A stretch of DNA of 64,000 bases from an uncultured Actinomycetota bacterium (GTDB lineage Bacteria; Actinomycetota; Actinomycetes; JAFAQI01): contig CAVYQE010000002.1 in NCBI GenBank assembly GCA_963770565.1, positions 448,001-512,000 on the forward strand, in the 5' to 3' direction. The translations under genes and the position numbers were made by a program. This document shows positions 1 through 64,000 of the stretch, one piece after another. The stretch's first letter is position 1. Each line of letters begins with the position of its first letter. The notes under the pieces are model-generated. The model saw only the letters and a list, made by a program, of their open reading frames with translations. It had not been told where the DNA came from and made no database searches.

Positions 1-10
1 GCGCCGGCTG

Positions 11-883
11 GTGCTCGGATCCGAAGGCACCCTCGGCATCGTGACCGAGGTGACCCTGCGCGTGCAGGCGATCCCTGAGACCAAGCGGTACGAAGGCTGG
101 AGCGCGCGAAGCTGGGAGGACGGCGTGCGGATCATGCGCCGGATCGCGCAGGAAGGACCCAAGCCGGACATCGTGCGTTTGTCCGACCCGGAGGAGACCA
201 AGATCTCCCTCGCCTTGTCCGCGACGGCGGGATGGAAGCGACGTGGGCTCGACCAGTGGCTCCGCATGCACCACGTACGCGAGGGCTGCCTGATCATCGT
301 CGGCTTCGAGGGCTCCGCTCGCGACGTGCGCTACCGCCGGAGCGAGGTACGCCGACTGCTCCGCGCGGAGCGCGCCGTACCGCTCGGTGCGAGTGCGGGC
401 AACTCGTGGGCCCACCACCGGTTCACCGCGCCGTACCTCCGGGACACGATGCTCGACGCCGGCGTGCTCGCCGAAACCCTCGAGACCGCAACGGTCTGGT
501 CGCGCCTGCCGGAGCTGTACGAGGCGGTCCGCACCGCACTCACGAATTCGTTGCGGCACAAGGACAAACTGCCGCTGGTGGGCTGCCACATCTCGCACCT
601 GTATCCGACCGGGGCGTCGCTGTATTTCACCGTGCTCGCGCATGCCGACCCCGGTCGCGAGGTGGAGCAGTGGACGGCAGCCAAACGCGCCACGAACGAC
701 GCGATCGTCGGTGCGGGCGGCACGGTCAGTCACCACCACGCGGTCGGCACGGTTCACCGGGAGTACGTCACGACCGACCTCGGCGGCGCGGACGGCGTCG
801 GCGTGGAGGCACTGCGGGCGCTGAAGGCCTACCTCGACCCGGCCGGGATCCTCAACCCCGGAAAGCTCCTGCCGGAGCCGTGA
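11..883 (+). CDS. FAD-linked oxidase, alkyl-DHAP-synthase-like (5' part outside window)
   Basis: GSEGTLGIVTE, SHHHAVG and DPAGILNPGK motifs of the VAO/PCMH FAD-oxidase C-terminal region. Confidence 0.85.
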   Translation: MLGSEGTLGIVTEVTLRVQAIPETKRYEGWSARSWEDGVRIMRRIAQEGPKPDIVRLSDPEETKISLALSATAGWKRRGLDQWLRMHHVREGCLIIVGFEGSARDVRYRRSEVRRLLRAERAVPLGASAGNSWAHHRFTAPYLRDTMLDAGVLAETLETATVWSRLPELYEAVRTALTNSLRHKDKLPLVGCHISHLYPTGASLYFTVLAHADPGREVEQWTAAKRATNDAIVGAGGTVSHHHAVGTVHREYVTTDLGGADGVGVEALRALKAYLDPAGILNPGKLLPEP

Positions 884-898
884 TGTCGCGACGACCCG

Positions 899-1336
899 CT
901 ATGGCGTCGCGGTCGCCGTCGTACCGGTCGTGGTCGGAGTCGACGTCGGCGTCGAGGTGACGGTGACAGTCACCGTCGGCGTCGGGCTGACCGGGGGCGA
1001 GCTCACGCTCGGCGTCGGTGAGGTGGATGACGCCGACGGGGTCGGCTTGGGCCCCTTGAAGTCAGACAGGAGCGCATCCGCGGCATCGTCGATCTTCTGC
1101 GCGCGGGTCGGGGTGAGCTCACCTTTGGTCTGGAGCGAGGCGACCTCATTGCGCAGGTCGTTGACTGCCTTCGCGAGTTGACCCTTGCTCTTGCCGGTCG
1201 CTGCGGTCCGAACCGCTGCGACGTACGACGACAACGCGCTCGCCGCCTTAGCCGAGATCGGGCTGGTGGTCGTCGGCGCGCAGCCGGCCGCAGCAACGCA
1301 CGTCGCCGCCACGAGTCCGATCACGAATCGCTTCAT
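899..1336 (-). CDS. putative lipoprotein with Pro/Thr-rich tail
   Basis: MKRFVIGLVAATCVAAAGC signal/lipobox; ATGA overlap with the kinase stop codon. Confidence 0.65.
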   Translation of the reverse strand: MKRFVIGLVAATCVAAAGCAPTTTSPISAKAASALSSYVAAVRTAATGKSKGQLAKAVNDLRNEVASLQTKGELTPTRAQKIDDAADALLSDFKGPKPTPSASSTSPTPSVSSPPVSPTPTVTVTVTSTPTSTPTTTGTTATATP

Positions 1337-2463
1337 CGGCAGGTCAACCGCTCGAGTCGCTGCATGTCGGCTTGCAGTTTCGCCGACAGCCCGGGCGTCG
1401 TGGTCACACAACTGCTGCCGGTGTTGGTGTTGTTGTTGCGGTTGACCAGCACGACACCGACAACCGCCGCGGCCACGATCACGAGCACGACCGCGCAGAC
1501 GGCGAGCCAACGTCCACGGCGACTCGGCGGGGCGGCGGCGAGCGGAGCCTGGACCGGCGCCGGCTGACGGGGCATCACGGTGGTCGCCATCGGGATCGCC
1601 ATGGTCGGGGCGTCACTCGGCGGGAGCGGCATCGCGCCGGTCCGCACGTCGCCCGAGGAAATTCGCACCAGGCGGTCGACCACCTGCGCCGCGGACAGCC
1701 GTGCCGCGGGCGATCGAGCGGTCATCCCCACCAGGAGGTCGCGCCAGCCGGGGCCAAGATCGGCCGGCAGGTCCGGCGGGCGAGTCAGCCGAGCCATCGC
1801 CGCCTCGAGCGGCGGGCCGTCGTACTCACGCCGGCCGGTCAGGCACTCGAGCAGCATCAGGCCGAGAGCGTAGACGTCAGCGGGCGGCCCGACCGGCTCG
1901 CCGGAGACCTGCTCGGGCGCGAAGTAGGCCGGGGTGCCGAGCACGTCACCGGCCTGGGTGAGGTGCGCCGAGTCGACCAGCCGGGCGATCCCGAAGTCCG
2001 CGAGATGGACCCGCCCACCGCTCGAGATCAGCACGTTGGCGGGCTTCACGTCGCGGTGGACGAGGCCCTGGCCGTGGACGTAGGCAAGGGCGTCGGCGAC
2101 CGCGGTTCCGACCTCCGCGGTACGCGCCGGGGTAAGCGGGCCGAGGCGCAGCCGCTCGGACAGCGTGGAGCCCTCGACGAGCTCCATGACAAGGTACGGA
2201 TGACCGGTCTCCGGATCCGTCCCGGCGTCGAAGACCGTGACCAGGGAGGGATGGTTGAGCCGCGCCAGGGTGCGCATCTCGTCCTCGTGGCGCTGCAGCT
2301 CCTCGGCCACGTCGCCGCGGAACAGCTTGACCGCGACACCGCGTTCGAGCCGCTCGTCAACGGCCCGGTAGACCTCGGCGACGCCACCGGAACCCAGCAG
2401 CTCACCGAGCCGATACCGGCCGTCGAGAAGGCGGCCGGAGGCGTCGGTCGGGCCGTTGGTCAT
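1333..2463 (-). CDS. membrane Hanks-type Ser/Thr protein kinase
   Basis: LGSGGVAEV, VAVK, HRDVKPAN, DFG, APE motifs; C-terminal TM helix. Confidence 0.95.
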   Translation of the reverse strand: MTNGPTDASGRLLDGRYRLGELLGSGGVAEVYRAVDERLERGVAVKLFRGDVAEELQRHEDEMRTLARLNHPSLVTVFDAGTDPETGHPYLVMELVEGSTLSERLRLGPLTPARTAEVGTAVADALAYVHGQGLVHRDVKPANVLISSGGRVHLADFGIARLVDSAHLTQAGDVLGTPAYFAPEQVSGEPVGPPADVYALGLMLLECLTGRREYDGPPLEAAMARLTRPPDLPADLGPGWRDLLVGMTARSPAARLSAAQVVDRLVRISSGDVRTGAMPLPPSDAPTMAIPMATTVMPRQPAPVQAPLAAAPPSRRGRWLAVCAVVLVIVAAAVVGVVLVNRNNNTNTGSSCVTTTPGLSAKLQADMQRLERLTCR

Positions 2464-2518
2464 GGCCCCAGCATTGCGGGCGGCCAAGGCCTGAGCCAAA
2501 TCGGGGCGGGCGATCGCC

Positions 2519-2986
2519 CTAACAGGCCGGTGGAATCACGATGTACGGGAGCGGCGAGGGCGGCTCGAGGATGTCCTCTGCGTTGAGCAGCGCGCACACC
2601 CGGCGTACCGAGTTGTTGGCGCCCTCGACGACGAGGAGGCGGCCTTCCTCGCGCAGCGCATCGGCGGCGCCGAGGATGACGGCGAGCGACAGCACGTCCA
2701 TGAACGTCACGTCATCGAAGTTGAGGACGATGGTCGACGTCGGCCTGGTGCAGGCCTCGTCCAGCAGGTCGCGAAGCGCGTCAACACTTACCAAGTCGAG
2801 GTCGCCGTGCAGCATCGCCACCGTGGTGTCGCGCCGCACGTCCACCTCGCCGAGCACGGCTCGCCCTCTCGTCAGCAGTCCTGCCAACCTTGACCGTAAC
2901 GACCTGCGAGGCAATTCGTCAGCCAATTCAGGCGACTGATCGCGGCATGTCGGACGACGAACCTGGCAAACTGGCCGGGCGGCCAC
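2519..2986 (-). CDS. STAS-domain anti-sigma factor antagonist (true start probably downstream)
   Basis: LHGDLDL...IVLNFDDVTFMD STAS pattern. Confidence 0.75.
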   Translation of the reverse strand: MAARPVCQVRRPTCRDQSPELADELPRRSLRSRLAGLLTRGRAVLGEVDVRRDTTVAMLHGDLDLVSVDALRDLLDEACTRPTSTIVLNFDDVTFMDVLSLAVILGAADALREEGRLLVVEGANNSVRRVCALLNAEDILEPPSPLPYIVIPPAC

Positions 2987-3024
2987 AAGCGAGCGCGAAT
3001 TGGACAGCGCGACGGCCGAGATCC

Positions 3025-3097
3025 GCCCTCGTAGCTCAGGGGATAGAGCAACCGCCTCCTAAGCGGTAGGTCACAGGTTCAAATCCTGTCGGGGGCA
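3025..3097 (+). tRNA. tRNA-Arg(CCT), CCA not encoded
   Basis: GCCCTCG/CGGGGGC acceptor stem, TAGCTCAG-GGATAGAGC D arm, ACCGC-CT-CCT-AA-GCGGT anticodon arm, GGTTCAAATCC T loop. Confidence 0.97.
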
Positions 3098-3109
3098 CTT
3101 CGTGCCGGT
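3095..3109 (+). repeat. left 15-bp target-site duplication GCACTTCGTGCCGGT, overlapping the last 3 nt of the tRNA
   Basis: identical to 22936-22950; both copies abut the TIRs. Confidence 0.93.
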
Positions 3110-3167
3110 GGGAAGGGATGGGAAGGGCCAAAAGAAGGGCCACCCAAACGAACAACAGCCCCCGAAC
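3110..3167 (+). repeat. left terminal inverted repeat (58 bp)
   Basis: GGGAAGGGATGGGAAGGGCCAAAAGAAGGGCCACCCAAACGAACAACAGCCCCCGAAC is the exact reverse complement of 22878-22935. Confidence 0.95.
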
Positions 3168-3354
3168 ACCAGCGCCGGCAAAGGAAAAGCCAGCCACCGC
3201 CACAGCAACGACGCCACAACAGCAGCTCAGCCCACGCGTCCGAACGCGTACGACGTGCAGGCACTCGCGTTCGGGTTCTCGGCAACGGATTCGGCAGCGA
3301 GATCAGGACCGAGCGGGAGGTGCGATGACCTGCGCGAGCACGACCCGCTCATTG

Positions 3355-4530
3355 CTACATGAATTCGACAGCCGCGATTACGTCTCGGGCGGCGAACCTC
3401 CGCCCATACGCCCGGCCGGTCATCTCGGTAAGAACACCTATTTCTACGAGCCGGTCGATCACGCTCTTCGCGGTTGGTGCAGACACCCCGTATTGAGTTG
3501 AGATGAACGAGGCAGTGAGCACCGGCCAGTCGATCAGATCGGCGGCAACTCGGACGATCACACCGCTCCAGTGCCGCTCGTTCAATTGGTCTCGCACGCC
3601 TGCAAGCCATTCGATAAGGGACTGCGCGGACCGAACAAGACTCTCAGACTGTTCGCAGAGAGCTTGGCAGAAGAAGGTGACCCAAGGGTTCCAGTCCCCG
3701 GACTGACTAACCGCGAGAAGGTGCCCTTGGTACTCGTCACGACGCTTCAATAGCCAAGGCGAGATGGTGATCGCTGGCTCTGTCAGTACACCGTGCATGA
3801 GTAGCTCAAGAACAACAAGCAGCCGGCCGATACGCCCGTTGCCGTCCCCAAAGGGGTGCAGCGCCTCGAATTGGTAGTGCGCCATCGCACATCGAAGAGG
3901 AGGGGGTAGGGGGAGGTCTCGGTACAGCCAGTGCTGCCACTGGTCGAGACCGGACCGCAGACGGTCGTCTGGCGGAGGGGGGATGTAGCGCGCGTCATAG
4001 ACCGTGCAACCGCGCGGACCTATCAGCACCTGGTGCTCTCGCACCTTGCCAGGATCTCGGGGCGCCGTTCGTGACTCCCTTGCGAGAATCGCTTGCAGGT
4101 CCTCCAGGAGCCCGATTGTGATCGGTCGCCCCTCACGCATCCACGCGAAGGCTTGGTAGGCCATGCGCTCATACGCCCGAATCTCTGCAACTTCCGGCGA
4201 GGATGGCCGCGCTTGCGGAAGTCGCGCTTCGAGGACGTCGGCCAGTGCGCCATAGGTACCCTCAAGGGCCGAAGTGTCGACAGCTTCGCGCGCCAACGCG
4301 GGCGCTATGAGGATCTGAGGATTGGGTAGTGGCGTGCATGCCTGACGCAGGCCGCTGATCGCGCCCGCGGCCTGCGATACGGCGTTCCAGGTCTCGTTGC
4401 TGAGATCGACCTCGGTCGGAAGGGGATCTGGCAGGAAGGCGAAGTACGAGTATTCACGCAGGTACTCGTCGGTGCCCTGAATTGGTACCAGTTGTCCGAT
4501 TGGACTCTTCCCAAGAGCGTCGAGGTCCAT
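3355..4530 (-). CDS. Fic family protein with C-terminal HTH
   Basis: HPFGDGNGRIGR Fic motif; SALEG inhibitory-type motif; C-terminal wHTH-like segment. Confidence 0.93.
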   Translation of the reverse strand: MDLDALGKSPIGQLVPIQGTDEYLREYSYFAFLPDPLPTEVDLSNETWNAVSQAAGAISGLRQACTPLPNPQILIAPALAREAVDTSALEGTYGALADVLEARLPQARPSSPEVAEIRAYERMAYQAFAWMREGRPITIGLLEDLQAILARESRTAPRDPGKVREHQVLIGPRGCTVYDARYIPPPPDDRLRSGLDQWQHWLYRDLPLPPPLRCAMAHYQFEALHPFGDGNGRIGRLLVVLELLMHGVLTEPAITISPWLLKRRDEYQGHLLAVSQSGDWNPWVTFFCQALCEQSESLVRSAQSLIEWLAGVRDQLNERHWSGVIVRVAADLIDWPVLTASFISTQYGVSAPTAKSVIDRLVEIGVLTEMTGRAYGRRFAARDVIAAVEFM

Positions 4531-4554
4531 GATCGAAAGAGTAACGCCCAAAGT

Positions 4555-4640
4555 CCTAACATCTCTGCACAAGATGTTAGGGACCCCCTTCCAATTCCAC
4601 CGGTGGAATTTAGGGGGAGCGGCCTAACCCTTAACATCTG
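4555..4640. promoter_or_regulatory. inverted-repeat cluster upstream of fic (candidate operator)
   Basis: CCTAACATCT-N7-AGATGTTAGG (4555-4581), perfect palindrome AATTCCACCGGTGGAATT (4593-4610), third TAACATCT at 4632. Confidence 0.5.
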
Positions 4641-4914
4641 CCCCTTGCCTGTGCCCCGAATACGCCTTACGGCAGGGTGGCGCCGCGTGGCTACGCCTGC
4701 GGTCGGCGCGGCTCGTCCCGCTTGCCGTAGCCCGCTCAGCCGAGCGCACCGTCGTTGTCGAAGTACGCTGAGCAGCGCACCGCGGCCCCCTGTTTCAGCT
4801 GATCCAGACGACCACGCCAACAGCAACGAAACAGGCGACGAACACGCTGCTCCATCCGAGTGATCGAACGCGTGTGTGATTGCCAAGGGGTCAACCCCCG
4901 CTATACCTTGTAAT

Positions 4915-4965
4915 CACTGCTCCCCGCCGTCCGGACTTCGGTCCGCACTGGCGGGGCTTTATTTT
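4915..4965 (+). ncRNA. candidate small hairpin RNA convergent with the NYN gene (alternatively only a terminator)
   Basis: CCCCGCC/GGCGGGG stem enclosing CGGAC-TTCG-GTCCG, T tract, upstream TTGCCA-N18-TACCTT. Confidence 0.45.
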
Positions 4966-5561
4966 GCGTAGCGAGTGCTGTCTTTCACCTTCATGTACGT
5001 GGGCATTGTGATCCAGATGCATGGGGCGCGCCGATTGCCCGTCGCTGCGATACACCGCTTGTAGTGGTTCGGGCCGTCCCAGCCGGCTGTCATCGGCCAG
5101 GGAAACGCGCGGCCGTGCAGGTCGAAGGCTGCATCGAGTGGCGGTTTCAGGTCTGTGTCGGTAGTGAAGATCACTCCAATGTCGTACTCGTCGTTGATCG
5201 CCATCATCACGAAATCGACCGCGAGCTGTACGTCTACGCTCTTCTCGCGTGGCGCGCCACCGTCGTCGTAGTGCAGCGGCTTGAGGATGACCTCGGTGCG
5301 GGTCGGATCTGCCCTTCGCAGCGCGGCCGTGTGCTTGCGCACCGCACCGTAGCCCTTGGGGTCCTGTTCGTTGCTTGGGAGTCCGCGGTAGATACGGACC
5401 TGCTTCAACTTCGCGTCGGGGATGCGGCTCACGATGTGTTCGGCCAGCGGGATGGGTCGTATCTGACCGCATTGGGACGGTGAGTCTTCAACATGAAACG
5501 ACTCGCGAGCGCCCTTATAGACGTTCTGCCAGTCAAGGAATACGACTACGCGCTTTGACAC
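4959..5561 (-). CDS. NYN domain (PIN-like) ribonuclease
   Basis: VFLDWQN, EKSVDVQLAVD, TTDTDL acidic motifs. Confidence 0.9.
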   Translation of the reverse strand: MSKRVVVFLDWQNVYKGARESFHVEDSPSQCGQIRPIPLAEHIVSRIPDAKLKQVRIYRGLPSNEQDPKGYGAVRKHTAALRRADPTRTEVILKPLHYDDGGAPREKSVDVQLAVDFVMMAINDEYDIGVIFTTDTDLKPPLDAAFDLHGRAFPWPMTAGWDGPNHYKRCIAATGNRRAPCIWITMPTYMKVKDSTRYAK

Positions 5562-5790
5562 ACCAAGATCATCGCACTAACCGATTGGGGTGTGTGGTCA
5601 TCCACTGCGCCTCCGGCGGCAAGGTCCAGACCACCGGCGGCGCCCCGCCAGACGTTATGGCATCGGATCGCCAATTGCGCTGACAGACATAGTCATGGGC
5701 GGTAAACAGGCACCGTCACGCACCGCTACCGAAAGGACGCGCCATAGCAAAGGTCGCCCCGTTTTGTCACGTCACACATCACCGGTTTGT

Positions 5791-7383
5791 TTATGGTTGT
5801 CGCAGTTTGACAGCGGTGAGCTTGGCAAGTGCCGCCCAGTGCGATGGGTGTGGCCGGGAGTGACCGGCTCGTATGCGGCTCGCGGAGCCCTTGCTGAGAC
5901 CGGTAGCGGCGACTATTTCAGCGAGTTTCACGCTCGCGAGTCCTGCATGGATTTCCGGCCATGTTGCGGGGTCGAACGCTCCGTCGCCGCCACCGTGCTC
6001 CCACGCCTTCTGCGCTCGTTTGCTTGCCGCGATCGCTCGCCCTCGCACGCTCCGCACGTGCTCGGAGTGGGCTGGATCGTCGGCCCGGCAGGACGGGCAC
6101 CGCACGTGGCGGGGGTTGGACACAGGCGCTCCGCATCCCGGGCAGGCGTAGAGCTGGGCTGCAGGCGACGGCCGCGAACGACGCACATGAACCTGAGCTC
6201 CTTTCCTTGCTCGGCCGGCCTTGTGGGCGGACCGGCTCAACACCGTAGGCACCTGAAGCGGGTCGGGAGCGTCGGCGCCGAGGCGACGCGCGATCTCCTC
6301 GGCGATGGGACTGCACACAGCACGTAGGGCGGGGAGAAGCGCCTTGGCGTAGTCGTGTGTCAGGGGTGCCAGAAGACGTATCTCACCGTCGGGTTGTTCG
6401 GCGAAGTCGGCCTTCCGGAACCGTCGGTCGGTACTGAGCGTCCAGACGGTTTCTTCGACGATCGCGCGGAGCGGCTCCATCAGGTCGAGCGCGAACGCGG
6501 GCCGGTTCGTCCGGTCGGCGTGGGCGAGGCCCATGGCTGGGTCGAGCCCGAGCGCGAGGGAGGCGATGGTGGCTTCGATCTCGGCGAGCCGGTATCCGTA
6601 GTTGAGCAGGGAGCAGGCGGGGGTGGCAGCATGCCGGTTGCTAGGTGCCTCATTGAGCGGGCTGGTGCGGGCGCCAAAGGCGGTCCAGTGCCCCGGGATG
6701 CGGGCCTTGTCCTTGGGGAGGAAGCCGAGGCGTAGCTCGTCGGCCCAGGCGGTCCAGTAATGCTCGGCAGCGTGCATCTCGATCACCATGAGCGCGGCTT
6801 GATCGGTCGCTGTGTCGAGGCTTGCGCCGAGTTCGTCGATGGCGGCGGCGCGGTCCTCGCGGTTGATCAAGTCACGGGTGATCCGTGCCTGGTCGCCAAG
6901 CCGCCGGTGGAGAAGTGTCCGGGTGATTTGTAGCCCGGTGTCGGTGTATGCGGCGAGGGCTTGGGCGCGTCGAAGTGCGCCGTGCCCGTAAAGCTGGGGC
7001 GCGCCAATCAGCAGGGGGTTGGCGGTCGGTCCGGCGACGATGAGTGCGGTGCCGAGATTGGCGCACCAGCCAGCCGCGTCGGTGGTCACAGTCCCGTGGC
7101 CGAGGATCAGGACCCGACGCACACCCCCGGCGGCGGCTTGGGCGCGGGTGATCCAACGGGTGCGTCGGTATTCGCCGATCCCGTCGATGACCTCCAGTGC
7201 GCCTTGTTGGACGCGAACCATGACGCCGTATCCGTCTCCGATCATGACCTCGCCGATCGTGTCGTCGGTGAAAGTGCGATGGGTGTTCTCGCGTCCGTCC
7301 TCGACGTCGTCGGCGGTGATGGCCCGCGGGTCAGGCGATCTCGGCGCTGTTGGTTGTTGGTGGGTAGCGTTTCGGGTTGCCAT
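5791..7383 (-). CDS. cas1: solo Cas1 (casposase) with C-terminal Zn finger and HTH
   Basis: IEMHAAEHYW, LLNYGY, GLDPAMGLAH, LDLMEPLR Cas1 motifs with catalytic E/H/E; CPGC..CPSC; C-terminal HTH; GGAG RBS-like sequence upstream. Confidence 0.92.
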   Translation of the reverse strand: MATRNATHQQPTAPRSPDPRAITADDVEDGRENTHRTFTDDTIGEVMIGDGYGVMVRVQQGALEVIDGIGEYRRTRWITRAQAAAGGVRRVLILGHGTVTTDAAGWCANLGTALIVAGPTANPLLIGAPQLYGHGALRRAQALAAYTDTGLQITRTLLHRRLGDQARITRDLINREDRAAAIDELGASLDTATDQAALMVIEMHAAEHYWTAWADELRLGFLPKDKARIPGHWTAFGARTSPLNEAPSNRHAATPACSLLNYGYRLAEIEATIASLALGLDPAMGLAHADRTNRPAFALDLMEPLRAIVEETVWTLSTDRRFRKADFAEQPDGEIRLLAPLTHDYAKALLPALRAVCSPIAEEIARRLGADAPDPLQVPTVLSRSAHKAGRARKGAQVHVRRSRPSPAAQLYACPGCGAPVSNPRHVRCPSCRADDPAHSEHVRSVRGRAIAASKRAQKAWEHGGGDGAFDPATWPEIHAGLASVKLAEIVAATGLSKGSASRIRAGHSRPHPSHWAALAKLTAVKLRQP

Positions 7384-7448
7384 GGGAGGTCCTTTCTCCT
7401 GTGGTCAGCCCCGGCGGTGTTAGCCCACCGTCGGGGCGCTTGTCGTTG

Positions 7449-8324
7449 CTAGTGGGTGCGAGCTCCGTTCTCGCGGTGCCGTTGGTTTGTCTTGGTGGCT
7501 TCGATGGCTGCCTGCATGGTGAGAGCTCCGACGATCGCGCCGACCATCGCCGTGATGTCCGAGGGTTCAATGGCGAGGGCGTTCACGGCTGCGGCTGTCA
7601 GGTCCCGAGCCTCGTCGAGTTCGGTGCGCGACGCTTTTCGCACCCAAGCAGCCGAGACGGCGGTACCGGTCTCCATAGGTCCGGCGGTCCCGTCGATCGG
7701 CGTCGCTGTGAGTGCCGCGAGGAATGACTCCGCGAGTTCCGCTTCGGTGGCATTCAGCTCTTCGTCGTCACCGGTGAGCGTTAGATGCACCTGCGCCAGA
7801 AGCGGCTTGAGCATGGGGGCAAGCTTTTCCGCTGCAGCCCGCAACGCGAAGTCGTCAGGGACGACCTCGCCCCGGACTTGTTTGAGGGCCGCTGCTGCAA
7901 GCACAGCGACGGTGTCGGGGTCGTCATCGAGGCCAAAGGGGAGTGGTTGCTCGTCGCGGCGACGGTGTGCCCGGTCCGGACCCCGGCCGGTGGATCCGGT
8001 TGCGGCGTAGTCCGTCTCGTTGATAACCGCTTCGAGCGCCGACCGCAGTCCCTCCTCACGCACCGCTGCGCCTCGCAGCCACGCGAGCACAGCGACCCGG
8101 TGGAGCTGGCGGACTTCAGTCGCTGCACGGCGGAGCGCGACCACGAGCTCGAACGTCCCCTTCGGGTACGCCGACGTCGTGACCCCGCGTCCCCGACGGG
8201 TGACCACCGAGGAGGGAATGAGCTTCTGCTCGCGCAGGTGCTGGACCTGACTGGCGGTCGCCGGCCAGCCAGCGGCGGTCGTCTGGGCGGCAAGGTCGAG
8301 GTCCGCGCGGCTGGGAAGTCCCAC
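7449..8324 (-). CDS. hypothetical protein with N-terminal HTH-like segment, upstream of cas1
   Basis: 291-aa ORF; GWPATASQVQHLREQKLIP resembles a MerR-like HTH start. Confidence 0.6.
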   Translation of the reverse strand: MGLPSRADLDLAAQTTAAGWPATASQVQHLREQKLIPSSVVTRRGRGVTTSAYPKGTFELVVALRRAATEVRQLHRVAVLAWLRGAAVREEGLRSALEAVINETDYAATGSTGRGPDRAHRRRDEQPLPFGLDDDPDTVAVLAAAALKQVRGEVVPDDFALRAAAEKLAPMLKPLLAQVHLTLTGDDEELNATEAELAESFLAALTATPIDGTAGPMETGTAVSAAWVRKASRTELDEARDLTAAAVNALAIEPSDITAMVGAIVGALTMQAAIEATKTNQRHRENGARTH

Positions 8325-8337
8325 GCCACCACTTTAC

Positions 8338-8423
8338 GCGGCACCACGATGCGACCTACTAGCGGCACCACGAAAAGGGCGGCTGCATCGGCGCTGATCG
8401 GAAGCGGCACCATGAAAGGGGCG
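8338..8423 (+). repeat. three direct repeats GCGGCACCAYGA in the divergent intergenic region
   Basis: copies start at 8338, 8362, 8404; copies 2 and 3 extend to 19/21 identity. Confidence 0.75.
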
Positions 8424-8448
8424 CCGAAGGCTTTCGCGCTGTATCCCG

Positions 8449-8673
8449 ATGGGCCATCGTGGGTTGGTGACGACGAGCACTGTGGTGGTGGCACTGCCGC
8501 CCGATTTGGTGGCCGCGGTGGACGCGGAGGCCCGTCGTCGGTTGCTGCGTCGTGGTGAGGTCTTGGCCGCCTTCCTCCGGGACGCCTGGCCGAGTTGGGT
8601 GCAGACCCAGCTTGAACGCGACCTCGCCAGAACACCGAACGCCAATCCAGCCGTCGACGAGACGGCGGACTGA
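8449..8673 (+). CDS. small ribbon-helix-helix/CopG-like protein
   Basis: STVVVALPPDLVAAVDAEARRRLLRRGEVL pattern; first gene of a tightly packed operon. Confidence 0.55.
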   Translation: MGHRGLVTTSTVVVALPPDLVAAVDAEARRRLLRRGEVLAAFLRDAWPSWVQTQLERDLARTPNANPAVDETAD

Positions 8674-8674
8674 G

Positions 8675-9193
8675 ATGCCGCGCCGAAAAACCCCCGGACC
8701 GTCGCCGCTGCGTGGTCGTACCACCTCGGCCGAGCGGGCAGCCAGGACGGCGCGGGAGCAAGCGAAGGCGCAGGCGGCAGGCTTCGGCTCAGCGTATGAG
8801 CAACGACTGGCCCGGGGTCGTGAGCGCGGATTGTCGCGATCGGTGGCGGGTGGGAAGCCGACGCCGCGTGAGGTGCCGCTGTCGAGTCAGCACCTGACCT
8901 TCTACTCAGTCCCGGTGCGCATCGGGTCGGGCACGGTGCTGGTGGATATCGAGACCCGGAACTTGCGTGGGGGGAGTGTGCTCGGCGCCTACCTGGCCGA
9001 CATCGGAGCGTTGCTGCGCGGGCGGCTGACCGCAGCGGAGTTCGAGGCACGGTGGCAGCGGCGGACGGTGGCCGGGCATCGGTTGGAGTCGCGGGCGGCG
9101 TTCGTGGTCGAGGCGATGCGCTCACGTGGCCCGCAGCCGGGTGAGCCGCGGTACCGCCGGGTGGCGGCCGGCGCCGGGGGTGGTTCCCGGTGA
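8675..9193 (+). CDS. basic hypothetical protein
   Basis: ATG 1 nt after the upstream stop; GTGA overlap with the next gene; Arg-rich. Confidence 0.65.
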   Translation: MPRRKTPGPSPLRGRTTSAERAARTAREQAKAQAAGFGSAYEQRLARGRERGLSRSVAGGKPTPREVPLSSQHLTFYSVPVRIGSGTVLVDIETRNLRGGSVLGAYLADIGALLRGRLTAAEFEARWQRRTVAGHRLESRAAFVVEAMRSRGPQPGEPRYRRVAAGAGGGSR

Positions 9194-9522
9194 TCGGCCG
9201 GTGCTCGCGTTGCGGCGTAATCGGTCCGATCGATCGGGATCACCCGTCGGGCCGGGACCACGACATTCCGTTGCACCCGGACTGGACGCTCCCGTTGTGC
9301 CGGGCGTGCTGTCACAAGCTGACGGGCCGGCTAGACCGCGGCGCGGGTGTGGAGGGCGGCGCACCGACAGTGCGACTGGTCGCGAGCCGGGTCGCTTCCC
9401 GGCTTGGCTGCTACGCGCTGACCGATGAACCGCTGGTGCTGGACCCGCAAGTGATCGCGACGTTCGCTCGTCTGGTCGCGGACGTGGCCCGGCGGGTGCC
9501 TGCGGACCTGGCGTGGGACTAG
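9190..9522 (+). CDS. HNH-type (Zn-binding) endonuclease-like protein
   Basis: CSRC...DRDH...LCRAC pattern. Confidence 0.65.
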   Translation: MIGRCSRCGVIGPIDRDHPSGRDHDIPLHPDWTLPLCRACCHKLTGRLDRGAGVEGGAPTVRLVASRVASRLGCYALTDEPLVLDPQVIATFARLVADVARRVPADLAWD

Positions 9523-9524
9523 CG

Positions 9525-12443
9525 GTGAGCGAGCTGTACCGGTTGCGGGTGCGCGGGCATGTCGATGCGTGCCCGAGACCGGCCGTCCGCGGGGAGCCGT
9601 GGGGGTGGGTGCGGGACACGCCGTGGCTGTTGCTGCATGTCCTCGCCGACGGGCGGGACCGTCCGCTGCTCGCGACCGCGCGCGACCTGCACGCGATCGT
9701 GTCTGAGAGCGGGGCGGGACGCGGGGTCGTTTGGTGTGCACGGCCGAGGACATCTACGCCACTGCGGACCGTCTCGACGGGCTGCGCGAGGCACTGCGGG
9801 GTGTGCTCCCGGATGTGCCTGCGGGCTTCGACGTCGAGGATCTGCGGGTCGAACCGTTGGCCCGGGTCGGGAAGCTGATCCGTGACTGTTCCTACCGGAA
9901 CCGGTGGCCGGTGATCGGCTGGGATCTGCCCTGGTTGTTCGGTCGGTGGGCTGAGCACGCCGGAAACGCCCAGGCCCGCGGCCGGGGTGGGTTCAGCCTG
10001 GTCCTGGCCGGGCTCGGCCGGTTCACTGACGGGACGTTCGTGGACGGCGTGGGAGGACAGCCCGGCGCTGCAGGTCATCCCCCGTCCGGGCGGGGACACC
10101 GGCGGGTTCTATCGGTGGGCGAACCCGAAGACCGACCGTTACCGCGGCAAGCACCCGGCCCGGTTCGTTGACCTGCGGGTCCTCGCGGGTGCGCTCGGCG
10201 GCGGGCAGGTTGAGACCCCGGCCGACGCCGCCCGCCTGTTCGACCTGACCTGGCCGGAGCCGTCCGACGACCCGGTGGCGCGGCTCCGCGCGGAAGCGGC
10301 CGCCTTAGGTGAGTTGGCGACCGCGTTGTTCCGTGCGATCGTCGCGGCGGCGCCTGGGTTGGACCCGGCCGCAGTCCAAAGCTTCGGCACCGATCGCCAC
10401 CCACCTGCTCGCAGAAGCGGGTGTCAGGCCACCGTTGGGCAAGACCCGCCGGCTGCCCCCGAATGATCTGGGCGATGCGGCGTCGGCGACGTTCGGTGGC
10501 CGGTTCGACGCTGCACTGGTTGGTGTCGCGCTCCCCGCGGTCCTGGTCGATATCAGCAAGACTTACGCGTCGCTGTTCGCGCTGCTCGGTCTGGACGGCG
10601 TGTACGGGTGTCGGGAGTTCCGCAGCGAACCCCGCGACCCGACCCTGATCGCGTCGCTGCTCACCGACCCGGCCGCGATCTGGCAAGCGGAGACCTGGGC
10701 CGAGCTGGGGTTGACGTTCGTCACGTTGCATCCGACCGGCCAACCATTGCCGTGCTCGGTGGAGCTTGCTCCGGGCCGGTGGCGGAGCATGGTCGCGCCG
10801 CTCGACCTGTCCGGCGGGAGTGCGACCTACCACTGGGCTGAGGTGCTCGCCGCGGTCGTGGCGGGCGCGGATCCCGCGAGCATTCAGATCGACCGGGTGT
10901 TCTCGATCCGGCCGGTCGGCACCCAACCCGACCTGACCCCGGTCCGGCTGGTCACCGGCCGCACCGTCGACCTCACCAGTGGCGAGCTCGGTGCGGCGCT
11001 GGTCACCGAAGCCACCCGCAGCGACCTCCCGCGGTGGCAGCGCAACCTGGCGCGGGCCACCGCGCAAGCCATCAGCTACGGGGTGCTGCTGCGGCACGAC
11101 CCGATCCCACGATCCGGCGAGACCAGCGCGGTCGGACCGGGCGGGCATCGGGTCACCGTCCGAGCCGCCAGGCCGGAGCGACCGGGACCGTTCACGTTCC
11201 TTCCCGCCGGTGCCGCGGTGTGCGCCGCCACCCGGCTGATCATCGCCTTGCTCACCGCCGAGCTACGAGCAGCCGGCAGCGCGGCGATGGCGATCCACGC
11301 CGACAGCGTCACGATCCCCTGCACCCCGACCGGCGAGAGTTTCCCGGTCGACGGCGCATCCGACGGACGCCTCCGCACCCTCACCCCCGGCCAGCTCGAC
11401 CAGCTGCTCGACGGGTTCGCGCCGCTCGGGATCACCTTCCGCACCGAGGTCGCCAACCCCGACGGTCGCACCCACGGGCTCGTGGTCGGGGTCAACAAGA
11501 CCGTCTTCGCCCAGCACCGCGCCGACCGGTCATGGCAGGTCGTGCGCAGCAGCGACACCGGGCTCGGGGGGAGCCTCGCCGACCCGTCCGACACCCCGGG
11601 CACCCGGACCCCGGACGGTCGGTGGCAATGGAGCGCCACCCTCGAAACCACGATGTTCCCCCGGGACGAGCCGGCTCCGCTGCCCGGATGGGTGGACCGG
11701 CCGGTGGTGCGCCGCTACACCGCCAACACCCCCGCCGTGCTGGCGCAGCTGAGGGACGAGCTCGCCGACCCGACCGTGATGCCGTTCGCCCGGTACCTGC
11801 GCGCCGAACCGCTGGTCGGCACCGGCGGGCCGGTCGCGCTCGGCCCCTGGCCCGACCCGGCCCGCTGGGCCGAGGCCGGCTGGCGGTTGCACGGCAAACC
11901 GGTCACCGACCCAGCCGGGTCCTGCCGGGCCCACCCGGCAGGGCTCGCCTACACCCTGACTCGGACGGTCAGCGACTACTTCACGGCGTGGGCCACACCG
12001 AACGATCCGAGCACCACCGGACCGGAGCGCGGCCTTCGCGACCCGGTCCCGATCCGATCCGCTCTTGGGCTGACCGTGGTCGTCGGCCGGGACTCCGCCG
12101 ACCTGCCGGACACCGAGCCCGACCCGGCGATGCCCAACCCCACCAGCCGCCTGGTGTACGGGCACACCGCCCAAGCCGAACTCCGGAACCGCATCCGCGA
12201 CATCGGGCCGCGCCGATTCAGTCAACAGTCCGGGATCGCGTGGTCGACCGTGTCGCAGTACGTCAACGACCGGCCCGGCAGCCCGCAGCTCACTCAACGG
12301 ATCGCGATCGCGCTCGCCCGTTACACCCCCACGCCACGCGCGACCCGCCTCGTGCCGTGCGGGCACTGCAACAAGCCACCAGCCGCCGAAGGTGGTGCTC
12401 GGACCGGTGCCGGATGGCCGCGACCCGAGCCGGTGCCGCGTGA
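9525..12443 (+). CDS. polB: casposon-type family B DNA polymerase-like gene, split by about 4 frameshifts, with C-terminal HTH and Zn finger
   Basis: pieces in ORFs 9513, 9731, 9987, 10309 and the end of 11034..12443; FGGR..VDISKTYAS (motif A), ISYG (B), ERPGPFTF..ATRL, IHADS (C); CGHC..WCSDRC terminus. Confidence 0.75.
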
Positions 12444-12892
12444 CCCGATCCCCCCGATCCCCGGCGCCACGGGTGTACGTGGCGCACCCGCTCAGCAGCT
12501 ACTCGACCCCGCACGCCACCACGACCCTGGCCGCGCTCCGCGTTGTGTTGCCGGGCGCAGAGATGGTCGACCCGGAGCACTGCGGTTGGGACGGCAACGA
12601 CGACTGGCGGCACGGCTGGCCAGACCTGCTCGGCACATTGACCGGGCTGGTCGTGTTCGCCGCGACCGACGGCACGATCGGGACCGGATGCCTCAACGAG
12701 ATCACCGACGCGATCACCGTCGGCCTTCCGGTCGCCGCCTACGACAAGCAGCTCGGGCTCGTCGAGCTCGCCGGATCCGCGCTCGTCCCCGCCGGTCAGC
12801 GCGACCCAGCCCGGGTGGCGTGGCTGGCATACGGGCCCCCGTTCGACCCGACAGCCTTCACGCGACGGGCCTGTTTGCGGGTGGCGCGGTGA
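12440..12892 (+). CDS. nucleoside 2-deoxyribosyltransferase/N-glycosidase-like protein
   Basis: VYVAHP and GTIGTGCLNEI..A..GLPV motifs; GTGA overlap with the polB stop. Confidence 0.6.
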   Translation: MTRSPRSPAPRVYVAHPLSSYSTPHATTTLAALRVVLPGAEMVDPEHCGWDGNDDWRHGWPDLLGTLTGLVVFAATDGTIGTGCLNEITDAITVGLPVAAYDKQLGLVELAGSALVPAGQRDPARVAWLAYGPPFDPTAFTRRACLRVAR

Positions 12893-13455
12893 AGCGACCG
12901 GGGCGGCGGCTGCCCGCCACGGCGGCTCGCGACCCTGGCCGGACGGTGACGCCCCCCGGAATACTCGCCGCATTCGCCCCCCTCGCGGAGGCGGCACCGG
13001 GGCGGGTTCTCGACCGGGGCGCAAGAACGGCTAAGGGGCGACACCCCCAAAGGTGCCACAGAACTACGGGCACCGAATAGGAGCGGCATCGGGGGCAGAA
13101 CTGCGGCCCCGGGGCCTGCCCGAACGCCCGCGGAGAAGCCCCCGGAAACAATCCGTTGATCCGGTGTTGCGCCCCGTATGAGGCGGAAGGGACCCCGAAT
13201 TCGGCCCCCGCCCACTTATGCGCCCCGGGGCGTGAAACGGGGCGCCCCCTAATCCATACGGGGCAGAACACACCGCACCCCATCGACGAAGCACGAGTGC
13301 ACGAAGGAAGCGCCCCGGCGGCGGGGGTCGAGGCACGAGGGGGACGCAACCGGTCACCGCACGCCGCACCCTCTATAAATCCGCGGTAAACCCGCTGGCC
13401 ATCCAGGGCACCTGATTTGGCTGCAGGGTCGCGGTGGCCCCGTTAACCTCCGGCC

Positions 13456-13911
13456 ATGCGACGCGCCACGCTAAACCTCCCGGTCCTGCTGGTAATGGCG
13501 TTCGCTCTCACCGCTGCCGGCTGTAGCGCCGGCACCCCAAAGCCCGCGCCCACCGTAACGCGAACCGTGACTACAAAACCGGTGACAACCAGCGGGGACG
13601 CCGGGACTCTCCAACCAGAGTCCTGCCAACGCGTCTCCAGCGGCGCAGACGGCAACGTTTCCCCGGTGTTATGCCCGGACGGGCACCCCAACGCCTACGC
13701 CATGCCCACCCTGGAATCCACCGCATCAGCGATGTTCTCCCTCGGGGAGTTCGCTACCACTGGCCAGATCGAAAACGCGGCCTGCCGCGACCTCCCCCAC
13801 TCCACCAACCCGATCGAGCAAAGCGCATACCAGTTCATGCAAGCCCTCAACGGATGGCAGTTCGGAATCGACCCCACCGACAACGGACTGTTCTCATACT
13901 GCCAACCATGA
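13456..13911 (+). CDS. lipoprotein
   Basis: LTAAGC lipobox; TATAAAT at 13374-13380 upstream. Confidence 0.7.
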   Translation: MRRATLNLPVLLVMAFALTAAGCSAGTPKPAPTVTRTVTTKPVTTSGDAGTLQPESCQRVSSGADGNVSPVLCPDGHPNAYAMPTLESTASAMFSLGEFATTGQIENAACRDLPHSTNPIEQSAYQFMQALNGWQFGIDPTDNGLFSYCQP

Positions 13912-14677
13912 AGCGTGCTGCCCCATCGCTGTCAGCGTGCTGGAACGGCACGTATGGATCACCTACACCACGCGAGGGCGTGCCCACGACGAAACGCTCG
14001 TGCTCCTACGGCGGCGGGGCCACATTTAGGCGCGCAGTCGCGAGCTGTCGCCATAGCCGCCAACGCAGGGCACGTTCTTCGGGCGCGCGTTGTCGCACAG
14101 TTCGACGTAGTTCATGAGGATCATTCGGACAGACGGCGGCGATACAGGCAGCCAGCCATTGGACTGGAGTCACTCACGTAGAGCACATTAAGCGGCCTTG
14201 ACGGCCAGCGTGAAGTATGTAGAGGACAGCTCGACCAAGTGAGCGACGCGCACGACGAGGACAACTTGCGCGTGGAGTTGCACTGTCGCCGGTAACCGGC
14301 ATTGCGACGCGATGGACTGAGAAGTCGCTGCGGTCGCAGTCTCGGCACGGCCCAGGATCCGAGTTCGACGGCAAGCAGGCAATGCAGGGCGTCGCGGCAC
14401 CTAAGGGAACTTCACAGAAGTCGAGTGACGACTGGGCGACGACGCTGCACCACTACAGCGCGGCGACGAGAAGCGTGAGCGAAAGGACCGGCCAAGACGC
14501 GCACTCAGATGCCCGTCAGACGGCGCGCGCAGTTCAGCATCGCGTTCCACAGGGACTTGATGATGACCAGGTGCCTCCGGGCCAACACAAGTAGAAGGTA
14601 ACGCCGGCTAGGTCCGGGTTGGGTGGGGATCTTCAGGGTGCCGGGAGACAGGCTTCCGGCCTGATCTGGAAGGGTCC

Positions 14678-15590
14678 GTGATGACCATGACCGAGCTGTC
14701 TTTGACGACGAGCGACGCGACGCGATTGGCGATGGCGGCGTTCCTGGCCCGCTACCGCGAACCGACCCTCACCGCTTACACGCAAGACCTCGGTCCTACT
14801 CGGCCTGGTGCACCAGCAGTACAACCGGCGAGGTGCTCCATGTCACCCGCGGCCGAGCTTGAGATGTACGTCCGGCAGATGGAGAGCCCGCGGGTACGCC
14901 GCCGCGACGATCGCTCGCCGCTTCGGCACCGTCGCCACCTTCTATAAGTACGCGGTCATCGACGGGCTCATCACGGCCAACCCGGCGGACGCCGTCACGC
15001 GCCCGAAGGATGGCATGGGAGGGGCAGAGGCGCACCGTGCTGCACCCGCTGGAGTTCGCGGCACTGCTGTCCGCTGCCCGCACGTCCAGCCCGAACGACC
15101 ACGCGCTTGTCTGTCTGCTCGGCATGCTTGGTCTGCGCGTCTCCGAAGCGTGCAACGCCGACATCACCGACATCCGGTACGAGTCCGGCTACGAGCTGCT
15201 GCACGTCATCGGCAAGGGCGCCAAGCCGGCCGACATCCCGCTGCCGATCCCGGTTCTGAGAGCGGTGCGGGAGGCGATCGATGGACGCGACGAGCGGACC
15301 GATCCTGCAGCACCCGGACCGGGCGGCGGATGGACCGGCCGGCGCCAGCAGGGCGCTCGTCCGGGTGGCCCGCGCCGCAGGCGATCAGCCACCAGATAAG
15401 CCCGCACGGCCTGCGGCGGACCTTCTGCACCACTGGCCTTGTCGCTGGCATCGCGATCAGAGACATGCAGTACGCGATGCGGCACGCGGACCCGCGTACG
15501 ACCCTGCGGTACGACATGGCCAAGGCCAACCTCGACCGCCACGCGGCGCATGCCGTCGCCGCCTACCTGGCCGGCATGAGCACCGGCTGA
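14678..15590 (+). pseudogene. tyrosine recombinase (XerD-like), multiply frameshifted
   Basis: GLRVSE, GKG, HGLRR, RHAD, LRY catalytic motifs spread over several frames. Confidence 0.85.
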
Positions 15591-15660
15591 GCCCGGACCT
15601 AGCCGGCGTTCTGTCCGCGCCGCTGGGGAACGATTGACCGGCACGGGGCGTCGTATCACC

Positions 15661-16080
15661 ATGAAGACCATGCGAGTGAGGGTTGGATGGGCCGCGTCCG
15701 CCACAGCGGCGGCCGCGCTGGTCGCTGGTTGCACTCACGCAGCCGCGCCCGCTTCGAGCCCTGTCGCCGAACCAACCAGCCCTGCGCTCGGCACTGTCGT
15801 TGGTAGTTTCAGAGCGGGAGCCGGGCCGGATGGTGGCTCGGGCGGCCCGCTACCGGGCGTGGTTACGGTCAGGCTGCACACGATTGGCGGGCGCGTCGTC
15901 GCCTCCGCACACGCCGACACGACCGGCAGGTTCCACTTCGCGCTCCGACCCGGTCGCTACGCATCGAGCGCGATCGCGCTCAAGAAGTTGCCGTGTCATG
16001 TTGGGCCCACGCCTCCCCAGCGTGTCAACGTGGTGGCGGGTCACGTCGCGCGAGTCGTCCTGATCTGCCCCGTTGGGTAG
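15661..16080 (+). CDS. lipoprotein
   Basis: LVAGC lipobox; beta-rich TDxxGRF..LRPGRY-like segment. Confidence 0.65.
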   Translation: MKTMRVRVGWAASATAAAALVAGCTHAAAPASSPVAEPTSPALGTVVGSFRAGAGPDGGSGGPLPGVVTVRLHTIGGRVVASAHADTTGRFHFALRPGRYASSAIALKKLPCHVGPTPPQRVNVVAGHVARVVLICPVG

Positions 16081-16129
16081 GCACGCCGAAGCGCCGATAC
16101 ATAGCACTCGAACTCGCGGTATGGATCGC

Positions 16130-16735
16130 TCAGCCGCGGAGTTCGGTGTAGGGCGATAGATCGATCAGGTCGCCACGGCAGACGCCGACATTCCTCCTTG
16201 CGATCAGGGATGCCGAGGCCCGCGAAGTTTCGACGCGCAGATCGGCCGAGAGGCTAGCGCCACACTCCGCTCCCCGGTCAACGATGAGATAGGCGTAGGC
16301 GGTGCCGCCCGCCGCGACGGCCACGCTTTCGGAATGGAGTGCGCTCGTGGCGCCAGCGACGATCGGCGGGTATGGCCACCTTGTGGATGGGTGAACGCGA
16401 GTCCATGAACGTGGTGCGGAGGTACGTGTCAGGCGCAGGTACGGGTAGCCCTGGAGTGCACAGGCGCGTCGCGAACGGTTGCGGAATCCGAGGACGTACG
16501 CCGATTCGTGATTGTCGACAACGTGCCCAGTGGCATCCATGGTGATCGCGACCACCGCCGGAGCACACCTCGACAGAGGCGTATCGACGAGGCCAACGGG
16601 TGCCGTTGTCCGGGCCGTCGTGGCCCGTGGCGTCGACGTTGGCGGCGTCTGGGTCGGTCCCGACGCCGATCCCGAGCACCCGGTGAGGAGCCACACCGCG
16701 ACGCATGCGGCCGCCACCGACGTGATGCGCATCAT
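16130..16735 (-). CDS. DUF4232-like lipoprotein
   Basis: LTGC lipobox; FRNRSRRACALQGYP motif. Confidence 0.7.
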   Translation of the reverse strand: MMRITSVAAACVAVWLLTGCSGSASGPTQTPPTSTPRATTARTTAPVGLVDTPLSRCAPAVVAITMDATGHVVDNHESAYVLGFRNRSRRACALQGYPYLRLTRTSAPRSWTRVHPSTRWPYPPIVAGATSALHSESVAVAAGGTAYAYLIVDRGAECGASLSADLRVETSRASASLIARRNVGVCRGDLIDLSPYTELRG

Positions 16736-16809
16736 GACAGTGTGACGTAGTCAAGCCTCTGAAGGTTGGCTCTCACCAATCGGCTTCTGTACCGCGCGAT
16801 AGGTGATGC

Positions 16810-18150
16810 CATAACGGAGCGGGGCCTCCCGCTCCTGTGAGTACCGCAGGAGACTGCGGTTGCTCATAAACCCACATGGTGAGGGAGGCCACCAATGAGT
16901 GACGGTATCGCTAGGAAGAAGCAGTTCGTCGGCGTCGACCTGCATCTGCACCGGTCGGTGATCGTGCGGATCGACAACCGCGGTCGCGAGCTCGAGTGCG
17001 TGCGGATCGACAACTCTGTGTCCGGCCTTGTCGCTGAAGTGGCGAAGGCTGGGCAGGGTGCGCCGGTCGCGATCGAGGCGACATATGGCTGGTACTGGGC
17101 GGTCGACGCGTTGCAGGCGAAGGGTTTCGAGGTGCATCTCGCGCACCCGTACGGGATGAAGCAGATGCGGAAGCGGCGCCGGGTGAAGACTGACCATGCG
17201 GATGCGCTGGAGTTGGCGCGGCTGATGCGGCTTGGTTCACTGCCGGAGGCCTACATCGCCCCGGTCGAGCTTCGGGAGCTGCGGGAGCTGGTCCGCCACC
17301 GCCAGCAGCTGACGAAGGTCGCGACCTGCAACCAAGGGCGGGATCCGCGCCGGGTTGGCGAAGCACGGGATCCGTCTGCCGGTCAGCAAGCTGAACACGG
17401 TTGCTGGGTCGGATCTGCTCGATGAGCTACGGCTTCCGGGCTACTACGGGCAGCGGCTCGCCGCGCAACGCCGGATGATGATGCTCGTCGAAGACGAGCT
17501 GGCTCGGGTGGAGCGCGAGCTGGACCGTCGGTTGAAGACCGACCCGGACTACCGGCGGCTGCAGAGGATCAAAGGGATCGGTCCGATCCTCGCGGCGGTG
17601 TTCGTCGTCGAGATCGGTGATGTGAGCCGGTTCCGCAACGCGGCCGCGATCACCTGCTGGGCCGGGCTGACTCCACGGGTGCATGAGTCCGACCGGCGCC
17701 GACACGACGGCTCGATCAGCAAGGAAGGCTGCGCCCTGGTCCGGTGGGCCGCAGTCGAATCGGTGCAACGCCAATGCGAACCAGTCATCCGAGCCGTCCG
17801 GGACGACATCCTCGCCCGCCGCGGGAAGAGAGCGAAGAACACCGCGAAAGTCGCCGCCGCCAGGCGGATGCTCGAGGTCGTCTACTACACGCTGCGTGAC
17901 GGTGAGGCCCGTTGCCTGACCAAGCCGGTCGCCGCCGCGTGAACACCGTCAAGACTTCGTGCGGGTCGAAGTAGCGGCATGACCCACCCTCGGGTGCGGT
18001 CGACGAAGTGAATGACCCCACGACCCTGGAACCCAGGGACGCTCGCACGGCTTCATGCTGACCACCACGTCGCGAAGGGATGCCTGACAGCAAACTGGCT
18101 GTCGCCGAGCTCTGCCATTTCAAACTGAAGCCGAACCTGACAACCACATA
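16810..18150 (+). mobile_element. IS110-family element (ends tentative)
   Basis: transposase 16895-17942; no TIRs; CATA at 16810-16813 and 18147-18150 as candidate core. Confidence 0.7.
16895..17942 (+). CDS. IS110 recombinase/transposase, one frameshift near 17330
   Basis: VGVDLH, IEAT, KTDHADA (RuvC-like DEDD); KGIGPI, WAGLTP..ES. Confidence 0.92.
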
Positions 18151-18372
18151 GCGACGCCGGCAACACAGTCTGCGTCAACCACGAGACGGCCTCAACACCG
18201 TTCGTCCTCGCGCTCCGCGCTCCGGGCGCTGCGTGTTGACCCCGCCCCGCGATCGACGCCGCCCTTGATCTGCCGACCATCGCCGAAGAACGCTCAAAAC
18301 AAACAGTTGACGGCCCCACTCCGTTCAGGGATGCCGTTCTCGATCGTTCCCGGCCGGCGGACCTGTCGGTGG

Positions 18373-19636
18373 TTACGAGGCGGGTCGCAGGATGGCGAGG
18401 CCGACGGGGCTGGCGTCGCAGTGGCAGCTGGGCGCGAAGGTGCCGATGATAATGAGTCCCTGTCGTGTCCATACGTCGTCGTACAGTCGAGTGAGGTGGC
18501 GGAGTCGCGGTGCGGGGTACCACGTGCGGCTTGCCGGGTCGTAGGCGGCGACGGCGCCTTCGGCGTCAGGGCCGAAGTCTTGACCACCGAAGCCTTCGCC
18601 GCCCTGGATGCCACTGATCACGCGTCCAGTGACGAGGGCGCTGGCCATGTCGCGACGAACGGTGTCATGTGCAGCGTGGTGGTCCTCGTGGTGCCGAGCC
18701 GGATGAGCTGTGGGTCCGGGTCGATGCCAATCCCGCAGAAGGAGCCGAGCGGGCAGTCCTGGCCAGCGATGAGCTGCTGAGGCCCGAAGCTCTGAGCCGT
18801 GTCGACGGTGACCGGGAGTGTCGGCTGGGGCTGTCTTTCCCAGCGGTCGCCGTCGAGGCGGTAGAGGTGCGCGGTCTCATGCCCGCTGGGATCGTTCGCG
18901 GTCAGGAACGCCCAGATGGAGGTGCCCTGCACGTAAGCGGCGGCGGAGCCAGATACGGAAGGCTGGGCAGCCGGGTCCAGGTCGAGCCGTCGACCCGCAT
19001 CGCCTGGCTGTCGTTCATGACAACCGCAAGCTGCGAGTCGGCGACCACGAGTGCGCCTTTGAGAATCTCGGGCGGGTCGAGCATGGTCCACCGGTTCGTG
19101 GCGGGGTTCAGCTCCGCGTCGTGTCCCCAGTCGTCGATGATGATTGCTCGCGAGCCGGTCCACGCTGCCTGCCAGCCGCCGTCGAGACGCAGCTGGGACG
19201 GCGGTGCCGCGAGCCGCCGCCACTGGCCGGTCTGCAGGTCGTAGAGCGCGACGCCGTCCTGACAGGTCTTCGGCCCGTCGGACAGGACGGCCAGAACGCC
19301 GAAGCTGGTCGACAGCACCTGTGAGATGCACTGCGCGATCGACGTCGGAACCGGGGTGACCTTCGACCAACTCCCGTCAGCGATCTGCTGCGCTGACGGT
19401 CCGGTCAGCCGGGCGGCTGGCACGGTCGGCTTCGCTGCGCTGAACGAGCCTGCGATGTCGACCGCGGCGAGCAAGACGAGTGCAACCAAGGCCGCTGACA
19501 GCACGACCGTGACGGACCGACGAGTCCGGCGCTGGCTGGCAGCGCGGTCGAGCATCTCCCGAACCGGCGCCGGCCCAACCGGGAAGCTCGCGCGCCGCTG
19601 GAGCGCATCGCGCAGCACGGCGAGGGAGTCACTCAT
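18373..19636 (-). pseudogene. membrane-anchored Kelch/propeller-like protein downstream of the ECF sigma factor (frameshifted)
   Basis: pieces in ORFs 18902, 18618, 18373; TM helix; repeated YD/NPxxxxW motifs. Confidence 0.55.
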
Positions 19637-20123
19637 CGCCGACCTCCATCTCATCGCGTGCCTGATCGACCCGAAGCGCGACAAGCGCACGGTGCGCCCG
19701 CGACTTCACCGTCCCAACCGAACACCGCAGCATTCTCGCGATCTCCGCCTCGCTGCAGTCGCAGTAATAACGAAGCACCACCACCGCCCGCTGCTCCGGC
19801 GGAAGCGCGGACAACGCCCGCTCGAGCACCATCGCCGACTCGACCCCGAGCGCTGCATCCGGCGTTGAACGCTCCGGCATCGATAGCGTCGGCACCTCAC
19901 CACGCCACCTGCGCTGCCCGGCCCGCAGCGCGAGCCTGCTCATCACCGTGCGGGTATAGGCGAGCGGGTCGTCCACCGAGGACCACCGGCGGTAGGTCTT
20001 CAACAGCGCAACCTGCGCGAGGTCCTCACCCGCCGCAGGGTCGGGCGCGAGCAGCCGCCCGGTCCGCACCAGCGCGGCCCACGACGACTCCACAAACCGC
20101 GTGAAGTCCTCGTCGTGGCCCAC
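19629..20123 (-). CDS. ECF sigma factor (actinobacterial SigE-like family)
   Basis: GEDLAQVALLKTYRRW; LPPEQRAVVVLRYY..SEAEIA..GTVKSR. Confidence 0.92.
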   Translation of the reverse strand: MGHDEDFTRFVESSWAALVRTGRLLAPDPAAGEDLAQVALLKTYRRWSSVDDPLAYTRTVMSRLALRAGQRRWRGEVPTLSMPERSTPDAALGVESAMVLERALSALPPEQRAVVVLRYYCDCSEAEIARMLRCSVGTVKSRAHRALVALRVDQARDEMEVGDE

Positions 20124-20653
20124 ACCTAATAAGAGCACCGATGGCCCGAAGAAGGTTCCCCAAGACACAGTCCTTCTGCAACGGACTGCGGTCACGACCG
20201 ACCGCCGAGTAAGTGCCGCTACCGTCGGGCACCATCCCTGCCGTTCGGATCGGGGCCGCTAGGTGGAAATGAGGTCAGTAGCGCGTTCCAAACCCCGCCG
20301 CAACCTAATCGGCTCGGCCACCGGCATGGACCATACTGCGTCGAACTGTCGGCAAGTCGCGCAATGGGGATCCGCGCCGCCGTCATGTTCACCGCGGTGA
20401 GCTCGTCCACCGGCCATTGCGAGGTCGAACAGCGCGTCGATGGCTTGCCAGGTCACTCCGTCGCCCTGCACCACAAGGCCGTCTCTCGACCCGAAGTCGT
20501 CGTCCGCCTCGAGAATCCGAGCGGCGTTTTAACGCGCGGCATGCGTGGGTCTCGCGCCCGGTCCGTCCACCAAGAGCATCACGCGCGGCAAGCAACGCGT
20601 CCGATGCGTTGCCTTTGCGGAGGTTCTGCAGTCTGAGATAGCGGGACGGCATG

Positions 20654-21358
20654 TCAGCGCCAGTCCGAGCCTGACAGGTTCACACTCGCTGCGCCGTATA
20701 TGTCATCGAAGGTGATCCCACCGAAGTTGATCGCGTTGAGACGCCTCGTGGTGTAGTCGACCGTCACGACCTGTTGCAGTTTCGTATCTCCGAGGTTGTT
20801 CGTCTCAGGGAAATATCCGAAGATCCCGACCTCGCGCAACATTGGATAGTCGCTTTCGTAGGTCTTGATGATCTGGAGCATGTTGTAGACATCTTCCTTC
20901 GCCCCGCCGGTCCGAAGACCCTGCGTCAGGTTGTCCTGGATCAAGAAGGGCACCGACAGGAACCGACCGCTGTACTTCAGGCGGACGATCCGTGGCGAAC
21001 CGGCGTAGATTCGACTTCCCTAGCTTGTTCAAAGGGTGGCTTTGAGCGATGTTGGCGCACTCGGCGATGAGGCTCCAGGTGGCGAAGTCGAGGGCCCGGG
21101 CGATGACGAGGACTTTCCATTAGGGCTGACCGCGTTGCCGATAATGCCGACGACCGCTAGCACTGCCACAACGGTGAGAACAACGGACCATGCGGGATGG
21201 CGCTTTACCCAGGACCGCGAGTCCCCTGGCCAGAAGTTCCAACCTTCCAGTGGCGGGCCCCATGACGGATCGGGGGTCCAGCCGGCCGGTGGCGACCAAC
21301 CAGGCGACGGCGAAGCCGGCCAGTTCGGCGGAGGCGTCCAAGCCATGGGGCGGACCAT
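20654..21358 (-). pseudogene. hypothetical membrane protein, frameshifted
   Basis: WTPPPNWP..GWTPDPSWGP N-terminus with TM helix (21029..21358) continuing into 20654..20953. Confidence 0.5.
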
Positions 21359-21536
21359 AGACCCTGGCGGGGACGATAGACCCAGGGGAATGATCCGATG
21401 CCGACCACACCCAACTCAGTTGCGCCCGCACACGCACTCCACCGTTTTGGACGCGTGGGGCTAGCGCCTGCCGTAGCTATTCCATGCTGGGTCCCTGCCG
21501 CCGCTGGGGCTCGTCTGCTCGTCGGTGCCAGCTGTT

Positions 21537-22877
21537 TGAATCGCCCTGGGTTGCTTGGAGGCTCCAGACCTTGGAAACGAGGATGGAGTCATGGGGAACG
21601 AAGGCACACCGGGAAGCCGACTACGCGTCGGTACTCACCGGAGGAGAAGGCGCAGGCGGTCCGGTTGGTGCGTCAGCTGCGCAAGGAGCTCGGGCACCGA
21701 GCACGGGACGGTCCAGCGGGTCGCCGAGCAGCTCGGCTCGGGGTGGAGTCGTTGCGGTCTGGGTGAAGCAGGCCGAGATCGATGACGGTCGAGCCGGGCA
21801 CGACGACCGTCGGAGGCGAAGCGGATCAAGGAGCTCGAGCAGGAGAACCGGAGCTGCGGCGGGCGAACGCGATCTCTGAAGTCGGCGTCGGCTTTTTTCG
21901 CGGCGGAGCTCGACCGCCCACAGAGGTGATGGTCGCGTTACATCGACGAGCACCGCGACGAGTTCGGAGTCGAGCCCATCTGCCGCACGTTGCAGGTGGC
22001 TCCGAGCACGTACTACGCGGCGAAGTCCCGGCCGCGTCGTCGGCGCGGGCGGTGCGCGACGCGGTGATGATGCAGGTCCTGATGGTGTTGTGGGTCGCGA
22101 ACCGCAAGGTCTACGGGGCACACAAGCTCTGGAAAGCGGCCCGCGGGCCGGCCATGACATCGGCCGGGATCAGGTCGCCCGACTGATGCGTGAACTGGCC
22201 ATCGAGGGCGTCTCCCGACGCCGCAAGAAGGTGTTCACCACCCGGGCCGATCCCGACGCGATCCGAGCGCCGGATCTCGTCAACCGGAACTTCACCGCCG
22301 ACCGGCCCGACGCGTTGTGGGTCACCGACCTGACCTATGTGCCGACCCGGTCGGGGATGGCGTACGTGTGTTTCATCGTCGACGCGTTCACCCGCCGCAT
22401 CGTTGGCTGGCGGGTCGCGTCGAACATGCGCACCGCGATGGTCCTGGACGCGCTCGAGATGGCCCGCGACGATCCCGCGGCGGGAAACGATTCGTCGGGC
22501 TCGTGACCCATTCCGATGCCGGCGTCGCAATTCACGTCGGTGCGGTTCACGGAGCGACTCGACGAGATCGGCGCACGCCCATCGATCGGCACCGTCGCCG
22601 ATTCGTACGACAACGCGCTGGCTGAGACGACCAACGGGCTCTACAAGACCGAGTGCGTCTACGGACCCGACACCAACGGCTGGGACGACGTCGACGAACT
22701 CGAACTCGCGACGCTGTCATGGGTGCACTGGTTCAACGACGACCGCCTCCACAGCCACTGCAACGACATGCCACCCGCAGAGTTCGAAGACAGCGTTCTA
22801 CGCTGCGCTCGACAGACCGACCAGCGAGGCGGTTGGAATCCAATAACCCGAGCCTCCATCAGACCCAGGGCGATTCA
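21537..22877 (+). mobile_element. IS3-family insertion sequence, frameshifted orfA/orfB
   Basis: TGAATCGCCCTGGG.../...CCCAGGGCGATTCA ends, 3-bp TSD GTT, WVTDLTYV, HSD, DNALAE integrase-core motifs. Confidence 0.95.
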
Positions 22878-22935
22878 GTTCGGGGGCTGTTGTTCGTTTG
22901 GGTGGCCCTTCTTTTGGCCCTTCCCATCCCTTCCC
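22878..22935 (-). repeat. right terminal inverted repeat (58 bp)
   Basis: exact reverse complement of 3110-3167. Confidence 0.95.
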
Positions 22936-22950
22936 GCACTTCGTGCCGGT
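22936..22950 (+). repeat. right 15-bp target-site duplication
   Basis: identical to 3095-3109. Confidence 0.93.
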
Positions 22951-22992
22951 GGGAAGGGATGGGAAGACAGAAACCCCAACACCAGCCACCGA
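22951..22992 (+). mobile_element. left end of a second, related casposon-like element (extent unknown)
   Basis: first 16 nt identical to the TIR start; AACACCAGC and CCAGCCACCG also occur near the first element's left end. Confidence 0.6.
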
Positions 22993-23283
22993 CGGAGCAA
23001 GGCCCGGAGCCGGCCTCCCAACCCCTGGCATAGGCACCCCTACAACGGAGCCCCACGCGTCCAGAACGGTGGCGAACAGAGGGGTGAACCCTTCAGGGCC
23101 TGGCCGCCGCTTCGGCTGAGAGGTTCAGCGGCGCCGCGCTGGCCACGGCCGACGGGTCGACTCGCCACTCCTCTGGGTGCGTGTCGACGTACAGCTCAAC
23201 GGCGTTGCCGTCGGGATCCGAGACGATGAGCGCCTTGCTCACCCGAAAGTCGAACGCCGCGTGCACAACAACACCCTTGGCAT

Positions 23284-24412
23284 CTAGTGTCGCGCGTCAT
23301 TAGTTCCTTTACATTGGGGTGAGTTCGCGTCATGCTGTGGCATGGCGCTGTTGACTGCAGGTGTGCAGATCCCTGAGGCGGACCGGGCGACGCTTCAGAG
23401 CTGGTCTCGGTCGACGTCGATCAAGGCCGGGCTGGTGACTCGGGCCAGGATCGTCCTTGCTGCCGGTGACGGCTTGGGCACGACCTCGATCGCTTCGAAG
23501 CTTGGGGTGTCCAGGCCGACGGTGATCCAGTGGCGTGAGCGGTATGCCGCCGAAGGCTTGGCCGGGCTGCAGGACGATCCGCGGTCGGGTCGGCCGAAGA
23601 CGGTCGACGACGCGGCGATCCTGGCGATGACGCTCGACCCGCCGCCGGAGCGCCTTGGGGTGACGCACTGGTCCACCCGCCTGCTGGCGGCGGAGCTGAA
23701 GGTCGGCGATGCGACCGTGGCGCGGACGTGGCGCAAGTACTGCGTGCAGCCGTGGCGGCGCGGGACGTTCAAGTTCAGCACCGACCCTGAGTTGGTGGCG
23801 AAGGTCCACGACGTCGTCGGCCTCTACCTGAACCCGCCGGAGAAGGCAGTCGTGCTCTGCGTCGATGAGAAGAGCCAGATCCAGGCACTCGATCGGACCG
23901 CCCCGATCCTGCCGATGCGCCCAGGGCTGCCGGAGAAGGCCACCCACGACTACAAGCGCAACGGCACCGCGACCTTGTTCGCCGCTCTAGAAGTCGCGAC
24001 CGGCAAGGTCACCGACGCCGTCTATGAACGGCACGGAAAAGCCGAGTTCCTCGCGTTCATGAAGCAGGTCGCGAAGGCCTACCCGCGACGTGAGCTCCAC
24101 GTCGTGCTGGACAACTACCACACCCACAAGCACACCGAAGTCCAAGCCTGGCTAGCGAAGAACCCTCGCGTCACCTTGCACTTCACACCCACATCGGGGT
24201 CGTGGATGAACATGGTCGAGATCTTTTTCGGGATCATCACCCGCCAAGCGATCCGGCGCGGCAGCTTCGCCAACGTCAAAGAACTCATGGTCGCGATCAG
24301 CCGCTTCATCGACGGCTGGAACAACCGCTGCCACCCATTCACCTGGACAAAAACGGCGGACGAGATCCTGCCTCACGCCACCCGTCAAGCAACTTCAGAC
24401 GCGCGACACTAG
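23284..24412 (+). mobile_element. IS630-family element
   Basis: CTAGTGTCGCGCGTC / GACGCGCGACACTAG inverted ends including the duplicated CTAG/TA site. Confidence 0.95.
23342..24412 (+). CDS. IS630 transposase (intact)
   Basis: VDEKS, LDNY..H, SGSWMNMVE DDE motifs. Confidence 0.95.
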   Translation: MALLTAGVQIPEADRATLQSWSRSTSIKAGLVTRARIVLAAGDGLGTTSIASKLGVSRPTVIQWRERYAAEGLAGLQDDPRSGRPKTVDDAAILAMTLDPPPERLGVTHWSTRLLAAELKVGDATVARTWRKYCVQPWRRGTFKFSTDPELVAKVHDVVGLYLNPPEKAVVLCVDEKSQIQALDRTAPILPMRPGLPEKATHDYKRNGTATLFAALEVATGKVTDAVYERHGKAEFLAFMKQVAKAYPRRELHVVLDNYHTHKHTEVQAWLAKNPRVTLHFTPTSGSWMNMVEIFFGIITRQAIRRGSFANVKELMVAISRFIDGWNNRCHPFTWTKTADEILPHATRQATSDARH

Positions 24413-24848
24413 GTCGGCTTTGGCCGCAACGAGCTCGTCCACGGTGTCGCCGATCTTGAACGCGAAGTGGTGCAGCCCGATCGGCCCTCCAGGCCCGTCC
24501 GCATCGCCCTGGACCAAGGCGAGGTCGTGGTGGTTGTCGCCCGTCGACAGGAAGACCATCAGACCTTCGCCGAACTCGCCTCGGCCCACTTCCCGCAGCC
24601 CAAGCACGTCGCCGTAAAACGCCAGCGAGTCCTCGACGTCGCGCACCCGCAGCACGACGTGCCCGACCTTCGAGATGCGGAAACTTGCGCTCGTCATCGG
24701 TCTCCGTTCGCACCCGGACGGAACGGCCTGACATTACCGCAGGTTCGTGCCCGTTCCCATATCGCAAGTACCGCTCTTAGGCGGCGAAGCTCTGGCGCCT
24801 CGAGGTGGCGTCCCTTGTCGGTCTGAACGTCAGGAGACCGTCGGCTCG

Positions 24849-25928
24849 TCATGTGAGATCAAGCGCCCGGCTCCGACCTTCGTCGCTACTCAGGGCCGCC
24901 TCGTCGGATGGTGGGTTCAACTTTGGGACGGTCGCCAGGGTGATCGCGAATCGGCAGCCATTGTCGGTGTTGGTGGCGTCGATCGTGCCACCGTGCGCTT
25001 GAACGATCGCGCGGGCAATCGCCAGCCCCAGGCCGGCGCCTCGGTCGGGTACCGGCGTACGCGCGGCACCGCCTCGGAACGCGATGTCGAATACTCGGGC
25101 AAGGTGCTCGTCAGGGATCCCGCCGCACTCGTCCTGCACGGCAATCACCGTCTGGCCGGCGGCAACGCGATTGGTGATCAGGATCGTGCCGCCGGGCGGT
25201 GTGTGTTGGATGCCGTTGGATAGCAGGTTGCGCAGCACCCGGTCGAACTCGTCGGCATCGACCTCGACGGTGGCCTCGACGACTTCGTCGGCGATCCGGA
25301 TCTGCCTCGCAGCGGCGAGAGCGGACGCGGTCGGCAGTGCCTGCGCGACGAGGTCGGTGACGGCGATCTGCTCACGCTGCAAAGTCAGAGTGCCGCTGTG
25401 CAGGCGCGCGAGCTCGAACAATCCGTCGACCATCGCGGTGAGCCGGACCGACTCGTCGCGGATCCCGCGGTGGTAGCACCCGACCGTTTCCTCGTCGGTG
25501 ACGACGCCGTCCTCGAGGGCCTCCGCCATCGCACGGATACCCGCGATTGGTGTGCGCAGGTCATGTGACATCCACGCGACCAGCTCGCGACGGTTGGCTT
25601 CGGCGGTGCGATCGGACTCGTACCGTGCGACCGCTTGTGCACTCGCCTTGATCGTCGAGGTCACCCCGCGGCCGACGCCGTACGCGCATGTGCCTGCGAC
25701 CAGCGCCGAGACGATCACGACGACGACCAGCACCGCGCTGTCATGGGCGGTGATAGTCATCGTCTCGGCGGCGGCGATGACCCCGGCAATGGTGGACAGG
25801 GTGGCGACCGCGACCGTGGCGACGATCAAGGCAGAGCTGACCCGGCGGCGCAACAGCCAGACCGCTGCCGCGCACGCGAGGCCGGTGACCAAAGCAGCGG
25901 TAGCGGAGATCACGATCATGTGCGTCAT
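24849..25928 (-). CDS. sensor histidine kinase
   Basis: SHDLRTP H box, NLLSNG, DECGG, GAGLGL. Confidence 0.93.
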
Positions 25929-26617
25929 GGCGGATCGGCCGGCTCGTATCGATAGCCGACACCCCAGACCGTGAGCAGCCGGGCTGGCCGGCCCGGATCG
26001 GCTTCGATCTTCTCCCGCAACCGGCGGACGTGAACGGTGACGGTGGACACGTCACCGAAGCTCCATCCCCACACTCGCTCGAACAACTGCTCCCGGCTGA
26101 ACGCGGTCTGGGGATGACGTACGAGGTAGGAGAGCAGGTCGTACTCGCGTGCGGTGAGCCAGACCACCTCGCCGTCCTTGGTGACCTGGTGCGCCGCGTC
26201 GTCAATGACCAGGTCGCCGTCGACCAGGCGAGTGTCGCTCCTCGCGACCAGCGGACCGGACGCGCGCCGCAGTACGGCCTCGACACGGAGCGCGAGCTCC
26301 CGCGGGCTGAACGGTTTCGTCACGTAGTCGTCGGCACCGAGCTCGAGGCCTGCGACCCGGTCGGTCTCGTCGCTGCGGGCCGTCAGCATGATGACCGGAA
26401 CCGGCCCGGCCTCGCGGAGCCGGCGGCAGACGTCGAGGCCGGACATCGAGGGAAGCATCAGGTCGAGCACGACCAGATCAGGTGCGTGTGCAAAGGCCCA
26501 CTGCAGGGCGCGCAGGCCATCGCCGATTACTTCGACGTCGTGACCGTCACGAATGAGGTAGCGCGCGACGACGTCGCTCACGGTCGGATCGTCATCGACG
26601 ACAAGGACATGCCCCAC
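25925..26617 (-). CDS. OmpR-family response regulator
   Basis: VVDDD, LDLMLP, KPFS, TVWGVGY. Confidence 0.95.
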
Positions 26618-26736
26618 AGGTCGAGGTTAGGCGCCCAGGCGGGATCCCCAAAGCCCGTTAAGGATTCCGTAAGCGGTGACGGACAACGGAGGGGACGGCA
26701 GCTGTCCGCTGCCGCCCCCTCCGTCAGGTTGGATCG

Positions 26737-27927
26737 TCAGTTCACCACGATGCCGGCCGGAGCGACCGAGCCGGGCACGGTCACCGGTGCGCCGGCAAGC
26801 GGGGTGAGGTTGCCGCCATCCACTCGGAAGCCGCTGATCGTCGCGGCACCACCATCGACGACGTACAACTTGTGGCCGCCTGGCGAGAGTCGCAGGTCGA
26901 TCGGACCCTTCTGCGTGGTCGGGTCGAGTGCGGTGCTGCCGATCAGGGTCATCGACCCGTTGGGCGCGATCGAGTAGCGCGAGATGCTCGGTACGGCGGT
27001 GTTGGTCGTGAACAAGAACCTGCCGTCGTGGCTGATCTCGACCCAGCACGGCGCGGTCTGGTTATCAGCGAAGGGGCCGGCGCCGATCGAGGTCAAACTG
27101 CCGTTGCGCGAGACAGCGAAGGCCGAGATCGTGCCGTTGTTCGGTCCGCCGTGCGCGTTCGAGACGAACAGCTGGCTGGGATTGGTGGGTCGGAACTCCG
27201 ATCCGAGCGGGCCGGGGCCCTGCGCGGCGTACGGCGAGCCTGGCGCGGCATAAAGCAGGCCGTTGCGGCCCACGTTGAAGCTGTCGACCAGCGAGGTGGC
27301 GACCCGGGTACCGACCACGGACGTGCCGGTCGAGTTGAACAGCACATCACCGAGCTGCGAGCCGTCGGGCACCGCGACCGTCGACTCGGCGAGGTGACGC
27401 AACATACCCGCGCGGTCGAGCACGAAACCGGTGTAGTTGCCCCCGGAGTAGCCGTTGTTGGGATCGCCGGCGTTGGCGACATAGACCAGCTCGTCACGAC
27501 CCCAAGGGGTGATCGCGATGCTGACCGGCGAGCTGCCGTGCGAGGAGACGGTTCCGCCGACAACGCGATGTGGAACGCCCGACCCACTGAAACGGAGCAC
27601 CGAGATTTGGTCGCTGCCCGCATCGACTGCGAGCAGGAACCGGCCGTCAGGGGTTTCTTGGAGGGCGCCTTGCGATGCCGTCCCCGCGCCAGAGCCGTTG
27701 CCGCCCGTGCTGTACGGCGATCCCGCTTCTGGCGTCAAGGACCCGTCGGCATGCCGGTCGAAACCGCCGATCGTGTTGCCTACCGCGGTGTTGTCGTTCA
27801 CGTAGACATGCCCGACGACCGGTGAGGCGTGAGGTGCGACGGCCTGCGCCGCCACGGCCGGACCAGCCAGACCCAGCGTGACGACACCGCCCAGGATGGC
27901 TGCAAACTTGAAGGATTTCACGGGCAA
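26737..27927 (-). CDS. secreted lactonase-family beta-propeller protein
   Basis: signal peptide; repeated TPDGRFL/SHDGRFL blades. Confidence 0.8.
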   Translation of the reverse strand: MPVKSFKFAAILGGVVTLGLAGPAVAAQAVAPHASPVVGHVYVNDNTAVGNTIGGFDRHADGSLTPEAGSPYSTGGNGSGAGTASQGALQETPDGRFLLAVDAGSDQISVLRFSGSGVPHRVVGGTVSSHGSSPVSIAITPWGRDELVYVANAGDPNNGYSGGNYTGFVLDRAGMLRHLAESTVAVPDGSQLGDVLFNSTGTSVVGTRVATSLVDSFNVGRNGLLYAAPGSPYAAQGPGPLGSEFRPTNPSQLFVSNAHGGPNNGTISAFAVSRNGSLTSIGAGPFADNQTAPCWVEISHDGRFLFTTNTAVPSISRYSIAPNGSMTLIGSTALDPTTQKGPIDLRLSPGGHKLYVVDGGAATISGFRVDGGNLTPLAGAPVTVPGSVAPAGIVVN

Positions 27928-28156
27928 TCTCCTTAGGTTCAGGGGCCGGCCAATCCGCCGGCACTAACCCAGGAGGTACACCCGTGCGAGGCCCCGGACA
28001 GCGACCGTGATCGTCTGTTCAGAACCTCGTAAGAAGCCTTACGAACCGTGGCAGCGGGCTACTCGCCCGGGTTGGTTGTGACGACGACCGAGCCGTGCAA
28101 GGGTTCGCTACGCCCGACAGGCAGGAAACCTGCAACGACCAGGGAGGGAGTCGGCA

Positions 28157-28426
28157 GTGATTGCGATCTACATCACCACCGAGAACATGACGGCGGCGCA
28201 ACATGCCGAAGGACGCAAACGCCTTAAGGGGGCCGGCGCTTCGGAAGATGCCATGAAGCTGCACTCGGTGTTCGGCGAGGAAGGCAAGCTGCAGGTATTC
28301 GACATCTGGGAGAGCCAAGAAGCGTTCGACGCGTTTCTCGGATACCTGGTGCCCATCCTCGAAGACTTGGGCATCAGCTTGAGCTCGCCGCCGACCGTGA
28401 TGCCTGTCGTCGATCTCGTTCAGTAG
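28157..28426 (+). CDS. small dimeric alpha-beta barrel-like hypothetical protein
   Basis: VFDIWESQEAFDAF motif; GGAG RBS. Confidence 0.7.
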   Translation: MIAIYITTENMTAAQHAEGRKRLKGAGASEDAMKLHSVFGEEGKLQVFDIWESQEAFDAFLGYLVPILEDLGISLSSPPTVMPVVDLVQ

Positions 28427-28567
28427 GCACGGCTCGCGCAACAAAGGCAGGCTCCACGGAGGGGATCGCGCCCGCCACGCTGGCGCCGACGCTCAACGCC
28501 CCCACGGCATGGGCACATCTGCCACCGAACCCACGCGTCAAGGACAGAGGCGGCTTGCGCTGACTTT

Positions 28568-30364
28568 CTACGCTTGCGCGGGAACGCTGTACTTCTTGCT
28601 GTCCTGGAACGGGTCCTTGCTGAATAGGCCTTCGGCGTTGGTGCCCGCGCCCCAGTAGTCGACCCCGCCGGAGGCCGTGACCGCGTAGTAGCCGAGGCCG
28701 CCGACCTTGTCCACTGCATCGGCGACCAGGCTGGCCACCCCGCGCAGGGATCCCTTCCCGTTCGTGCTCACGACGGCGGCTGGCGTCTTGCTGCACGCGG
28801 TGTTGTCGCAGCTGTCTGGCCCGGTGATCTCTCCGTCGCCAAGTTGGGCGCCGGTGTTCTCACCCCAGCAGTCCACTCGGCCGGAGGTGAGCACTGCACA
28901 AAACCCCAGGCCAGTGGTGGCGAGATGGGTCACGCCGCTGAGGTTTCCGGTCCCGCCAGCGCCGGCGACCGGCTCCGGATAATTCTCCGCAGTCACGGGT
29001 AGCGTCTTCAAGCCGAGCTGCCCGACCTGGCCGTCTCCCCAGCAGTCCACCTGACGAGACTTGAGGAGGGCGCAGGCCGTGCCGCTGTCGCCCACGACGT
29101 CCGCGACGCCGCTCAGAAATCCAGTCCCTCCGACACCTTCCACTTGCACGGGAGCGTCGCTCGCCGATGTGCTGGCGCCCGCGCCGAGCGGGCCGAACCC
29201 CCAGCAGTCAACCCCGTCAGAGGTGAGCACCGCGCAGATCACGCCGCCTTCGGCGCTCAACTTGGCGACCCCGCTGAGCGTGCCGGTACCGCCGACACCC
29301 TCGACCTTGACCGGTGTGTCGCTGGAGTCGTCGCTCGTGCCGAGCGGATTCCTGCCCCAGCAGTCCACGGCGGACGAGGTCAGGAGCGCGCACATCCCGT
29401 TGCCGTTGCCGACGACGCTCGCGACTCCGCTGAGCGTGCCGCTTCCGCCGACCCGCTTGACCGCCTCGACCTTGTTACTGAAGGTTGCAGTTGAGCCAGT
29501 GCCGAGTTGGCCATACGAGTTGTTTCCCCAGCAGTCCACCCCACCGGCCTTGAGAACTGCGCAATAGCTGAAGGCGCCGCCGACCACGCTTGCTACTCCG
29601 GTCAGCTTCCCGCTGCCGCCGATGCCTTTGGCCGCCACCGGGTAGGCGGGCTGGATTGGGCTGGCGTTACCGAGATCCCCGTCGCTGTTGTCGCCCCAAC
29701 AGTCGACCGCGTTGGACTTGAGCACGCCACAGAAGCCACCGCCGTCGGTGGCAATGCTCTTCACGCCGGTCAGTACGCCGTGCCCGCCGATAGCTTTGAC
29801 CGGCACCGGCTTGTAGAGGAACTCGCTGGCGACTCCACTGCCGAGGTTGTCAGAGACGTTGTAGCCCCAGCAGTCCACCTTGCCGGAGTTGAACAGTGCA
29901 CATGAATCATTGGAGTTGGTGACAACGGTCTTCACGCCGGTCAAGAAGCCGGAGGTCGTTGTGGCGGTGATCTTCGCCACCCTGCCGTATTTGCCGGTCG
30001 TGGTGTAAGCGAATACCGCGAAGGAGTATTTCGTCGAGCGCGCGAGACCCTTAGCCGTCACGGTGTGCGCAGGCTTGTGAACCTTCGCGACAAGGTGGCC
30101 CTTCTTCGGAGTGGCTGGCGCCTTGGATCCCTTGGCGTAGCGCACGATCGTTCCCGCGAACTTGGCAGACGAAGGATTCTTCCAGGACAGCGACACCGAC
30201 GATGCGGTTCGCTTGGTCACCTTCAGCGACTGCACCGACTCGAGCGATCTCGCGCCCCGGCCGACCAGATGTGTGCTACCCGGCAGCGCGACGGCTGGCG
30301 CGCCAACACCGAGGCAACAGATAACAGCTGTGCCGATCGTGGTGAGCATGCGGCGCCGCGACAT
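28568..30364 (-). CDS. secreted FN3 + RCC1-repeat protein
   Basis: twin-Arg-like signal, SLSW..Y..L..YSF FN3, about seven VDCWG repeats. Confidence 0.85.
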   Translation of the reverse strand: MSRRRMLTTIGTAVICCLGVGAPAVALPGSTHLVGRGARSLESVQSLKVTKRTASSVSLSWKNPSSAKFAGTIVRYAKGSKAPATPKKGHLVAKVHKPAHTVTAKGLARSTKYSFAVFAYTTTGKYGRVAKITATTTSGFLTGVKTVVTNSNDSCALFNSGKVDCWGYNVSDNLGSGVASEFLYKPVPVKAIGGHGVLTGVKSIATDGGGFCGVLKSNAVDCWGDNSDGDLGNASPIQPAYPVAAKGIGGSGKLTGVASVVGGAFSYCAVLKAGGVDCWGNNSYGQLGTGSTATFSNKVEAVKRVGGSGTLSGVASVVGNGNGMCALLTSSAVDCWGRNPLGTSDDSSDTPVKVEGVGGTGTLSGVAKLSAEGGVICAVLTSDGVDCWGFGPLGAGASTSASDAPVQVEGVGGTGFLSGVADVVGDSGTACALLKSRQVDCWGDGQVGQLGLKTLPVTAENYPEPVAGAGGTGNLSGVTHLATTGLGFCAVLTSGRVDCWGENTGAQLGDGEITGPDSCDNTACSKTPAAVVSTNGKGSLRGVASLVADAVDKVGGLGYYAVTASGGVDYWGAGTNAEGLFSKDPFQDSKKYSVPAQA

Positions 30365-30532
30365 CAGGAGTCTCCTCTGGCCAAGGTGATGAGCACCCGA
30401 GTTAAACACCGCCCAGCGGGCGACCGCAGCCGAACGTTGACACATATGGGCTAGAGAGACCCGCAAAGCTATGAATGTCCGGCTCGAACCGCATCGGGTT
30501 GGGCCAAGCCTCCCGGGGACGCACCGTCTCGG

Positions 30533-30561
30533 ACGTCCACGTCCACGTCCACGTCCACGTC
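30533..30561 (+). repeat. hexamer tandem repeat (ACGTCC)x4.8
   Basis: read directly from the sequence. Confidence 0.85.
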
Positions 30562-30650
30562 GAACTCGGCTCGTCACGATTCGCGCTCGGCCTGCGCGCT
30601 CATCGTCGATCTGTTGCTTGGCAACGGCGAGTGCCTGGCTAGCAGGACGC

Positions 30651-32798
30651 TCAAGCGCCTCGCACCAGTGGGGCTACCACGGCGTCCTGGCCAGGATCGG
30701 GTACGGCTCGCGGGCCGGGGAGCGGTGGCTGGGGGATGCTCGGTCGCCTGCGAGCGAGTTTGGACGGCCACCAGATCGCATCGCCGATGTCGAGGTTGAT
30801 CGCGGTGACCAGGACCGAGCGGACGACAAGTGTGTCGAGGAGGACGCCGAGCGCGACCGCGAAGCCGATCTCGGTGAAGGTGGTCAACGGAAGCGTTGCC
30901 AGTACGGCGAACGTCCCCGCAAGCACCAGGCCGGCTGAGGTAATCACTCCACCCGTTACGGCCAAGGCGGTCCGTGCCCCGGTCCGGGTTCCGGCCCGAG
31001 CCGATTCCTCGCGTACCCGGGTCATCAGGAAGATGTTGTAGTCGATGCCGAGGGCCACCAAGAAGACGAACACGTAGAGCGGTAACGCGCTCTCGGCTCC
31101 GCCGTACCCGAAGAAATGTTTGAAGATCACGGCGCTGATGCCCAGCGATGCAGCGAACGACAGCACCACGGTGGCAACGAGGATCAGCGGCGCGAGGAGC
31201 GCGCGTAGGAGGACGGCCAGGATGCCGAACACGACGAGCAGGATGATCGGGATTACCAGGTTCCGGTCGTGGTGCGCGGCCCGCTCGATATCGAGGGTGA
31301 TCGCGCTGTTGCCGCCGACTTGTGCATCTGCCGCCGGCACCGCATGGACCGCCGCGCGCACGCGGTCGACGGCTGCATACCCGGCTGAGCTGTCCGGTGC
31401 GGACGTCGTCGTCGCCTGGATGAATGCCTGTCCGGAGCGAACGACTGGCCGAGAGATCATGGTCAGGCCCGGCACCGAAGCGACCGCCGCTCGCACTTGT
31501 GCGCGCTCGGCAGCGTTCGAGATGACGATGATCGGGCTGCCCGCTCCGGCCGGGAAGTGCTGGGCGAGCAATTGCTCACCGATGACCGCAGCGGGCCGGC
31601 TGGTGTAGGACTCGGCGTTGGTCAGCCCGTTCGCGTCGAGGTCCACGAGGCCGATGGCCATGACCGCGAGCGCGAGCGCGGTGAACACCCAGACCCGTCG
31701 CGGACGTCGAGCGATCCGGGCGCCCATCCGCGCCCATCCGCCGGTGGGGGTCGGATCGACCGAGCCGAACGAGGGCCGCTTGGGCCAGAAGATCCAGCGC
31801 CCGAGGATCACGAGAAGTGCGGGCAGCAACGTCACCATCGCCATCAGTGAAACGACAACGCCGATCGCGGCGACCGGCCCGAGATCCTTGGTCGAGTTCG
31901 TTTCGGCGGCGAGCAAGCAGAGCATGCCGATGCTCACCGTGCTCGCACTTGCGACCAGGGCCGGCCCGGCGCGACGCAATGCGATCGCCATGGCGTCATG
32001 GCGATCCTCGTTGCGACGAAGCTCTTCGCGGTAGCGGGCGACGAGGAGCAACGCGTAGTCGGTGCCGGCACCAAAGACGAGCACGGTCAAGATGCCCGCG
32101 CTCTGCGCATTGACCGTGAGGCCGGCGTGCGCGGCGAGCAGATAGATCACCGCCTCCGCGACGGCGAGCGCGACGCCCGCGCCGGTCACCGGCAGCAGCC
32201 AGAGCAGGGGACTCCGATATGTCAGCAGCAAGATCACGGTGACCACAGCAATCGCCGCCCAGAGCAGCGTGCCATCGATACCGGCGAACGCATTCGAGGA
32301 CGCCGCTGCGTAACCCGCGGGCCCGGTCACGTACACCGAAAGGCCAGGGTCGCCTCGCGCGATCGTCAGCACCTGGTTGACGACCTGACTCGATCGCTTC
32401 CAGCCATTGGGTCCCAGGTCGTACGGTACGACGACCTCCGCTGCCTGCCGGTCCGCGGAAATGACCGGCCCGGCGACCGGACCGTCAGTCTTGGCTATGC
32501 CCGGAAACCGGGCAGCGTTCGCGGTGATGTGCGCCCGGTCGGCCGCAGTGAGTCCGCTCGTGCGGTTGTACACAACAACCGCGTCGATCAGGTTGGGCGA
32601 AGTGAACGCGGCCTGGCGGTCGAGCACCTTTGTCGATTCGGCGCTGCCCGGCAACCAACTCATGGCCTCGTTGTGCTCGGCTCCGCCGAGTCGTCCGGCG
32701 AGCGGTGCCGCGATGCAGACCAGTGCGACCCAGAACGCAACGACGACAACCTTGCCGCGGCGCCCGACAATCAGCCGAATTATGCGGTCAATCTTCAT
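30651..32798 (-). CDS. MMPL family transporter
   Basis: GAGTDY..RYREE and GIDYNIFLMTRVREE. Confidence 0.95.
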   Translation of the reverse strand: MKIDRIIRLIVGRRGKVVVVAFWVALVCIAAPLAGRLGGAEHNEAMSWLPGSAESTKVLDRQAAFTSPNLIDAVVVYNRTSGLTAADRAHITANAARFPGIAKTDGPVAGPVISADRQAAEVVVPYDLGPNGWKRSSQVVNQVLTIARGDPGLSVYVTGPAGYAAASSNAFAGIDGTLLWAAIAVVTVILLLTYRSPLLWLLPVTGAGVALAVAEAVIYLLAAHAGLTVNAQSAGILTVLVFGAGTDYALLLVARYREELRRNEDRHDAMAIALRRAGPALVASASTVSIGMLCLLAAETNSTKDLGPVAAIGVVVSLMAMVTLLPALLVILGRWIFWPKRPSFGSVDPTPTGGWARMGARIARRPRRVWVFTALALAVMAIGLVDLDANGLTNAESYTSRPAAVIGEQLLAQHFPAGAGSPIIVISNAAERAQVRAAVASVPGLTMISRPVVRSGQAFIQATTTSAPDSSAGYAAVDRVRAAVHAVPAADAQVGGNSAITLDIERAAHHDRNLVIPIILLVVFGILAVLLRALLAPLILVATVVLSFAASLGISAVIFKHFFGYGGAESALPLYVFVFLVALGIDYNIFLMTRVREESARAGTRTGARTALAVTGGVITSAGLVLAGTFAVLATLPLTTFTEIGFAVALGVLLDTLVVRSVLVTAINLDIGDAIWWPSKLARRRPSIPQPPLPGPRAVPDPGQDAVVAPLVRGA

Positions 32799-33012
32799 GG
32801 CCCAACCCGTAGGGAAAGCGTCGACAACCGGTCACGTCGATCCTGGTCGAATCGCGTGACCCCGCGCCAGGGACGAAGGTCACCCATCATCGACGCAGTC
32901 GCATCGCACGGCTGATGGTGCTGAAGATCACAGCTGTCGGCATCAATCTCGGGACCTTCGTCCCTGCCAGCCGCTACGGCAATTCGCCATCATGGAGGGT
33001 GAGGAGGCAGCC

Positions 33013-33312
33013 ATGAGCGTCGAAAGCATGGAGCGGCCTGGACTCGAGACACAGCGGAACCAGGCGGAACGCGCCGCGGCAATCAGACGAATCCAGAACA
33101 AACGCGAGTTGATGACACATGCCGTGTCGTTCGTCGTCATCAACGCGGTGGTCGTGGTCATCTGGCTCACTACCGGTGGCGGCTACTTCTGGCCGGGCTG
33201 GCTGATCGGGCTCTGGGCCGCGGGGTTGATCCTCCACGCGTGGGACGTGCTCAGGCGGCGCCCGATCACCGAAGCTCAGATCGACGCCGAACTTCAACGC
33301 ATGCAGCGTTAA
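33013..33312 (+). CDS. 2TM domain protein
   Basis: GYFWPGW..W..LILHAW; GAGGAGG RBS. Confidence 0.8.
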   Translation: MSVESMERPGLETQRNQAERAAAIRRIQNKRELMTHAVSFVVINAVVVVIWLTTGGGYFWPGWLIGLWAAGLILHAWDVLRRRPITEAQIDAELQRMQR

Positions 33313-33319
33313 GACCCTT

Positions 33320-33380
33320 GTTGATCATGGCGTTTGACGCGATCTGAAGCCCGATTTGGCCGCTGTTCGCCATGATCAAC
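33320..33380. repeat. 61-bp REP-like palindrome, family B
   Basis: GTTGATCATGGCG...CGCCATGATCAAC; same ends and length as 63732-63792. Confidence 0.8.
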
Positions 33381-33870
33381 TGGGCGGGAGCTGTTGGTAG
33401 ACACCGACCAGCAGGCCGTAGCGCGGCTGGTCGGCACCGGCCTCTTCCGCATCGACGACGAGCTCAGCGAGGCTGGCGGCGATCGCCTCAGCCTGCTTCG
33501 TCGTGAGTCGCAGGTGCCGCAGTGTCAGCAAGGGCTCCGGCGCCGCGTCGGCGATTTCGGCGGCCACCGCTTGAAGGGCGGCAGCGATCGGAGCCGGCTG
33601 GTCGTCGGGGATCCTCATGACCGGTGCGACCCGCTGGTAGTAGCGCTCGGTTCCGCCGCGCACGGTCCGAGTGGACACGAGTGTGACGAGGCCGGCATCG
33701 CAGAGCGACTTCAAGTGGTGCGCGACGTTGCCCTTGTTGGTGCCGACCACACTCGCGAGCTGGCTGATCGTTGCCGGCTCGCTCAGCTCGAACAGCAGCC
33801 GCTGCCGGGTCGGGTGCGAGAGCGCCTTGAAATGCGCGGGCTGAGAAAGCTCCATCGGTCGGTCGGTCAC
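33376..33870 (-). CDS. ArsR-like winged-helix regulator
   Basis: KALSHPTRQRLL..VAHHLKSL..GLV. Confidence 0.85.
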   Translation of the reverse strand: MTDRPMELSQPAHFKALSHPTRQRLLFELSEPATISQLASVVGTNKGNVAHHLKSLCDAGLVTLVSTRTVRGGTERYYQRVAPVMRIPDDQPAPIAAALQAVAAEIADAAPEPLLTLRHLRLTTKQAEAIAASLAELVVDAEEAGADQPRYGLLVGVYQQLPPS

Positions 33871-33891
33871 GAACTCAAGTGTTGATGCTTC

Positions 33892-34836
33892 TTGACGCTT
33901 TCGCAAGCCGATGGTTTCCTCGACGCCGTGAACCGCAACGAGACCTCCGGAGTCATCGACGAGGTGATCCGGCTAATGGAGGCGCACTATCTCGACCCCG
34001 TGGTCGCTGCCGAGATCGTGCGCATCCTCAGAGCCCGACCCGCCGACGAGCCCTATCCCTCAGATCCAGCCGCGCTCGCCGATGCCGTGACCGCAGATCT
34101 CCAGTCGGTCAACGGCGACAAGCACCTCAGGCTGATCCATCACGAGAACGCACTGCCCGAACGTGCGCCCGGCGACGATGCCGAGGAATACGCGGCGATG
34201 GCGCGCTGGGTCGACCAGACCTGCGCCGGGATCTCCAGGGTCGAGGCGCTGCCGGACAACGTGGGGTACGTCGAGATCCATCCGGTCCTGTTTCCGGTCG
34301 CGCTCGCCGGCGACGCGGTCTCCGCGGCGATGAGCCTGGTCGCGTCCACAGACGCGCTGATCATCGACGTACGCCGCTGCCTTGGCGGTGAGCCGGCCAT
34401 GGTCGCGTGGTTGTGCAGCTACCTCTACGACCGCGATCCTGTTCAGCTGACCGGCCTCCAAGAGCGCGCCGTCGTCACCCAGTCCTGGACCCTTCCGTTC
34501 GTCCCGGGCCGACGGTTCGGCGCGTCCAAACCGGTCTATGTGCTGACGAGCGCAACGACGTTCTCCGGAGGGGAGCAGCTGAGCTACGACCTGCAGCAGC
34601 TCGGCCGCGCCACGATCGTCGGCGAGACGACCCGAGGTGGCGCACATGCCCGCGAGGGTTTCCGGGTGCACCCACACCTCGAGGTGACGATCTCGGTCGC
34701 CCGCGGTCACAACCCGATTTCCGGCGGCAACTGGGAAGGCACCGGCGTCACGCCTGACGTCGCAGTACCTGCGGACGAGGCACTGGCCTGCGCACAGTCC
34801 CTCGCGCGCGATCATCTCGGCGCGGACGTCGGATAG
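33892..34836 (+). CDS. S41 family peptidase
   Basis: IIDVRRCLGG, TFSGGE, VGETTRGG, GVTPD. Confidence 0.9.
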   Translation: MTLSQADGFLDAVNRNETSGVIDEVIRLMEAHYLDPVVAAEIVRILRARPADEPYPSDPAALADAVTADLQSVNGDKHLRLIHHENALPERAPGDDAEEYAAMARWVDQTCAGISRVEALPDNVGYVEIHPVLFPVALAGDAVSAAMSLVASTDALIIDVRRCLGGEPAMVAWLCSYLYDRDPVQLTGLQERAVVTQSWTLPFVPGRRFGASKPVYVLTSATTFSGGEQLSYDLQQLGRATIVGETTRGGAHAREGFRVHPHLEVTISVARGHNPISGGNWEGTGVTPDVAVPADEALACAQSLARDHLGADVG

Positions 34837-34869
34837 CCGGCAGCTCGGAGGCTCAGGCGCTCGCCACGG

Positions 34870-36144
34870 TCACGAGTCGTGAAGGGCGTAGATGTCGAGC
34901 GTCGACGATTCGGGCACCCGGTTCGGCGCCCTGACCACAGCGATCCGACCATCTCCGATCGCAAGCCCGCTCGTGGCGAACGGCCACAGCCGGGTGATGA
35001 CCTGCCCGCTCGACGCACTCAGAACCTTTCCGTCAGCCAGGTACAGCACGCGACCAGCCGTCGATGCGAGCGTCGATGAGTCCGCCGTTTGCCACAGCCT
35101 GACACCGGTCATCTCGAGATAACCGCAGACCACCGACGCCCCGCACTTGACGTACACGGCGCGATCGTCGACGGCCAGCACGTTTGTAGCTCCCGAAAGG
35201 TGGAATCGCGTGATCCCGGTCGTGGCGTCAAGATCGCTGATCGAGTCATTCCCGCTGAGACCGTTGATCACGTACACGTGCCCGTCGGCTCCGTCGTCGC
35301 TGCCGCGGATGACCCGCCAGCGCCCGGGACGCGTCCAGATCCGCTCACCGGAGATCAGACTGAGCGCTTCGAGTGACGTCGAGCCGGCGCCGCGGTCGCA
35401 GGCCGTGACAATCACCAGGCTGTGTACCACGGCCAGTGGCTGGTGGCTCGCGCAATCCTGGTGTTGGGTCCAGAGCAGCTGCCCGGAGAAGGCCTTGTAG
35501 ACCGAGATGGTCTGTCCGTCGCCGGCGGCTGGACCAGTTTCGACGAGAAACGGCTTGGACTCCACCATTTCGGCGACCGGGCCCAGCTCCGGGCAGTTGT
35601 TGGGTGGGCAGGACGACTGTCCCGGACCGATCGCCCAGGCGGGTTTGCCGGTCGCTGTGTTGAAGGCGTACATCACGCCGGCGTCAGGCGCGTTCCGACA
35701 CTCACGTCCGGACACGACGACCAGACCCTCGCCAACCGCCAGGGACGAGAGCTCGATCGCGCGCGCAGAGTTTGGTTTTGCTCGCCAGACAAGCGCTCCG
35801 GTCTGCGCGTTGTACATTGTGACCTGGCCGTTTTCGATCGCGAACAGCCGACTGCTGGTGAAGGCGGGCGAGCGCATCAGCGGGCGCCCCGGGCAACGCG
35901 ATGCATCAGTCGGAGCCGCGAGAACCTTCCAGAGCGCCGTGTGCGCCACCGTCTGAGGGGTCAGCGTCGACTCGATTGGGTTGGCCCGACTCAGCGCGGC
36001 GTCACCGTCGGTCTGCGCCCACGGAAGTGCCGTCGGTCCCGACACTGGCCGAAGCTCCCCCGTGACGTCGAGAAGGCCGATCGCGACGACCGCCGAAACC
36101 GCCATGGAGATCCCGACACCGAACACCCGCCACATCACCCTCAT
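34870..36144 (-). CDS. PQQ-like beta-propeller membrane protein
   Basis: N-terminal TM; repeated xTGxxxW motifs. Confidence 0.75.
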   Translation of the reverse strand: MRVMWRVFGVGISMAVSAVVAIGLLDVTGELRPVSGPTALPWAQTDGDAALSRANPIESTLTPQTVAHTALWKVLAAPTDASRCPGRPLMRSPAFTSSRLFAIENGQVTMYNAQTGALVWRAKPNSARAIELSSLAVGEGLVVVSGRECRNAPDAGVMYAFNTATGKPAWAIGPGQSSCPPNNCPELGPVAEMVESKPFLVETGPAAGDGQTISVYKAFSGQLLWTQHQDCASHQPLAVVHSLVIVTACDRGAGSTSLEALSLISGERIWTRPGRWRVIRGSDDGADGHVYVINGLSGNDSISDLDATTGITRFHLSGATNVLAVDDRAVYVKCGASVVCGYLEMTGVRLWQTADSSTLASTAGRVLYLADGKVLSASSGQVITRLWPFATSGLAIGDGRIAVVRAPNRVPESSTLDIYALHDS

Positions 36145-36294
36145 CAGCAGGTTCTCTCAATCGACAACCGCACAGGAGCGTGCCCCCACCTTCGGTGCAG
36201 CCGGCGCCGTCACCATGGGCGGCGACGTCTCAACGTATCTGCGGAGGCAAAGGCTCGTTCGGAATTTGCCGAATTGGCTGCCGATCGACGACGT

Positions 36295-37365
36295 TTACCG
36301 CTGATTGGCGGCCGCCGGCAGGGCCGGCGCCGGCTGGTGCATCGCCATCGGCCGGATTACCCGGCTGATCGTCTGGTCACGCCCGGTGGCCTTGGCGGCG
36401 TACAGCGCTTCGTCGGCGGCGCGGTAGGTGTCGGACGGCGCGCGGCCGACTTCGTGGACCGTGACACCGGCGCTCAAGGTGGCGAGCGGCGCACGAGCCC
36501 GCCACCCCGACACCACGCGATCAACAGATGCGTAAACCTGGGTCCGGTCGGGCTGGCGGAGGATCAGCATGAACTCCTCGCCACCCATCCGCGCGACGTC
36601 GTCGCCGACCCGGACCTGGGCGCGCAGGAACTCACCGAGCTCCTGGAGCACCTGGTCGCCGCGCGCATGGCCGAACCGGTCGTTCACCACTTTGAAGTGG
36701 TCGAGATCGAGCAGCGCCAGCGCATCGCCGGGCTGGAGGCGATCGAGCATCTGGTTGCCGAATCGGCGGTTGCCGAGTCCGGTCAGGTCGTCGGTGAGGT
36801 TTGCTTTCGCGAGTGCATCGACCGCGCGTTGCTGCTCGCGCGCCAGCTTGTGGGTTGCGTCGACGTTGGCGGCGATCACCTCGCCGGCCAGCACGGCGAC
36901 CGGGATGATCAGCACGACCGCGCCGATCGAGCCCGACGCCTCCGGCGCGCCGAATGCATACGGCAGGAGGTACGCCGCAACCGCGAACGGCGACATTGCG
37001 AGGCAGGTCCCGCGCCGATGCCAGGAGCCGATCCAGAGGAAGACCAGCACGAACCAGATCCCCAGCGTCGGCACCGGCAACGCGCCGACGACGTTGTTGA
37101 GTGCGATAGCGGCCATGCCCAGCAGCGCGAGCAGCAGGGACCGGTATCCGGTCAGTCGGTTTGCCAAGCGGGAGAACCCGAGCAGGCCGATCAAGAGGTC
37201 GGCCGAGTCCAGCAGTTTGCTGCCATGACCGACCGCGGCCGGCATGAAGTCAGTGATCAAACCGAGGGCGCCGGCCACGACGAACAGCACCGCGGCCTGC
37301 CGGACGGCGCGATGGTCGGACGAGGGGGCGACGTCACCCTGACGGCGCCTCCAGTGAATCGTCAC
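36295..37365 (-). CDS. membrane diguanylate cyclase
   Basis: DDLTGLGNRR, DLDHFKVVND, RMGGEEF. Confidence 0.93.
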   Translation of the reverse strand: MTIHWRRRQGDVAPSSDHRAVRQAAVLFVVAGALGLITDFMPAAVGHGSKLLDSADLLIGLLGFSRLANRLTGYRSLLLALLGMAAIALNNVVGALPVPTLGIWFVLVFLWIGSWHRRGTCLAMSPFAVAAYLLPYAFGAPEASGSIGAVVLIIPVAVLAGEVIAANVDATHKLAREQQRAVDALAKANLTDDLTGLGNRRFGNQMLDRLQPGDALALLDLDHFKVVNDRFGHARGDQVLQELGEFLRAQVRVGDDVARMGGEEFMLILRQPDRTQVYASVDRVVSGWRARAPLATLSAGVTVHEVGRAPSDTYRAADEALYAAKATGRDQTISRVIRPMAMHQPAPALPAAANQR

Positions 37366-37454
37366 CGCAGGATCATCGGCATTCCGCGTCGGTGACCTAA
37401 CGCCGGCGCTGGCGCAAGCGCACGGGCACGGTTAGGCCGAACGACGTAGTGCGC

Positions 37455-37589
37455 TCAGACGCGGTGTCCGGTCAACACGTGTGCGATACCGACAATCAGG
37501 GCCAGGATCAGGCCGAGCCACAGTATGTGCGCGGCAAAGCCGAGCCCGGCAAACAGGACGAGCAGGATGATGGCGACGATCAACAGCAC
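37455..37589 (-). CDS. small hydrophobic membrane protein
   Basis: 44-aa hydrophobic ORF after a GAGGAG RBS. Confidence 0.65.
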   Translation of the reverse strand: MLLIVAIILLVLFAGLGFAAHILWLGLILALIVGIAHVLTGHRV

Positions 37590-37647
37590 GGCGGTCTCCT
37601 CAGAGTCGGGCCCGAGGGCCAGGGTAGTTTGGCGTGGATGACGCGAT

Positions 37648-37848
37648 TCACTTGCTGGGTGTCGGGAGCTTGCAGTGCACCTTCGGGTTGGCGCCGACGT
37701 AGTTGAGCGGGCCCGCAACGATCGTGACCGCGGTCGTGCTGTCCTTCGCGCAGTTGGTCGCCTTGCCGCTGTAGTAGTGACGCTGACCGGCAGCCAGCGC
37801 ACCGATGACGAGCCAGACGATCACGAGCATTCCGAGCAGCCTGAACAT
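37648..37848 (-). CDS. small membrane hypothetical protein
   Basis: GGGAGG RBS; WLVIG..AGPLNY motif. Confidence 0.7.
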   Translation of the reverse strand: MFRLLGMLVIVWLVIGALAAGQRHYYSGKATNCAKDSTTAVTIVAGPLNYVGANPKVHCKLPTPSK

Positions 37849-38026
37849 GTCAAACCTCCCAATCGCGGCGTGCAGGCGTCACGGCTGTGCGATCGGCAGC
37901 ACAGACGTGATGTGAGTACCTCGCCGACGTGGCAACGTCGACAAAGGTGTTAGCGCGAAGCGTCCATGCCAACGACGAAGATCGGCACCGCTTGCATAAC
38001 GAGGTCATACCCCGCCGCGGCGATGA

Positions 38027-38509
38027 TCATGCCTCGGCGCGCGCCTCAATCCGTGATCGACGCACAACGCGGTGACGACGTCGCGGCGCCTGGAGGGACA
38101 ACAAGCCCAGCGCGGCGATCGCGAGCAACGCCGGCGTAAGGAGCAATCGCCAGGTCGATTGCGGCTTCGCCGCCGCGACCGCGGTGCTCAATGTCGAGGG
38201 ATGTGCTGGATCGGTCACCCCGGTGATCGTCGCCCCCGGCCGATAGCGGCGACTGGTGCCACCGATCACGTCGTCGTACCTGACTCCGGCGAGGCTGAAG
38301 GTGCCATGGCACCGATACCCGGCCACCGTAATACCGGTGCCGGACGCCAGCCCCAGACAGTGGGTGACCGTCACCGGCACCGCAACCCCGTGTCGCTGCA
38401 AGCGGTCGGCACGAACGATCTGATGGACCGCGCCGATCCCGAGCACCAACGCGAGAAGCGCGAACACAGAGACGCAGCCAACCGCGGCCACGCGGGCGAC
38501 CCGACCCAC
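38027..38509 (-). CDS. membrane hypothetical protein
   Basis: two TM helices flanking a beta-rich domain. Confidence 0.6.
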   Translation of the reverse strand: MGRVARVAAVGCVSVFALLALVLGIGAVHQIVRADRLQRHGVAVPVTVTHCLGLASGTGITVAGYRCHGTFSLAGVRYDDVIGGTSRRYRPGATITGVTDPAHPSTLSTAVAAAKPQSTWRLLLTPALLAIAALGLLSLQAPRRRHRVVRRSRIEARAEA

Positions 38510-38567
38510 CTCGACGTCCGCGCCGGCACCACCGCGGATGTAGCCGGTGCCACGGACAACCGCCGAG

Positions 38568-39175
<608 letters not shown>

Positions 39176-39257
39176 CTTCGATCCAATCGTGGTCCGCCCC
39201 GTCGGCCGGGGCTGAGAGCGGAAGCGAGGTGTTGCAGTCGGCACCCGAGGGCTCGCG

Positions 39258-40721
39258 CTAGGCATGAGCGACCCCCACCGGCACCATTCCCTCATCGGAG
39301 GGGTAGGCCTCTTCACCGTGCACGGCGAGGTCGCCCACTTCGAGCTCCTCGTCGCTCATTCGTAGCGAGGTGAACAGGCTGATGACCTTCAAGATGATGA
39401 AGGTGACCAGGGCGTCCCACACGATGATCGTGACTGCGGCGAAGAACTGCAGGAAGAACAGGTGTCGATTGCCGTACAACCATCCGACTACGGCGAACGG
39501 TGATCCGCTCGTCGTCTTCGGATAGACCACGACACTCGGATCGGCGAAGATGCCGACCAGCAGCCCGCCACACAGGCCGGCGATCCCGTGGGTGTAGACG
39601 ACTCCCATCGCGTCGTCGACGTGCCGAAGGACGATCGGTTGAAGGTAGGTCCAGGCGAACCACACGATGACGGACGCGATCGCGGCGGTCAGCATCGCGC
39701 CGAGCCCGTTGACATACCCGGCGCCCGGCGTGATGGCCACCAGCCCGACGATCATGCCGTTGATCGCACCGAGAAGTGTCGGCCTCTTGTCCTTGCTCAG
39801 GAACATGTCGCAGAGCACCCAGGTCAGCAGCGCGGACACGGTTGCCAGGTTGGTGTTGACGACCGCAGCCGCTGCATCAGCGCTCGCGAAGTACGGGTCG
39901 CCTCCGTTGAAGCCGTTCCAGCCCAGCCACACGATGCCGGCGCCGATCGTGATGAGCGGCAGGCTGTGTGGGAGGAACCGCTGCCGGTCACGCGCCAACC
40001 GCGGCCCGATCACCCAGGCCGCGACGAACCCGCTCGTCCCAGCCGCAAGGTGGATCACGTAACCACCGGAGTAGTCGACGGCGCCTTCGTGGCTCCAGTA
40101 GCCGCCACCCCACAGCAACATCGCGTTGACGGCGTACACGAATGTCGTCCAGAGCGGGACGAAGATCATCCACACCTTGACCTTGATCCGGCCGAGGACG
40201 CTGCCCAGGAAGAGCAGCGGCGTGATCGCCGCGAACACGAACTGGAAGTAGAACAGCGCGGTCGAAGCTTGGGTCAGTGGCAGGAACGTGCCGATCGGCA
40301 AGCTCGCCTGTTTGACCTCGTCGCTCCCGTTGAGCGACGTCTCGGGGTGACCGACGAAGTTGTAGAAGAAGTTCTTGAAGAAGTTGCTGCCGTATGTGTA
40401 GTGGTACGTGTTCGCGCTACCGCCGCCGAGGGGCGACCCGAAGCCCATCTTGTAGGCCCACAACACCCACACGACGAGTACGGCGGAGAAGCCGGTGAAG
40501 CACATGAACATCGTGTTCACGGCCCACTTCTTCGGGACCAGCCCGCCGTAAAGGCAGGCCAGACCGGGCAGGCTCATCAACCCGACGAAGGTCGCTGCGG
40601 TGAGCTGCCAGGAGTTGCTCCCGGTGTCCAGCCAGGACGGCTGGCAGGCGGCTGGCGCAGCGGTCGCCGTACACGTGTTGGCGGCCGAGTGCAGCGTTGT
40701 AGCAAGTTCGACGATCAACAA
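39258..40721 (-). CDS. amtB: ammonium transporter
   Basis: FQFVFAAIT, DYSGGYVIH, GWNGFNGG, DDAMGV..HG. Confidence 0.95.
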   Translation of the reverse strand: MLIVELATTLHSAANTCTATAAPAACQPSWLDTGSNSWQLTAATFVGLMSLPGLACLYGGLVPKKWAVNTMFMCFTGFSAVLVVWVLWAYKMGFGSPLGGGSANTYHYTYGSNFFKNFFYNFVGHPETSLNGSDEVKQASLPIGTFLPLTQASTALFYFQFVFAAITPLLFLGSVLGRIKVKVWMIFVPLWTTFVYAVNAMLLWGGGYWSHEGAVDYSGGYVIHLAAGTSGFVAAWVIGPRLARDRQRFLPHSLPLITIGAGIVWLGWNGFNGGDPYFASADAAAAVVNTNLATVSALLTWVLCDMFLSKDKRPTLLGAINGMIVGLVAITPGAGYVNGLGAMLTAAIASVIVWFAWTYLQPIVLRHVDDAMGVVYTHGIAGLCGGLLVGIFADPSVVVYPKTTSGSPFAVVGWLYGNRHLFFLQFFAAVTIIVWDALVTFIILKVISLFTSLRMSDEELEVGDLAVHGEEAYPSDEGMVPVGVAHA

Positions 40722-40795
40722 GCCCCCTCAACCAGGAGTCACCCGCTCTGGCGCGGCGCCAGGCTTCATCTCGAGGGGCAACCTAGGAACGCCAT

Positions 40796-40834
40796 GTTTC
40801 GCGTCGTTCGCCGCTTTGTTGCGCCCCGGTTAAC
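40796..40834 (-). promoter_or_regulatory. candidate GlnR-binding boxes upstream of amtB
   Basis: minus strand TTAAC-N6-GCAAC-N17-GAAAC followed by TAGGTT. Confidence 0.5.
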
Positions 40835-40856
40835 TCAAGGCCGGCGAGGCCCCGGG

Positions 40857-40941
40857 CCAAGCAATGTCACATTGCCCCGCACTTCGTGGGGGCAATGTGA
40901 CCCCACCCCCAGGTTTCGCTGGGCAATGTGACATTGCTTGG
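40857..40941. repeat. REP-like palindrome, family A (GCAATGTCACATTGC units)
   Basis: CCAAGCAATGTCACATTGCCC...GGGCAATGTGACATTGCTTGG. Confidence 0.85.
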
Positions 40942-40946
40942 CGGGG

Positions 40947-42035
40947 CTAGCGGGCGAGCGCGGGGGCGCTGATCCGCAGGCGGCGCAGACACCAGGCGGC
41001 CGGCGCCAGCGGCAACCAGACGTTGCAGACCCGGTAGGCGAACACCGCGATGACGGCGGCGGCGAGTGGCACGGTCATCCAGTGCATCGCGAACGGCATC
41101 AACGCCTCGGCCGCACCGGCTCCGGCGAACGGCAGGCTCCGCCTGGTCAACGCGTATCCGGTCGCGTAGCCGACCACCAGGACCTCGACCGGGACGGCAT
41201 GCTGCACGACCGCGAGACAGGCACCCAGCGCCGCGATGTCCGCCGCCCAGTACAGGGCCATCCCGCCCGCCGCCAGCAGCCCGTCCCGAGAGGTGACGAC
41301 GACCCGCACCATGGCGGCCACCGCATCAAGACTTCGACGCACCGCGCCCCACAGCCAACCCGTCACCGGCAACCACCGCCGTACGACGAAAAGAAGGCCA
41401 ACGATGAGCGCTCCGACGGGTACGCCGATCAACCACGACAACACCACGCCACCGCGAGCCGGGAAGTTCTCCACGAACAGCAGGACCGCGCAGATGAACG
41501 CGGCAGGCGCAAGAAGGCCGTACTCGAGCATGCCCAGCGTCAGCACCCGGCCGCGAGCCGCGGGCTCGGACAGGCCATGTTCGCGCCAGAGCCCCTGGTC
41601 AAGGGTGAAGCCGGCGCGCGGGGTCAACATCCCGAAGCCGGCCAGCACCGAAATCCCGAGCCGGCGGATCGACACAGACGGGCCGCCGCTACTGCGCAGC
41701 ACCTCTCGGTAGGCGAGCGTGTAGCCGAGGTGGCTGACCGCCACACAGCCGATCGCGACCGGCAGCCAGACCCAGTCCGCCGCCGAGGCGAGCTGGGACA
41801 TCGCGCCGAAGCCCGCTACCCAGCCAACGCCCGCAAACGCTCCCGCCGCGAGTGCGGTCCCGACCAGTACGGCCGCGAACATTCCGGTCGGCGTGACCCG
41901 CCGATGGTGACCGGCCAGCCAGGCCGCGATGCTCTCCTGGACCCGCCGGCGGCCGGAGACCGGCCGGTGCTCGTCGCCCATCGGTTCAGCAGCCTCACCG
42001 GGGCTCATGCGCACGAGCCTGACACCTCGCTCCAT
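40947..42035 (-). CDS. lysylphosphatidylglycerol-synthase TM (flippase-like) domain protein
   Basis: multi-TM; PFAGAGAAEA..AYR..WLP. Confidence 0.7.
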   Translation of the reverse strand: MERGVRLVRMSPGEAAEPMGDEHRPVSGRRRVQESIAAWLAGHHRRVTPTGMFAAVLVGTALAAGAFAGVGWVAGFGAMSQLASAADWVWLPVAIGCVAVSHLGYTLAYREVLRSSGGPSVSIRRLGISVLAGFGMLTPRAGFTLDQGLWREHGLSEPAARGRVLTLGMLEYGLLAPAAFICAVLLFVENFPARGGVVLSWLIGVPVGALIVGLLFVVRRWLPVTGWLWGAVRRSLDAVAAMVRVVVTSRDGLLAAGGMALYWAADIAALGACLAVVQHAVPVEVLVVGYATGYALTRRSLPFAGAGAAEALMPFAMHWMTVPLAAAVIAVFAYRVCNVWLPLAPAAWCLRRLRISAPALAR

Positions 42036-42135
42036 CGTCGTCTAGGCCGTCGGGCGTCGCCTTGGCCGCTTAGTTTCCCGCTGATATCGGCCGGCAACCG
42101 GCCAAACCAAAGACCCGGCTGGGCCGATCATCCGC

Positions 42136-44361
42136 TCAGGTCGGCCGCGCGGCCGACGACACAGACGTCCTGGTGTCACCCGCCGAAGCGGGCAGGCCGT
42201 CGCGCAACGCCGTACGAAGGGCGGCGATCGGAAGCGGCTTCGACCAGACGAAGCCCTGACCGACCGAGCAGCCGCTCTCGCGTAGCCACTGCGCCTGGCC
42301 GGCGTCCTCGACGCCTTCGGCGATCGTCTCCAGCTGGAGGCTCTTGCCGATCGCGATGATCGCCTCGGTCACCGCCGCGGCCTGCGGGTCGATCGTGATG
42401 CGGTCGACGAACGACTTGTCGATCTTGAGGATGTCCACATCGAGATGGCTCAGATAGGCCAGCGAACTGTATCCGGTCCCGAAGTCGTCGATCGCGATCC
42501 GCACTCCCATCCCGCGCAGCGCCGCCAGCCGGGGCGCGACCGCCTCGAAGTCGCCGAGCACCGCGCTCTCGGTGATCTCGAGCACTAGTTGCCCCGGCCG
42601 GACCCCGTTGACCCGCAACGCCTCGGCGACGGTCGGCACCAGCTCGGGATGGTCGAGGTAAGCCACCGAGACGTTCACCGACATCGTGATCGCGCGCGGG
42701 TCGTCCTGCAGCTCTGCCGCCGTACGGCACGCGGTCATCAGCACCCAGCGATCCAAGGACGTGATCAGCCGGGTCTCCTCAGCCATCGGGACGAAGCTCA
42801 CCGGCGGCAGCAGACCGCGGGTCGGGTGCTCCCAGCGGATCAGCGCCTCGACACCCGTGATGTCGCCGGTCGCAAGGTCGATCTCCGGCTGGTAGTGCAA
42901 CACCAGCTCGTCGCTGCGCAACGCGTGTTGAAGATCCGCGCGCAGCTGCAACCGCTCGAGCGCCTCGGTGTGAAGTCGCGACTCGTAGACCGCCGTCGTG
43001 GACTTCCCACTTTCCTTGGCCCAATACATCGCTAGGTCGGAGTTGCGCAGCGCGTCCTCTGCGGTGACCTCGCCGGGGATCGCGAGCGTGATGCCGATGC
43101 TCGCACTGATCTGCACCGTGACCGCGTCGAGGACGATCGGTGCCGAGATCGCCTCGATCAACCGCTCGGCCGCCTGCTTGGCCTCCTCGATCGTCGCGCC
43201 TTCGAGCAGTACGGCGAACTCGTCGCCACCGACTCTGGCGACCGTGTCCCCCGCCCTGAGCAAGTCGCCGATCCGGGAGCCGATCTCGGCGAGCACCTTG
43301 TCGCCGATCCCGTGCCCGAGGCTGTCGTTCACCGTCTTGAAGTCGTCGAGGTCGACGAACAACACTGCCTGCGGCTCCATCCGGTCGCCGCGGCGCTCGA
43401 GTGCGTGCGCCAGCCGGTCGGCGAACAGCCGTCGGTTGGCCAGGCCGGTCAGCGAGTCGTGCAAGGCCTGATGCGTCAGCTGCTCCTCCAGCATCCGTCG
43501 CTCGGTGACGTCACGCAGCGTGACCACGATCCCGCCGACCGCCGGGTCGTCGAGCAGGTTGCGGATGACGCCTTCGGCGTGGATCTGGTCTCTGCCCGAG
43601 CGGCGGACCCGGACGTTCAGCGGCTGCTCACTGTCGGGCGACGTCGTGGTCAGGACCTCGACGAAGTGGTTGATGTCGTCCGGATGGAGCAGGTCGGTGA
43701 AGCGACTGGCGAGCAGCGCCTCGGGCGCGGCTCCGAGTACCGAGGCCGACGACGGGCTGACGTAGGCGATGGTCGACTCGAGGTCGATGACGGCAATGAC
43801 GTCCGAGGCGTTGCGGACCAGCGAGGCCAGCTTGGCCTCGCCCGCGGCGTGCGCCGTCTGTTCCGTCAGCGTGCGCTGCAGCTCCCGCTGCTTGCGCACG
43901 ACCCGGCGGAACCAGCCGAACCAACCGATCGAGGCGAGCGCGAGCAGTACGACGTAGATCGTCTCGGCCTCGTCGTCGATGTCGCGCTGGCGGTTTGCGA
44001 GCGTCGTGCCGAGCGCGTTGTCGGCCGAGCGGACCCGGTCGAGCGCGGCCACGCTGGTCGGCTGGGTGGTCAACGTCCTCGCGGCAGCACGCAAGGGAGC
44101 CAACTCGTGGCTCGAGACGCCATCCGCGTTGAGGGCCTGGATCGCCTGGTCGACCTGCGCGATGACCGGCGCGGTCGGCGTATGGACCGCCCAGAGCGTG
44201 CCGGCGAGCTGCGCCTGAGTCACCCGCTGGCGGTGCACATCAGCCGGCCGCCGGTAGACCGCGGTCAGCAGCACGAACTCCCCGAAGACCACGAGCAGGA
44301 CCGCGGTCACGGTCAGGCTGGAGCGCAGCCGTCGCCGGAACTCCGTCGCTGCCATGGTCAC
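42136..44361 (-). CDS. PAS-GGDEF-EAL protein
   Basis: HPDD PAS, GGDEF, EALIRW, DDFGTGYSS. Confidence 0.95.
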   Translation of the reverse strand: MTMAATEFRRRLRSSLTVTAVLLVVFGEFVLLTAVYRRPADVHRQRVTQAQLAGTLWAVHTPTAPVIAQVDQAIQALNADGVSSHELAPLRAAARTLTTQPTSVAALDRVRSADNALGTTLANRQRDIDDEAETIYVVLLALASIGWFGWFRRVVRKQRELQRTLTEQTAHAAGEAKLASLVRNASDVIAVIDLESTIAYVSPSSASVLGAAPEALLASRFTDLLHPDDINHFVEVLTTTSPDSEQPLNVRVRRSGRDQIHAEGVIRNLLDDPAVGGIVVTLRDVTERRMLEEQLTHQALHDSLTGLANRRLFADRLAHALERRGDRMEPQAVLFVDLDDFKTVNDSLGHGIGDKVLAEIGSRIGDLLRAGDTVARVGGDEFAVLLEGATIEEAKQAAERLIEAISAPIVLDAVTVQISASIGITLAIPGEVTAEDALRNSDLAMYWAKESGKSTTAVYESRLHTEALERLQLRADLQHALRSDELVLHYQPEIDLATGDITGVEALIRWEHPTRGLLPPVSFVPMAEETRLITSLDRWVLMTACRTAAELQDDPRAITMSVNVSVAYLDHPELVPTVAEALRVNGVRPGQLVLEITESAVLGDFEAVAPRLAALRGMGVRIAIDDFGTGYSSLAYLSHLDVDILKIDKSFVDRITIDPQAAAVTEAIIAIGKSLQLETIAEGVEDAGQAQWLRESGCSVGQGFVWSKPLPIAALRTALRDGLPASAGDTRTSVSSAARPT

Positions 44362-44467
44362 GGGCCTCTCGAGCCGGAAGTGTCGGCCTAGGAGTTGTCG
44401 ACCCGGCGGCGCCGGTAGTTAAGGCATCGCGGTCATAACGGACACTTCAGGGCAAGGGTCGAAGCGG

Positions 44468-44851
44468 TCAGCCGAGCACGGCTTCGGCCTCGATCTCGAC
44501 CCGCCAGCGCGGATCGAGCAGCCCGGACACCACCACCATCGTCGCCGCCGGACGGTGCGCGCCGAAGACCTCGCCGTGTGCCGTGCCGACCGCGTCGGCG
44601 TCTGCCACGGCGGTGATGAACATCCGGGTCCGGATCACGTCGGTCGGCCCCGCGCCCGCCTCCGCCAGCGCGGCGATGATGATCTCGAGGCAGCGGCGGG
44701 CCTGCACCCCGGCGTCGTCCGGGCAGGAGCCGTCGGGCCACACCGGCGCAGTCCCGGAGACCGCGACCCGGTCGCCCACCCGGACCGCTCGGCTGAACCC
44801 GATCACCGGCTCGAACGGCGACCCCGACCTGACCCGCTGCCACTCGGCCAT
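44468..44851 (-). CDS. RidA/YjgF family protein
   Basis: GFSRAVRVG..SGT, RPAATMV, VEIEAEA. Confidence 0.9.
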   Translation of the reverse strand: MAEWQRVRSGSPFEPVIGFSRAVRVGDRVAVSGTAPVWPDGSCPDDAGVQARRCLEIIIAALAEAGAGPTDVIRTRMFITAVADADAVGTAHGEVFGAHRPAATMVVVSGLLDPRWRVEIEAEAVLG

Positions 44852-44886
44852 CTGCGCTCCTTCGTCGTACCGGACCGCAGCATCTC

Positions 44887-45699
44887 CTACCGAAGCGGAA
44901 CGCTCAGATCGCAGGTCAGCGTGTCGGGCGTCGCGGTGCGCTGATCTGCGATCAGGACTTGGCGCAGTGGCCCGGCCGGTCGCCGCTGGTGAGCGTCGAC
45001 CCATCGCTCGAGCGCATCGCAGGCCGGGAGCATCGCCGGCCAGGCGACGTCTCTTTTCGGCAGCCGGATGTAGGCCTCATCATGCGCTGGTTCGATCCGT
45101 CGCTCGATGCCGCTCGAGGTGTCCGCGGCCGGATCACCGGCCCCGCCGGCAACCGGACGGCACAGCTCGATCGGACCGTCGCTGTCCGCACTCACCTCGC
45201 CATAGAAGACGAGGAACGGCACGCCGGCGATCCCGGCAACGCCCGGCCCGGCCGCCCGCAGTCGCGCAAACGCGTCACCGAAGAACTCGTCGGTGCCCCC
45301 GAGATAGACGTGGCGGTTGATCGCGAGCAGCGTGCGCTCCGGCATGGTTCGGACTTCGATCTGGTAGCGCACAGGGTCTTCTCCGGTCAGTCGGCGCTCG
45401 AGGTAGTCGGCAAGCAGTCGCCGCTCGACGGTGGCGGACTCGACCCCGGACCAGTACGACGCAACCGCCTTGGCGGCATCGGCCGGATCGAGTGCGAGCA
45501 CCGTCGAGATGGTCGCGAGCGGCATGTCGAGGCGGCGGAGCATCCCGACCAGGCGGGCCGGCTCGACCTGGTCGACCGAGTACAACCGGTAGCCGGAGTC
45601 GGGGTCGACCTGCGCCGGCACGACCAGGCGCAGCCGGTCGTACAAGCGCAGTGCCTTGATCGACAGCCGGGTCTGCTCGGCGAACTCACCGATCGTCAT
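44887..45699 (-). CDS. MerR-family regulator with GyrI-like effector domain
   Basis: MTIGEFA..KALRLYD..SGYRLYS. Confidence 0.9.
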   Translation of the reverse strand: MTIGEFAEQTRLSIKALRLYDRLRLVVPAQVDPDSGYRLYSVDQVEPARLVGMLRRLDMPLATISTVLALDPADAAKAVASYWSGVESATVERRLLADYLERRLTGEDPVRYQIEVRTMPERTLLAINRHVYLGGTDEFFGDAFARLRAAGPGVAGIAGVPFLVFYGEVSADSDGPIELCRPVAGGAGDPAADTSSGIERRIEPAHDEAYIRLPKRDVAWPAMLPACDALERWVDAHQRRPAGPLRQVLIADQRTATPDTLTCDLSVPLR

Positions 45700-45747
45700 C
45701 AACGCCACGCCGACCTCCGCCTCGGGCGCCAACCGCCCGACCACCTG

Positions 45748-45778
45748 ATCGTGCGGCCTACCCCTGGGTCAGGGTCAA
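45748..45778 (-). promoter_or_regulatory. MerR-type promoter with 19-bp spacer
   Basis: TTGACC-N19-CACGAT with CCCTG..CAGGG dyad, directly upstream of the MerR gene. Confidence 0.7.
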
Positions 45779-45804
45779 GCGCCGACCGGCGCGAGCAGTC
45801 GGGC

Positions 45805-46428
45805 TCAGCCTCGGGTTGCCGACGCCATGAACTCGGCCCGAGCCGAAGGATCATCGCGAAGTACGCCGAGCAGCGCGGATGTCGTGGTGTGTGCGCCGCG
45901 CGCTTGGGCACCGCGCATCGTCATGCACGAATGCTCCGCAACGACGACCACGCCGACGCCGAGCGGACCGAGCTCGTCGTCGAGCCAGCGCGCGATCTGC
46001 ATCGTCATCCGTTCCTGCACCTGCAGCCGCCGGGCGAAATAGGCGACTACGTGCGCCAGCTTGGACAGCCCGAGCAGGCGGGTGCCGGGCAGGTAGCCGA
46101 CCGTTGCCTCCCCGGTGAACGGCAGCAGGTGGTGCTCACACAGCGACGTGAACGGGATGTGCGAGACGACGACCAACCCTTCGTACTGCTCGTCGTTGGG
46201 GAACGTGGTCGCCACGAACGGGCGCGGGCTCAGCAGCTCCGCGTAGGCCGCCGCCACCCGGCGCGGAGTGTCGCGCAGCTCATCGCGGTCGGGGTCGGCA
46301 CCGATTGCGCGCAGTAGAGCGCGAGCGGCCACCTGCGCGGCCGCAAGGTCGACCGGCGACTGGTCCTCGGACTGCTCGGCGGAGTCGATCTCGTCCGGCT
46401 CGGCGGTGTGGAGGGCGGCGAGCGTCAC
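45805..46428 (-). CDS. folE: GTP cyclohydrolase I
   Basis: TPRRVA, SLCEHHLLPF, GLSKL, RLQVQE, HSCM..RG. Confidence 0.95.
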   Translation of the reverse strand: MTLAALHTAEPDEIDSAEQSEDQSPVDLAAAQVAARALLRAIGADPDRDELRDTPRRVAAAYAELLSPRPFVATTFPNDEQYEGLVVVSHIPFTSLCEHHLLPFTGEATVGYLPGTRLLGLSKLAHVVAYFARRLQVQERMTMQIARWLDDELGPLGVGVVVVAEHSCMTMRGAQARGAHTTTSALLGVLRDDPSARAEFMASATRG

Positions 46429-47009
46429 GACGACGCCTCACTGTGATCGCCAGGGAAGGCGTCGACCTCGCTCTTGTGCCACACCGGCGAATCGCCCGCA
46501 GTCTCGACGTTGAACCCGTAGTCATAGACCAGCGTCCCGCCGTACGTCGCACCCACCGAGACGCCGGCCGCCGCGATCACCGAGAGCACCACAACTATTC
46601 CGGGTGCGGCGGGCCGGTCCTGGTAGTGCAGGGTCCGTAGCCCAAGGTCGATCAGGACCAGCACGGTCACCGAGATCATCGTGATGGCATGCGAGTTGAT
46701 CGTCCGGCGAGCCTGGGTGCCCGGCTCGCTCGACCGGCTCCAGTCCGCCCAGCCGGTGAGGGCGGCGAGCAGCGAGACCGCTGCGCCTCCGAGCATCACC
46801 CAGGTGCCGGCGACGAACAGCTGCCGGCCCACGATCGGATGGCTGCCCTTCACCGCGATCGACAGGACGTCGAAGGCCGCAGCGAACAGGTACGCCGTCA
46901 CCGGGACGTCGGTGAGCGGCGGGTGGAACGGCTTGCCGGCGTACCCCCGCAGCCCCTTGAACGCGCGCCCCTTGGTGGTCAGCGTCGGCCGAAACGCGAA
47001 ATGTCGCAT
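46425..47009 (-). CDS. DUF2231 membrane protein
   Basis: PFHPPLTDVP, TGWADW, GGTLVY. Confidence 0.8.
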   Translation of the reverse strand: MRHFAFRPTLTTKGRAFKGLRGYAGKPFHPPLTDVPVTAYLFAAAFDVLSIAVKGSHPIVGRQLFVAGTWVMLGGAAVSLLAALTGWADWSRSSEPGTQARRTINSHAITMISVTVLVLIDLGLRTLHYQDRPAAPGIVVVLSVIAAAGVSVGATYGGTLVYDYGFNVETAGDSPVWHKSEVDAFPGDHSEASS

Positions 47010-47081
47010 GGGACCCTTCCCTGGACGGCGTGCCCGGTTGGTTCTATAGTCAGTCAACATTGTTTTTAGAGGCTGGAGGCG

Positions 47082-47813
47082 GTGTTGTCAACTTCACGGC
47101 CGGAATCCACCCAAGGCTCAACCGGCTGGGACACCGTCCACCTGCTCTCCGAACCCACCAGACGGCTGGTCTACGAGACCGTGCGCCGGGCCGACGGGCC
47201 GCTGAGCCGCGATGACGTCGCCGCCCGCACCGGGGTGAACCGACGCCTGGTGAGCTTCCACCTCGACCGGCTCGCCGATGCCGGGCTGCTGGACGTCAGT
47301 TTCGCCCGCCCGACCGGCCGGACCGGACCCGGCGCAGGGCGGCCGGCCAAGCAGTTCACCGCTAGGGATGCGGACGTCGACATCACCATCCCGCCGCGAC
47401 GCTACGACCTCGCTGCGCGCGTGCTTGCCGAAGCCGTCGACACGGTCGGCGCCGGTGCGGACGTCCGGGCGCACGCCCTCGGCGTAGCCCGCGCCCATGG
47501 GCATCGGATCGGCGAGCTGCGGGCGCCCGGTGGCCGGATGACCTCGGCTCGATCCGTCGCGCTGGCGATTACCACCCTCACCGACCTCGGCTACGAGCCC
47601 GAGCGCGACGCTTCACAGGTGCGGCTGCGCAACTGCCCGTTCGACGCGGTCGTCGACGTTGCGCCGACCCTCGTCTGCGAGGCAAATCTGCGCCTCGTCG
47701 ACGGCATCCTCGACGGGCTGGGCGCGACCGAGCTCCAAGCCCGGCTGGTCGGACCCTGCGACGGCTGCTGCGTCGCGGTCGAGATTCACGAGGGCGTGAC
47801 CGCCGGCCGCTGA
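47082..47813 (+). CDS. HTH transcriptional regulator with Cys-rich C-terminus
   Basis: FHLDRLADAGLL, GRPAK, LRNCPF..VC..CC. Confidence 0.85.
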   Translation: MLSTSRPESTQGSTGWDTVHLLSEPTRRLVYETVRRADGPLSRDDVAARTGVNRRLVSFHLDRLADAGLLDVSFARPTGRTGPGAGRPAKQFTARDADVDITIPPRRYDLAARVLAEAVDTVGAGADVRAHALGVARAHGHRIGELRAPGGRMTSARSVALAITTLTDLGYEPERDASQVRLRNCPFDAVVDVAPTLVCEANLRLVDGILDGLGATELQARLVGPCDGCCVAVEIHEGVTAGR

Positions 47814-47831
47814 CGCGTTTTCCCCACCTCG

Positions 47832-48164
47832 CTACAGCGGGGGGTGCACGTGCTCCTGGTACGACGGGTGGCGCTCGACGAAGTCCCGGATGAACGGGCA
47901 GCTCGGGGTGATCACCTTGCCCTGCGCGATCACATCGTCGAGGGCCGCTCGCGCCAACGCAGTGCCGACCCCGTGCCCCTCGAACCGCGGATAGACCTCG
48001 GCGTGGGTGAACACGACCCGGTCGCCGGCAACGACGTACGTCGTCAGGCCGGCGAGCTCGCCACCGACCCGCACCTCGTAGCGGCGGGCCGCCTGGTTGT
48101 CGGTCACGACGACCTCAGGGGGAGCGTCGTCCGGGGCCGGAGCCATCGCTGAATTCTCGCTCAT
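47832..48164 (-). CDS. YjdJ-like GNAT acetyltransferase
   Basis: FTHAEV..FEGHGVG..PSCPF. Confidence 0.85.
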   Translation of the reverse strand: MSENSAMAPAPDDAPPEVVVTDNQAARRYEVRVGGELAGLTTYVVAGDRVVFTHAEVYPRFEGHGVGTALARAALDDVIAQGKVITPSCPFIRDFVERHPSYQEHVHPPL

Positions 48165-49639
48165 CGGGGCGCGGTCGTCGGCGGCGCGGTCGTGGACGTC
48201 AGCGGCGGCGCGGTCGCGCCGACGCACGGCTGCGACAACCGGGGGTGGTCGGCGATGTGATCGTGGGTGTTCGAGATCGCCAGCCCGGCGATGACCGCAC
48301 CAAGTGCGCACAGACCGCCGGCGGCCACACTGGCGATCCGATACCCGTGGGCGAAGACGGCGGGGTGGAGGTAGGCATCCCCCGTCAACCCGGACACCGC
48401 CGGCAGGATCGCGACGGCAAACAGGCCGGCCGCGCGCGCGACGTCGTTGTTCACCGCTGAGGCAAGACCGGCATGCTCGCCCGGCGCCGAGCTCATCGCG
48501 GTCGAGGTCAACGGCGCGACCGTGATCACCAGTCCCGCGCCGAGCAGGACGATGCCGGGCAGAACCCCGCTCCAGTACGAATGGTCGGTGGTGAGCCGTG
48601 CGAGCAGCACCAGGCCGACCCCGGCGACCAGCGGGCCGGCCGACATCTGCAGGCGCGGCCCGATCCGGGTCGCGAGCCGTCCCGAAGCGGCCGACAGCGT
48701 CAACATCAGCACGGTCACCGGAATCAAGGTGAGGCCGGCATCGAGCGGGCTGTATCCGGCGACCTGCTGAAGCGCCACCGGCAACAGGAACAACGCGCCA
48801 CCCAAGGCCCCGTAGACGCAGAACGTGACCGCGTTGGTCGCCGCGAACTGCCTGGCTGCGAACATCGACGGTGGCAGCATCGGTGCCGCGGACCTTCGCT
48901 CGGTGATCGCGAACGCGGCCGTCGCGACCACACCGACGATGAGGCAGCCAATGACGGCAGCGCTCCCCCAGCCGTCGGCGGGAGCCTCGATCAATGCGTA
49001 AATCAACGTCGACAACGACAGCACCGCCCACACCGCGCCCGGGACATCGATCCGGCCGGTGGCGGCCGCCGTCGACTCGGGAACGTGACGGCGAGTGATC
49101 TCCAGAACGGCCGCGGCGAGCGGAAGGTTGATCAGGAACACCAGCCGCCACGACCCGACCGAGAGCAGGTATCCACCGAGCAGCGGTCCGGCCGCCGTTG
49201 CGAATGCGCCGAGTCCCGACCAGGCGCCGATCGCCCTCGACCGATCATCGGGGACGAACGAGCTCTGCAGGATTGCCAGGCTCCCCGGCGTGAGCAACGC
49301 CGCACCGACTCCTTGCAGGGCGCGGGCTGCGATCAGGGTCGTGGCGGTCGGGGCGGCCGCGCACGCACCCGACGCAATCGCGAACCACACCACACCGATC
49401 GCGAAGACCTTTCGCCGGCCGTAGCGGTCACCGAGCGTCCCACCGAGCAAGAGGAACGCGGCCAGCGTCAGCGTGTACGCCGTGACCACCCATTGCAGTG
49501 CCGAAACTCCCGAGTGGAAGTCCTTGCCGATCCGTGGCAGTGCGATCCCCACCACGGTCGCGTCCAGCAGCGCCAGCCCCGAACCGAGCACCGTGGCGAC
49601 GACGACCCAGCGGCCGCGAGCGCTCTTGTACGTCAGCAC
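48161..49639 (-). CDS. DHA2 family MFS transporter
   Basis: LDATVV..ALP, GDRYGRR, WRLVFLINLP. Confidence 0.92.
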   Translation of the reverse strand: MLTYKSARGRWVVVATVLGSGLALLDATVVGIALPRIGKDFHSGVSALQWVVTAYTLTLAAFLLLGGTLGDRYGRRKVFAIGVVWFAIASGACAAAPTATTLIAARALQGVGAALLTPGSLAILQSSFVPDDRSRAIGAWSGLGAFATAAGPLLGGYLLSVGSWRLVFLINLPLAAAVLEITRRHVPESTAAATGRIDVPGAVWAVLSLSTLIYALIEAPADGWGSAAVIGCLIVGVVATAAFAITERRSAAPMLPPSMFAARQFAATNAVTFCVYGALGGALFLLPVALQQVAGYSPLDAGLTLIPVTVLMLTLSAASGRLATRIGPRLQMSAGPLVAGVGLVLLARLTTDHSYWSGVLPGIVLLGAGLVITVAPLTSTAMSSAPGEHAGLASAVNNDVARAAGLFAVAILPAVSGLTGDAYLHPAVFAHGYRIASVAAGGLCALGAVIAGLAISNTHDHIADHPRLSQPCVGATAPPLTSTTAPPTTAPR

Positions 49640-49648
49640 GGCGTGCGG

Positions 49649-50068
49649 TCAAGCCTTGGCGTCCACGTCGGCAAGCCCTTTGCGGATCGTGCGCTCGATC
49701 CCCGGCTTGACCAGCCGATCCAAGCCGGGCACCACCGCACCGAACTCGATCACATAGTGCAGATGCGACCCGCTACCGCGCGTGGAGAAGCGCATCGAGC
49801 CGCGGTGATTGCGCAGCGGGCTGCCCTTGGTAATCCGGTAGTCGATCCGCTCGTTCGGCACGGCATCCGTCACGGTTTCCTGGAAGGGCGGCAGAATCGC
49901 GATGCGAAGAGTACGGACCGAACCGGTGCCGTTGCGAGAGGTGTCGCCGTCCCGGACCCGGGTGATCTTGGCACCGAACACGGGCTCGAGGTTCTCGTGC
50001 TCGGCAAGGTAGGCATAGACCCGGTCCACCGGAAGCGCGAAGTCGTAGTCGATCTCGATCCGCTCCAT
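49649..50068 (-). CDS. SRPBCC family protein
   Basis: PVDRVYAYL..GTGSVR pattern. Confidence 0.8.
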   Translation of the reverse strand: MERIEIDYDFALPVDRVYAYLAEHENLEPVFGAKITRVRDGDTSRNGTGSVRTLRIAILPPFQETVTDAVPNERIDYRITKGSPLRNHRGSMRFSTRGSGSHLHYVIEFGAVVPGLDRLVKPGIERTIRKGLADVDAKA

Positions 50069-50081
50069 TCGGCGACGATAG

Positions 50082-51314
50082 ATGAGGAGGCTCGTGAGCG
50101 ACGCCGACGGACATGCGTCGTACCGCCGGGTGTTCGCGGTCGGTGAGTTCCGGGCGCTGTTCACCGCCCAGGTCGTCTCGGTGCTGGGCAACGTCATCGC
50201 GCAGGTCGCGCTGGCCGTCCTCGTCTACGACCGCACCGGATCGGCGCTGCTGTCGGCGTTGACCTTCACGCTGGGGTTCGTCCCCTTCCTGATCGGCGGG
50301 ACGCTCCTCGCGGGTGTGGTGGACCGGCTGCCGCCGCGCCGGACCCTGGTCAGCTGCGATCTGGTCAGTGCGGTCGTCGTGGGGTTGATGGTGCTGCCGG
50401 TTCCGGTGCCGGTTCTGCTGGTCCTGATCTTCGTGGCCGGCCTGGTCGACCCGGTGTTCGCCGGCGTGCGGGCCGCGATCCTGCCGGAGGTGCTCGGCAC
50501 CGGACCCGAGTTCGTCTTAGGACGCGCGCTGTTCGGCATGGTCTGGCAAGGCGCTCAGGTGATGGGGTACGCCGCCGGCGGCCTCCTGCTGGCGGCGGTC
50601 GGAGCTCGCGGTGCGCTGGCGCTCGACGCGGTGTCCTTCCTCGGCTCCGCGATTCTCGTCCGGCTCGGCACCCGGCGCCGGGATCCGACCGCGCCGAGCA
50701 GCGAGAACCTGATGCGCGACTCGCTGCGCAGCGTCGGCGAGATCCTCCGGATCCCACGGCTGCGCCAACTGATGCTGCTGCACTGGCTCGTGCCGACCTG
50801 CGCACTGGCACCCGAAGCCTTGATCGCGCCGTACGTTCATCTGCTGCATCGGCCGACCAGCGACGTCGGTGTTCTCCTGTGTGCGGTCGCGGCCGGGATG
50901 CTGGTGTCGAACCTCGTGATCGGCCGGGCGCTCACAGTTCGGATGCAACGGCGCCTGATGGCGCCGGTCGCGCTGCTGACGGTGGTGCCCCTAATCGCGT
51001 TCGCGGCGCCACTCGGAGTGGCCCTGAGCATCGTCGCGCTCGCGGTCAGTGGGCTCGGCAGCTGCTTCAACCTGGGCCGGGATGCCGCCTTCATCGCGGC
51101 CATTCCGGAGCCGCTCCGCGGGCGCGCGCTGGCGGTCGACGGCTCTGGGCTGATGGTCGTCCAGGGCATCGGTTTCGCGTTCTGGGGGGCCATGGCCGAG
51201 TTCCTTCCGCTGCGATCGACCATCGCGATCGCAGGCATGGCCGGCGTGATAGTCATAGTGGTCCTCACCTGGCCGACCGGGCCGAGGCGCGCATACCGGG
51301 GCAAAAACATTTAG
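50082..51314 (+). CDS. MFS transporter
   Basis: multi-TM; VDRLPPRR loop motif. Confidence 0.88.
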   Translation: MRRLVSDADGHASYRRVFAVGEFRALFTAQVVSVLGNVIAQVALAVLVYDRTGSALLSALTFTLGFVPFLIGGTLLAGVVDRLPPRRTLVSCDLVSAVVVGLMVLPVPVPVLLVLIFVAGLVDPVFAGVRAAILPEVLGTGPEFVLGRALFGMVWQGAQVMGYAAGGLLLAAVGARGALALDAVSFLGSAILVRLGTRRRDPTAPSSENLMRDSLRSVGEILRIPRLRQLMLLHWLVPTCALAPEALIAPYVHLLHRPTSDVGVLLCAVAAGMLVSNLVIGRALTVRMQRRLMAPVALLTVVPLIAFAAPLGVALSIVALAVSGLGSCFNLGRDAAFIAAIPEPLRGRALAVDGSGLMVVQGIGFAFWGAMAEFLPLRSTIAIAGMAGVIVIVVLTWPTGPRRAYRGKNI

Positions 51315-51326
51315 TACGCTACAGAT

Positions 51327-51611
51327 GTGGCGAAGGACCTTGAGCGACGCAGGCTGGCGATCGTCGAGGCGCTCCGGGCGGTCATGGCCGAGCCCCTGAC
51401 CACCGACGAAGCAATCGAAGCCACCCACGCCGAGCCGGCGCCCGCCGGCCGGATACCGGGCTGGCTCGCGCCACTGGACGAGTTCGACGAGACCGGCTGG
51501 GACGAGGAATGGCAGGAGCTCGACGACCCGGAGCGGCCGGTCGTCCCGCCGCTGGAAGCCGCTGGCGCGATGTCGAGCCGGGCGTCGCTCGCGCTGTTCG
51601 GCCACGCCTGA
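51327..51611 (+). CDS. acidic hypothetical protein
   Basis: 94-aa ORF filling the gap between genes. Confidence 0.45.
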   Translation: MAKDLERRRLAIVEALRAVMAEPLTTDEAIEATHAEPAPAGRIPGWLAPLDEFDETGWDEEWQELDDPERPVVPPLEAAGAMSSRASLALFGHA

Positions 51612-51621
51612 GCGTCAGGCG

Positions 51622-52377
51622 CTACGCCAGTCCGGCGTGCATCTCCCAGACCAGGATCTCGGCGTCGGTCACGGCCGTGATCCGCTGACCGCCGGTGGCG
51701 GTGAACCGGACCGCATCTCCCGCGCGGAGCGCGCCGGCCGCCTCGAGCTCGACGGCACCAGTCGCCACGAAGAGATGCAGGTACGGCGCTTCGGGCAACG
51801 TCACCGACTCGCCGGGCGCCAGCCGGGCGGCGTACAGAGCAGCATGTTCGTTGCCGATGTGGATCGCGGTCTCGTCCTCGTGCTTGGCCATCCCTGAGGC
51901 GACCGGCACGAGCGACCCGCGCAGCCGCGCGTCGTCGATCTCCAGCTGCTCGTAGCCGGGGGTGCGGCCGCTCGCGTCGGGCAGGACCCACATCTGGACG
52001 AAGTGGACCGGCTCGGCGTGCTGATCACCGCCCTGCAGCCGCCACGAGTCGTTCTTCTCCGAGTGCAGGATGCCGGCGCCCGCACTCATGCGCTGCGCCA
52101 GCCCGGGATAGATCACCCCGGAGTGCCCGGTCGAGTCCTGGTGCACCAGCGAGCCACGAAGCACCCACGTCACGATTTCCATGTCGCGGTGCGGATGGGT
52201 CTCGAAGCCGGTGCCGGGGTCGACGATGTCGTCGTTGTTGACCAACAGCAATCCGTGGTGCGTGTTGTGCGGGTCGTAGTGCGAGCCGAACGAGAACGAG
52301 TGCTTCGAGTCCAGCCATGAGATCTTCGTCGCGAACCGCTCGTCGGCCCGACGCAGATCAACAACTGCCTGAGTCAT
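51622..52377 (-). CDS. pirin family protein
   Basis: HPHRDMEI, HQDS, HSE. Confidence 0.92.
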   Translation of the reverse strand: MTQAVVDLRRADERFATKISWLDSKHSFSFGSHYDPHNTHHGLLLVNNDDIVDPGTGFETHPHRDMEIVTWVLRGSLVHQDSTGHSGVIYPGLAQRMSAGAGILHSEKNDSWRLQGGDQHAEPVHFVQMWVLPDASGRTPGYEQLEIDDARLRGSLVPVASGMAKHEDETAIHIGNEHAALYAARLAPGESVTLPEAPYLHLFVATGAVELEAAGALRAGDAVRFTATGGQRITAVTDAEILVWEMHAGLA

Positions 52378-52424
52378 GCCACCTCAACTCGACCCGGCCG
52401 CCTGCTGTTCCCGCTTCATCCTGC

Positions 52425-53810
52425 TCACCCCGCGTCGAACAAGACGCCGGGGTTCAAGCGACCGGCCGGGTCGAGCGCGACCTTGATCGCGCGCATCGCC
52501 GCGACCTCCTCGGCCGACCGCGACAGCGACAACCACTCGCGCTTTGCCCGCCCGACGCCGTGTTCGGCGCTGATCGACCCGCCGTACGACGCGATCAACG
52601 TCAACACCGCGTCGGTCACCGCCTCTCCCGCATCGAGCGCGTCGAGGACGTTGACGTGCAGGTTGCCTTCGTTGACATGGCCATAGAGGACCGTCCGAGC
52701 CTGCGGCACCACGGCTTCGATCGTGCCCGGCAACGCCGCGCACACCTCGGCAAGGGCCGCCAATGGCACGGCCACGTCGAGCTTCACCGGCACGCCGGCG
52801 GCGCCCACCGCCTCGGTGTGCGACTCGCGGTAGGCCCACAGTCCGTGCCGGCCGCGCGGGTCGCTCGCGACGACCGCATCCAGCACGAGGTCGCCGGCTT
52901 CGTCGAGGGCAGCCAGCAGATCGTCGGTCGGATCGGCGCGACCGGCACACTCGACGAGGACGTAGGCCGGGTAGTCGGTCGGGAACGGCGCGGCCAGGCC
53001 GGCATGGGCGCGCACCAGAGCCAGCCCGTGCGCGAAGAAGAGCTCAGCCGCCTCCAGCGACTCGAGGGCGCGCATCGCCCGCACGAACTCGACCGCTTCG
53101 GCCGTGCCCGCGACCGCGACGAGGGCCACCACCCGGGCCTCGAGCAACGGCACCAGCTTCAGCCGTAGGCGGGTGATCACGGCCAGCGTGCCCTCCGACC
53201 CGGCCAGCAGTGACACCAGGTCGTACCCGGTGTTGTCCTTGGGCAAGCCGGCCAGTCTGGCCACGACCGAACCGTCGGCCAGCACTGCTTCGATGCCGAC
53301 CAGCTGCGCCCGCATCGTCCCGTAGCGCAGGACCCGCTCACCACCGGCGTTGGTCGCGACCATCCCGCCGACCGTGCACGAGTCGCGGGCGGCGAAGTCG
53401 ACGCCGAGATCGAGGCCGTGGGCGCGGACCGCGTCTTGGAGGGCGGCCAACGTGCAGCCGGCGCCGACGGTGACCTGGCCGGAGACCAGATCCACCGGCT
53501 CGATCCGGTCGAGCCGGACCGTACTCATCAGCACGCAGCCATCAACCGGAACCGACGCCCCGACCAGCCCGGTGTTGCCGCCCTGAATGCAGATCGACAC
53601 CCCGGCGTCGGCGCAGGCCTTGACGACCGCTGCGACCTCGGCGGTCGAACCCGGCCGCACCACGCATCGGGCCCGGCCGTGGAAGCGGCCAGTCCAGTCG
53701 GTCTCGTACGACGCGACGACCGAGGGGTCGTCGAGCACATGCGCGTCGCCGACGATCAGCCGCAGCGACGTGGCCAGGCTGTCACTCGTGACGGACGAGC
53801 CGGCGGTCAC
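52425..53810 (-). CDS. FAD-linked D-2-hydroxyacid dehydrogenase-like oxidoreductase
   Basis: GGNTGLVG, KDNTGYDL, GNLH, SAEHGVG. Confidence 0.88.
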   Translation of the reverse strand: MTAGSSVTSDSLATSLRLIVGDAHVLDDPSVVASYETDWTGRFHGRARCVVRPGSTAEVAAVVKACADAGVSICIQGGNTGLVGASVPVDGCVLMSTVRLDRIEPVDLVSGQVTVGAGCTLAALQDAVRAHGLDLGVDFAARDSCTVGGMVATNAGGERVLRYGTMRAQLVGIEAVLADGSVVARLAGLPKDNTGYDLVSLLAGSEGTLAVITRLRLKLVPLLEARVVALVAVAGTAEAVEFVRAMRALESLEAAELFFAHGLALVRAHAGLAAPFPTDYPAYVLVECAGRADPTDDLLAALDEAGDLVLDAVVASDPRGRHGLWAYRESHTEAVGAAGVPVKLDVAVPLAALAEVCAALPGTIEAVVPQARTVLYGHVNEGNLHVNVLDALDAGEAVTDAVLTLIASYGGSISAEHGVGRAKREWLSLSRSAEEVAAMRAIKVALDPAGRLNPGVLFDAG

Positions 53811-55030
53811 GACAACACGCGCAGGCGGACCGTCTCGGGCATGGCCGCCAGCTCGGAAGGAACCGCGGGTGGGTAGTCCACCGCCACGTCGGTGATGACA
53901 TAGCCGAGGTCGCCCCGGGTGCCGAGCAACTGCCCCTCGATGTTGACCTTGTGCTCGGCCAGCAGCCCGTTGATCGTGGCCAGTACGCCCGGCACGTTGT
54001 GATGCAAGTGGGCGATCCGGTGCGTGCCGGGGCGCTCGGGCAGTTGCAGGTGCGGGAGGTTCACGCTCATCGTCGACGCGCCGTCGACCAGATAGTCACG
54101 CAGCTTTCCGGCGACGTATCCGCCGATGTCTTGCTGCGCCTCCTCGGTCGACCCACCGATGTGCGGCGTGAGGATGACATTGCGCATCCCCCGCAGCTCC
54201 GAGACGAACTCCTCGCCGCGCGCCTTGGGCTCGTTCGGGAAGACGTCGATCGCCGCGCCGACCAGGTGACCCGACTCGAGATGACGGCGCAGCGAGCCGT
54301 GGTCGACGAGGAAACCGCGCGAGAGGTTCAGGAACAACGCGCCCGATCGCATCCGGGCGAACTGCTCCTCGCCGAACATGTCGGCATTGCCGGGTCGTCC
54401 GTCGACGTGCAGCGTCACGATGTCGACGGACGACAGGAGCTCGTCCAGGCTCTCGCAGGCCCGGGCGTTGCCGAGCGCCAGCTTGTCGGCGGTGTCGTAG
54501 AAGGACACCGACATTCCCAACGACTCGGCGAGCACTGACAGCTGCGCACCGATGTTTCCGTAGCCGACGATGCCGAGCCGGCGGCCGCGGATCTCGTGCG
54601 CGCCCGATGCGGACTTGTCCCAGACGCCGGCGTGCAGGTCGGCGCTCTTGTCGGTCAACCGCCGGGTGAGCGCGATGATCTCTGCGATCGCCAGCTCGAC
54701 GACGCTCCGGGTGTTCGAGAACGGCGCGTTGAAGACCGCGATGCCGCGCTCCGATGCCGCACCGAGATCGATCTGGTTGGTACCGATGCAGAACGCGCCG
54801 ATCGCCAACAGGTCCGGCGCGGCCTCGACCACCGCGGCCGTGACCTCGCTCTTCGAGCGGATCCCGAGCAGGTGCACCCCGGCGAGTCGGTCGGACAGCT
54901 CGCCCGGATCGAGCGCGCCACCGACGTGCTCGACGCTCACGCCGGCTGCTTCGAGCAGCGCGACCGCGTCGTTGTGGACGCCCTCGAGCAGGAGGGCATG
55001 CGCGACACCGGACAGGTTGGGTGAGCTCAC
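53807..55030 (-). CDS. serA: D-3-phosphoglycerate dehydrogenase
   Basis: GIRSK, FCIGTNQ, NAPFSNTRSV, GYGNIG, TPHIGGSTEEAQ, ACT domain. Confidence 0.95.
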   Translation of the reverse strand: MSSPNLSGVAHALLLEGVHNDAVALLEAAGVSVEHVGGALDPGELSDRLAGVHLLGIRSKSEVTAAVVEAAPDLLAIGAFCIGTNQIDLGAASERGIAVFNAPFSNTRSVVELAIAEIIALTRRLTDKSADLHAGVWDKSASGAHEIRGRRLGIVGYGNIGAQLSVLAESLGMSVSFYDTADKLALGNARACESLDELLSSVDIVTLHVDGRPGNADMFGEEQFARMRSGALFLNLSRGFLVDHGSLRRHLESGHLVGAAIDVFPNEPKARGEEFVSELRGMRNVILTPHIGGSTEEAQQDIGGYVAGKLRDYLVDGASTMSVNLPHLQLPERPGTHRIAHLHHNVPGVLATINGLLAEHKVNIEGQLLGTRGDLGYVITDVAVDYPPAVPSELAAMPETVRLRVLS

Positions 55031-55186
55031 CGAGCGCCTCAGATCAGGATGGATGGGCCGGGTTCCGGCACCTTCGAGTCTAAGGAACGGCGATTCGTCC
55101 GATCCGGTTGGGCGGTTCGCCCGAATATCCCTGTTGTGAGGAGTCTGCGCGGCGACGCCGCGCGCAAGATGCGCCAGAGTGGACGG

Positions 55187-55768
55187 ATGTCCGCGACGTC
55201 CCTCGAGGACGCCGCCCTGCTGAAGGCCGTCAACAGCGGCGACGAGGGCGCGCTCGAGACGCTCTACCGCCGCTACGGCGGGGCGTGCTTCGCGCTGGCT
55301 CGCCGGATCCTCGATGACAACCAGCTCGCCGAGGACGTGGTGCAGCAGGTCTTCACCGCGCTGTGGAAGGGCAGCGGGTACGACGCGAGCCGGGGGGCGG
55401 TCAGCACCTGGCTGATGTCGGTCACCCACCACAAGTCGATCGACGTACTCCGCCGGGAGGGACCGCGGCGTACCCGGTTGGCGTCCGAGCAGGCGCTGCT
55501 CGAGGTGGCGATGACCGGGCCGGGTCCCGACGAGGAAGCCTGGATGCAGCTGCGGGCCCAACGCACCCGGGAGTCGCTGAAGACCCTGCCGCCCGAGCAG
55601 CGGGAGTTGCTGCTGCTCGCCTACTACGGCGGCTACACCCAGGCCGAGATCGCCGGGCTGACCGGCCTGCCGCTCGGCACGGTCAAGAGCCGCACGCTGA
55701 CTGCGATGCGCAAGCTGCGGACCCTACTCGTCGGATCGGTCGATGTCGACGGGACGGTGCTGCCATGA
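55187..55768 (+). CDS. ECF sigma factor, SigK-like
   Basis: AEDVVQ, LAYYGGYTQAEIA..PLGTVKSR. Confidence 0.9.
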   Translation: MSATSLEDAALLKAVNSGDEGALETLYRRYGGACFALARRILDDNQLAEDVVQQVFTALWKGSGYDASRGAVSTWLMSVTHHKSIDVLRREGPRRTRLASEQALLEVAMTGPGPDEEAWMQLRAQRTRESLKTLPPEQRELLLLAYYGGYTQAEIAGLTGLPLGTVKSRTLTAMRKLRTLLVGSVDVDGTVLP

Positions 55769-56469
55769 CCGGCCACGACCAGTGGGACGAGCTCGCGGCT
55801 GGCTACGCCTTGCACGCGCTGAGCCCCGAGGACTCGGAGCGGTTCGTCGCGCATCTCGAAGGCTGCACGGAGTGCGCGGAGAGCCTGGCCCAGCATGAAT
55901 ATGTCGCTGCCCAGCTCGGCTCGATCTCGCACTTCCCGGACACCGACGATGCGCCTTCGTGGGAGTCGATCCGGGCCTCGGTGATCGGCGCCCGCGAGCC
56001 AGGTGCGCCGGTCGTCGATCTTGCCCAGCGGCGCCGGTATGCGGTGTCTCGTCGGGCTCTCGCCGCTGCTGCGGCCGTCGTCATCGTGGCCGGTGGCGGG
56101 ATCGTGACCTGGCGACTCACCACGGGCGGGTCGTCGAGCTGCGTGGCGTCGAGCGGCTGCCACCTGGTCAAGCTCGATGCCGGCAACCGCACGCTCGCCT
56201 CACTGGTGGTGCACGACAACCGGGTCACCGTGACGCCGACCGACATGCCGGCCGCGCCGACCGGCAAGGTCTACGTGCTGTGGCAGCTGCCGCGCAACGG
56301 CCGGGCCAAGGCGATCGGCGAGTTCACCGCCGGCAGCGGAGCGAACGCCGCCACGTCGGCACTGACCGCGCCGTACTCGGACACTGCAGCGTTCGCGGTC
56401 AGTCTCGAGCCCGCCGGCCCGCCACCCGTCATGCCCTCCAACACGCTCGCCTCCGGTACCGCTCCCTGA
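55765..56469 (+). CDS. anti-sigma factor, RskA-like
   Basis: HLEGCTEC ZAS motif, TM helix, YVLW, FAVSLEP. Confidence 0.88.
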   Translation: MTGHDQWDELAAGYALHALSPEDSERFVAHLEGCTECAESLAQHEYVAAQLGSISHFPDTDDAPSWESIRASVIGAREPGAPVVDLAQRRRYAVSRRALAAAAAVVIVAGGGIVTWRLTTGGSSSCVASSGCHLVKLDAGNRTLASLVVHDNRVTVTPTDMPAAPTGKVYVLWQLPRNGRAKAIGEFTAGSGANAATSALTAPYSDTAAFAVSLEPAGPPPVMPSNTLASGTAP

Positions 56470-56472
56470 CAT

Positions 56473-56554
56473 AGCAATGTCACATTGCCCAGGCGTTTCT
56501 TGGGGTGATGTCACATTCCCCCGGCGATCAGCGGGGCTATGTGACATTGCTTGG
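56473..56554. repeat. REP-like palindrome, family A
   Basis: three ATGTCACAT-type units. Confidence 0.85.
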
Positions 56555-56589
56555 TACGGCGGGCGGCGCCGCGCTGTCAGACTCAGCTC

Positions 56590-57018
56590 GTGGCGAGCAT
56601 CTGGGGGGTGACCCCGCGCCAGAGCGTCGACGCCGCGTGCGCGCGGGTGGGCGTGTCCGGGGTGGTCACGCTCTGTGTGGCGATTCTCGGCGGCGAGGAG
56701 GTCGACCCGGCCTTCCTGCTAGTGATCGGTGGGCCTGGCGCGCGCAACGTTCTCGACGGCCGCGAAGGCGGAGTGACCGGCTGCTGGCCGCGGACCTGGG
56801 CGCTTCGAGCCCTGCTCTACGCGTGGGACGAGCAAGCAAGTGCCATGGTGCTCGCGGCGACGACCGACGAACATTGGCGGGTGCGCGAGATGGCCGCCAA
56901 GGTGATCGCGAAACACCAGCTCGACGAAGGGCTGGAGGCGGTCGGGCACCTGCGCGCGGACCCGGTTCCCCGGGTACGCGCCGCCGCCGCCAGGGCACAA
57001 CGCCGCCTCACCGAATAG
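56590..57018 (+). CDS. HEAT-repeat protein
   Basis: DEHWRVREMAAK, DPVPRVRAAA. Confidence 0.75.
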   Translation: MASIWGVTPRQSVDAACARVGVSGVVTLCVAILGGEEVDPAFLLVIGGPGARNVLDGREGGVTGCWPRTWALRALLYAWDEQASAMVLAATTDEHWRVREMAAKVIAKHQLDEGLEAVGHLRADPVPRVRAAAARAQRRLTE

Positions 57019-57024
57019 CGCTCA

Positions 57025-57107
57025 AAGCAATGTCACATCGCCCAGAGGATCGTGGGGGTGGAGTCACATTGCCCCCACGAAGTGCGGGGCAATGTGACAT
57101 TGCTTGG
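57025..57107. repeat. REP-like palindrome, family A
   Basis: near reverse complement of 40857-40941. Confidence 0.85.
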
Positions 57108-57116
57108 TACGGGGGG

Positions 57117-57794
57117 CTAACCGAGGGCGGCGGCAGCGATTCGGAGATCGGCGACGAAGTTGGCGTACGCCACCTCCTGCTCGTCGGCACGGAGGACCGC
57201 CGACGGGTGAAAAGTTGCCATCGCGAACGCACCGCTGGGCGCGCCGTCATCGCCGTCGTGACCGAAGTCCCGGGGGTGCTCGGCACACGCCGGCCACGGC
57301 ATCAACAACCCCCGGGAGCGGGTGACCCGAAAGCTCGGGCCGAACAACGCTTTCGCAGCGGTTGCGCCAAGGGCGACTACCACGTCGGGTGAGAGCAGCG
57401 CGAACTCCGCGAGGAGCCACGGGCGGCAGGCTTCGACATCGGCCGCGTCCGGGGTGGCATGGATCCGCCGTTGGCCGGCGGCGCCCCGCCGGAACTTGAA
57501 GTGCTTGACCGCGTTCGTCGTATAGATGTCGGACCGGTCCAAGCCGGCTTCATCCACGGCTCGGTCGAGCAACTTCCCGGCCGGCCCGACGAACGGTTCG
57601 CCGCGCCGGTCCTCGATGTCGCCCGGCTGCTCGCCGACGAACACCAGCCGAGCCGCGATCGGGCCCTTGCTGAACACGGTCTGCGTCGTCCCGAGATGGA
57701 GCGGGCAGCCGGTGCAGCCGGCCGCCGCGGCGCGCAACCGGTCGATTCCCGCACCCACGGGTACGAAGTCGGTGGCGCTGCTCACGCCGATCAC
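57117..57794 (-). CDS. udgX: UdgX-like family-4 uracil-DNA glycosylase
   Basis: CTGC, GEQPG, NAVKHFKF, QRRIH, HPS. Confidence 0.8.
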   Translation of the reverse strand: MIGVSSATDFVPVGAGIDRLRAAAAGCTGCPLHLGTTQTVFSKGPIAARLVFVGEQPGDIEDRRGEPFVGPAGKLLDRAVDEAGLDRSDIYTTNAVKHFKFRRGAAGQRRIHATPDAADVEACRPWLLAEFALLSPDVVVALGATAAKALFGPSFRVTRSRGLLMPWPACAEHPRDFGHDGDDGAPSGAFAMATFHPSAVLRADEQEVAYANFVADLRIAAAALG

Positions 57795-57795
57795 C

Positions 57796-59115
57796 TCACG
57801 GCACCGGATCCAGGGCGTCGTACTTTGCGAACGAACGGAATCTAGCCGCTAGCGCACCGAGACCGACCAGGCAGGCGAGCCCGCCCGAGACCACCGCGAA
57901 CTCGGTACCGGCCAGGCTCGCCACCGTCCCGGCCTCGAGATCGCCGAAGCGCGGGCCGCCGGTCACGACGACGACGAAGACCCCCTGCAGCCGGCCACGG
58001 AGCGAGTCGGGGGTCGCGACCTGCAGGATCGTGTTGCGGAAGATCGCGCTGACCATGTCCGCCGCGCCCGCGATTGCGAGCAACGCGAATCCGAACCACA
58101 GCACCCGGGCGAAGCCGAAGCCAGCGATCGACGCACCCCACACGCCGACCGCGATCAGCACGGCCAGCCCTTGTCGGCGGACCCGACCGGCCCACCCGGA
58201 GAGGCCGGCCCCGACCAAGGCACCGACCGAAGGCGCGGCGTAAAGCAGGCCTGCCGTGCCCGCGCCGCCATGAAAGGTATTGATCGCCAACGCAGGAAAC
58301 AACGCTCGGGGCATCCCGAACACCATCGCGTTGATGTCGACCAGAAAGGTCATCAACAGATTCTTTCGAGGTGCCAGGAACCGGAAGCCCTCGGCCACCG
58401 ACCGTACGCCGGGGCGACCCGCGCCACCGTGTGGCGGAAGCGGCGGCAGCCGATACATCGCGTAAAGGATCGCTGAGAACGACACCACGTCGAGGCCGTA
58501 GGCGTAGGGAAACCCGAGCGACCCGATGATCAAGCCGGCCAACAGCGGGCCGGCGGTCAGCGCGGTGTTCTGGCTGATCTGGCCGAGCGCGTTGGCGGCC
58601 GGGATCAGCTCGCGCCGGACCAGCCGCGGCACCATCGAGGTGCGGGCCGAGAAGTCGATCGAGGTCACCCCGGCCTGGATGCCGAGCAGGACGTAGATGA
58701 CCGACACCCGGTCGAGGTGCACCGCGGCCTGCACGAGCAACAGCGCGGAGAGCACCGTCAGCGCGGTGCTCGTGATCAGCGCGAGGCGGCGCCGGTCCAT
58801 CGCGTCGGCCACCGACCCGCCGAGCAGGCCGCCGGCCACCACCGGGCCGACCGTCACGAGGCCGGTCAGCCCGACGTAGAACGACGAATGGGTGAGATGA
58901 AAGACCTGCAGCTGCGCGGCAACGAGGGTGAGCTGGCTGCCGACGTTGGAGACGACATAGCCGCCCCACCACCGGCGGTAATCGGCGCTTTCCCGAAGCG
59001 GGGTCAGATCTGCGGCGACCCGCTGCCACTGGAGGCGCTGACGGCTCGGGATTCGCGGGCCATCCGGCTCGGGCTCGGCCTCCCGCCCGTCCTCCTCGCC
59101 GACCGCCCCCGTCAC
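57796..59115 (-). CDS. MFS transporter (EntS-like)
   Basis: ADAMDRRR, GGPRFGD. Confidence 0.88.
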   Translation of the reverse strand: MTGAVGEEDGREAEPEPDGPRIPSRQRLQWQRVAADLTPLRESADYRRWWGGYVVSNVGSQLTLVAAQLQVFHLTHSSFYVGLTGLVTVGPVVAGGLLGGSVADAMDRRRLALITSTALTVLSALLLVQAAVHLDRVSVIYVLLGIQAGVTSIDFSARTSMVPRLVRRELIPAANALGQISQNTALTAGPLLAGLIIGSLGFPYAYGLDVVSFSAILYAMYRLPPLPPHGGAGRPGVRSVAEGFRFLAPRKNLLMTFLVDINAMVFGMPRALFPALAINTFHGGAGTAGLLYAAPSVGALVGAGLSGWAGRVRRQGLAVLIAVGVWGASIAGFGFARVLWFGFALLAIAGAADMVSAIFRNTILQVATPDSLRGRLQGVFVVVVTGGPRFGDLEAGTVASLAGTEFAVVSGGLACLVGLGALAARFRSFAKYDALDPVP

Positions 59116-59759
59116 GGGTTCAGTCTCTCCACCACCCACTCGTCGTCGCTCAGCCGGTAACGCAGCCGGTCGTGCAGGCGGTCGTTGCGACCCTGCCAGA
59201 ACTCGACCGTCCACGGCCGGACCCGGTAGCCACCCCAGTGCGGTGGGCACGGCACGTCCGTCCCGTCGTACCGCGCCGCCAAATCGGCTACCCGCTGTTC
59301 GAGCTCGTCACGGCTGTCGAGGACCTGCGACTGCTCGCTGGCAGCGGCCGACAGTTGCGCGCCTCGCCCCCGGCTTGCGAAGTATGTCTCGGACTCGGAA
59401 CGGCTCGTCGGTACGGCGACACCACTCACGATCACCTGCCGGGCGATCTCGTGCCAGGGGAACAGCAACGAGACCCTCGGTTCGTGGGCAAGTGCCAACC
59501 CCTTGCGGGAGAGGTAGTTGGTGAAGAAGACGAAGCCGTCGTCGTCGGCGCCCTTGCACAGCACGGTCCGGCTGCTGGGAGTGCCGTCGGGATCGACGGT
59601 CGAGACGACCATGGCGTTGGCCTCGGACAGGCCGGCCGAGCGGGCCTCGGAAAGCCACCGCCGCCACAGCTCGATCGGCCGAGCCGGCAGGTCGCGGCGG
59701 GCCAGACCACGGGTGCGATTGTCCTGGCGGATCCGGGCCAGGTCGAGTGGTTCGCTCAC
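59112..59759 (-). CDS. pdxH: pyridoxamine 5'-phosphate oxidase
   Basis: FFTNYLSRK, WGGYR, EFWQGR..RLHDR. Confidence 0.95.
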   Translation of the reverse strand: MSEPLDLARIRQDNRTRGLARRDLPARPIELWRRWLSEARSAGLSEANAMVVSTVDPDGTPSSRTVLCKGADDDGFVFFTNYLSRKGLALAHEPRVSLLFPWHEIARQVIVSGVAVPTSRSESETYFASRGRGAQLSAAASEQSQVLDSRDELEQRVADLAARYDGTDVPCPPHWGGYRVRPWTVEFWQGRNDRLHDRLRYRLSDDEWVVERLNP

Positions 59760-59923
59760 CGCTTGACGTTCTCACGGACCCGATCTGAGCGCCCGCCGAG
59801 CGAACAGCTACCGGCGAGTAGCACAATGGACGCACGGCAGCGTCGCCGTCACGCCGATAACGCCACCCCGGTAGGCGCGCCGTCATCTCGCTCACAAGGC
59901 GAGGCACGAAGAGGAGTCCGCTC

Positions 59924-61051
59924 ATGGTCGACGAGCCGGTTTTCAAGCCAGGCCTGGAAGGCGTCATCGCCTTCGAAAGCGAGATCGCCGAACCGGATCG
60001 CGAGGGCTCCGCACTTCGCTATCGCGGCGTCGACATCGAAGAGCTCGTGGGCCGCGTCAGTTACGGCAACGTGTGGGGACTGCTGGTCGACGGCCGCTTC
60101 GCGCCCGGATTGCCGCCGGCCGAGCCATTCCCGGTCCCAGTCCACTCCGGTGACATCCGGGTCGACGTACAAAGCGCACTCGCGACCCTCGCCCCCGCCT
60201 GGGGCCTTCAGCAGCTGCTCGACATCGATGACGAACAGGCCCGCGACGACCTCGCCCGTTGCTCGGTGACCGCGATGTCCTTCGTCGCGCAGGCCGCTCG
60301 CGGTCTCGGCCAGCCGATGGTGCCGCAGAAGCGGATCGACGAGTGCGAGACCGTCGTCGAGCGGTTCATGGTGCGCTGGCGCGGCGAGCCGGACCCGGCG
60401 CACACGAAGGCGGCCGACGCCTACTTCGTCTCAGCGGCCGAGCACGGCATGAACGCCTCAACCTTCACCGCCCGCGTCATCGCCTCCACCGGTGCGGATG
60501 CCGCCGCCTGCCTGTCGGGTGCGGTCGGAGCGCTGTCGGGACCGTTGCACGGCGGCGCCCCCGCCCGAGTGTTGAAGATGCTCGACGAGGTCGCCGAGGA
60601 AGGCGACGCGCGTCGGTACGTCCGACGGCTGCTGGACTCGAAGCAACGGTTGATGGGATTCGGCCACCGGGTCTACCGCGCCGAGGACCCCCGCGCCCGG
60701 GTGCTGCGACGGACCGCGAAGCAGCTGCACGCGCCGCGGGTCGAGGTGGCCGAAGCGCTGGAGACCGCCGCGTTGGAGGAGCTCAAGGAGCGCTACCCGG
60801 ACCGCGTGCTCGCCACCAACGTGGAGTTCTGGTCGGCGGTCGTCCTCGATTTCGCCGAGGTGCCGGCGCACATGTTCACCTCGATGTTCACCTGCGCCCG
60901 GGTCGCCGGATGGAGTGCTCACATCCTCGAGCAGAAGCGCACCGGCCGCCTGATCCGCCCATCGGCAAAGTACGTCGGACCGGCGAACCGCCCGGTCGAA
61001 GCGGTGGAGGGCGCCGACCAGATCACGATCGGGCCCGCCACGGCCGACTGA
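59924..61051 (+). CDS. citA: citrate synthase 2
   Basis: GLEGV, EHGMNAST, GPLHGGA, MGFGHRVY. Confidence 0.93.
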   Translation: MVDEPVFKPGLEGVIAFESEIAEPDREGSALRYRGVDIEELVGRVSYGNVWGLLVDGRFAPGLPPAEPFPVPVHSGDIRVDVQSALATLAPAWGLQQLLDIDDEQARDDLARCSVTAMSFVAQAARGLGQPMVPQKRIDECETVVERFMVRWRGEPDPAHTKAADAYFVSAAEHGMNASTFTARVIASTGADAAACLSGAVGALSGPLHGGAPARVLKMLDEVAEEGDARRYVRRLLDSKQRLMGFGHRVYRAEDPRARVLRRTAKQLHAPRVEVAEALETAALEELKERYPDRVLATNVEFWSAVVLDFAEVPAHMFTSMFTCARVAGWSAHILEQKRTGRLIRPSAKYVGPANRPVEAVEGADQITIGPATAD

Positions 61052-61070
61052 CCGTCGCCGGCATGCTTAG

Positions 61071-62201
<1,131 letters not shown>

Positions 62202-62211
62202 GGGCGATGTC

Positions 62212-63807
62212 GTGCGCACGTTGACAGCTGCGGCTGCCGCGGGTCTGGTCGCGAGCGGGCTGGTATCCATCGCACCCGCACAAGCAGTTGCGGCGCACCG
62301 GGCCACCACGTTCGCCTCAACGATTCACTGGTCGACCTGCCCGAGTGCGGTCGAGCAACTGCCGAACGAGACGGTCCGCTGTGCAGCGCTCAAGGTGCCG
62401 ATGGACTACAGCGACCCGACCGGCACGCAGATCACCCTCGAGCTCTCGCTGGTGCGCCACACCTCGTCGGCGCAGAACTACCGCGGGGTGATGCTCTCGA
62501 ACCCCGGCGGCCCGGGTGGGATCGGCATCGACGACGGGCCCGAGCTCGCGCCGGACGTTCCGCATCACGTCGGTGCGGACTACGACTGGGTCAGCTGGGA
62601 TCCGCGCGGCGTCGGGACCAGCCGGCCGGCGATCCATTGCCAGAACACCTACTTCACCGCACCTCGCCGCAGCTACGTACCGACCACCAAGAGCTTGCTG
62701 CACTACTGGCTGAAGCGGGCGAAGTCCTACGCCGACGCATGCGAGCGGAAGTACCCCGAGTTGCTCGCCAACATGACCACGATCGACTCCGCGATGGACA
62801 TGAACTCGATCCGGCAGGCGCTCGGCGTCGCGCAGGTCAGCTACTACGGCTTCTCGTACGGGACCTACCTCGGCCAGGTGTTCTCGACGCTGTACCCGAC
62901 GCACCTGAAGTACATGGTCCTCGACAGCAACGTCGACCCGCGCCGGATCTGGTATCGCGCAAACCTCGAACAGGACCGGGCCTTCAACCGCAACATCAAC
63001 ATCTACTTCCGCTGGGTCGCAAAGCACGACCGCGTGTTCCACCTCGGCGCGACCGGGCACGCGGTATCGACGCGCTACTACGCGACCGTGGCGGCATTGA
63101 CCAAGCATCCCGACGGCAATCTCGGCCCCGATGAATGGTCCGACGCCTTCCTCGACACCGGCTACTTCACCTTCAACTGGATCGATGTGGCCAACGCCTG
63201 GCACGCGTTCGCGTTCCACGGCAAGACCGGCCCGATCCTCCAGCAGTATCGCTACGCCGACGGTCCGGGCAACGACAACGAATTCGCCGTCTACAACGCG
63301 GTCCAGTGCACCGACGTCCAATGGCCGACTGCGTGGAGTCGATGGAAGAAGGACAACGACGCGTACGCGAAGAAGTATCCGTTCTTCACCTGGGCGAACG
63401 CCTGGTTCAACGCGCCCTGTCTCTATTGGGGCGCAAAGGCCGGCAAACCGCTGACGATCAACGGCAACGCAACCAAGAGTGTGCTGCTGATCGACGAGAC
63501 CGACGATGCCGCCACGCCGTACCCGGGCAGCCTCGAGGTACGCCGGCTCTATCCGCACTCGAGCCTGATTGCCGAGCCCGGCGGCACCGCCCACGCCGAC
63601 TCGCTCAGCGGCAACGCCTGCGTCGACGACAAGATCGCGACGTACCTCGAGACCGGGCAGCGACCTTCGCGCAAGGACTGGAACGGCCCGGACGCGCTGT
63701 GCAAGCCGTTGCCCGATCCCACCCCAGTCCAGTTGATCATGGCGAAAAGCGCGAAGAAGTCGCCGAAAAGCGCGCGGTTCGCCATGATCAACAGCCGCGA
63801 GCGGTAG
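62212..63807 (+). CDS. secreted tripeptidyl-peptidase-like alpha/beta hydrolase
   Basis: signal peptide, NPGGPG, GFSYG, DAATP. Confidence 0.9.
   Translation: MRTLTAAAAAGLVASGLVSIAPAQAVAAHRATTFASTIHWSTCPSAVEQLPNETVRCAALKVPMDYSDPTGTQITLELSLVRHTSSAQNYRGVMLSNPGGPGGIGIDDGPELAPDVPHHVGADYDWVSWDPRGVGTSRPAIHCQNTYFTAPRRSYVPTTKSLLHYWLKRAKSYADACERKYPELLANMTTIDSAMDMNSIRQALGVAQVSYYGFSYGTYLGQVFSTLYPTHLKYMVLDSNVDPRRIWYRANLEQDRAFNRNINIYFRWVAKHDRVFHLGATGHAVSTRYYATVAALTKHPDGNLGPDEWSDAFLDTGYFTFNWIDVANAWHAFAFHGKTGPILQQYRYADGPGNDNEFAVYNAVQCTDVQWPTAWSRWKKDNDAYAKKYPFFTWANAWFNAPCLYWGAKAGKPLTINGNATKSVLLIDETDDAATPYPGSLEVRRLYPHSSLIAEPGGTAHADSLSGNACVDDKIATYLETGQRPSRKDWNGPDALCKPLPDPTPVQLIMAKSAKKSPKSARFAMINSRER
63732..63792. 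repeat. 61-bp REP-like palindrome, family B, inside the 3' end of the hydrolase gene
   Basis: GTTGATCATGGCGAA...TTCGCCATGATCAAC. Confidence 0.8.
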
Positions 63808-63830
63808 GCACGGCACTAGGGTCGGGCGTC

Positions 63831-64000
63831 GTGCTGATCCTGTTGCCGCCGAGTGAAGGCAAGGCGCGCGGCGGTGACGGCCCGCCGGTCGACCTCGACG
63901 GGCTCTCCTGGCCTGAGCTGACCGCGACCCGGCAGCGCGTTGGCCGCACCCTCGTCACGATGTGCCAGGGCAACGTCGTACGGGCGCGTGCCCGGCTCGG
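63831..64000 (+). CDS. yaaA: peroxide stress protein YaaA (5' part only)
   Basis: begins VLILLPPSEGK. Confidence 0.75.
   Translation, partial: MLILLPPSEGKARGGDGPPVDLDGLSWPELTATRQRVGRTLVTMCQGNVVRARARL

Follow-up and report, generated by a model that had tools for sequence, protein, structure and literature searches.

A probable bacterial casposon of family-3 type at a re-used tRNA-Arg site, with a decayed polymerase gene

The CRISPR adaptation machinery has been proposed to descend from casposons. To our knowledge, biochemical tests of casposases are confined to archaeal enzymes, and we know of no bacterial casposase with demonstrated integration activity. A well-described archaeal example is AciBoo-C1, a family-2 casposon of Aciduliprofundum boonei, whose 15-bp target-site duplication (TSD) extends 5 bp into the 3' end of a tRNA gene and for which each new copy was predicted to insert upstream of the last (PMC5137440); its polymerase belongs to the PolB_CDTDS group (PMC7544198). 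Bacterial and actinobacterial casposons have also already been published (PMC4046053, PMC4779613, PMC5894146). The bacterial elements are placed in family 3, with NitAL212-C1, HenMar-C1, AceAut-C1 and StrAlb-C1 among the named members; additional zinc-binding and HTH modules were reported for the NitAL212-C1 Cas1, and the bacterial casposons known in 2016 were all described as intergenic (PMC4046053, PMC4779613). Streptomyces members of the family were later re-read as Toil-like proviruses (PMC5894146). In Methanosarcina, tandem casposon arrays containing a polB full of stops were reported together with solo terminal inverted repeats (TIRs) (PMC4779613). Pipolins, another group relevant here, use tyrosine integrases and direct repeats and encode a piPolB with KTRG and SxTTDG motifs (PMC5695915).

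The window analysed here is a 64,000-nucleotide stretch from an uncultured soil actinobacterium represented by a metagenome-assembled genome of 11 contigs. The 19.8-kb segment at 3110-22935 is probably a bacterial, family-3-like casposon whose tRNA-Arg site has been re-used and whose polB has become a pseudogene. The original prediction of a casposon is supported by the co-occurrence of Cas1, PolB, an HNH-like gene, TIRs and a TSD, with neither cas2 nor a CRISPR array nearby. The locus clearly adds a new member to an established type of element and is neither pristine nor novel in type. Its features are as follows.

3025-3098, + strand: tRNA-Arg(CCT), found by ARAGORN, the sole tRNA in the window
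3095-3109, + strand: left copy of the 15-bp target-site duplication, sharing 4 nt with the tRNA-Arg(CCT) 3' end
3110-3167, + strand: left terminal inverted repeat, 58 nt, perfect
3355-4572, - strand: Fic-domain protein, cargo (Pfam Fic_N and Fic; NCBIfam match under its cut-off)
4959-5561, - strand: NYN-domain protein (predicted RNase), cargo (Pfam NYN, E 1.5e-8)
5791-7383, - strand: cas1, predicted casposase of 530 aa, frame intact (Pfam Cas_Cas1, E 3.7e-35; TIGR00287)
7449-8324, - strand: ORF of 291 aa upstream of cas1
8552-9193, + strand: conserved gene for a small basic protein, first of the HNH-like/polB operon (alignment; tblastn in related loci)
9190-9522, + strand: HNH-like zinc-finger nuclease gene, 110 aa
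9519-12443, + strand: family-B DNA polymerase pseudogene, five reading-frame segments
12392-12892, + strand: ORF of 166 aa with strong third-position GC
14808-15590, + strand: tyrosine-recombinase remnant in two frames, second piece 15010-15399 (Pfam Phage_integrase on both pieces; PHROG integrase)
16895-17942, + strand: IS110-family transposase gene in two frames (Pfam DEDD_Tnp_IS110 and Transposase_20 on separate ORFs)
18902-20195, - strand: ECF sigma factor (19629-20195) and downstream overlapping ORF (18902-19690), cargo (Pfam Sigma70_r4_2 and r2)
21537-22877, + strand: IS3-family insertion (1341 bp), adjoining the right TIR on its inner side
22878-22935, - strand: right terminal inverted repeat, 58 nt, perfect
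22936-22950, + strand: right copy of the 15-bp target-site duplication
22951-23072, + strand: third, truncated copy of the left end, with a 16-nt TIR stub (22951-22966) and a subterminal motif (23049-23072)

The perfect 58-bp inverted repeats, each adjoining an identical 15-mer at tRNA-Arg(CCT), were all re-found as originally predicted. They form the outer, identical part of longer arms (3110-3176 and 22869-22935; 67 nt, 94%), and a 32-nt TIR probe matched the window exactly twice, compared with 0 matches expected from 100 shuffles. The 15-mer GCACTTCGTGCCGGT occurs exactly twice (3095-3109 and 22936-22950), and the count is the same when two mismatches are permitted. The element therefore has the casposon combination of TIRs (58 nt) with a TSD of about 14-15 bp (15 bp). 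As in A. boonei-type targeting, the duplication begins within the last bases of the tRNA gene, with the element lying downstream and the tRNA left intact; the target and TSD length match those of AciBoo-C1, the overlap being 4 bp here and 5 bp there. The TIR sequences of the two elements are unrelated. This tRNA-Arg(CCT), which is 100% conserved in four congeneric genomes, has a 3' end that is presumed to act as a "leader-like" landmark for integration.

While the identical 15-mers stand, the simple 15-bp repeat envisaged at first does not: the exact direct repeat measures 31 nt (3095-3125 = 22936-22966), its final 16 nt being identical to the outer tip of the TIR. The added length is due to a third TIR stub that comes after the right-hand 15-mer. 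A weaker subterminal motif is also present inside the left end at 3228-3244. Most simply, the stub and the subterminal motif downstream of the right end are the relic of an older tandem casposon that was pushed downstream. Polar re-use of the site, predicted for AciBoo-C1, is seen at this locus.

In the cas1 product, the Cas1 core is extended at its C terminus by a CxxC...CxxC zinc ribbon and then an HTH-like tail. The catalytic residues E201, H287, D299 and E302 and the four Cys are invariant across 33 Cas1 homologues. Eight NCBIfam Cas1 models matched, of which the generic TIGR00287 alone scored above its cut-off and none of the CRISPR-subtype models did. When a profile of the Cas1 family was compared with the PDB, the best match was 6opm (143 bits, E 1e-40), which we take to be the Methanosarcina mazei casposase, followed by 4n06, a CRISPR Cas1 (139 bits). 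By eye, the protein also resembles the Saccharopolyspora spinosa and Streptomyces albulus rows of a published Cas1 alignment, compared over rows cut off at 400 characters. On this indirect evidence, namely the 4-bit lead of 6opm, the by-eye likeness to family 3 and the gene context, the window Cas1 may be placed among the casposases. Its zinc ribbon ahead of the C-terminal HTH-like tail sets it apart from the AciBoo-C1 casposase and recalls the zinc-binding and HTH modules of the family-3 element NitAL212-C1. A stand-alone cas1 between the TIRs was likewise borne out: a single cas2 is present in the genome, on a different contig (C1) and adjoining the genome's other cas1, and no CRISPR array was found in the window by Tandem Repeats Finder or as a regularly spaced repeat family. 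Thus, this Cas1 homologue retains the full catalytic tetrad and is unlinked to cas2 or a CRISPR array.

On the opposite strand, the small basic gene opens an operon with the HNH-like gene and polB; its true start is probably later than 8552. The predicted HNH gene proved to be HNH-like: it had no match in Pfam or PHROG, and the residues C5, C8, D17, H18, C37 and C41 of its CxxC...DH...CxxC motif are invariant in all six aligned homologues. Of 11 related cas1 loci surveyed by tblastn, 7 carry the small basic gene, 6 the HNH-like gene and 4 a member of the polB family as neighbours of cas1; a fifth polymerase-bearing locus, L004, carries a distant PolB. Only these four genes, cas1 included, recur in the related loci, and the 291-aa ORF at 7449-8324 was not found in them. 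The gene set of Cas1, PolB and HNH protein is shared with AciBoo-C1. A bacterial host and an HNH gene are shared with family-3 casposons, as is a non-protein-primed, casposon-type PolB common with family 2, the CDTDS motif being found in the wider polymerase family and HADS in the window's own branch. The position at a tRNA 3' end differs from the intergenic sites given for bacterial casposons in the 2016 account, as does that of a relative in genome G245, which splits a gene. The gene split in G245 is that for a T2SSE (secretion) ATPase, with profile positions 4-216 on the left of the element and 212-263 on its right, a sign of mobility in the lineage. At the metagenome locus L011, a tRNA-Lys is followed 13 nt on by a similar purine-rich terminus, in a geometry similar to that of the window.

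The polymerase gene gave no Pfam match. Nevertheless, it is a genuine PolB, as established by alignment motifs and by a homologue model; its intact homologues measure 1011-1118 aa. An alignment of 88 sequences contains the ExoII, A, B, C and KxY motifs, with CDTDS within the commonest motif C strings. The AlphaFold model of an intact homologue had a pLDDT of 92.5, and the Foldseek matches listed for it were all family-B polymerases, with phi29 at the top (E 5.6e-10). In the window's branch, HADS replaces CDTDS and N-R/K replaces KxY, and the protein falls in the casposon-type PolB_CDTDS group as a divergent branch from Actinobacteria, the group being that to which the AciBoo-C1 polymerase belongs; the two substitutions and the broken gene distinguish it from that polymerase. 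Replacement of the first Asp of motif C is also a feature of pipolins, which are likewise self-replicating elements at tRNA genes in Actinobacteria. A pipolin was considered and rejected: KxY and CDTDS characterize the wider polymerase family, with N-R/K and HADS in their place in this branch, and the element has Cas1 and is bounded by TIRs with a TSD.

The polB-like gene foreseen in the element is thus present, as a family-B DNA polymerase pseudogene, but is not intact. Its frame changes near 9700-9735, 10020-10040, 10392 and 12355-12390, which amounts to at least four frameshifts, and for this reason the element cannot be called complete, as had been claimed. Further decay is seen in the IS110 and tyrosine-integrase genes, each in two frames, and in the IS3-like insertion in the right end, which has 39-nt imperfect inverted repeats, a 3-bp GTT duplication and integrase-core (rve) domains on two separate ORFs. 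The view that unmutated ends signify a recent insertion is weakened both by this internal decay and by the congeneric genome G003, where a lone TIR occupies the same tRNA site in the same geometry. That copy is about 92% identical to the window's, compared with 91% for the flank, a match that suggests long occupation of the site. An empty-site allele was sought in three congeneric genomes and one from a neighbouring genus of the same family; none was found, and the sequence following the tRNA was unrelated in all four. With Methanosarcina, the locus shares two insertions at one site with a common TSD between them, a copy with a defective polymerase gene, and lone TIRs (here in G003). In contrast to the arrays described there, all that survives of the older copy is 16 nt of TIR and a subterminal motif, and the broken polB sits in the tRNA-proximal, presumably younger, copy.

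The same frameshifts would have another meaning if the casposon were intact and autonomous and the interruptions in polB (four), IS110, IS3 and the integrase gene were indel errors of metagenome assembly. The 11-contig metagenomic source, the concentration of every broken gene in one mobile region, perhaps of lower or mixed coverage, and the flawless TIRs and TSD are all compatible with such errors. Against this, the genes beyond the element, from 24 to 64 kb, are long and intact at about 90% coding density; one polymerase frameshift comes from an additional G, inserted between ACC and ATC and outside any homopolymer run; and motif B of the window copy has other residues in place of both the Lys and the Asn that are usually conserved. 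In addition, contigs from a single public run (depth of about 2, partial cover) carry no indel where they overlap the region. Assembly error is therefore considered unlikely.

Two other readings are far less probable still. The exact 31-nt direct repeat beside a tRNA gene could suggest recombination between attL and attR sites of a tyrosine-recombinase island, with the Cas1 and PolB genes as cargo or remnants, and both the integrase remnant within the element and the 39-kb variable island that the locus forms relative to the congeneric genomes G002 and G004 would suit it. Such an island leaves unexplained why 58-nt perfect inverted repeats begin exactly at the 15-mer; the 16 additional repeat bases are TIR sequence itself, no more than 4 nt of the repeat lie within the tRNA, and the integrase remnant lies mid-element. 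Moreover, the distant relative in G245, a 12-kb element with 43-nt perfect TIRs and a 14-bp TSD, has no integrase domain by Pfam in 15 ORFs of its interior and flanks. It would be equally surprising if the segment were a Cas1-encoding, tectivirus-like provirus rather than a capsid-less transposon. Several of its ORFs have no function assigned by Pfam or PHROG, and there is precedent in the "casposons" of Streptomyces noursei and S. albulus, first named as family 3, for which a divergent double-jelly-roll capsid gene and a Toil-like polymerase are described (PMC5894146). In contrast to those proviruses, the window element yielded no capsid protein or packaging ATPase in Pfam and PHROGs, searches that divergent capsids can escape; the related loci have only the four recurrent genes in common, and the polymerase matched none of 50,697 phage records in a tblastn search.

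For the casposon reading, a course of events can be proposed by analogy with characterised archaeal casposases. The Cas1 casposase would bind the terminal repeats of the element and join the TIR 3' ends to both strands of a target that comprises the tRNA-Arg(CCT) 3' end and adjoining bases, cut at points 15 bp apart; repair of the gaps would then yield the 15-bp duplication. The site would have been used before, with the newer copy inserted between the tRNA and an older one now reduced to the stub and motif. The operon of small basic protein, HNH-like nuclease and PolB would normally copy the element, and the IS elements would have been acquired by the casposon afterwards. Given the polB pseudogene and these acquisitions, the present copy could at best be moved by its intact Cas1 and would not replicate itself.

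The advance is incremental and leaves the casposon concept unchanged. Still as predicted, the locus unites an intact gene for a predicted bacterial casposase, perfect 58-nt donor ends and a defined tRNA-Arg/15-mer target, and is thus usable for an in vitro test, including a direct one of whether the tRNA-as-leader logic of Aciduliprofundum applies in bacteria. The tandem relic in the window and the lone TIR in a sister species add natural records of site re-use. Since the polymerase has no Pfam match, Pfam-based screens for cas1 plus polB miss this lineage, and bacterial casposons are therefore probably under-counted.

A bolder proposal, which we advance only tentatively, is that the element represents an uncatalogued actinobacterial casposon lineage, characterized by a zinc-ribbon/HTH casposase of about 520 aa, a polymerase of about 1000 aa with HADS and N-R/K, and use of the tRNA 3' end as a polar, re-used landing pad like a CRISPR leader. 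With the first Asp of motif C and the Lys of KxY replaced, such a polymerase may prime or extend DNA differently. If true, casposase, donor ends, target and traces of successive insertion would all be defined for a bacterial system for the first time.

Judged by its sequence, the 19.8-kb element at 3110-22935 is a real casposon with well-preserved termini, a well-preserved integrase gene and a decayed replication gene. A repeat finder run on the window delimited inverted arms of 67 nt with 94% identity (3110-3176 and 22869-22935), and the perfect 58-bp terminal inverted repeats (TIRs) of the original prediction were borne out, the outer 58 nt being identical in sequence, far beyond chance. A 32-nt terminal probe has two exact matches in the window, as against none expected from 100 shuffles. 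The identical 15-mers proposed as the target-site duplication (TSD) were likewise recovered: even with two mismatches allowed, GCACTTCGTGCCGGT occurs solely at 3095-3109 and 22936-22950. ARAGORN finds a sole tRNA in the window, tRNA-Arg(CCT) on the plus strand at 3025-3098; given these coordinates, the left 15-mer starts 4 nt inside the tRNA gene, and the TIR begins 11 nt past it. The expected 15-bp direct repeat stood in part, since the 15-mer pair is present and the exact repeat is in fact 31 nt long (3095-3125 = 22936-22966). Beyond the 15-mer, this repeat continues for 16 nt identical to the outermost 16 of the TIR; therefore, a third, truncated terminus lies behind the right-hand 15-mer. 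The mechanism of insertion would be that shown for the A. boonei casposase.

The integrase gene, cas1 (5791-7383, minus strand), encodes a 530-aa protein that matches Pfam Cas_Cas1 (E 3.7e-35) and scores above the cut-off of the generic TIGR00287 model, while all seven CRISPR-subtype models that match it score far under their own cut-offs. Its family, as gathered by a word-based search, comprises 81 proteins including the window's own, mostly of ~500-550 aa. Across 33 aligned homologues, the Cas1 catalytic set (E201, H287, D299, E302) is invariant, as are four cysteines that form a CxxC...CxxC ribbon towards the C-terminus; an HTH-like tail comes next. When the family profile was compared with the PDB, the best match was 6opm (143 bits, E 1e-40), which we take to be the Methanosarcina mazei casposase, its entry title reading Cas1 only; the CRISPR Cas1 4n06 was near, at 139 bits. 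Plasmid matches are to CRISPR Cas1, with identities of at most 31%. The description of a stand-alone cas1 without cas2 holds, as the sole cas2 of the genome is found on contig C1, adjoining a second cas1. This canonical gene (C1:243420-244695, loci L001 and L035) scores 314 bits to Pfam and, because cas2 is directly adjacent, a CRISPR adaptation module of the host's own probably exists besides the casposase.

Further features of the casposon interior

9190-9522: HNH-like gene, 110 aa, no family match; CxxC, DH and CxxC kept in six of six homologues
21537-22877: IS3-like element, 1341 bp, with 39-nt imperfect inverted repeats and GTT on either side

The 110-aa ORF would fit a small HNH-type nuclease. 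The IS3-like element, which counts as later damage to the casposon, lies exactly against the inner boundary of the perfect right TIR, and its integrase-core (rve) domains are split onto two separate ORFs. Two other ORFs inside the casposon, at 12392-12892 and 13456-13911, have a strong coding signal and no family match, the latter starting with a lipoprotein-type signal sequence (a leucine/alanine run, then Cys). For comparison, 11 related cas1 loci were retrieved from public collections with the 11 closest Cas1 sequences. By tblastn, the polymerase adjoins cas1 in four of them (L003, L007, L009 and L011), the HNH-like gene is present in six, and a small basic protein (8552-9193 in the window) in seven; locus L004 has a more distant PolB, plus SSB and methylase genes. 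Where matches are lacking, the sequence upstream of cas1 is mostly too short, and L010, with 1.6 kb there, gave no tblastn match. Cargo varies among loci: the window carries Fic, NYN and ECF sigma factor genes and its relatives carry HipBA, DUF4041-T5orf172, Mrr and Ser/Thr kinase genes.

The polymerase was recognised solely via homologues, motifs and a fold model. Its long plus-strand ORFs have no match in Pfam, NCBIfam or PHROGs, PF00136 has zero matches in the whole genome, and the family's sequence profile drew weak HTH noise and nothing else from PDB sequences. The 10309-12360 frame has homologues, of which the full-length ones measure 1011-1118 aa, and 1915 relatives were recovered at E <= 0.001 when 1.84 billion representatives were searched with a profile. 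Pfam DNA_pol_B_2 touches five of the 29 relatives scanned, one of them above cut-off. In an alignment of 88 sequences, the classical motifs exonuclease II, A, B, C and KxY are present, and CDTDS forms part of the most frequent motif-C strings (YAFCDTDSMAI, 13/88; WVFCDTDSMAI, 3/88). In an excerpt from Kazlauskas et al., the PolB_CDTDS cluster is named after CDTDS and includes the A. boonei casposon polymerase (PMC7544198). The branch closest to the window has HADS and N-R/K instead of CDTDS and KxY. Within this actinobacterial branch, the same alignment has the first Asp of motif C replaced (HADS, AVDS, HCDS, NTDS and others) and Asn in place of the KxY Lys, the wider family having CDTDS and K-R-Y. 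An AlphaFold model of P0004, an intact homologue, reached a pLDDT of 92.5 and a pTM of 0.90; in a Foldseek search of the PDB, all matches listed were family-B polymerases, with phi29 at the top (E 5.6e-10, target-normalised TM 0.53), and ESM Atlas neighbours are consistent with this assignment. Thus, the gene originally called polB-like is indeed a family-B polymerase by motifs and fold, but the window copy is in pieces.

A tblastn search of the window with P0004 yielded four differently framed segments (9519-9716, 9734-10018, 10038-10442 and 10393-12378), and the C-terminal zinc-ribbon motif lies in a further frame. Internal stops occur in two of the three polymerase matches from a genome-wide search, one frameshift consists of an additional G outside any homopolymer run, and, in motif B, the Lys and Asn that are normally conserved have given way to other residues, whereas genes beyond the casposon are long and unbroken. 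For these reasons, the window gene is probably a real pseudogene, with a small but appreciable chance that assembly errors caused the breaks. Two same-strand ORF pairs, at 44468-45744 and 57796-59759, have overlaps exceeding 100 nt; frameshifts in genes outside the casposon might be the cause, which would bear on assembly quality. The sole public run found with the region offers contigs at a depth of ~2, none of which spans both ends, and lists joints with sides of 20-23 nt; RNA runs with the region are absent from the listing. These data are uninformative on excision, frameshifts and expression.

On every sequence criterion, leaving aside the Cas1 tree, the element would belong to the casposon superfamily. 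Among casposon families, the bacterial family 3 is the best fit because of the shared bacterial host, the HNH gene, a Cas1 equipped with additional zinc and HTH modules, and a likeness by eye of the window Cas1 to the rows for S. spinosa and S. albulus in the visible portion of a published alignment. Family-3 members were all intergenic according to passages of the 2016 census (PMC4779613); unlike these, the window casposon is not in the kind of site given there. Streptomyces members have since been reinterpreted as Toil-like proviruses, as stated in an excerpt of a further paper (PMC5894146), whereas no sign of a Toil-like provirus was found in the window casposon. A reading of the element as a capsid-bearing provirus ranks low, as searches with Pfam and PHROGs matched no capsid or packaging ATPase among the window ORFs. 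A tyrosine-integrase reading is also ranked low; the casposon does contain a tyrosine-integrase gene, which is broken into two frames, as is an IS110 transposase gene. The portions of the casposon literature searched describe neither a tRNA-located casposon from actinobacteria nor the HADS/N-R/K polymerase branch.

The main value of the locus lies in a defined bacterial trio of casposase, TIR and tRNA target, together with a visible record of site re-use. In the re-use model, as outlined in passages of two papers, a new copy lands beside the tRNA, and the older one is moved further downstream, with a TSD shared between the two (PMC5137440, PMC4779613). The right 15-mer is followed by the 16-nt TIR stub and, ~100 nt on, by a subterminal motif (23049-23072) that recurs at 3228-3244 near the left end and, inverted, at 21439-21462 inside the right end. 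Stub and motif are as expected under this model when a single site is used repeatedly. In the congeneric genome G003 (92% complete, 550 contigs), with a flank of 91% identity, what comes after the same tRNA-Arg is a 15-mer matching at 10 of 15 positions, ~55 nt of TIR with 4-5 mismatches and then unrelated sequence. That assembly contains a single copy of the TIR and lacks a casposase; the site is either a solitary TIR or an element that has been truncated. Some 400 nt past this TIR, on contig C362 (locus L034, 291-1034), is a 247-aa ORF with the kinase-like motifs NADRSGHN and DHGHCF and no counterpart in the window casposon. The empty-site allele sought in related genomes did not turn up: four others (three congeneric, one from a neighbouring genus of the same family) are TIR-less, and their bases directly after the tRNA are unrelated to the window. 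Set against G002 and G004, two of the congeneric genomes, the stretch from 3.1 to 42.1 kb, which separates tRNA-Arg from the gene at 42136-44361, proves to be a variable island that begins with the 19.8-kb casposon. Since these variable 39 kb hold the casposon, IS630-type and other genes, the tRNA-Arg is a multi-use integration hot spot. Downstream of the casposon lie a gene for an IS630-type transposase (23342-24412), one for a histidine kinase, and others; the homologue of the gene at 42136-44361 lies 2.2-3.6 kb from the tRNA in the two congeneric genomes compared.

The casposase was found in one genome out of 38 from the order and in two out of 401 sampled from the class, the window's own being counted in both. 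The 11 related loci yielded neither inverted repeats nor TIRs like those of the window, save a weak terminus in L011, most contigs being too short for both ends. In L011, a metagenomic locus, the terminus resembling the window's comes 13 nt after a tRNA-Lys. A 12-kb relative on contig C1 of G245, the other of the two class genomes with the casposase, has perfect 43-nt TIRs (L040:11134-11176, L041:8093-8135) of a purine-rich design like the window's and a perfect 14-bp TSD. It splits a T2SSE (TadA/CpaF-like) secretion-ATPase gene, the left-hand piece covering Pfam positions 4-216 and the right-hand piece 212-263, and the insertion is a textbook transposition footprint. Because this element splits an ATPase gene and the L011 terminus is at tRNA-Lys, target choice differs within the lineage. 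The G245 polymerase consists of two ORFs of 413 and 729 aa with a 4-nt overlap, either a natural exonuclease/polymerase split or a frameshift.

Follow-up and report, generated by a model that had tools for sequence, protein, structure and literature searches.

A casposon at a bacterial tRNA-Arg(CCT) gene shares its target-site duplication with the probable solo-end relic of an older casposon

Our analysis of a 64,000-nucleotide window of DNA from an uncultured Actinomycetota bacterium (contig CAVYQE010000002.1, positions 448,001 to 512,000) shows two casposon ends arranged head to tail and separated only by one target-site duplication (TSD). The right terminal inverted repeat (TIR) of a full element, E1, runs to 22935, the TSD occupies 22936-22950, and a second casposon terminus, E2, starts at 22951. 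We consider it probable that an older, related casposon formerly occupied the tRNA-Arg(CCT) site and left this second terminus as its relic, and that E1 arrived on the relic's tRNA-proximal side. E2 as it stands today is, with good confidence, a solo end of that older casposon and not a second full element.

E1 is a casposon, since it has TIRs and a TSD, an intact Cas1-family protein and a PolB-family homologue (Table 1). Its two TSD copies are identical at 15 of 15 positions, and the adjoining tRNA-Arg(CCT) gene is the only tRNA gene in the window. The TIRs match at 58 of 58 positions (58-59 bp perfect) and are 94% identical out to 67 nt, the long inverted repeat pairing 3110-3176 with 22869-22935. 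The Cas1-type casposase gene lies within the TIR-bounded element, and its product matches the profiles PF01867 (3.7e-35) and TIGR00287 (1.4e-26). Casposase homologues are 61-32% identical, with C414, C417 and C429 invariant in the homologue alignment, and the closest named ones belong to Acidimicrobiales MAGs. A general repeat scan showed no CRISPR-like repeat array.

The polymerase gene of E1 carries two frame changes relative to its homologues at places where those of the metagenomic loci L047 and L050 are continuous; the E1 copy is a pseudogene unless the changes are assembly indels. L047, the closest relative, has a frame change of its own about 15 codons from one of those in E1, and these are either independent breaks or a sign of an error-prone stretch. 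Of 80 metagenome loci (80 of 452 relatives), 26 have a homologue of E1 polB beside the casposase gene. We were unable to match the window's own copy to Pfam (with E values up to 10 tried for fragments) or to the PDB, and a PDB search with a 16-sequence polB profile returned nothing meaningful. The consensus of these 16 relatives does show exonuclease and polymerase motifs, which we take to be Exo I-III and Pol A/B/C of family-B polymerases, and 4 of the 16 match PF03175. A protein-atlas match (score 0.95), in a cluster where 12% of members carry PF03175, serves as a lead only. The small open reading frame (ORF) at 9145-9522 has no Pfam or NCBIfam match.

Further signs of decay in E1 include two insertion sequences (IS), both with split transposase genes, in addition to a polB that lies in three frames. 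Such decay is hard to reconcile with a very recent transposition driven by E1 itself, unless the missing functions came from another copy or the frameshifts are assembly errors. One of the insertion sequences, the IS3-family element, sits exactly at the inner edge of the E1 right TIR and has its rve domain split over two frames. The Fic/DOC and NYN genes lie just within the left end of E1, and outside E1 the former has relatives in a single casposon locus, L089, and the latter likewise in L050. The two may be accessory defence or toxin-like cargo.

Table 1. Features of the tRNA-Arg(CCT) locus, in window coordinates.
Feature	Position	Strand	Basis or remark
tRNA-Arg(CCT), integration target	3025..3098	+	ARAGORN and sequence; last 4 nt overlap the TSD
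Left TSD copy, 15 bp, GCACTTCGTGCCGGT	3095..3109	+	Exact window copies only here and at 22936
Casposon E1, 19,826 bp	3110..22935	.	TIR and TSD, Cas1, PolB homologue
E1 left TIR, 58 nt	3110..3167	+	100% identical to right TIR; weaker pairing up to 3176
Fic/DOC-domain protein, cargo	3355..4572	-	Pfam PF13784 and PF02661
NYN-domain protein, cargo	4959..5561	-	Pfam PF01936
Casposase, Cas1 core with C-terminal Cys cluster and HTH-like tail	5791..7383	-	Intact frame, 530 aa
Small ORF, CxxC...DH...CxxCCH pattern	9145..9522	+	HNH-like by eye only; kept beside polB in L046 and L047
Family-B DNA polymerase homologue	9731..12440	+	Three frames: 9731-10171, 9987-10466, 10309-12440
Partial tyrosine-recombinase ORF, cargo or relic	14808..15590	+	PF00589 (9.8e-07), C-terminal part only
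IS110-family transposase, two overlapping ORFs	16895..17942	+	PF01548 and PF02371
ECF-type sigma factor (19629-20195) and Kelch-like protein (18902-19690), cargo	18902..20195	-	Domain search
E1 right-end subterminal block	21439..21462	-	23/24 in common with E2
IS3-family insertion sequence, 1,341 bp	21537..22877	+	39-nt inverted ends, 3-bp duplication GTT, rve domains
E1 right TIR	22878..22935	-	Inverted repeat with left TIR
Right TSD copy, common to E1 and E2	22936..22950	+	Exact repeat of left copy
E2, 142 bp, probable solo left-end relic of older related casposon	22951..23092	+	TIR terminus 22951-22966 and subterminal block 23049-23072
Host glyoxalase/VOC-family gene, split by IS630-family element (23284-24408)	23093..24697	-	Pfam; G003 synteny

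An earlier reading made from the sequence only had noted that the right TSD is followed at once by a 16-of-16 match to the start of the TIR. We found exactly this at 22951-22966, so that the order of tRNA, repeat, E1, repeat and E2 start can be seen directly. That reading had also proposed a contig-wide search with mismatches allowed. For the 16-mer GGGAAGGGATGGGAAG, a search of the 4,428,154-base genome with up to two mismatches returned three exact sites and no others, all at this locus: 3110-3125 (+), 22920-22935 (-) and 22951-22966 (+). The third copy lies directly 3' of the right TSD in the orientation of the left end. The reversed pattern, as a control, gave four inexact matches. Within the window, with up to three mismatches, there were again three matches, every one exact, whereas shuffled windows gave a mean of 0.48 and reached three matches in 2 of 100 shuffles. 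The three-copy observation holds and goes far beyond what chance would give.

Together the TSD and the 16-mer form a 31-nt direct repeat that is 100% identical between its two copies, and the right junction, from the E1 end across the TSD to the E2 start, is able to fold as a 16-bp hairpin. We rejected the reading of all 31 bp as the TSD, as the 16-mer is part of the inverted repeat at both E1 ends and the TSDs of relatives measure 13-15 bp. An exact copy of the TSD 15-mer at C1:1427965 was taken as chance; it lies inside a coding sequence with no adjoining TIR.

Beyond the 16-mer, E2 diverges from both ends of E1. Apart from the 16-mer and a 24-nt block described below, it agrees with them at 26 of 42 positions over positions 17-58 and at 65-71 of 112 farther in, values no better than those of other end pairs and counted without a shuffle control, which weighs against the relic reading. 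The sequence-only reading had described this divergence and the short blocks that E2 (22978-22991) shares with the E1 left end (3164-3172, 3190-3199); they are present, and on their own they are weak evidence. It had missed a stronger, 24-nt block. This block, AGCCCCACGCGTCCAGAACGGTGG, at 23049-23072 and about 100 nt from the E2 terminus, is complementary at 23 of 24 positions to 21439-21462 of E1, and a related copy is found at the E1 left end. The E1 right subterminal block is also the best non-self match of E2 anywhere in the genome (blastn, E = 2.4e-4).

E2 has no ORF of its own, and it fits the definition of a solo-TIR as terminal sequence at a casposon target without casposon genes. We found no second unit carrying genes of its own, a right TIR and a distal TSD; host synteny sets in at 23093. 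The statement in the earlier reading that the window holds no matching right TIR or third TSD stands, and it extends to the whole genome. Its description of the locus as a tandem casposon array is borne out for the shared-TSD junction and fails for the number of casposons, the present state being one casposon plus a solo end.

Sequence around CCCACGCGTCC recurs about 100-130 nt from three casposon ends (3228-3249, 21439-21462 and 23049-23072), and casposon ends in L048 and L063 carry a similar CGCCCACGTGGCGGC block. This subterminal block is possibly a conserved cis element, for instance a casposase HTH site or a promoter.

We aligned the contigs of four public soil sequencing runs (X1, X2, X4 and X5) to window positions 21000-24600 (3.6 kb). 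A 300-nt contig from X1 (record 2) matches 22936-23032 with 0 differences, and its 203 unmatched letters end in the 30-mer GGTAGGTCACAGGTTCAAATCCTGTCGGGG, which is window 3065-3094, the 3' part of the tRNA just before the left TSD. The contig thus reads as an allele with the tRNA 3' end, one TSD and E2, and without E1. Because it joins the tRNA directly to the TSD and E2, it shows that E2 can occupy the site when E1 is not there, and it puts E1 between the tRNA and an older relic. The proposal in the sequence-only reading that an older related element occupied the site and a newer one inserted next to the tRNA is upheld by this contig together with the end homology of E2 beyond the 16-mer. In the E1-free allele, E1 either never arrived or was precisely excised. 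Logan contigs are built with 31-letter words, and this one crosses the 31-bp exact repeat at a depth of about 3, so that a false assembly path is conceivable.

No contig in the four runs bridges the junction of E1 right TIR, TSD and E2, which is taken from the genome assembly alone. The E1-specific segment 21000-21483 has no cover in these runs, which is not evidence that E1 is missing there, and 22815-22935 is covered solely by an X5 contig that represents an IS3 copy in another context. Each of the 20 sequencing runs listed contains less than half of the words sampled from 22700-23300.

These features leave an improbable alternative, in which E1 entered by homologous recombination or was threaded in by the assembler. 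A circular E1, with its right TIR, TSD and left TIR joined, would have 31 bp of identity with the TSD and E2 start; as the direct repeat is exact over 31 bp and not just 15, both routes would give the sequence observed, and no metagenome contig bridges 22935/22936. Against recombination, 31 bp is short for a RecA-type event, and four metagenomic relatives (L063, L072, L098 and L111), which show 13-15-bp duplications at perfect TIRs even without a second end, support the ordinary cut-and-fill process. A circular intermediate with one TSD has been hypothesised, and not detected, for MetMaz-C1 (PMC10359463). Even on the recombination or assembly route, E2 would still be the relic of an older casposon.

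It is very unlikely that E2 never was a full element and arose by an abortive or single-ended casposase reaction, or by integration of a short TIR-ended fragment. E2 does have one end only, and casposases carry out single-ended and short-duplex integrations in vitro (PMC5137440). However, its roughly 140 bp of subterminal sequence, with a conserved block about 100 nt in, is more than a terminal duplex, and a two-ended mini-element predicts a right TIR and third TSD at 23093, where we found neither. Solo ends that derive from the decay of full elements are, in addition, documented (PMC4779613).

In the sister species G003, contig C151 aligns from window position 23093, through the glyoxalase-family gene and into the genes after it, at 89-92% identity over about 4.2 kb aligned, without the IS630-family element, similar to the 91% identity between the two genomes in the upstream tRNA flank. 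The genes from 23 kb onward, which the sequence-only reading had proposed to check for accessory status, are collinear with G003 and are therefore chromosome and not cargo, and E2 accordingly comprises 142 bp only. That reading had left E2 as either a remnant or an element extending beyond the window; the remnant half holds, and the extension does not, given the synteny from 23093. A large second element, with E2 as its left end, the genes from 23 kb as its cargo and a right end lost or beyond the window, is thus highly improbable. The lack of any right TIR or third TSD in our searches would suit such an element, but the collinearity speaks against it, as do the ordinary chromosomal genes downstream of E2 (a two-component system, MMPL, an ammonium transporter and GTP cyclohydrolase) and a search that found no second casposase or PolB near E2.

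The sole other Cas1-like match is on contig C1 (G000:C1:243877-244587), is 35% identical over residues 91-333, and may belong to a CRISPR-Cas locus. The IS630-family element at 23284-24408, which encodes a DDE_3 transposase, is missing in G003, and an X4 metagenome contig joins 23283 to 24409; from these two observations, the insertion is polymorphic.

The tRNA-Arg loci of 15 relatives were compared, and 14 of them lack the 16-mer. G003 alone carries it after the tRNA, where it extends into a longer E1-like TIR (34 of 42 over positions 17-58) and is then followed by unrelated genes. In G014, from another genus, the flank is TSD-like (11 of 12 nt following GCA) and gives way to unrelated DNA. 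The 16-mer is thus not a native flank of this tRNA. The notion that it is native host sequence or chance, with the E1 TIRs merely similar to it, is barely credible: the X1 contig shows tRNA, TSD and 16-mer without E1, which on its own fits the finding that the sequence-only reading had named as counter-evidence (the 16-mer after this tRNA in relatives free of casposons), but the three exact copies in 4.43 Mb all lie at casposon termini, E2 has the 24-nt block in common with the other end of E1, and the L072 and G014 flanks, like those of the 14 tRNA-Arg loci, are without the 16-mer, G003 being an exception with a longer E1-like TIR.

At the G003 locus (G003:C362; L044 1-1777), 15 nt separate the same tRNA-Arg(CCT) from the E1-like TIR, and the 15-mer there is a different one, GCACTTCGCGCGAGC. 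For the genes after this TIR we found neither a Pfam match nor a relative in G000 or the 80 casposon loci, and the locus could be either a second relic or an element that is non-autonomous. In the G003 assembly, which is 92% complete in 550 contigs, we found no casposase (E <= 1e-20, and by Cas1 alignment) and no PolB (with G000 as a positive control); the Cas1-alignment search had no positive control, and given the completeness of the assembly this result is to be read as not found and not as absent. There was likewise no casposase match at E <= 1e-20 in any of 40 related genomes, and a single-protein scan of genome contigs of close relatives gave no casposase relative.

Complete elements with TIRs and 13-15-bp TSDs occur in four (L063, L072, L098 and L111) of the 39 metagenome loci that are 8 kb or longer. 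L072 carries its casposon at a tRNA-Arg(CCT) gene, with a 15-bp TSD, 35-nt TIRs and nothing TIR-like past the distal TSD. We then took 17 recognisable TIR termini in 13 metagenome loci and scored the sequence 10-22 nt beyond each as a possible head-to-head partner. In both L084 and L124 the partner matches at 12 of 12 positions, at 14-nt spacing; the remaining termini score 3-8 of 12. The segments L084 12976-13020 and L124 9994-10079 are TIR-TSD-TIR junctions like that of the window, the arms in L124 being 36 nt long and 92% complementary. In L063 (21231-21617), a different, L048-like casposon-type end directly follows the right TSD, beside a tRNA/tmRNA-like 3' end. Two ambiguous cases were not counted: the right flank of L111, which reads GGGGTA and then diverges (8/12), and L112, which is TIR-like with an indel (7/12 ungapped). 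At least three metagenomic relatives have a second end directly after a TSD-length spacer. Second casposon ends with a TSD in common thus recur within this bacterial clade, which suggests that the behaviour is general there.

An earlier junction screen, which required arms of at least 13 nt and a third copy in the same locus, found the window alone; it missed L084 and L124, whose distal ends are off-contig, and was replaced by the terminus-based test. Five TIR-library matches (L047:3421, L048:21497, L067:2587, L072:11800 and L107:605) were dropped before the partner test as likely chance, because they have three mismatches to the TIR type of another locus and no flanking end features.

Flanks of other loci may fall into further types. 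L064 (5939) and L080 (162) have near-identical TIR starts, GGGATAGGGGATAGAGGG, and similar coding-like flanks (...GCGCACCTC.CCGAC...), which suggests a second conserved target type. A third may be represented by L098, L111, L112 and L125, whose 14-16-nt flanks start with GTCAA(T/C).

We propose the following course of events at the window's locus. The casposase would recognise the 3' region of the tRNA (the bases contacted being those expected by analogy with A. boonei) and cut the DNA with a 15-bp stagger immediately beyond the acceptor stem. It would then join the TIR ends at the cut site, and gap repair would duplicate the 15 bp. With the tRNA and the tRNA-proximal TSD copy intact, the site would still be competent for integration, and the next element, E1, could insert between the tRNA and the older element, leaving a TSD common to both; E1's integration was presumably catalysed by a casposase. 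The older element would have been cut down by deletion to its first 142 bp, losing its genes, right TIR and distal TSD, at a time that could be later or earlier than the arrival of E1.

The idea of tandem casposons and solo-TIRs is itself not new, and the locus is a bacterial instance of a known layout. In Methanosarcina, tandem casposons that share a TSD and solo-TIRs have been reported (Krupovic et al, 2016; PMC4779613). As described there, the tandems of Methanosarcina sp. 2.H.T.1A.3 and 2.H.A.1B.4 resemble ours in lying, in one case, at a tRNA 3' end and in having one degraded partner, and they are read as repeated use of one regenerated target, as we read ours. They belong to archaeal family 2, lie at tRNA-Leu or in intergenic DNA, and have 14-bp TSDs and two full-length partners (PMC4779613). 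Unlike them, the present locus comes from a high-GC soil bacterium and combines a tRNA-Arg(CCT) target and a 15-bp TSD with an older partner of 142 bp. The solo-TIRs of Methanosarcina mazei are like E2 in being terminal sequence left at a target without casposon genes, but according to the same source they occur at sites without a full casposon, while E2 lies beside one and keeps about 125 nt of subterminal sequence (PMC4779613). Because E2 is directly beside a full casposon, the relative order of the two can be read.

For AciBoo-C1 of A. boonei, a segment of the upstream tRNA T-arm is required and downstream sequence is dispensable, and arrays polarised toward the upstream side were predicted from this target (Beguin et al, 2016; PMC5137440). 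That element likewise has a 15-bp TSD at a tRNA 3' end, and the polarity predicted is the one seen here; in contrast, it is archaeal, uses tRNA-Pro and was shown biochemically, as given in that paper, while our locus is known from sequence alone. MetMaz-C1, as reported in PMC10359463, leaves a single clean target on excision in vivo, and its reinsertion into the same target gives tandems. It is an experimental archaeal system, whereas we describe a natural polymorphism in a metagenome; given the precise excision reported for it, the E1-free allele could be ancestral or an excision product (PMC10359463).

In host and, with its polymerase and HNH-like genes as putative counterparts, in gene content, E1 resembles the family 3 casposons described by Krupovic et al (2014; PMC4046053), which have bacterial hosts, a Cas1 with additional zinc-binding and HTH parts, a protein-primed-type PolB and a small HNH-like ORF; E1 is a candidate member of that family. 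An HNH endonuclease gene is stated there for all family 2 and 3 elements, and the text of that paper mentions tRNA targets for five euryarchaeal casposons only (PMC4046053). Our full-text literature search returned no paper pairing casposons with tRNA-Arg, although supplementary tables of surveys may list such sites, and it found casposons and solo-TIRs paired in Methanosarcina papers only, supplementary tables lying outside the search. As far as sequence can show, the locus appears to work as the Methanosarcina, A. boonei and MetMaz-C1 cases do.

The CRISPR adaptation module is proposed to descend from casposons, and tandem arrays and solo-TIRs have been used to argue that casposon integration is polarised like spacer acquisition. 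The observations behind this argument, in the sources cited here, come from Methanosarcina genomes and from experiments with archaeal casposases (PMC4779613, PMC5137440, PMC10359463). What the window's locus adds is a bacterial example that uses tRNA-Arg(CCT) as its target, a full element next to a relic, from which the order of events can be read, and a natural allele without the newer element. The exact 31-bp repeat is of CRISPR-repeat size, and its two copies flank one "spacer-like" insert beside a fixed "leader", the tRNA. A broader idea, which we put forward as speculative and on balance unlikely, is that serial tRNA-proximal integration is frequent in the bacterial casposon clade and that older units decay to direct repeats of TSD and TIR terminus. 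If this were true, such loci would be natural intermediates on the way from casposon ends to CRISPR repeats, and they could be counted and dated in bacteria.

Elsewhere in the window, a 36-nt perfect hairpin unit with 13-nt arms and a 10-nt loop (GCACTTCGTG or its complement) occurs at 40866-40901 and 57063-57098, in opposite orientations. The loop GCACTTCGTG has 10 nt in common with the start of the casposon TSD, a likeness that may only reflect a small GCAC-TTC-GTGC stem-loop present in both.
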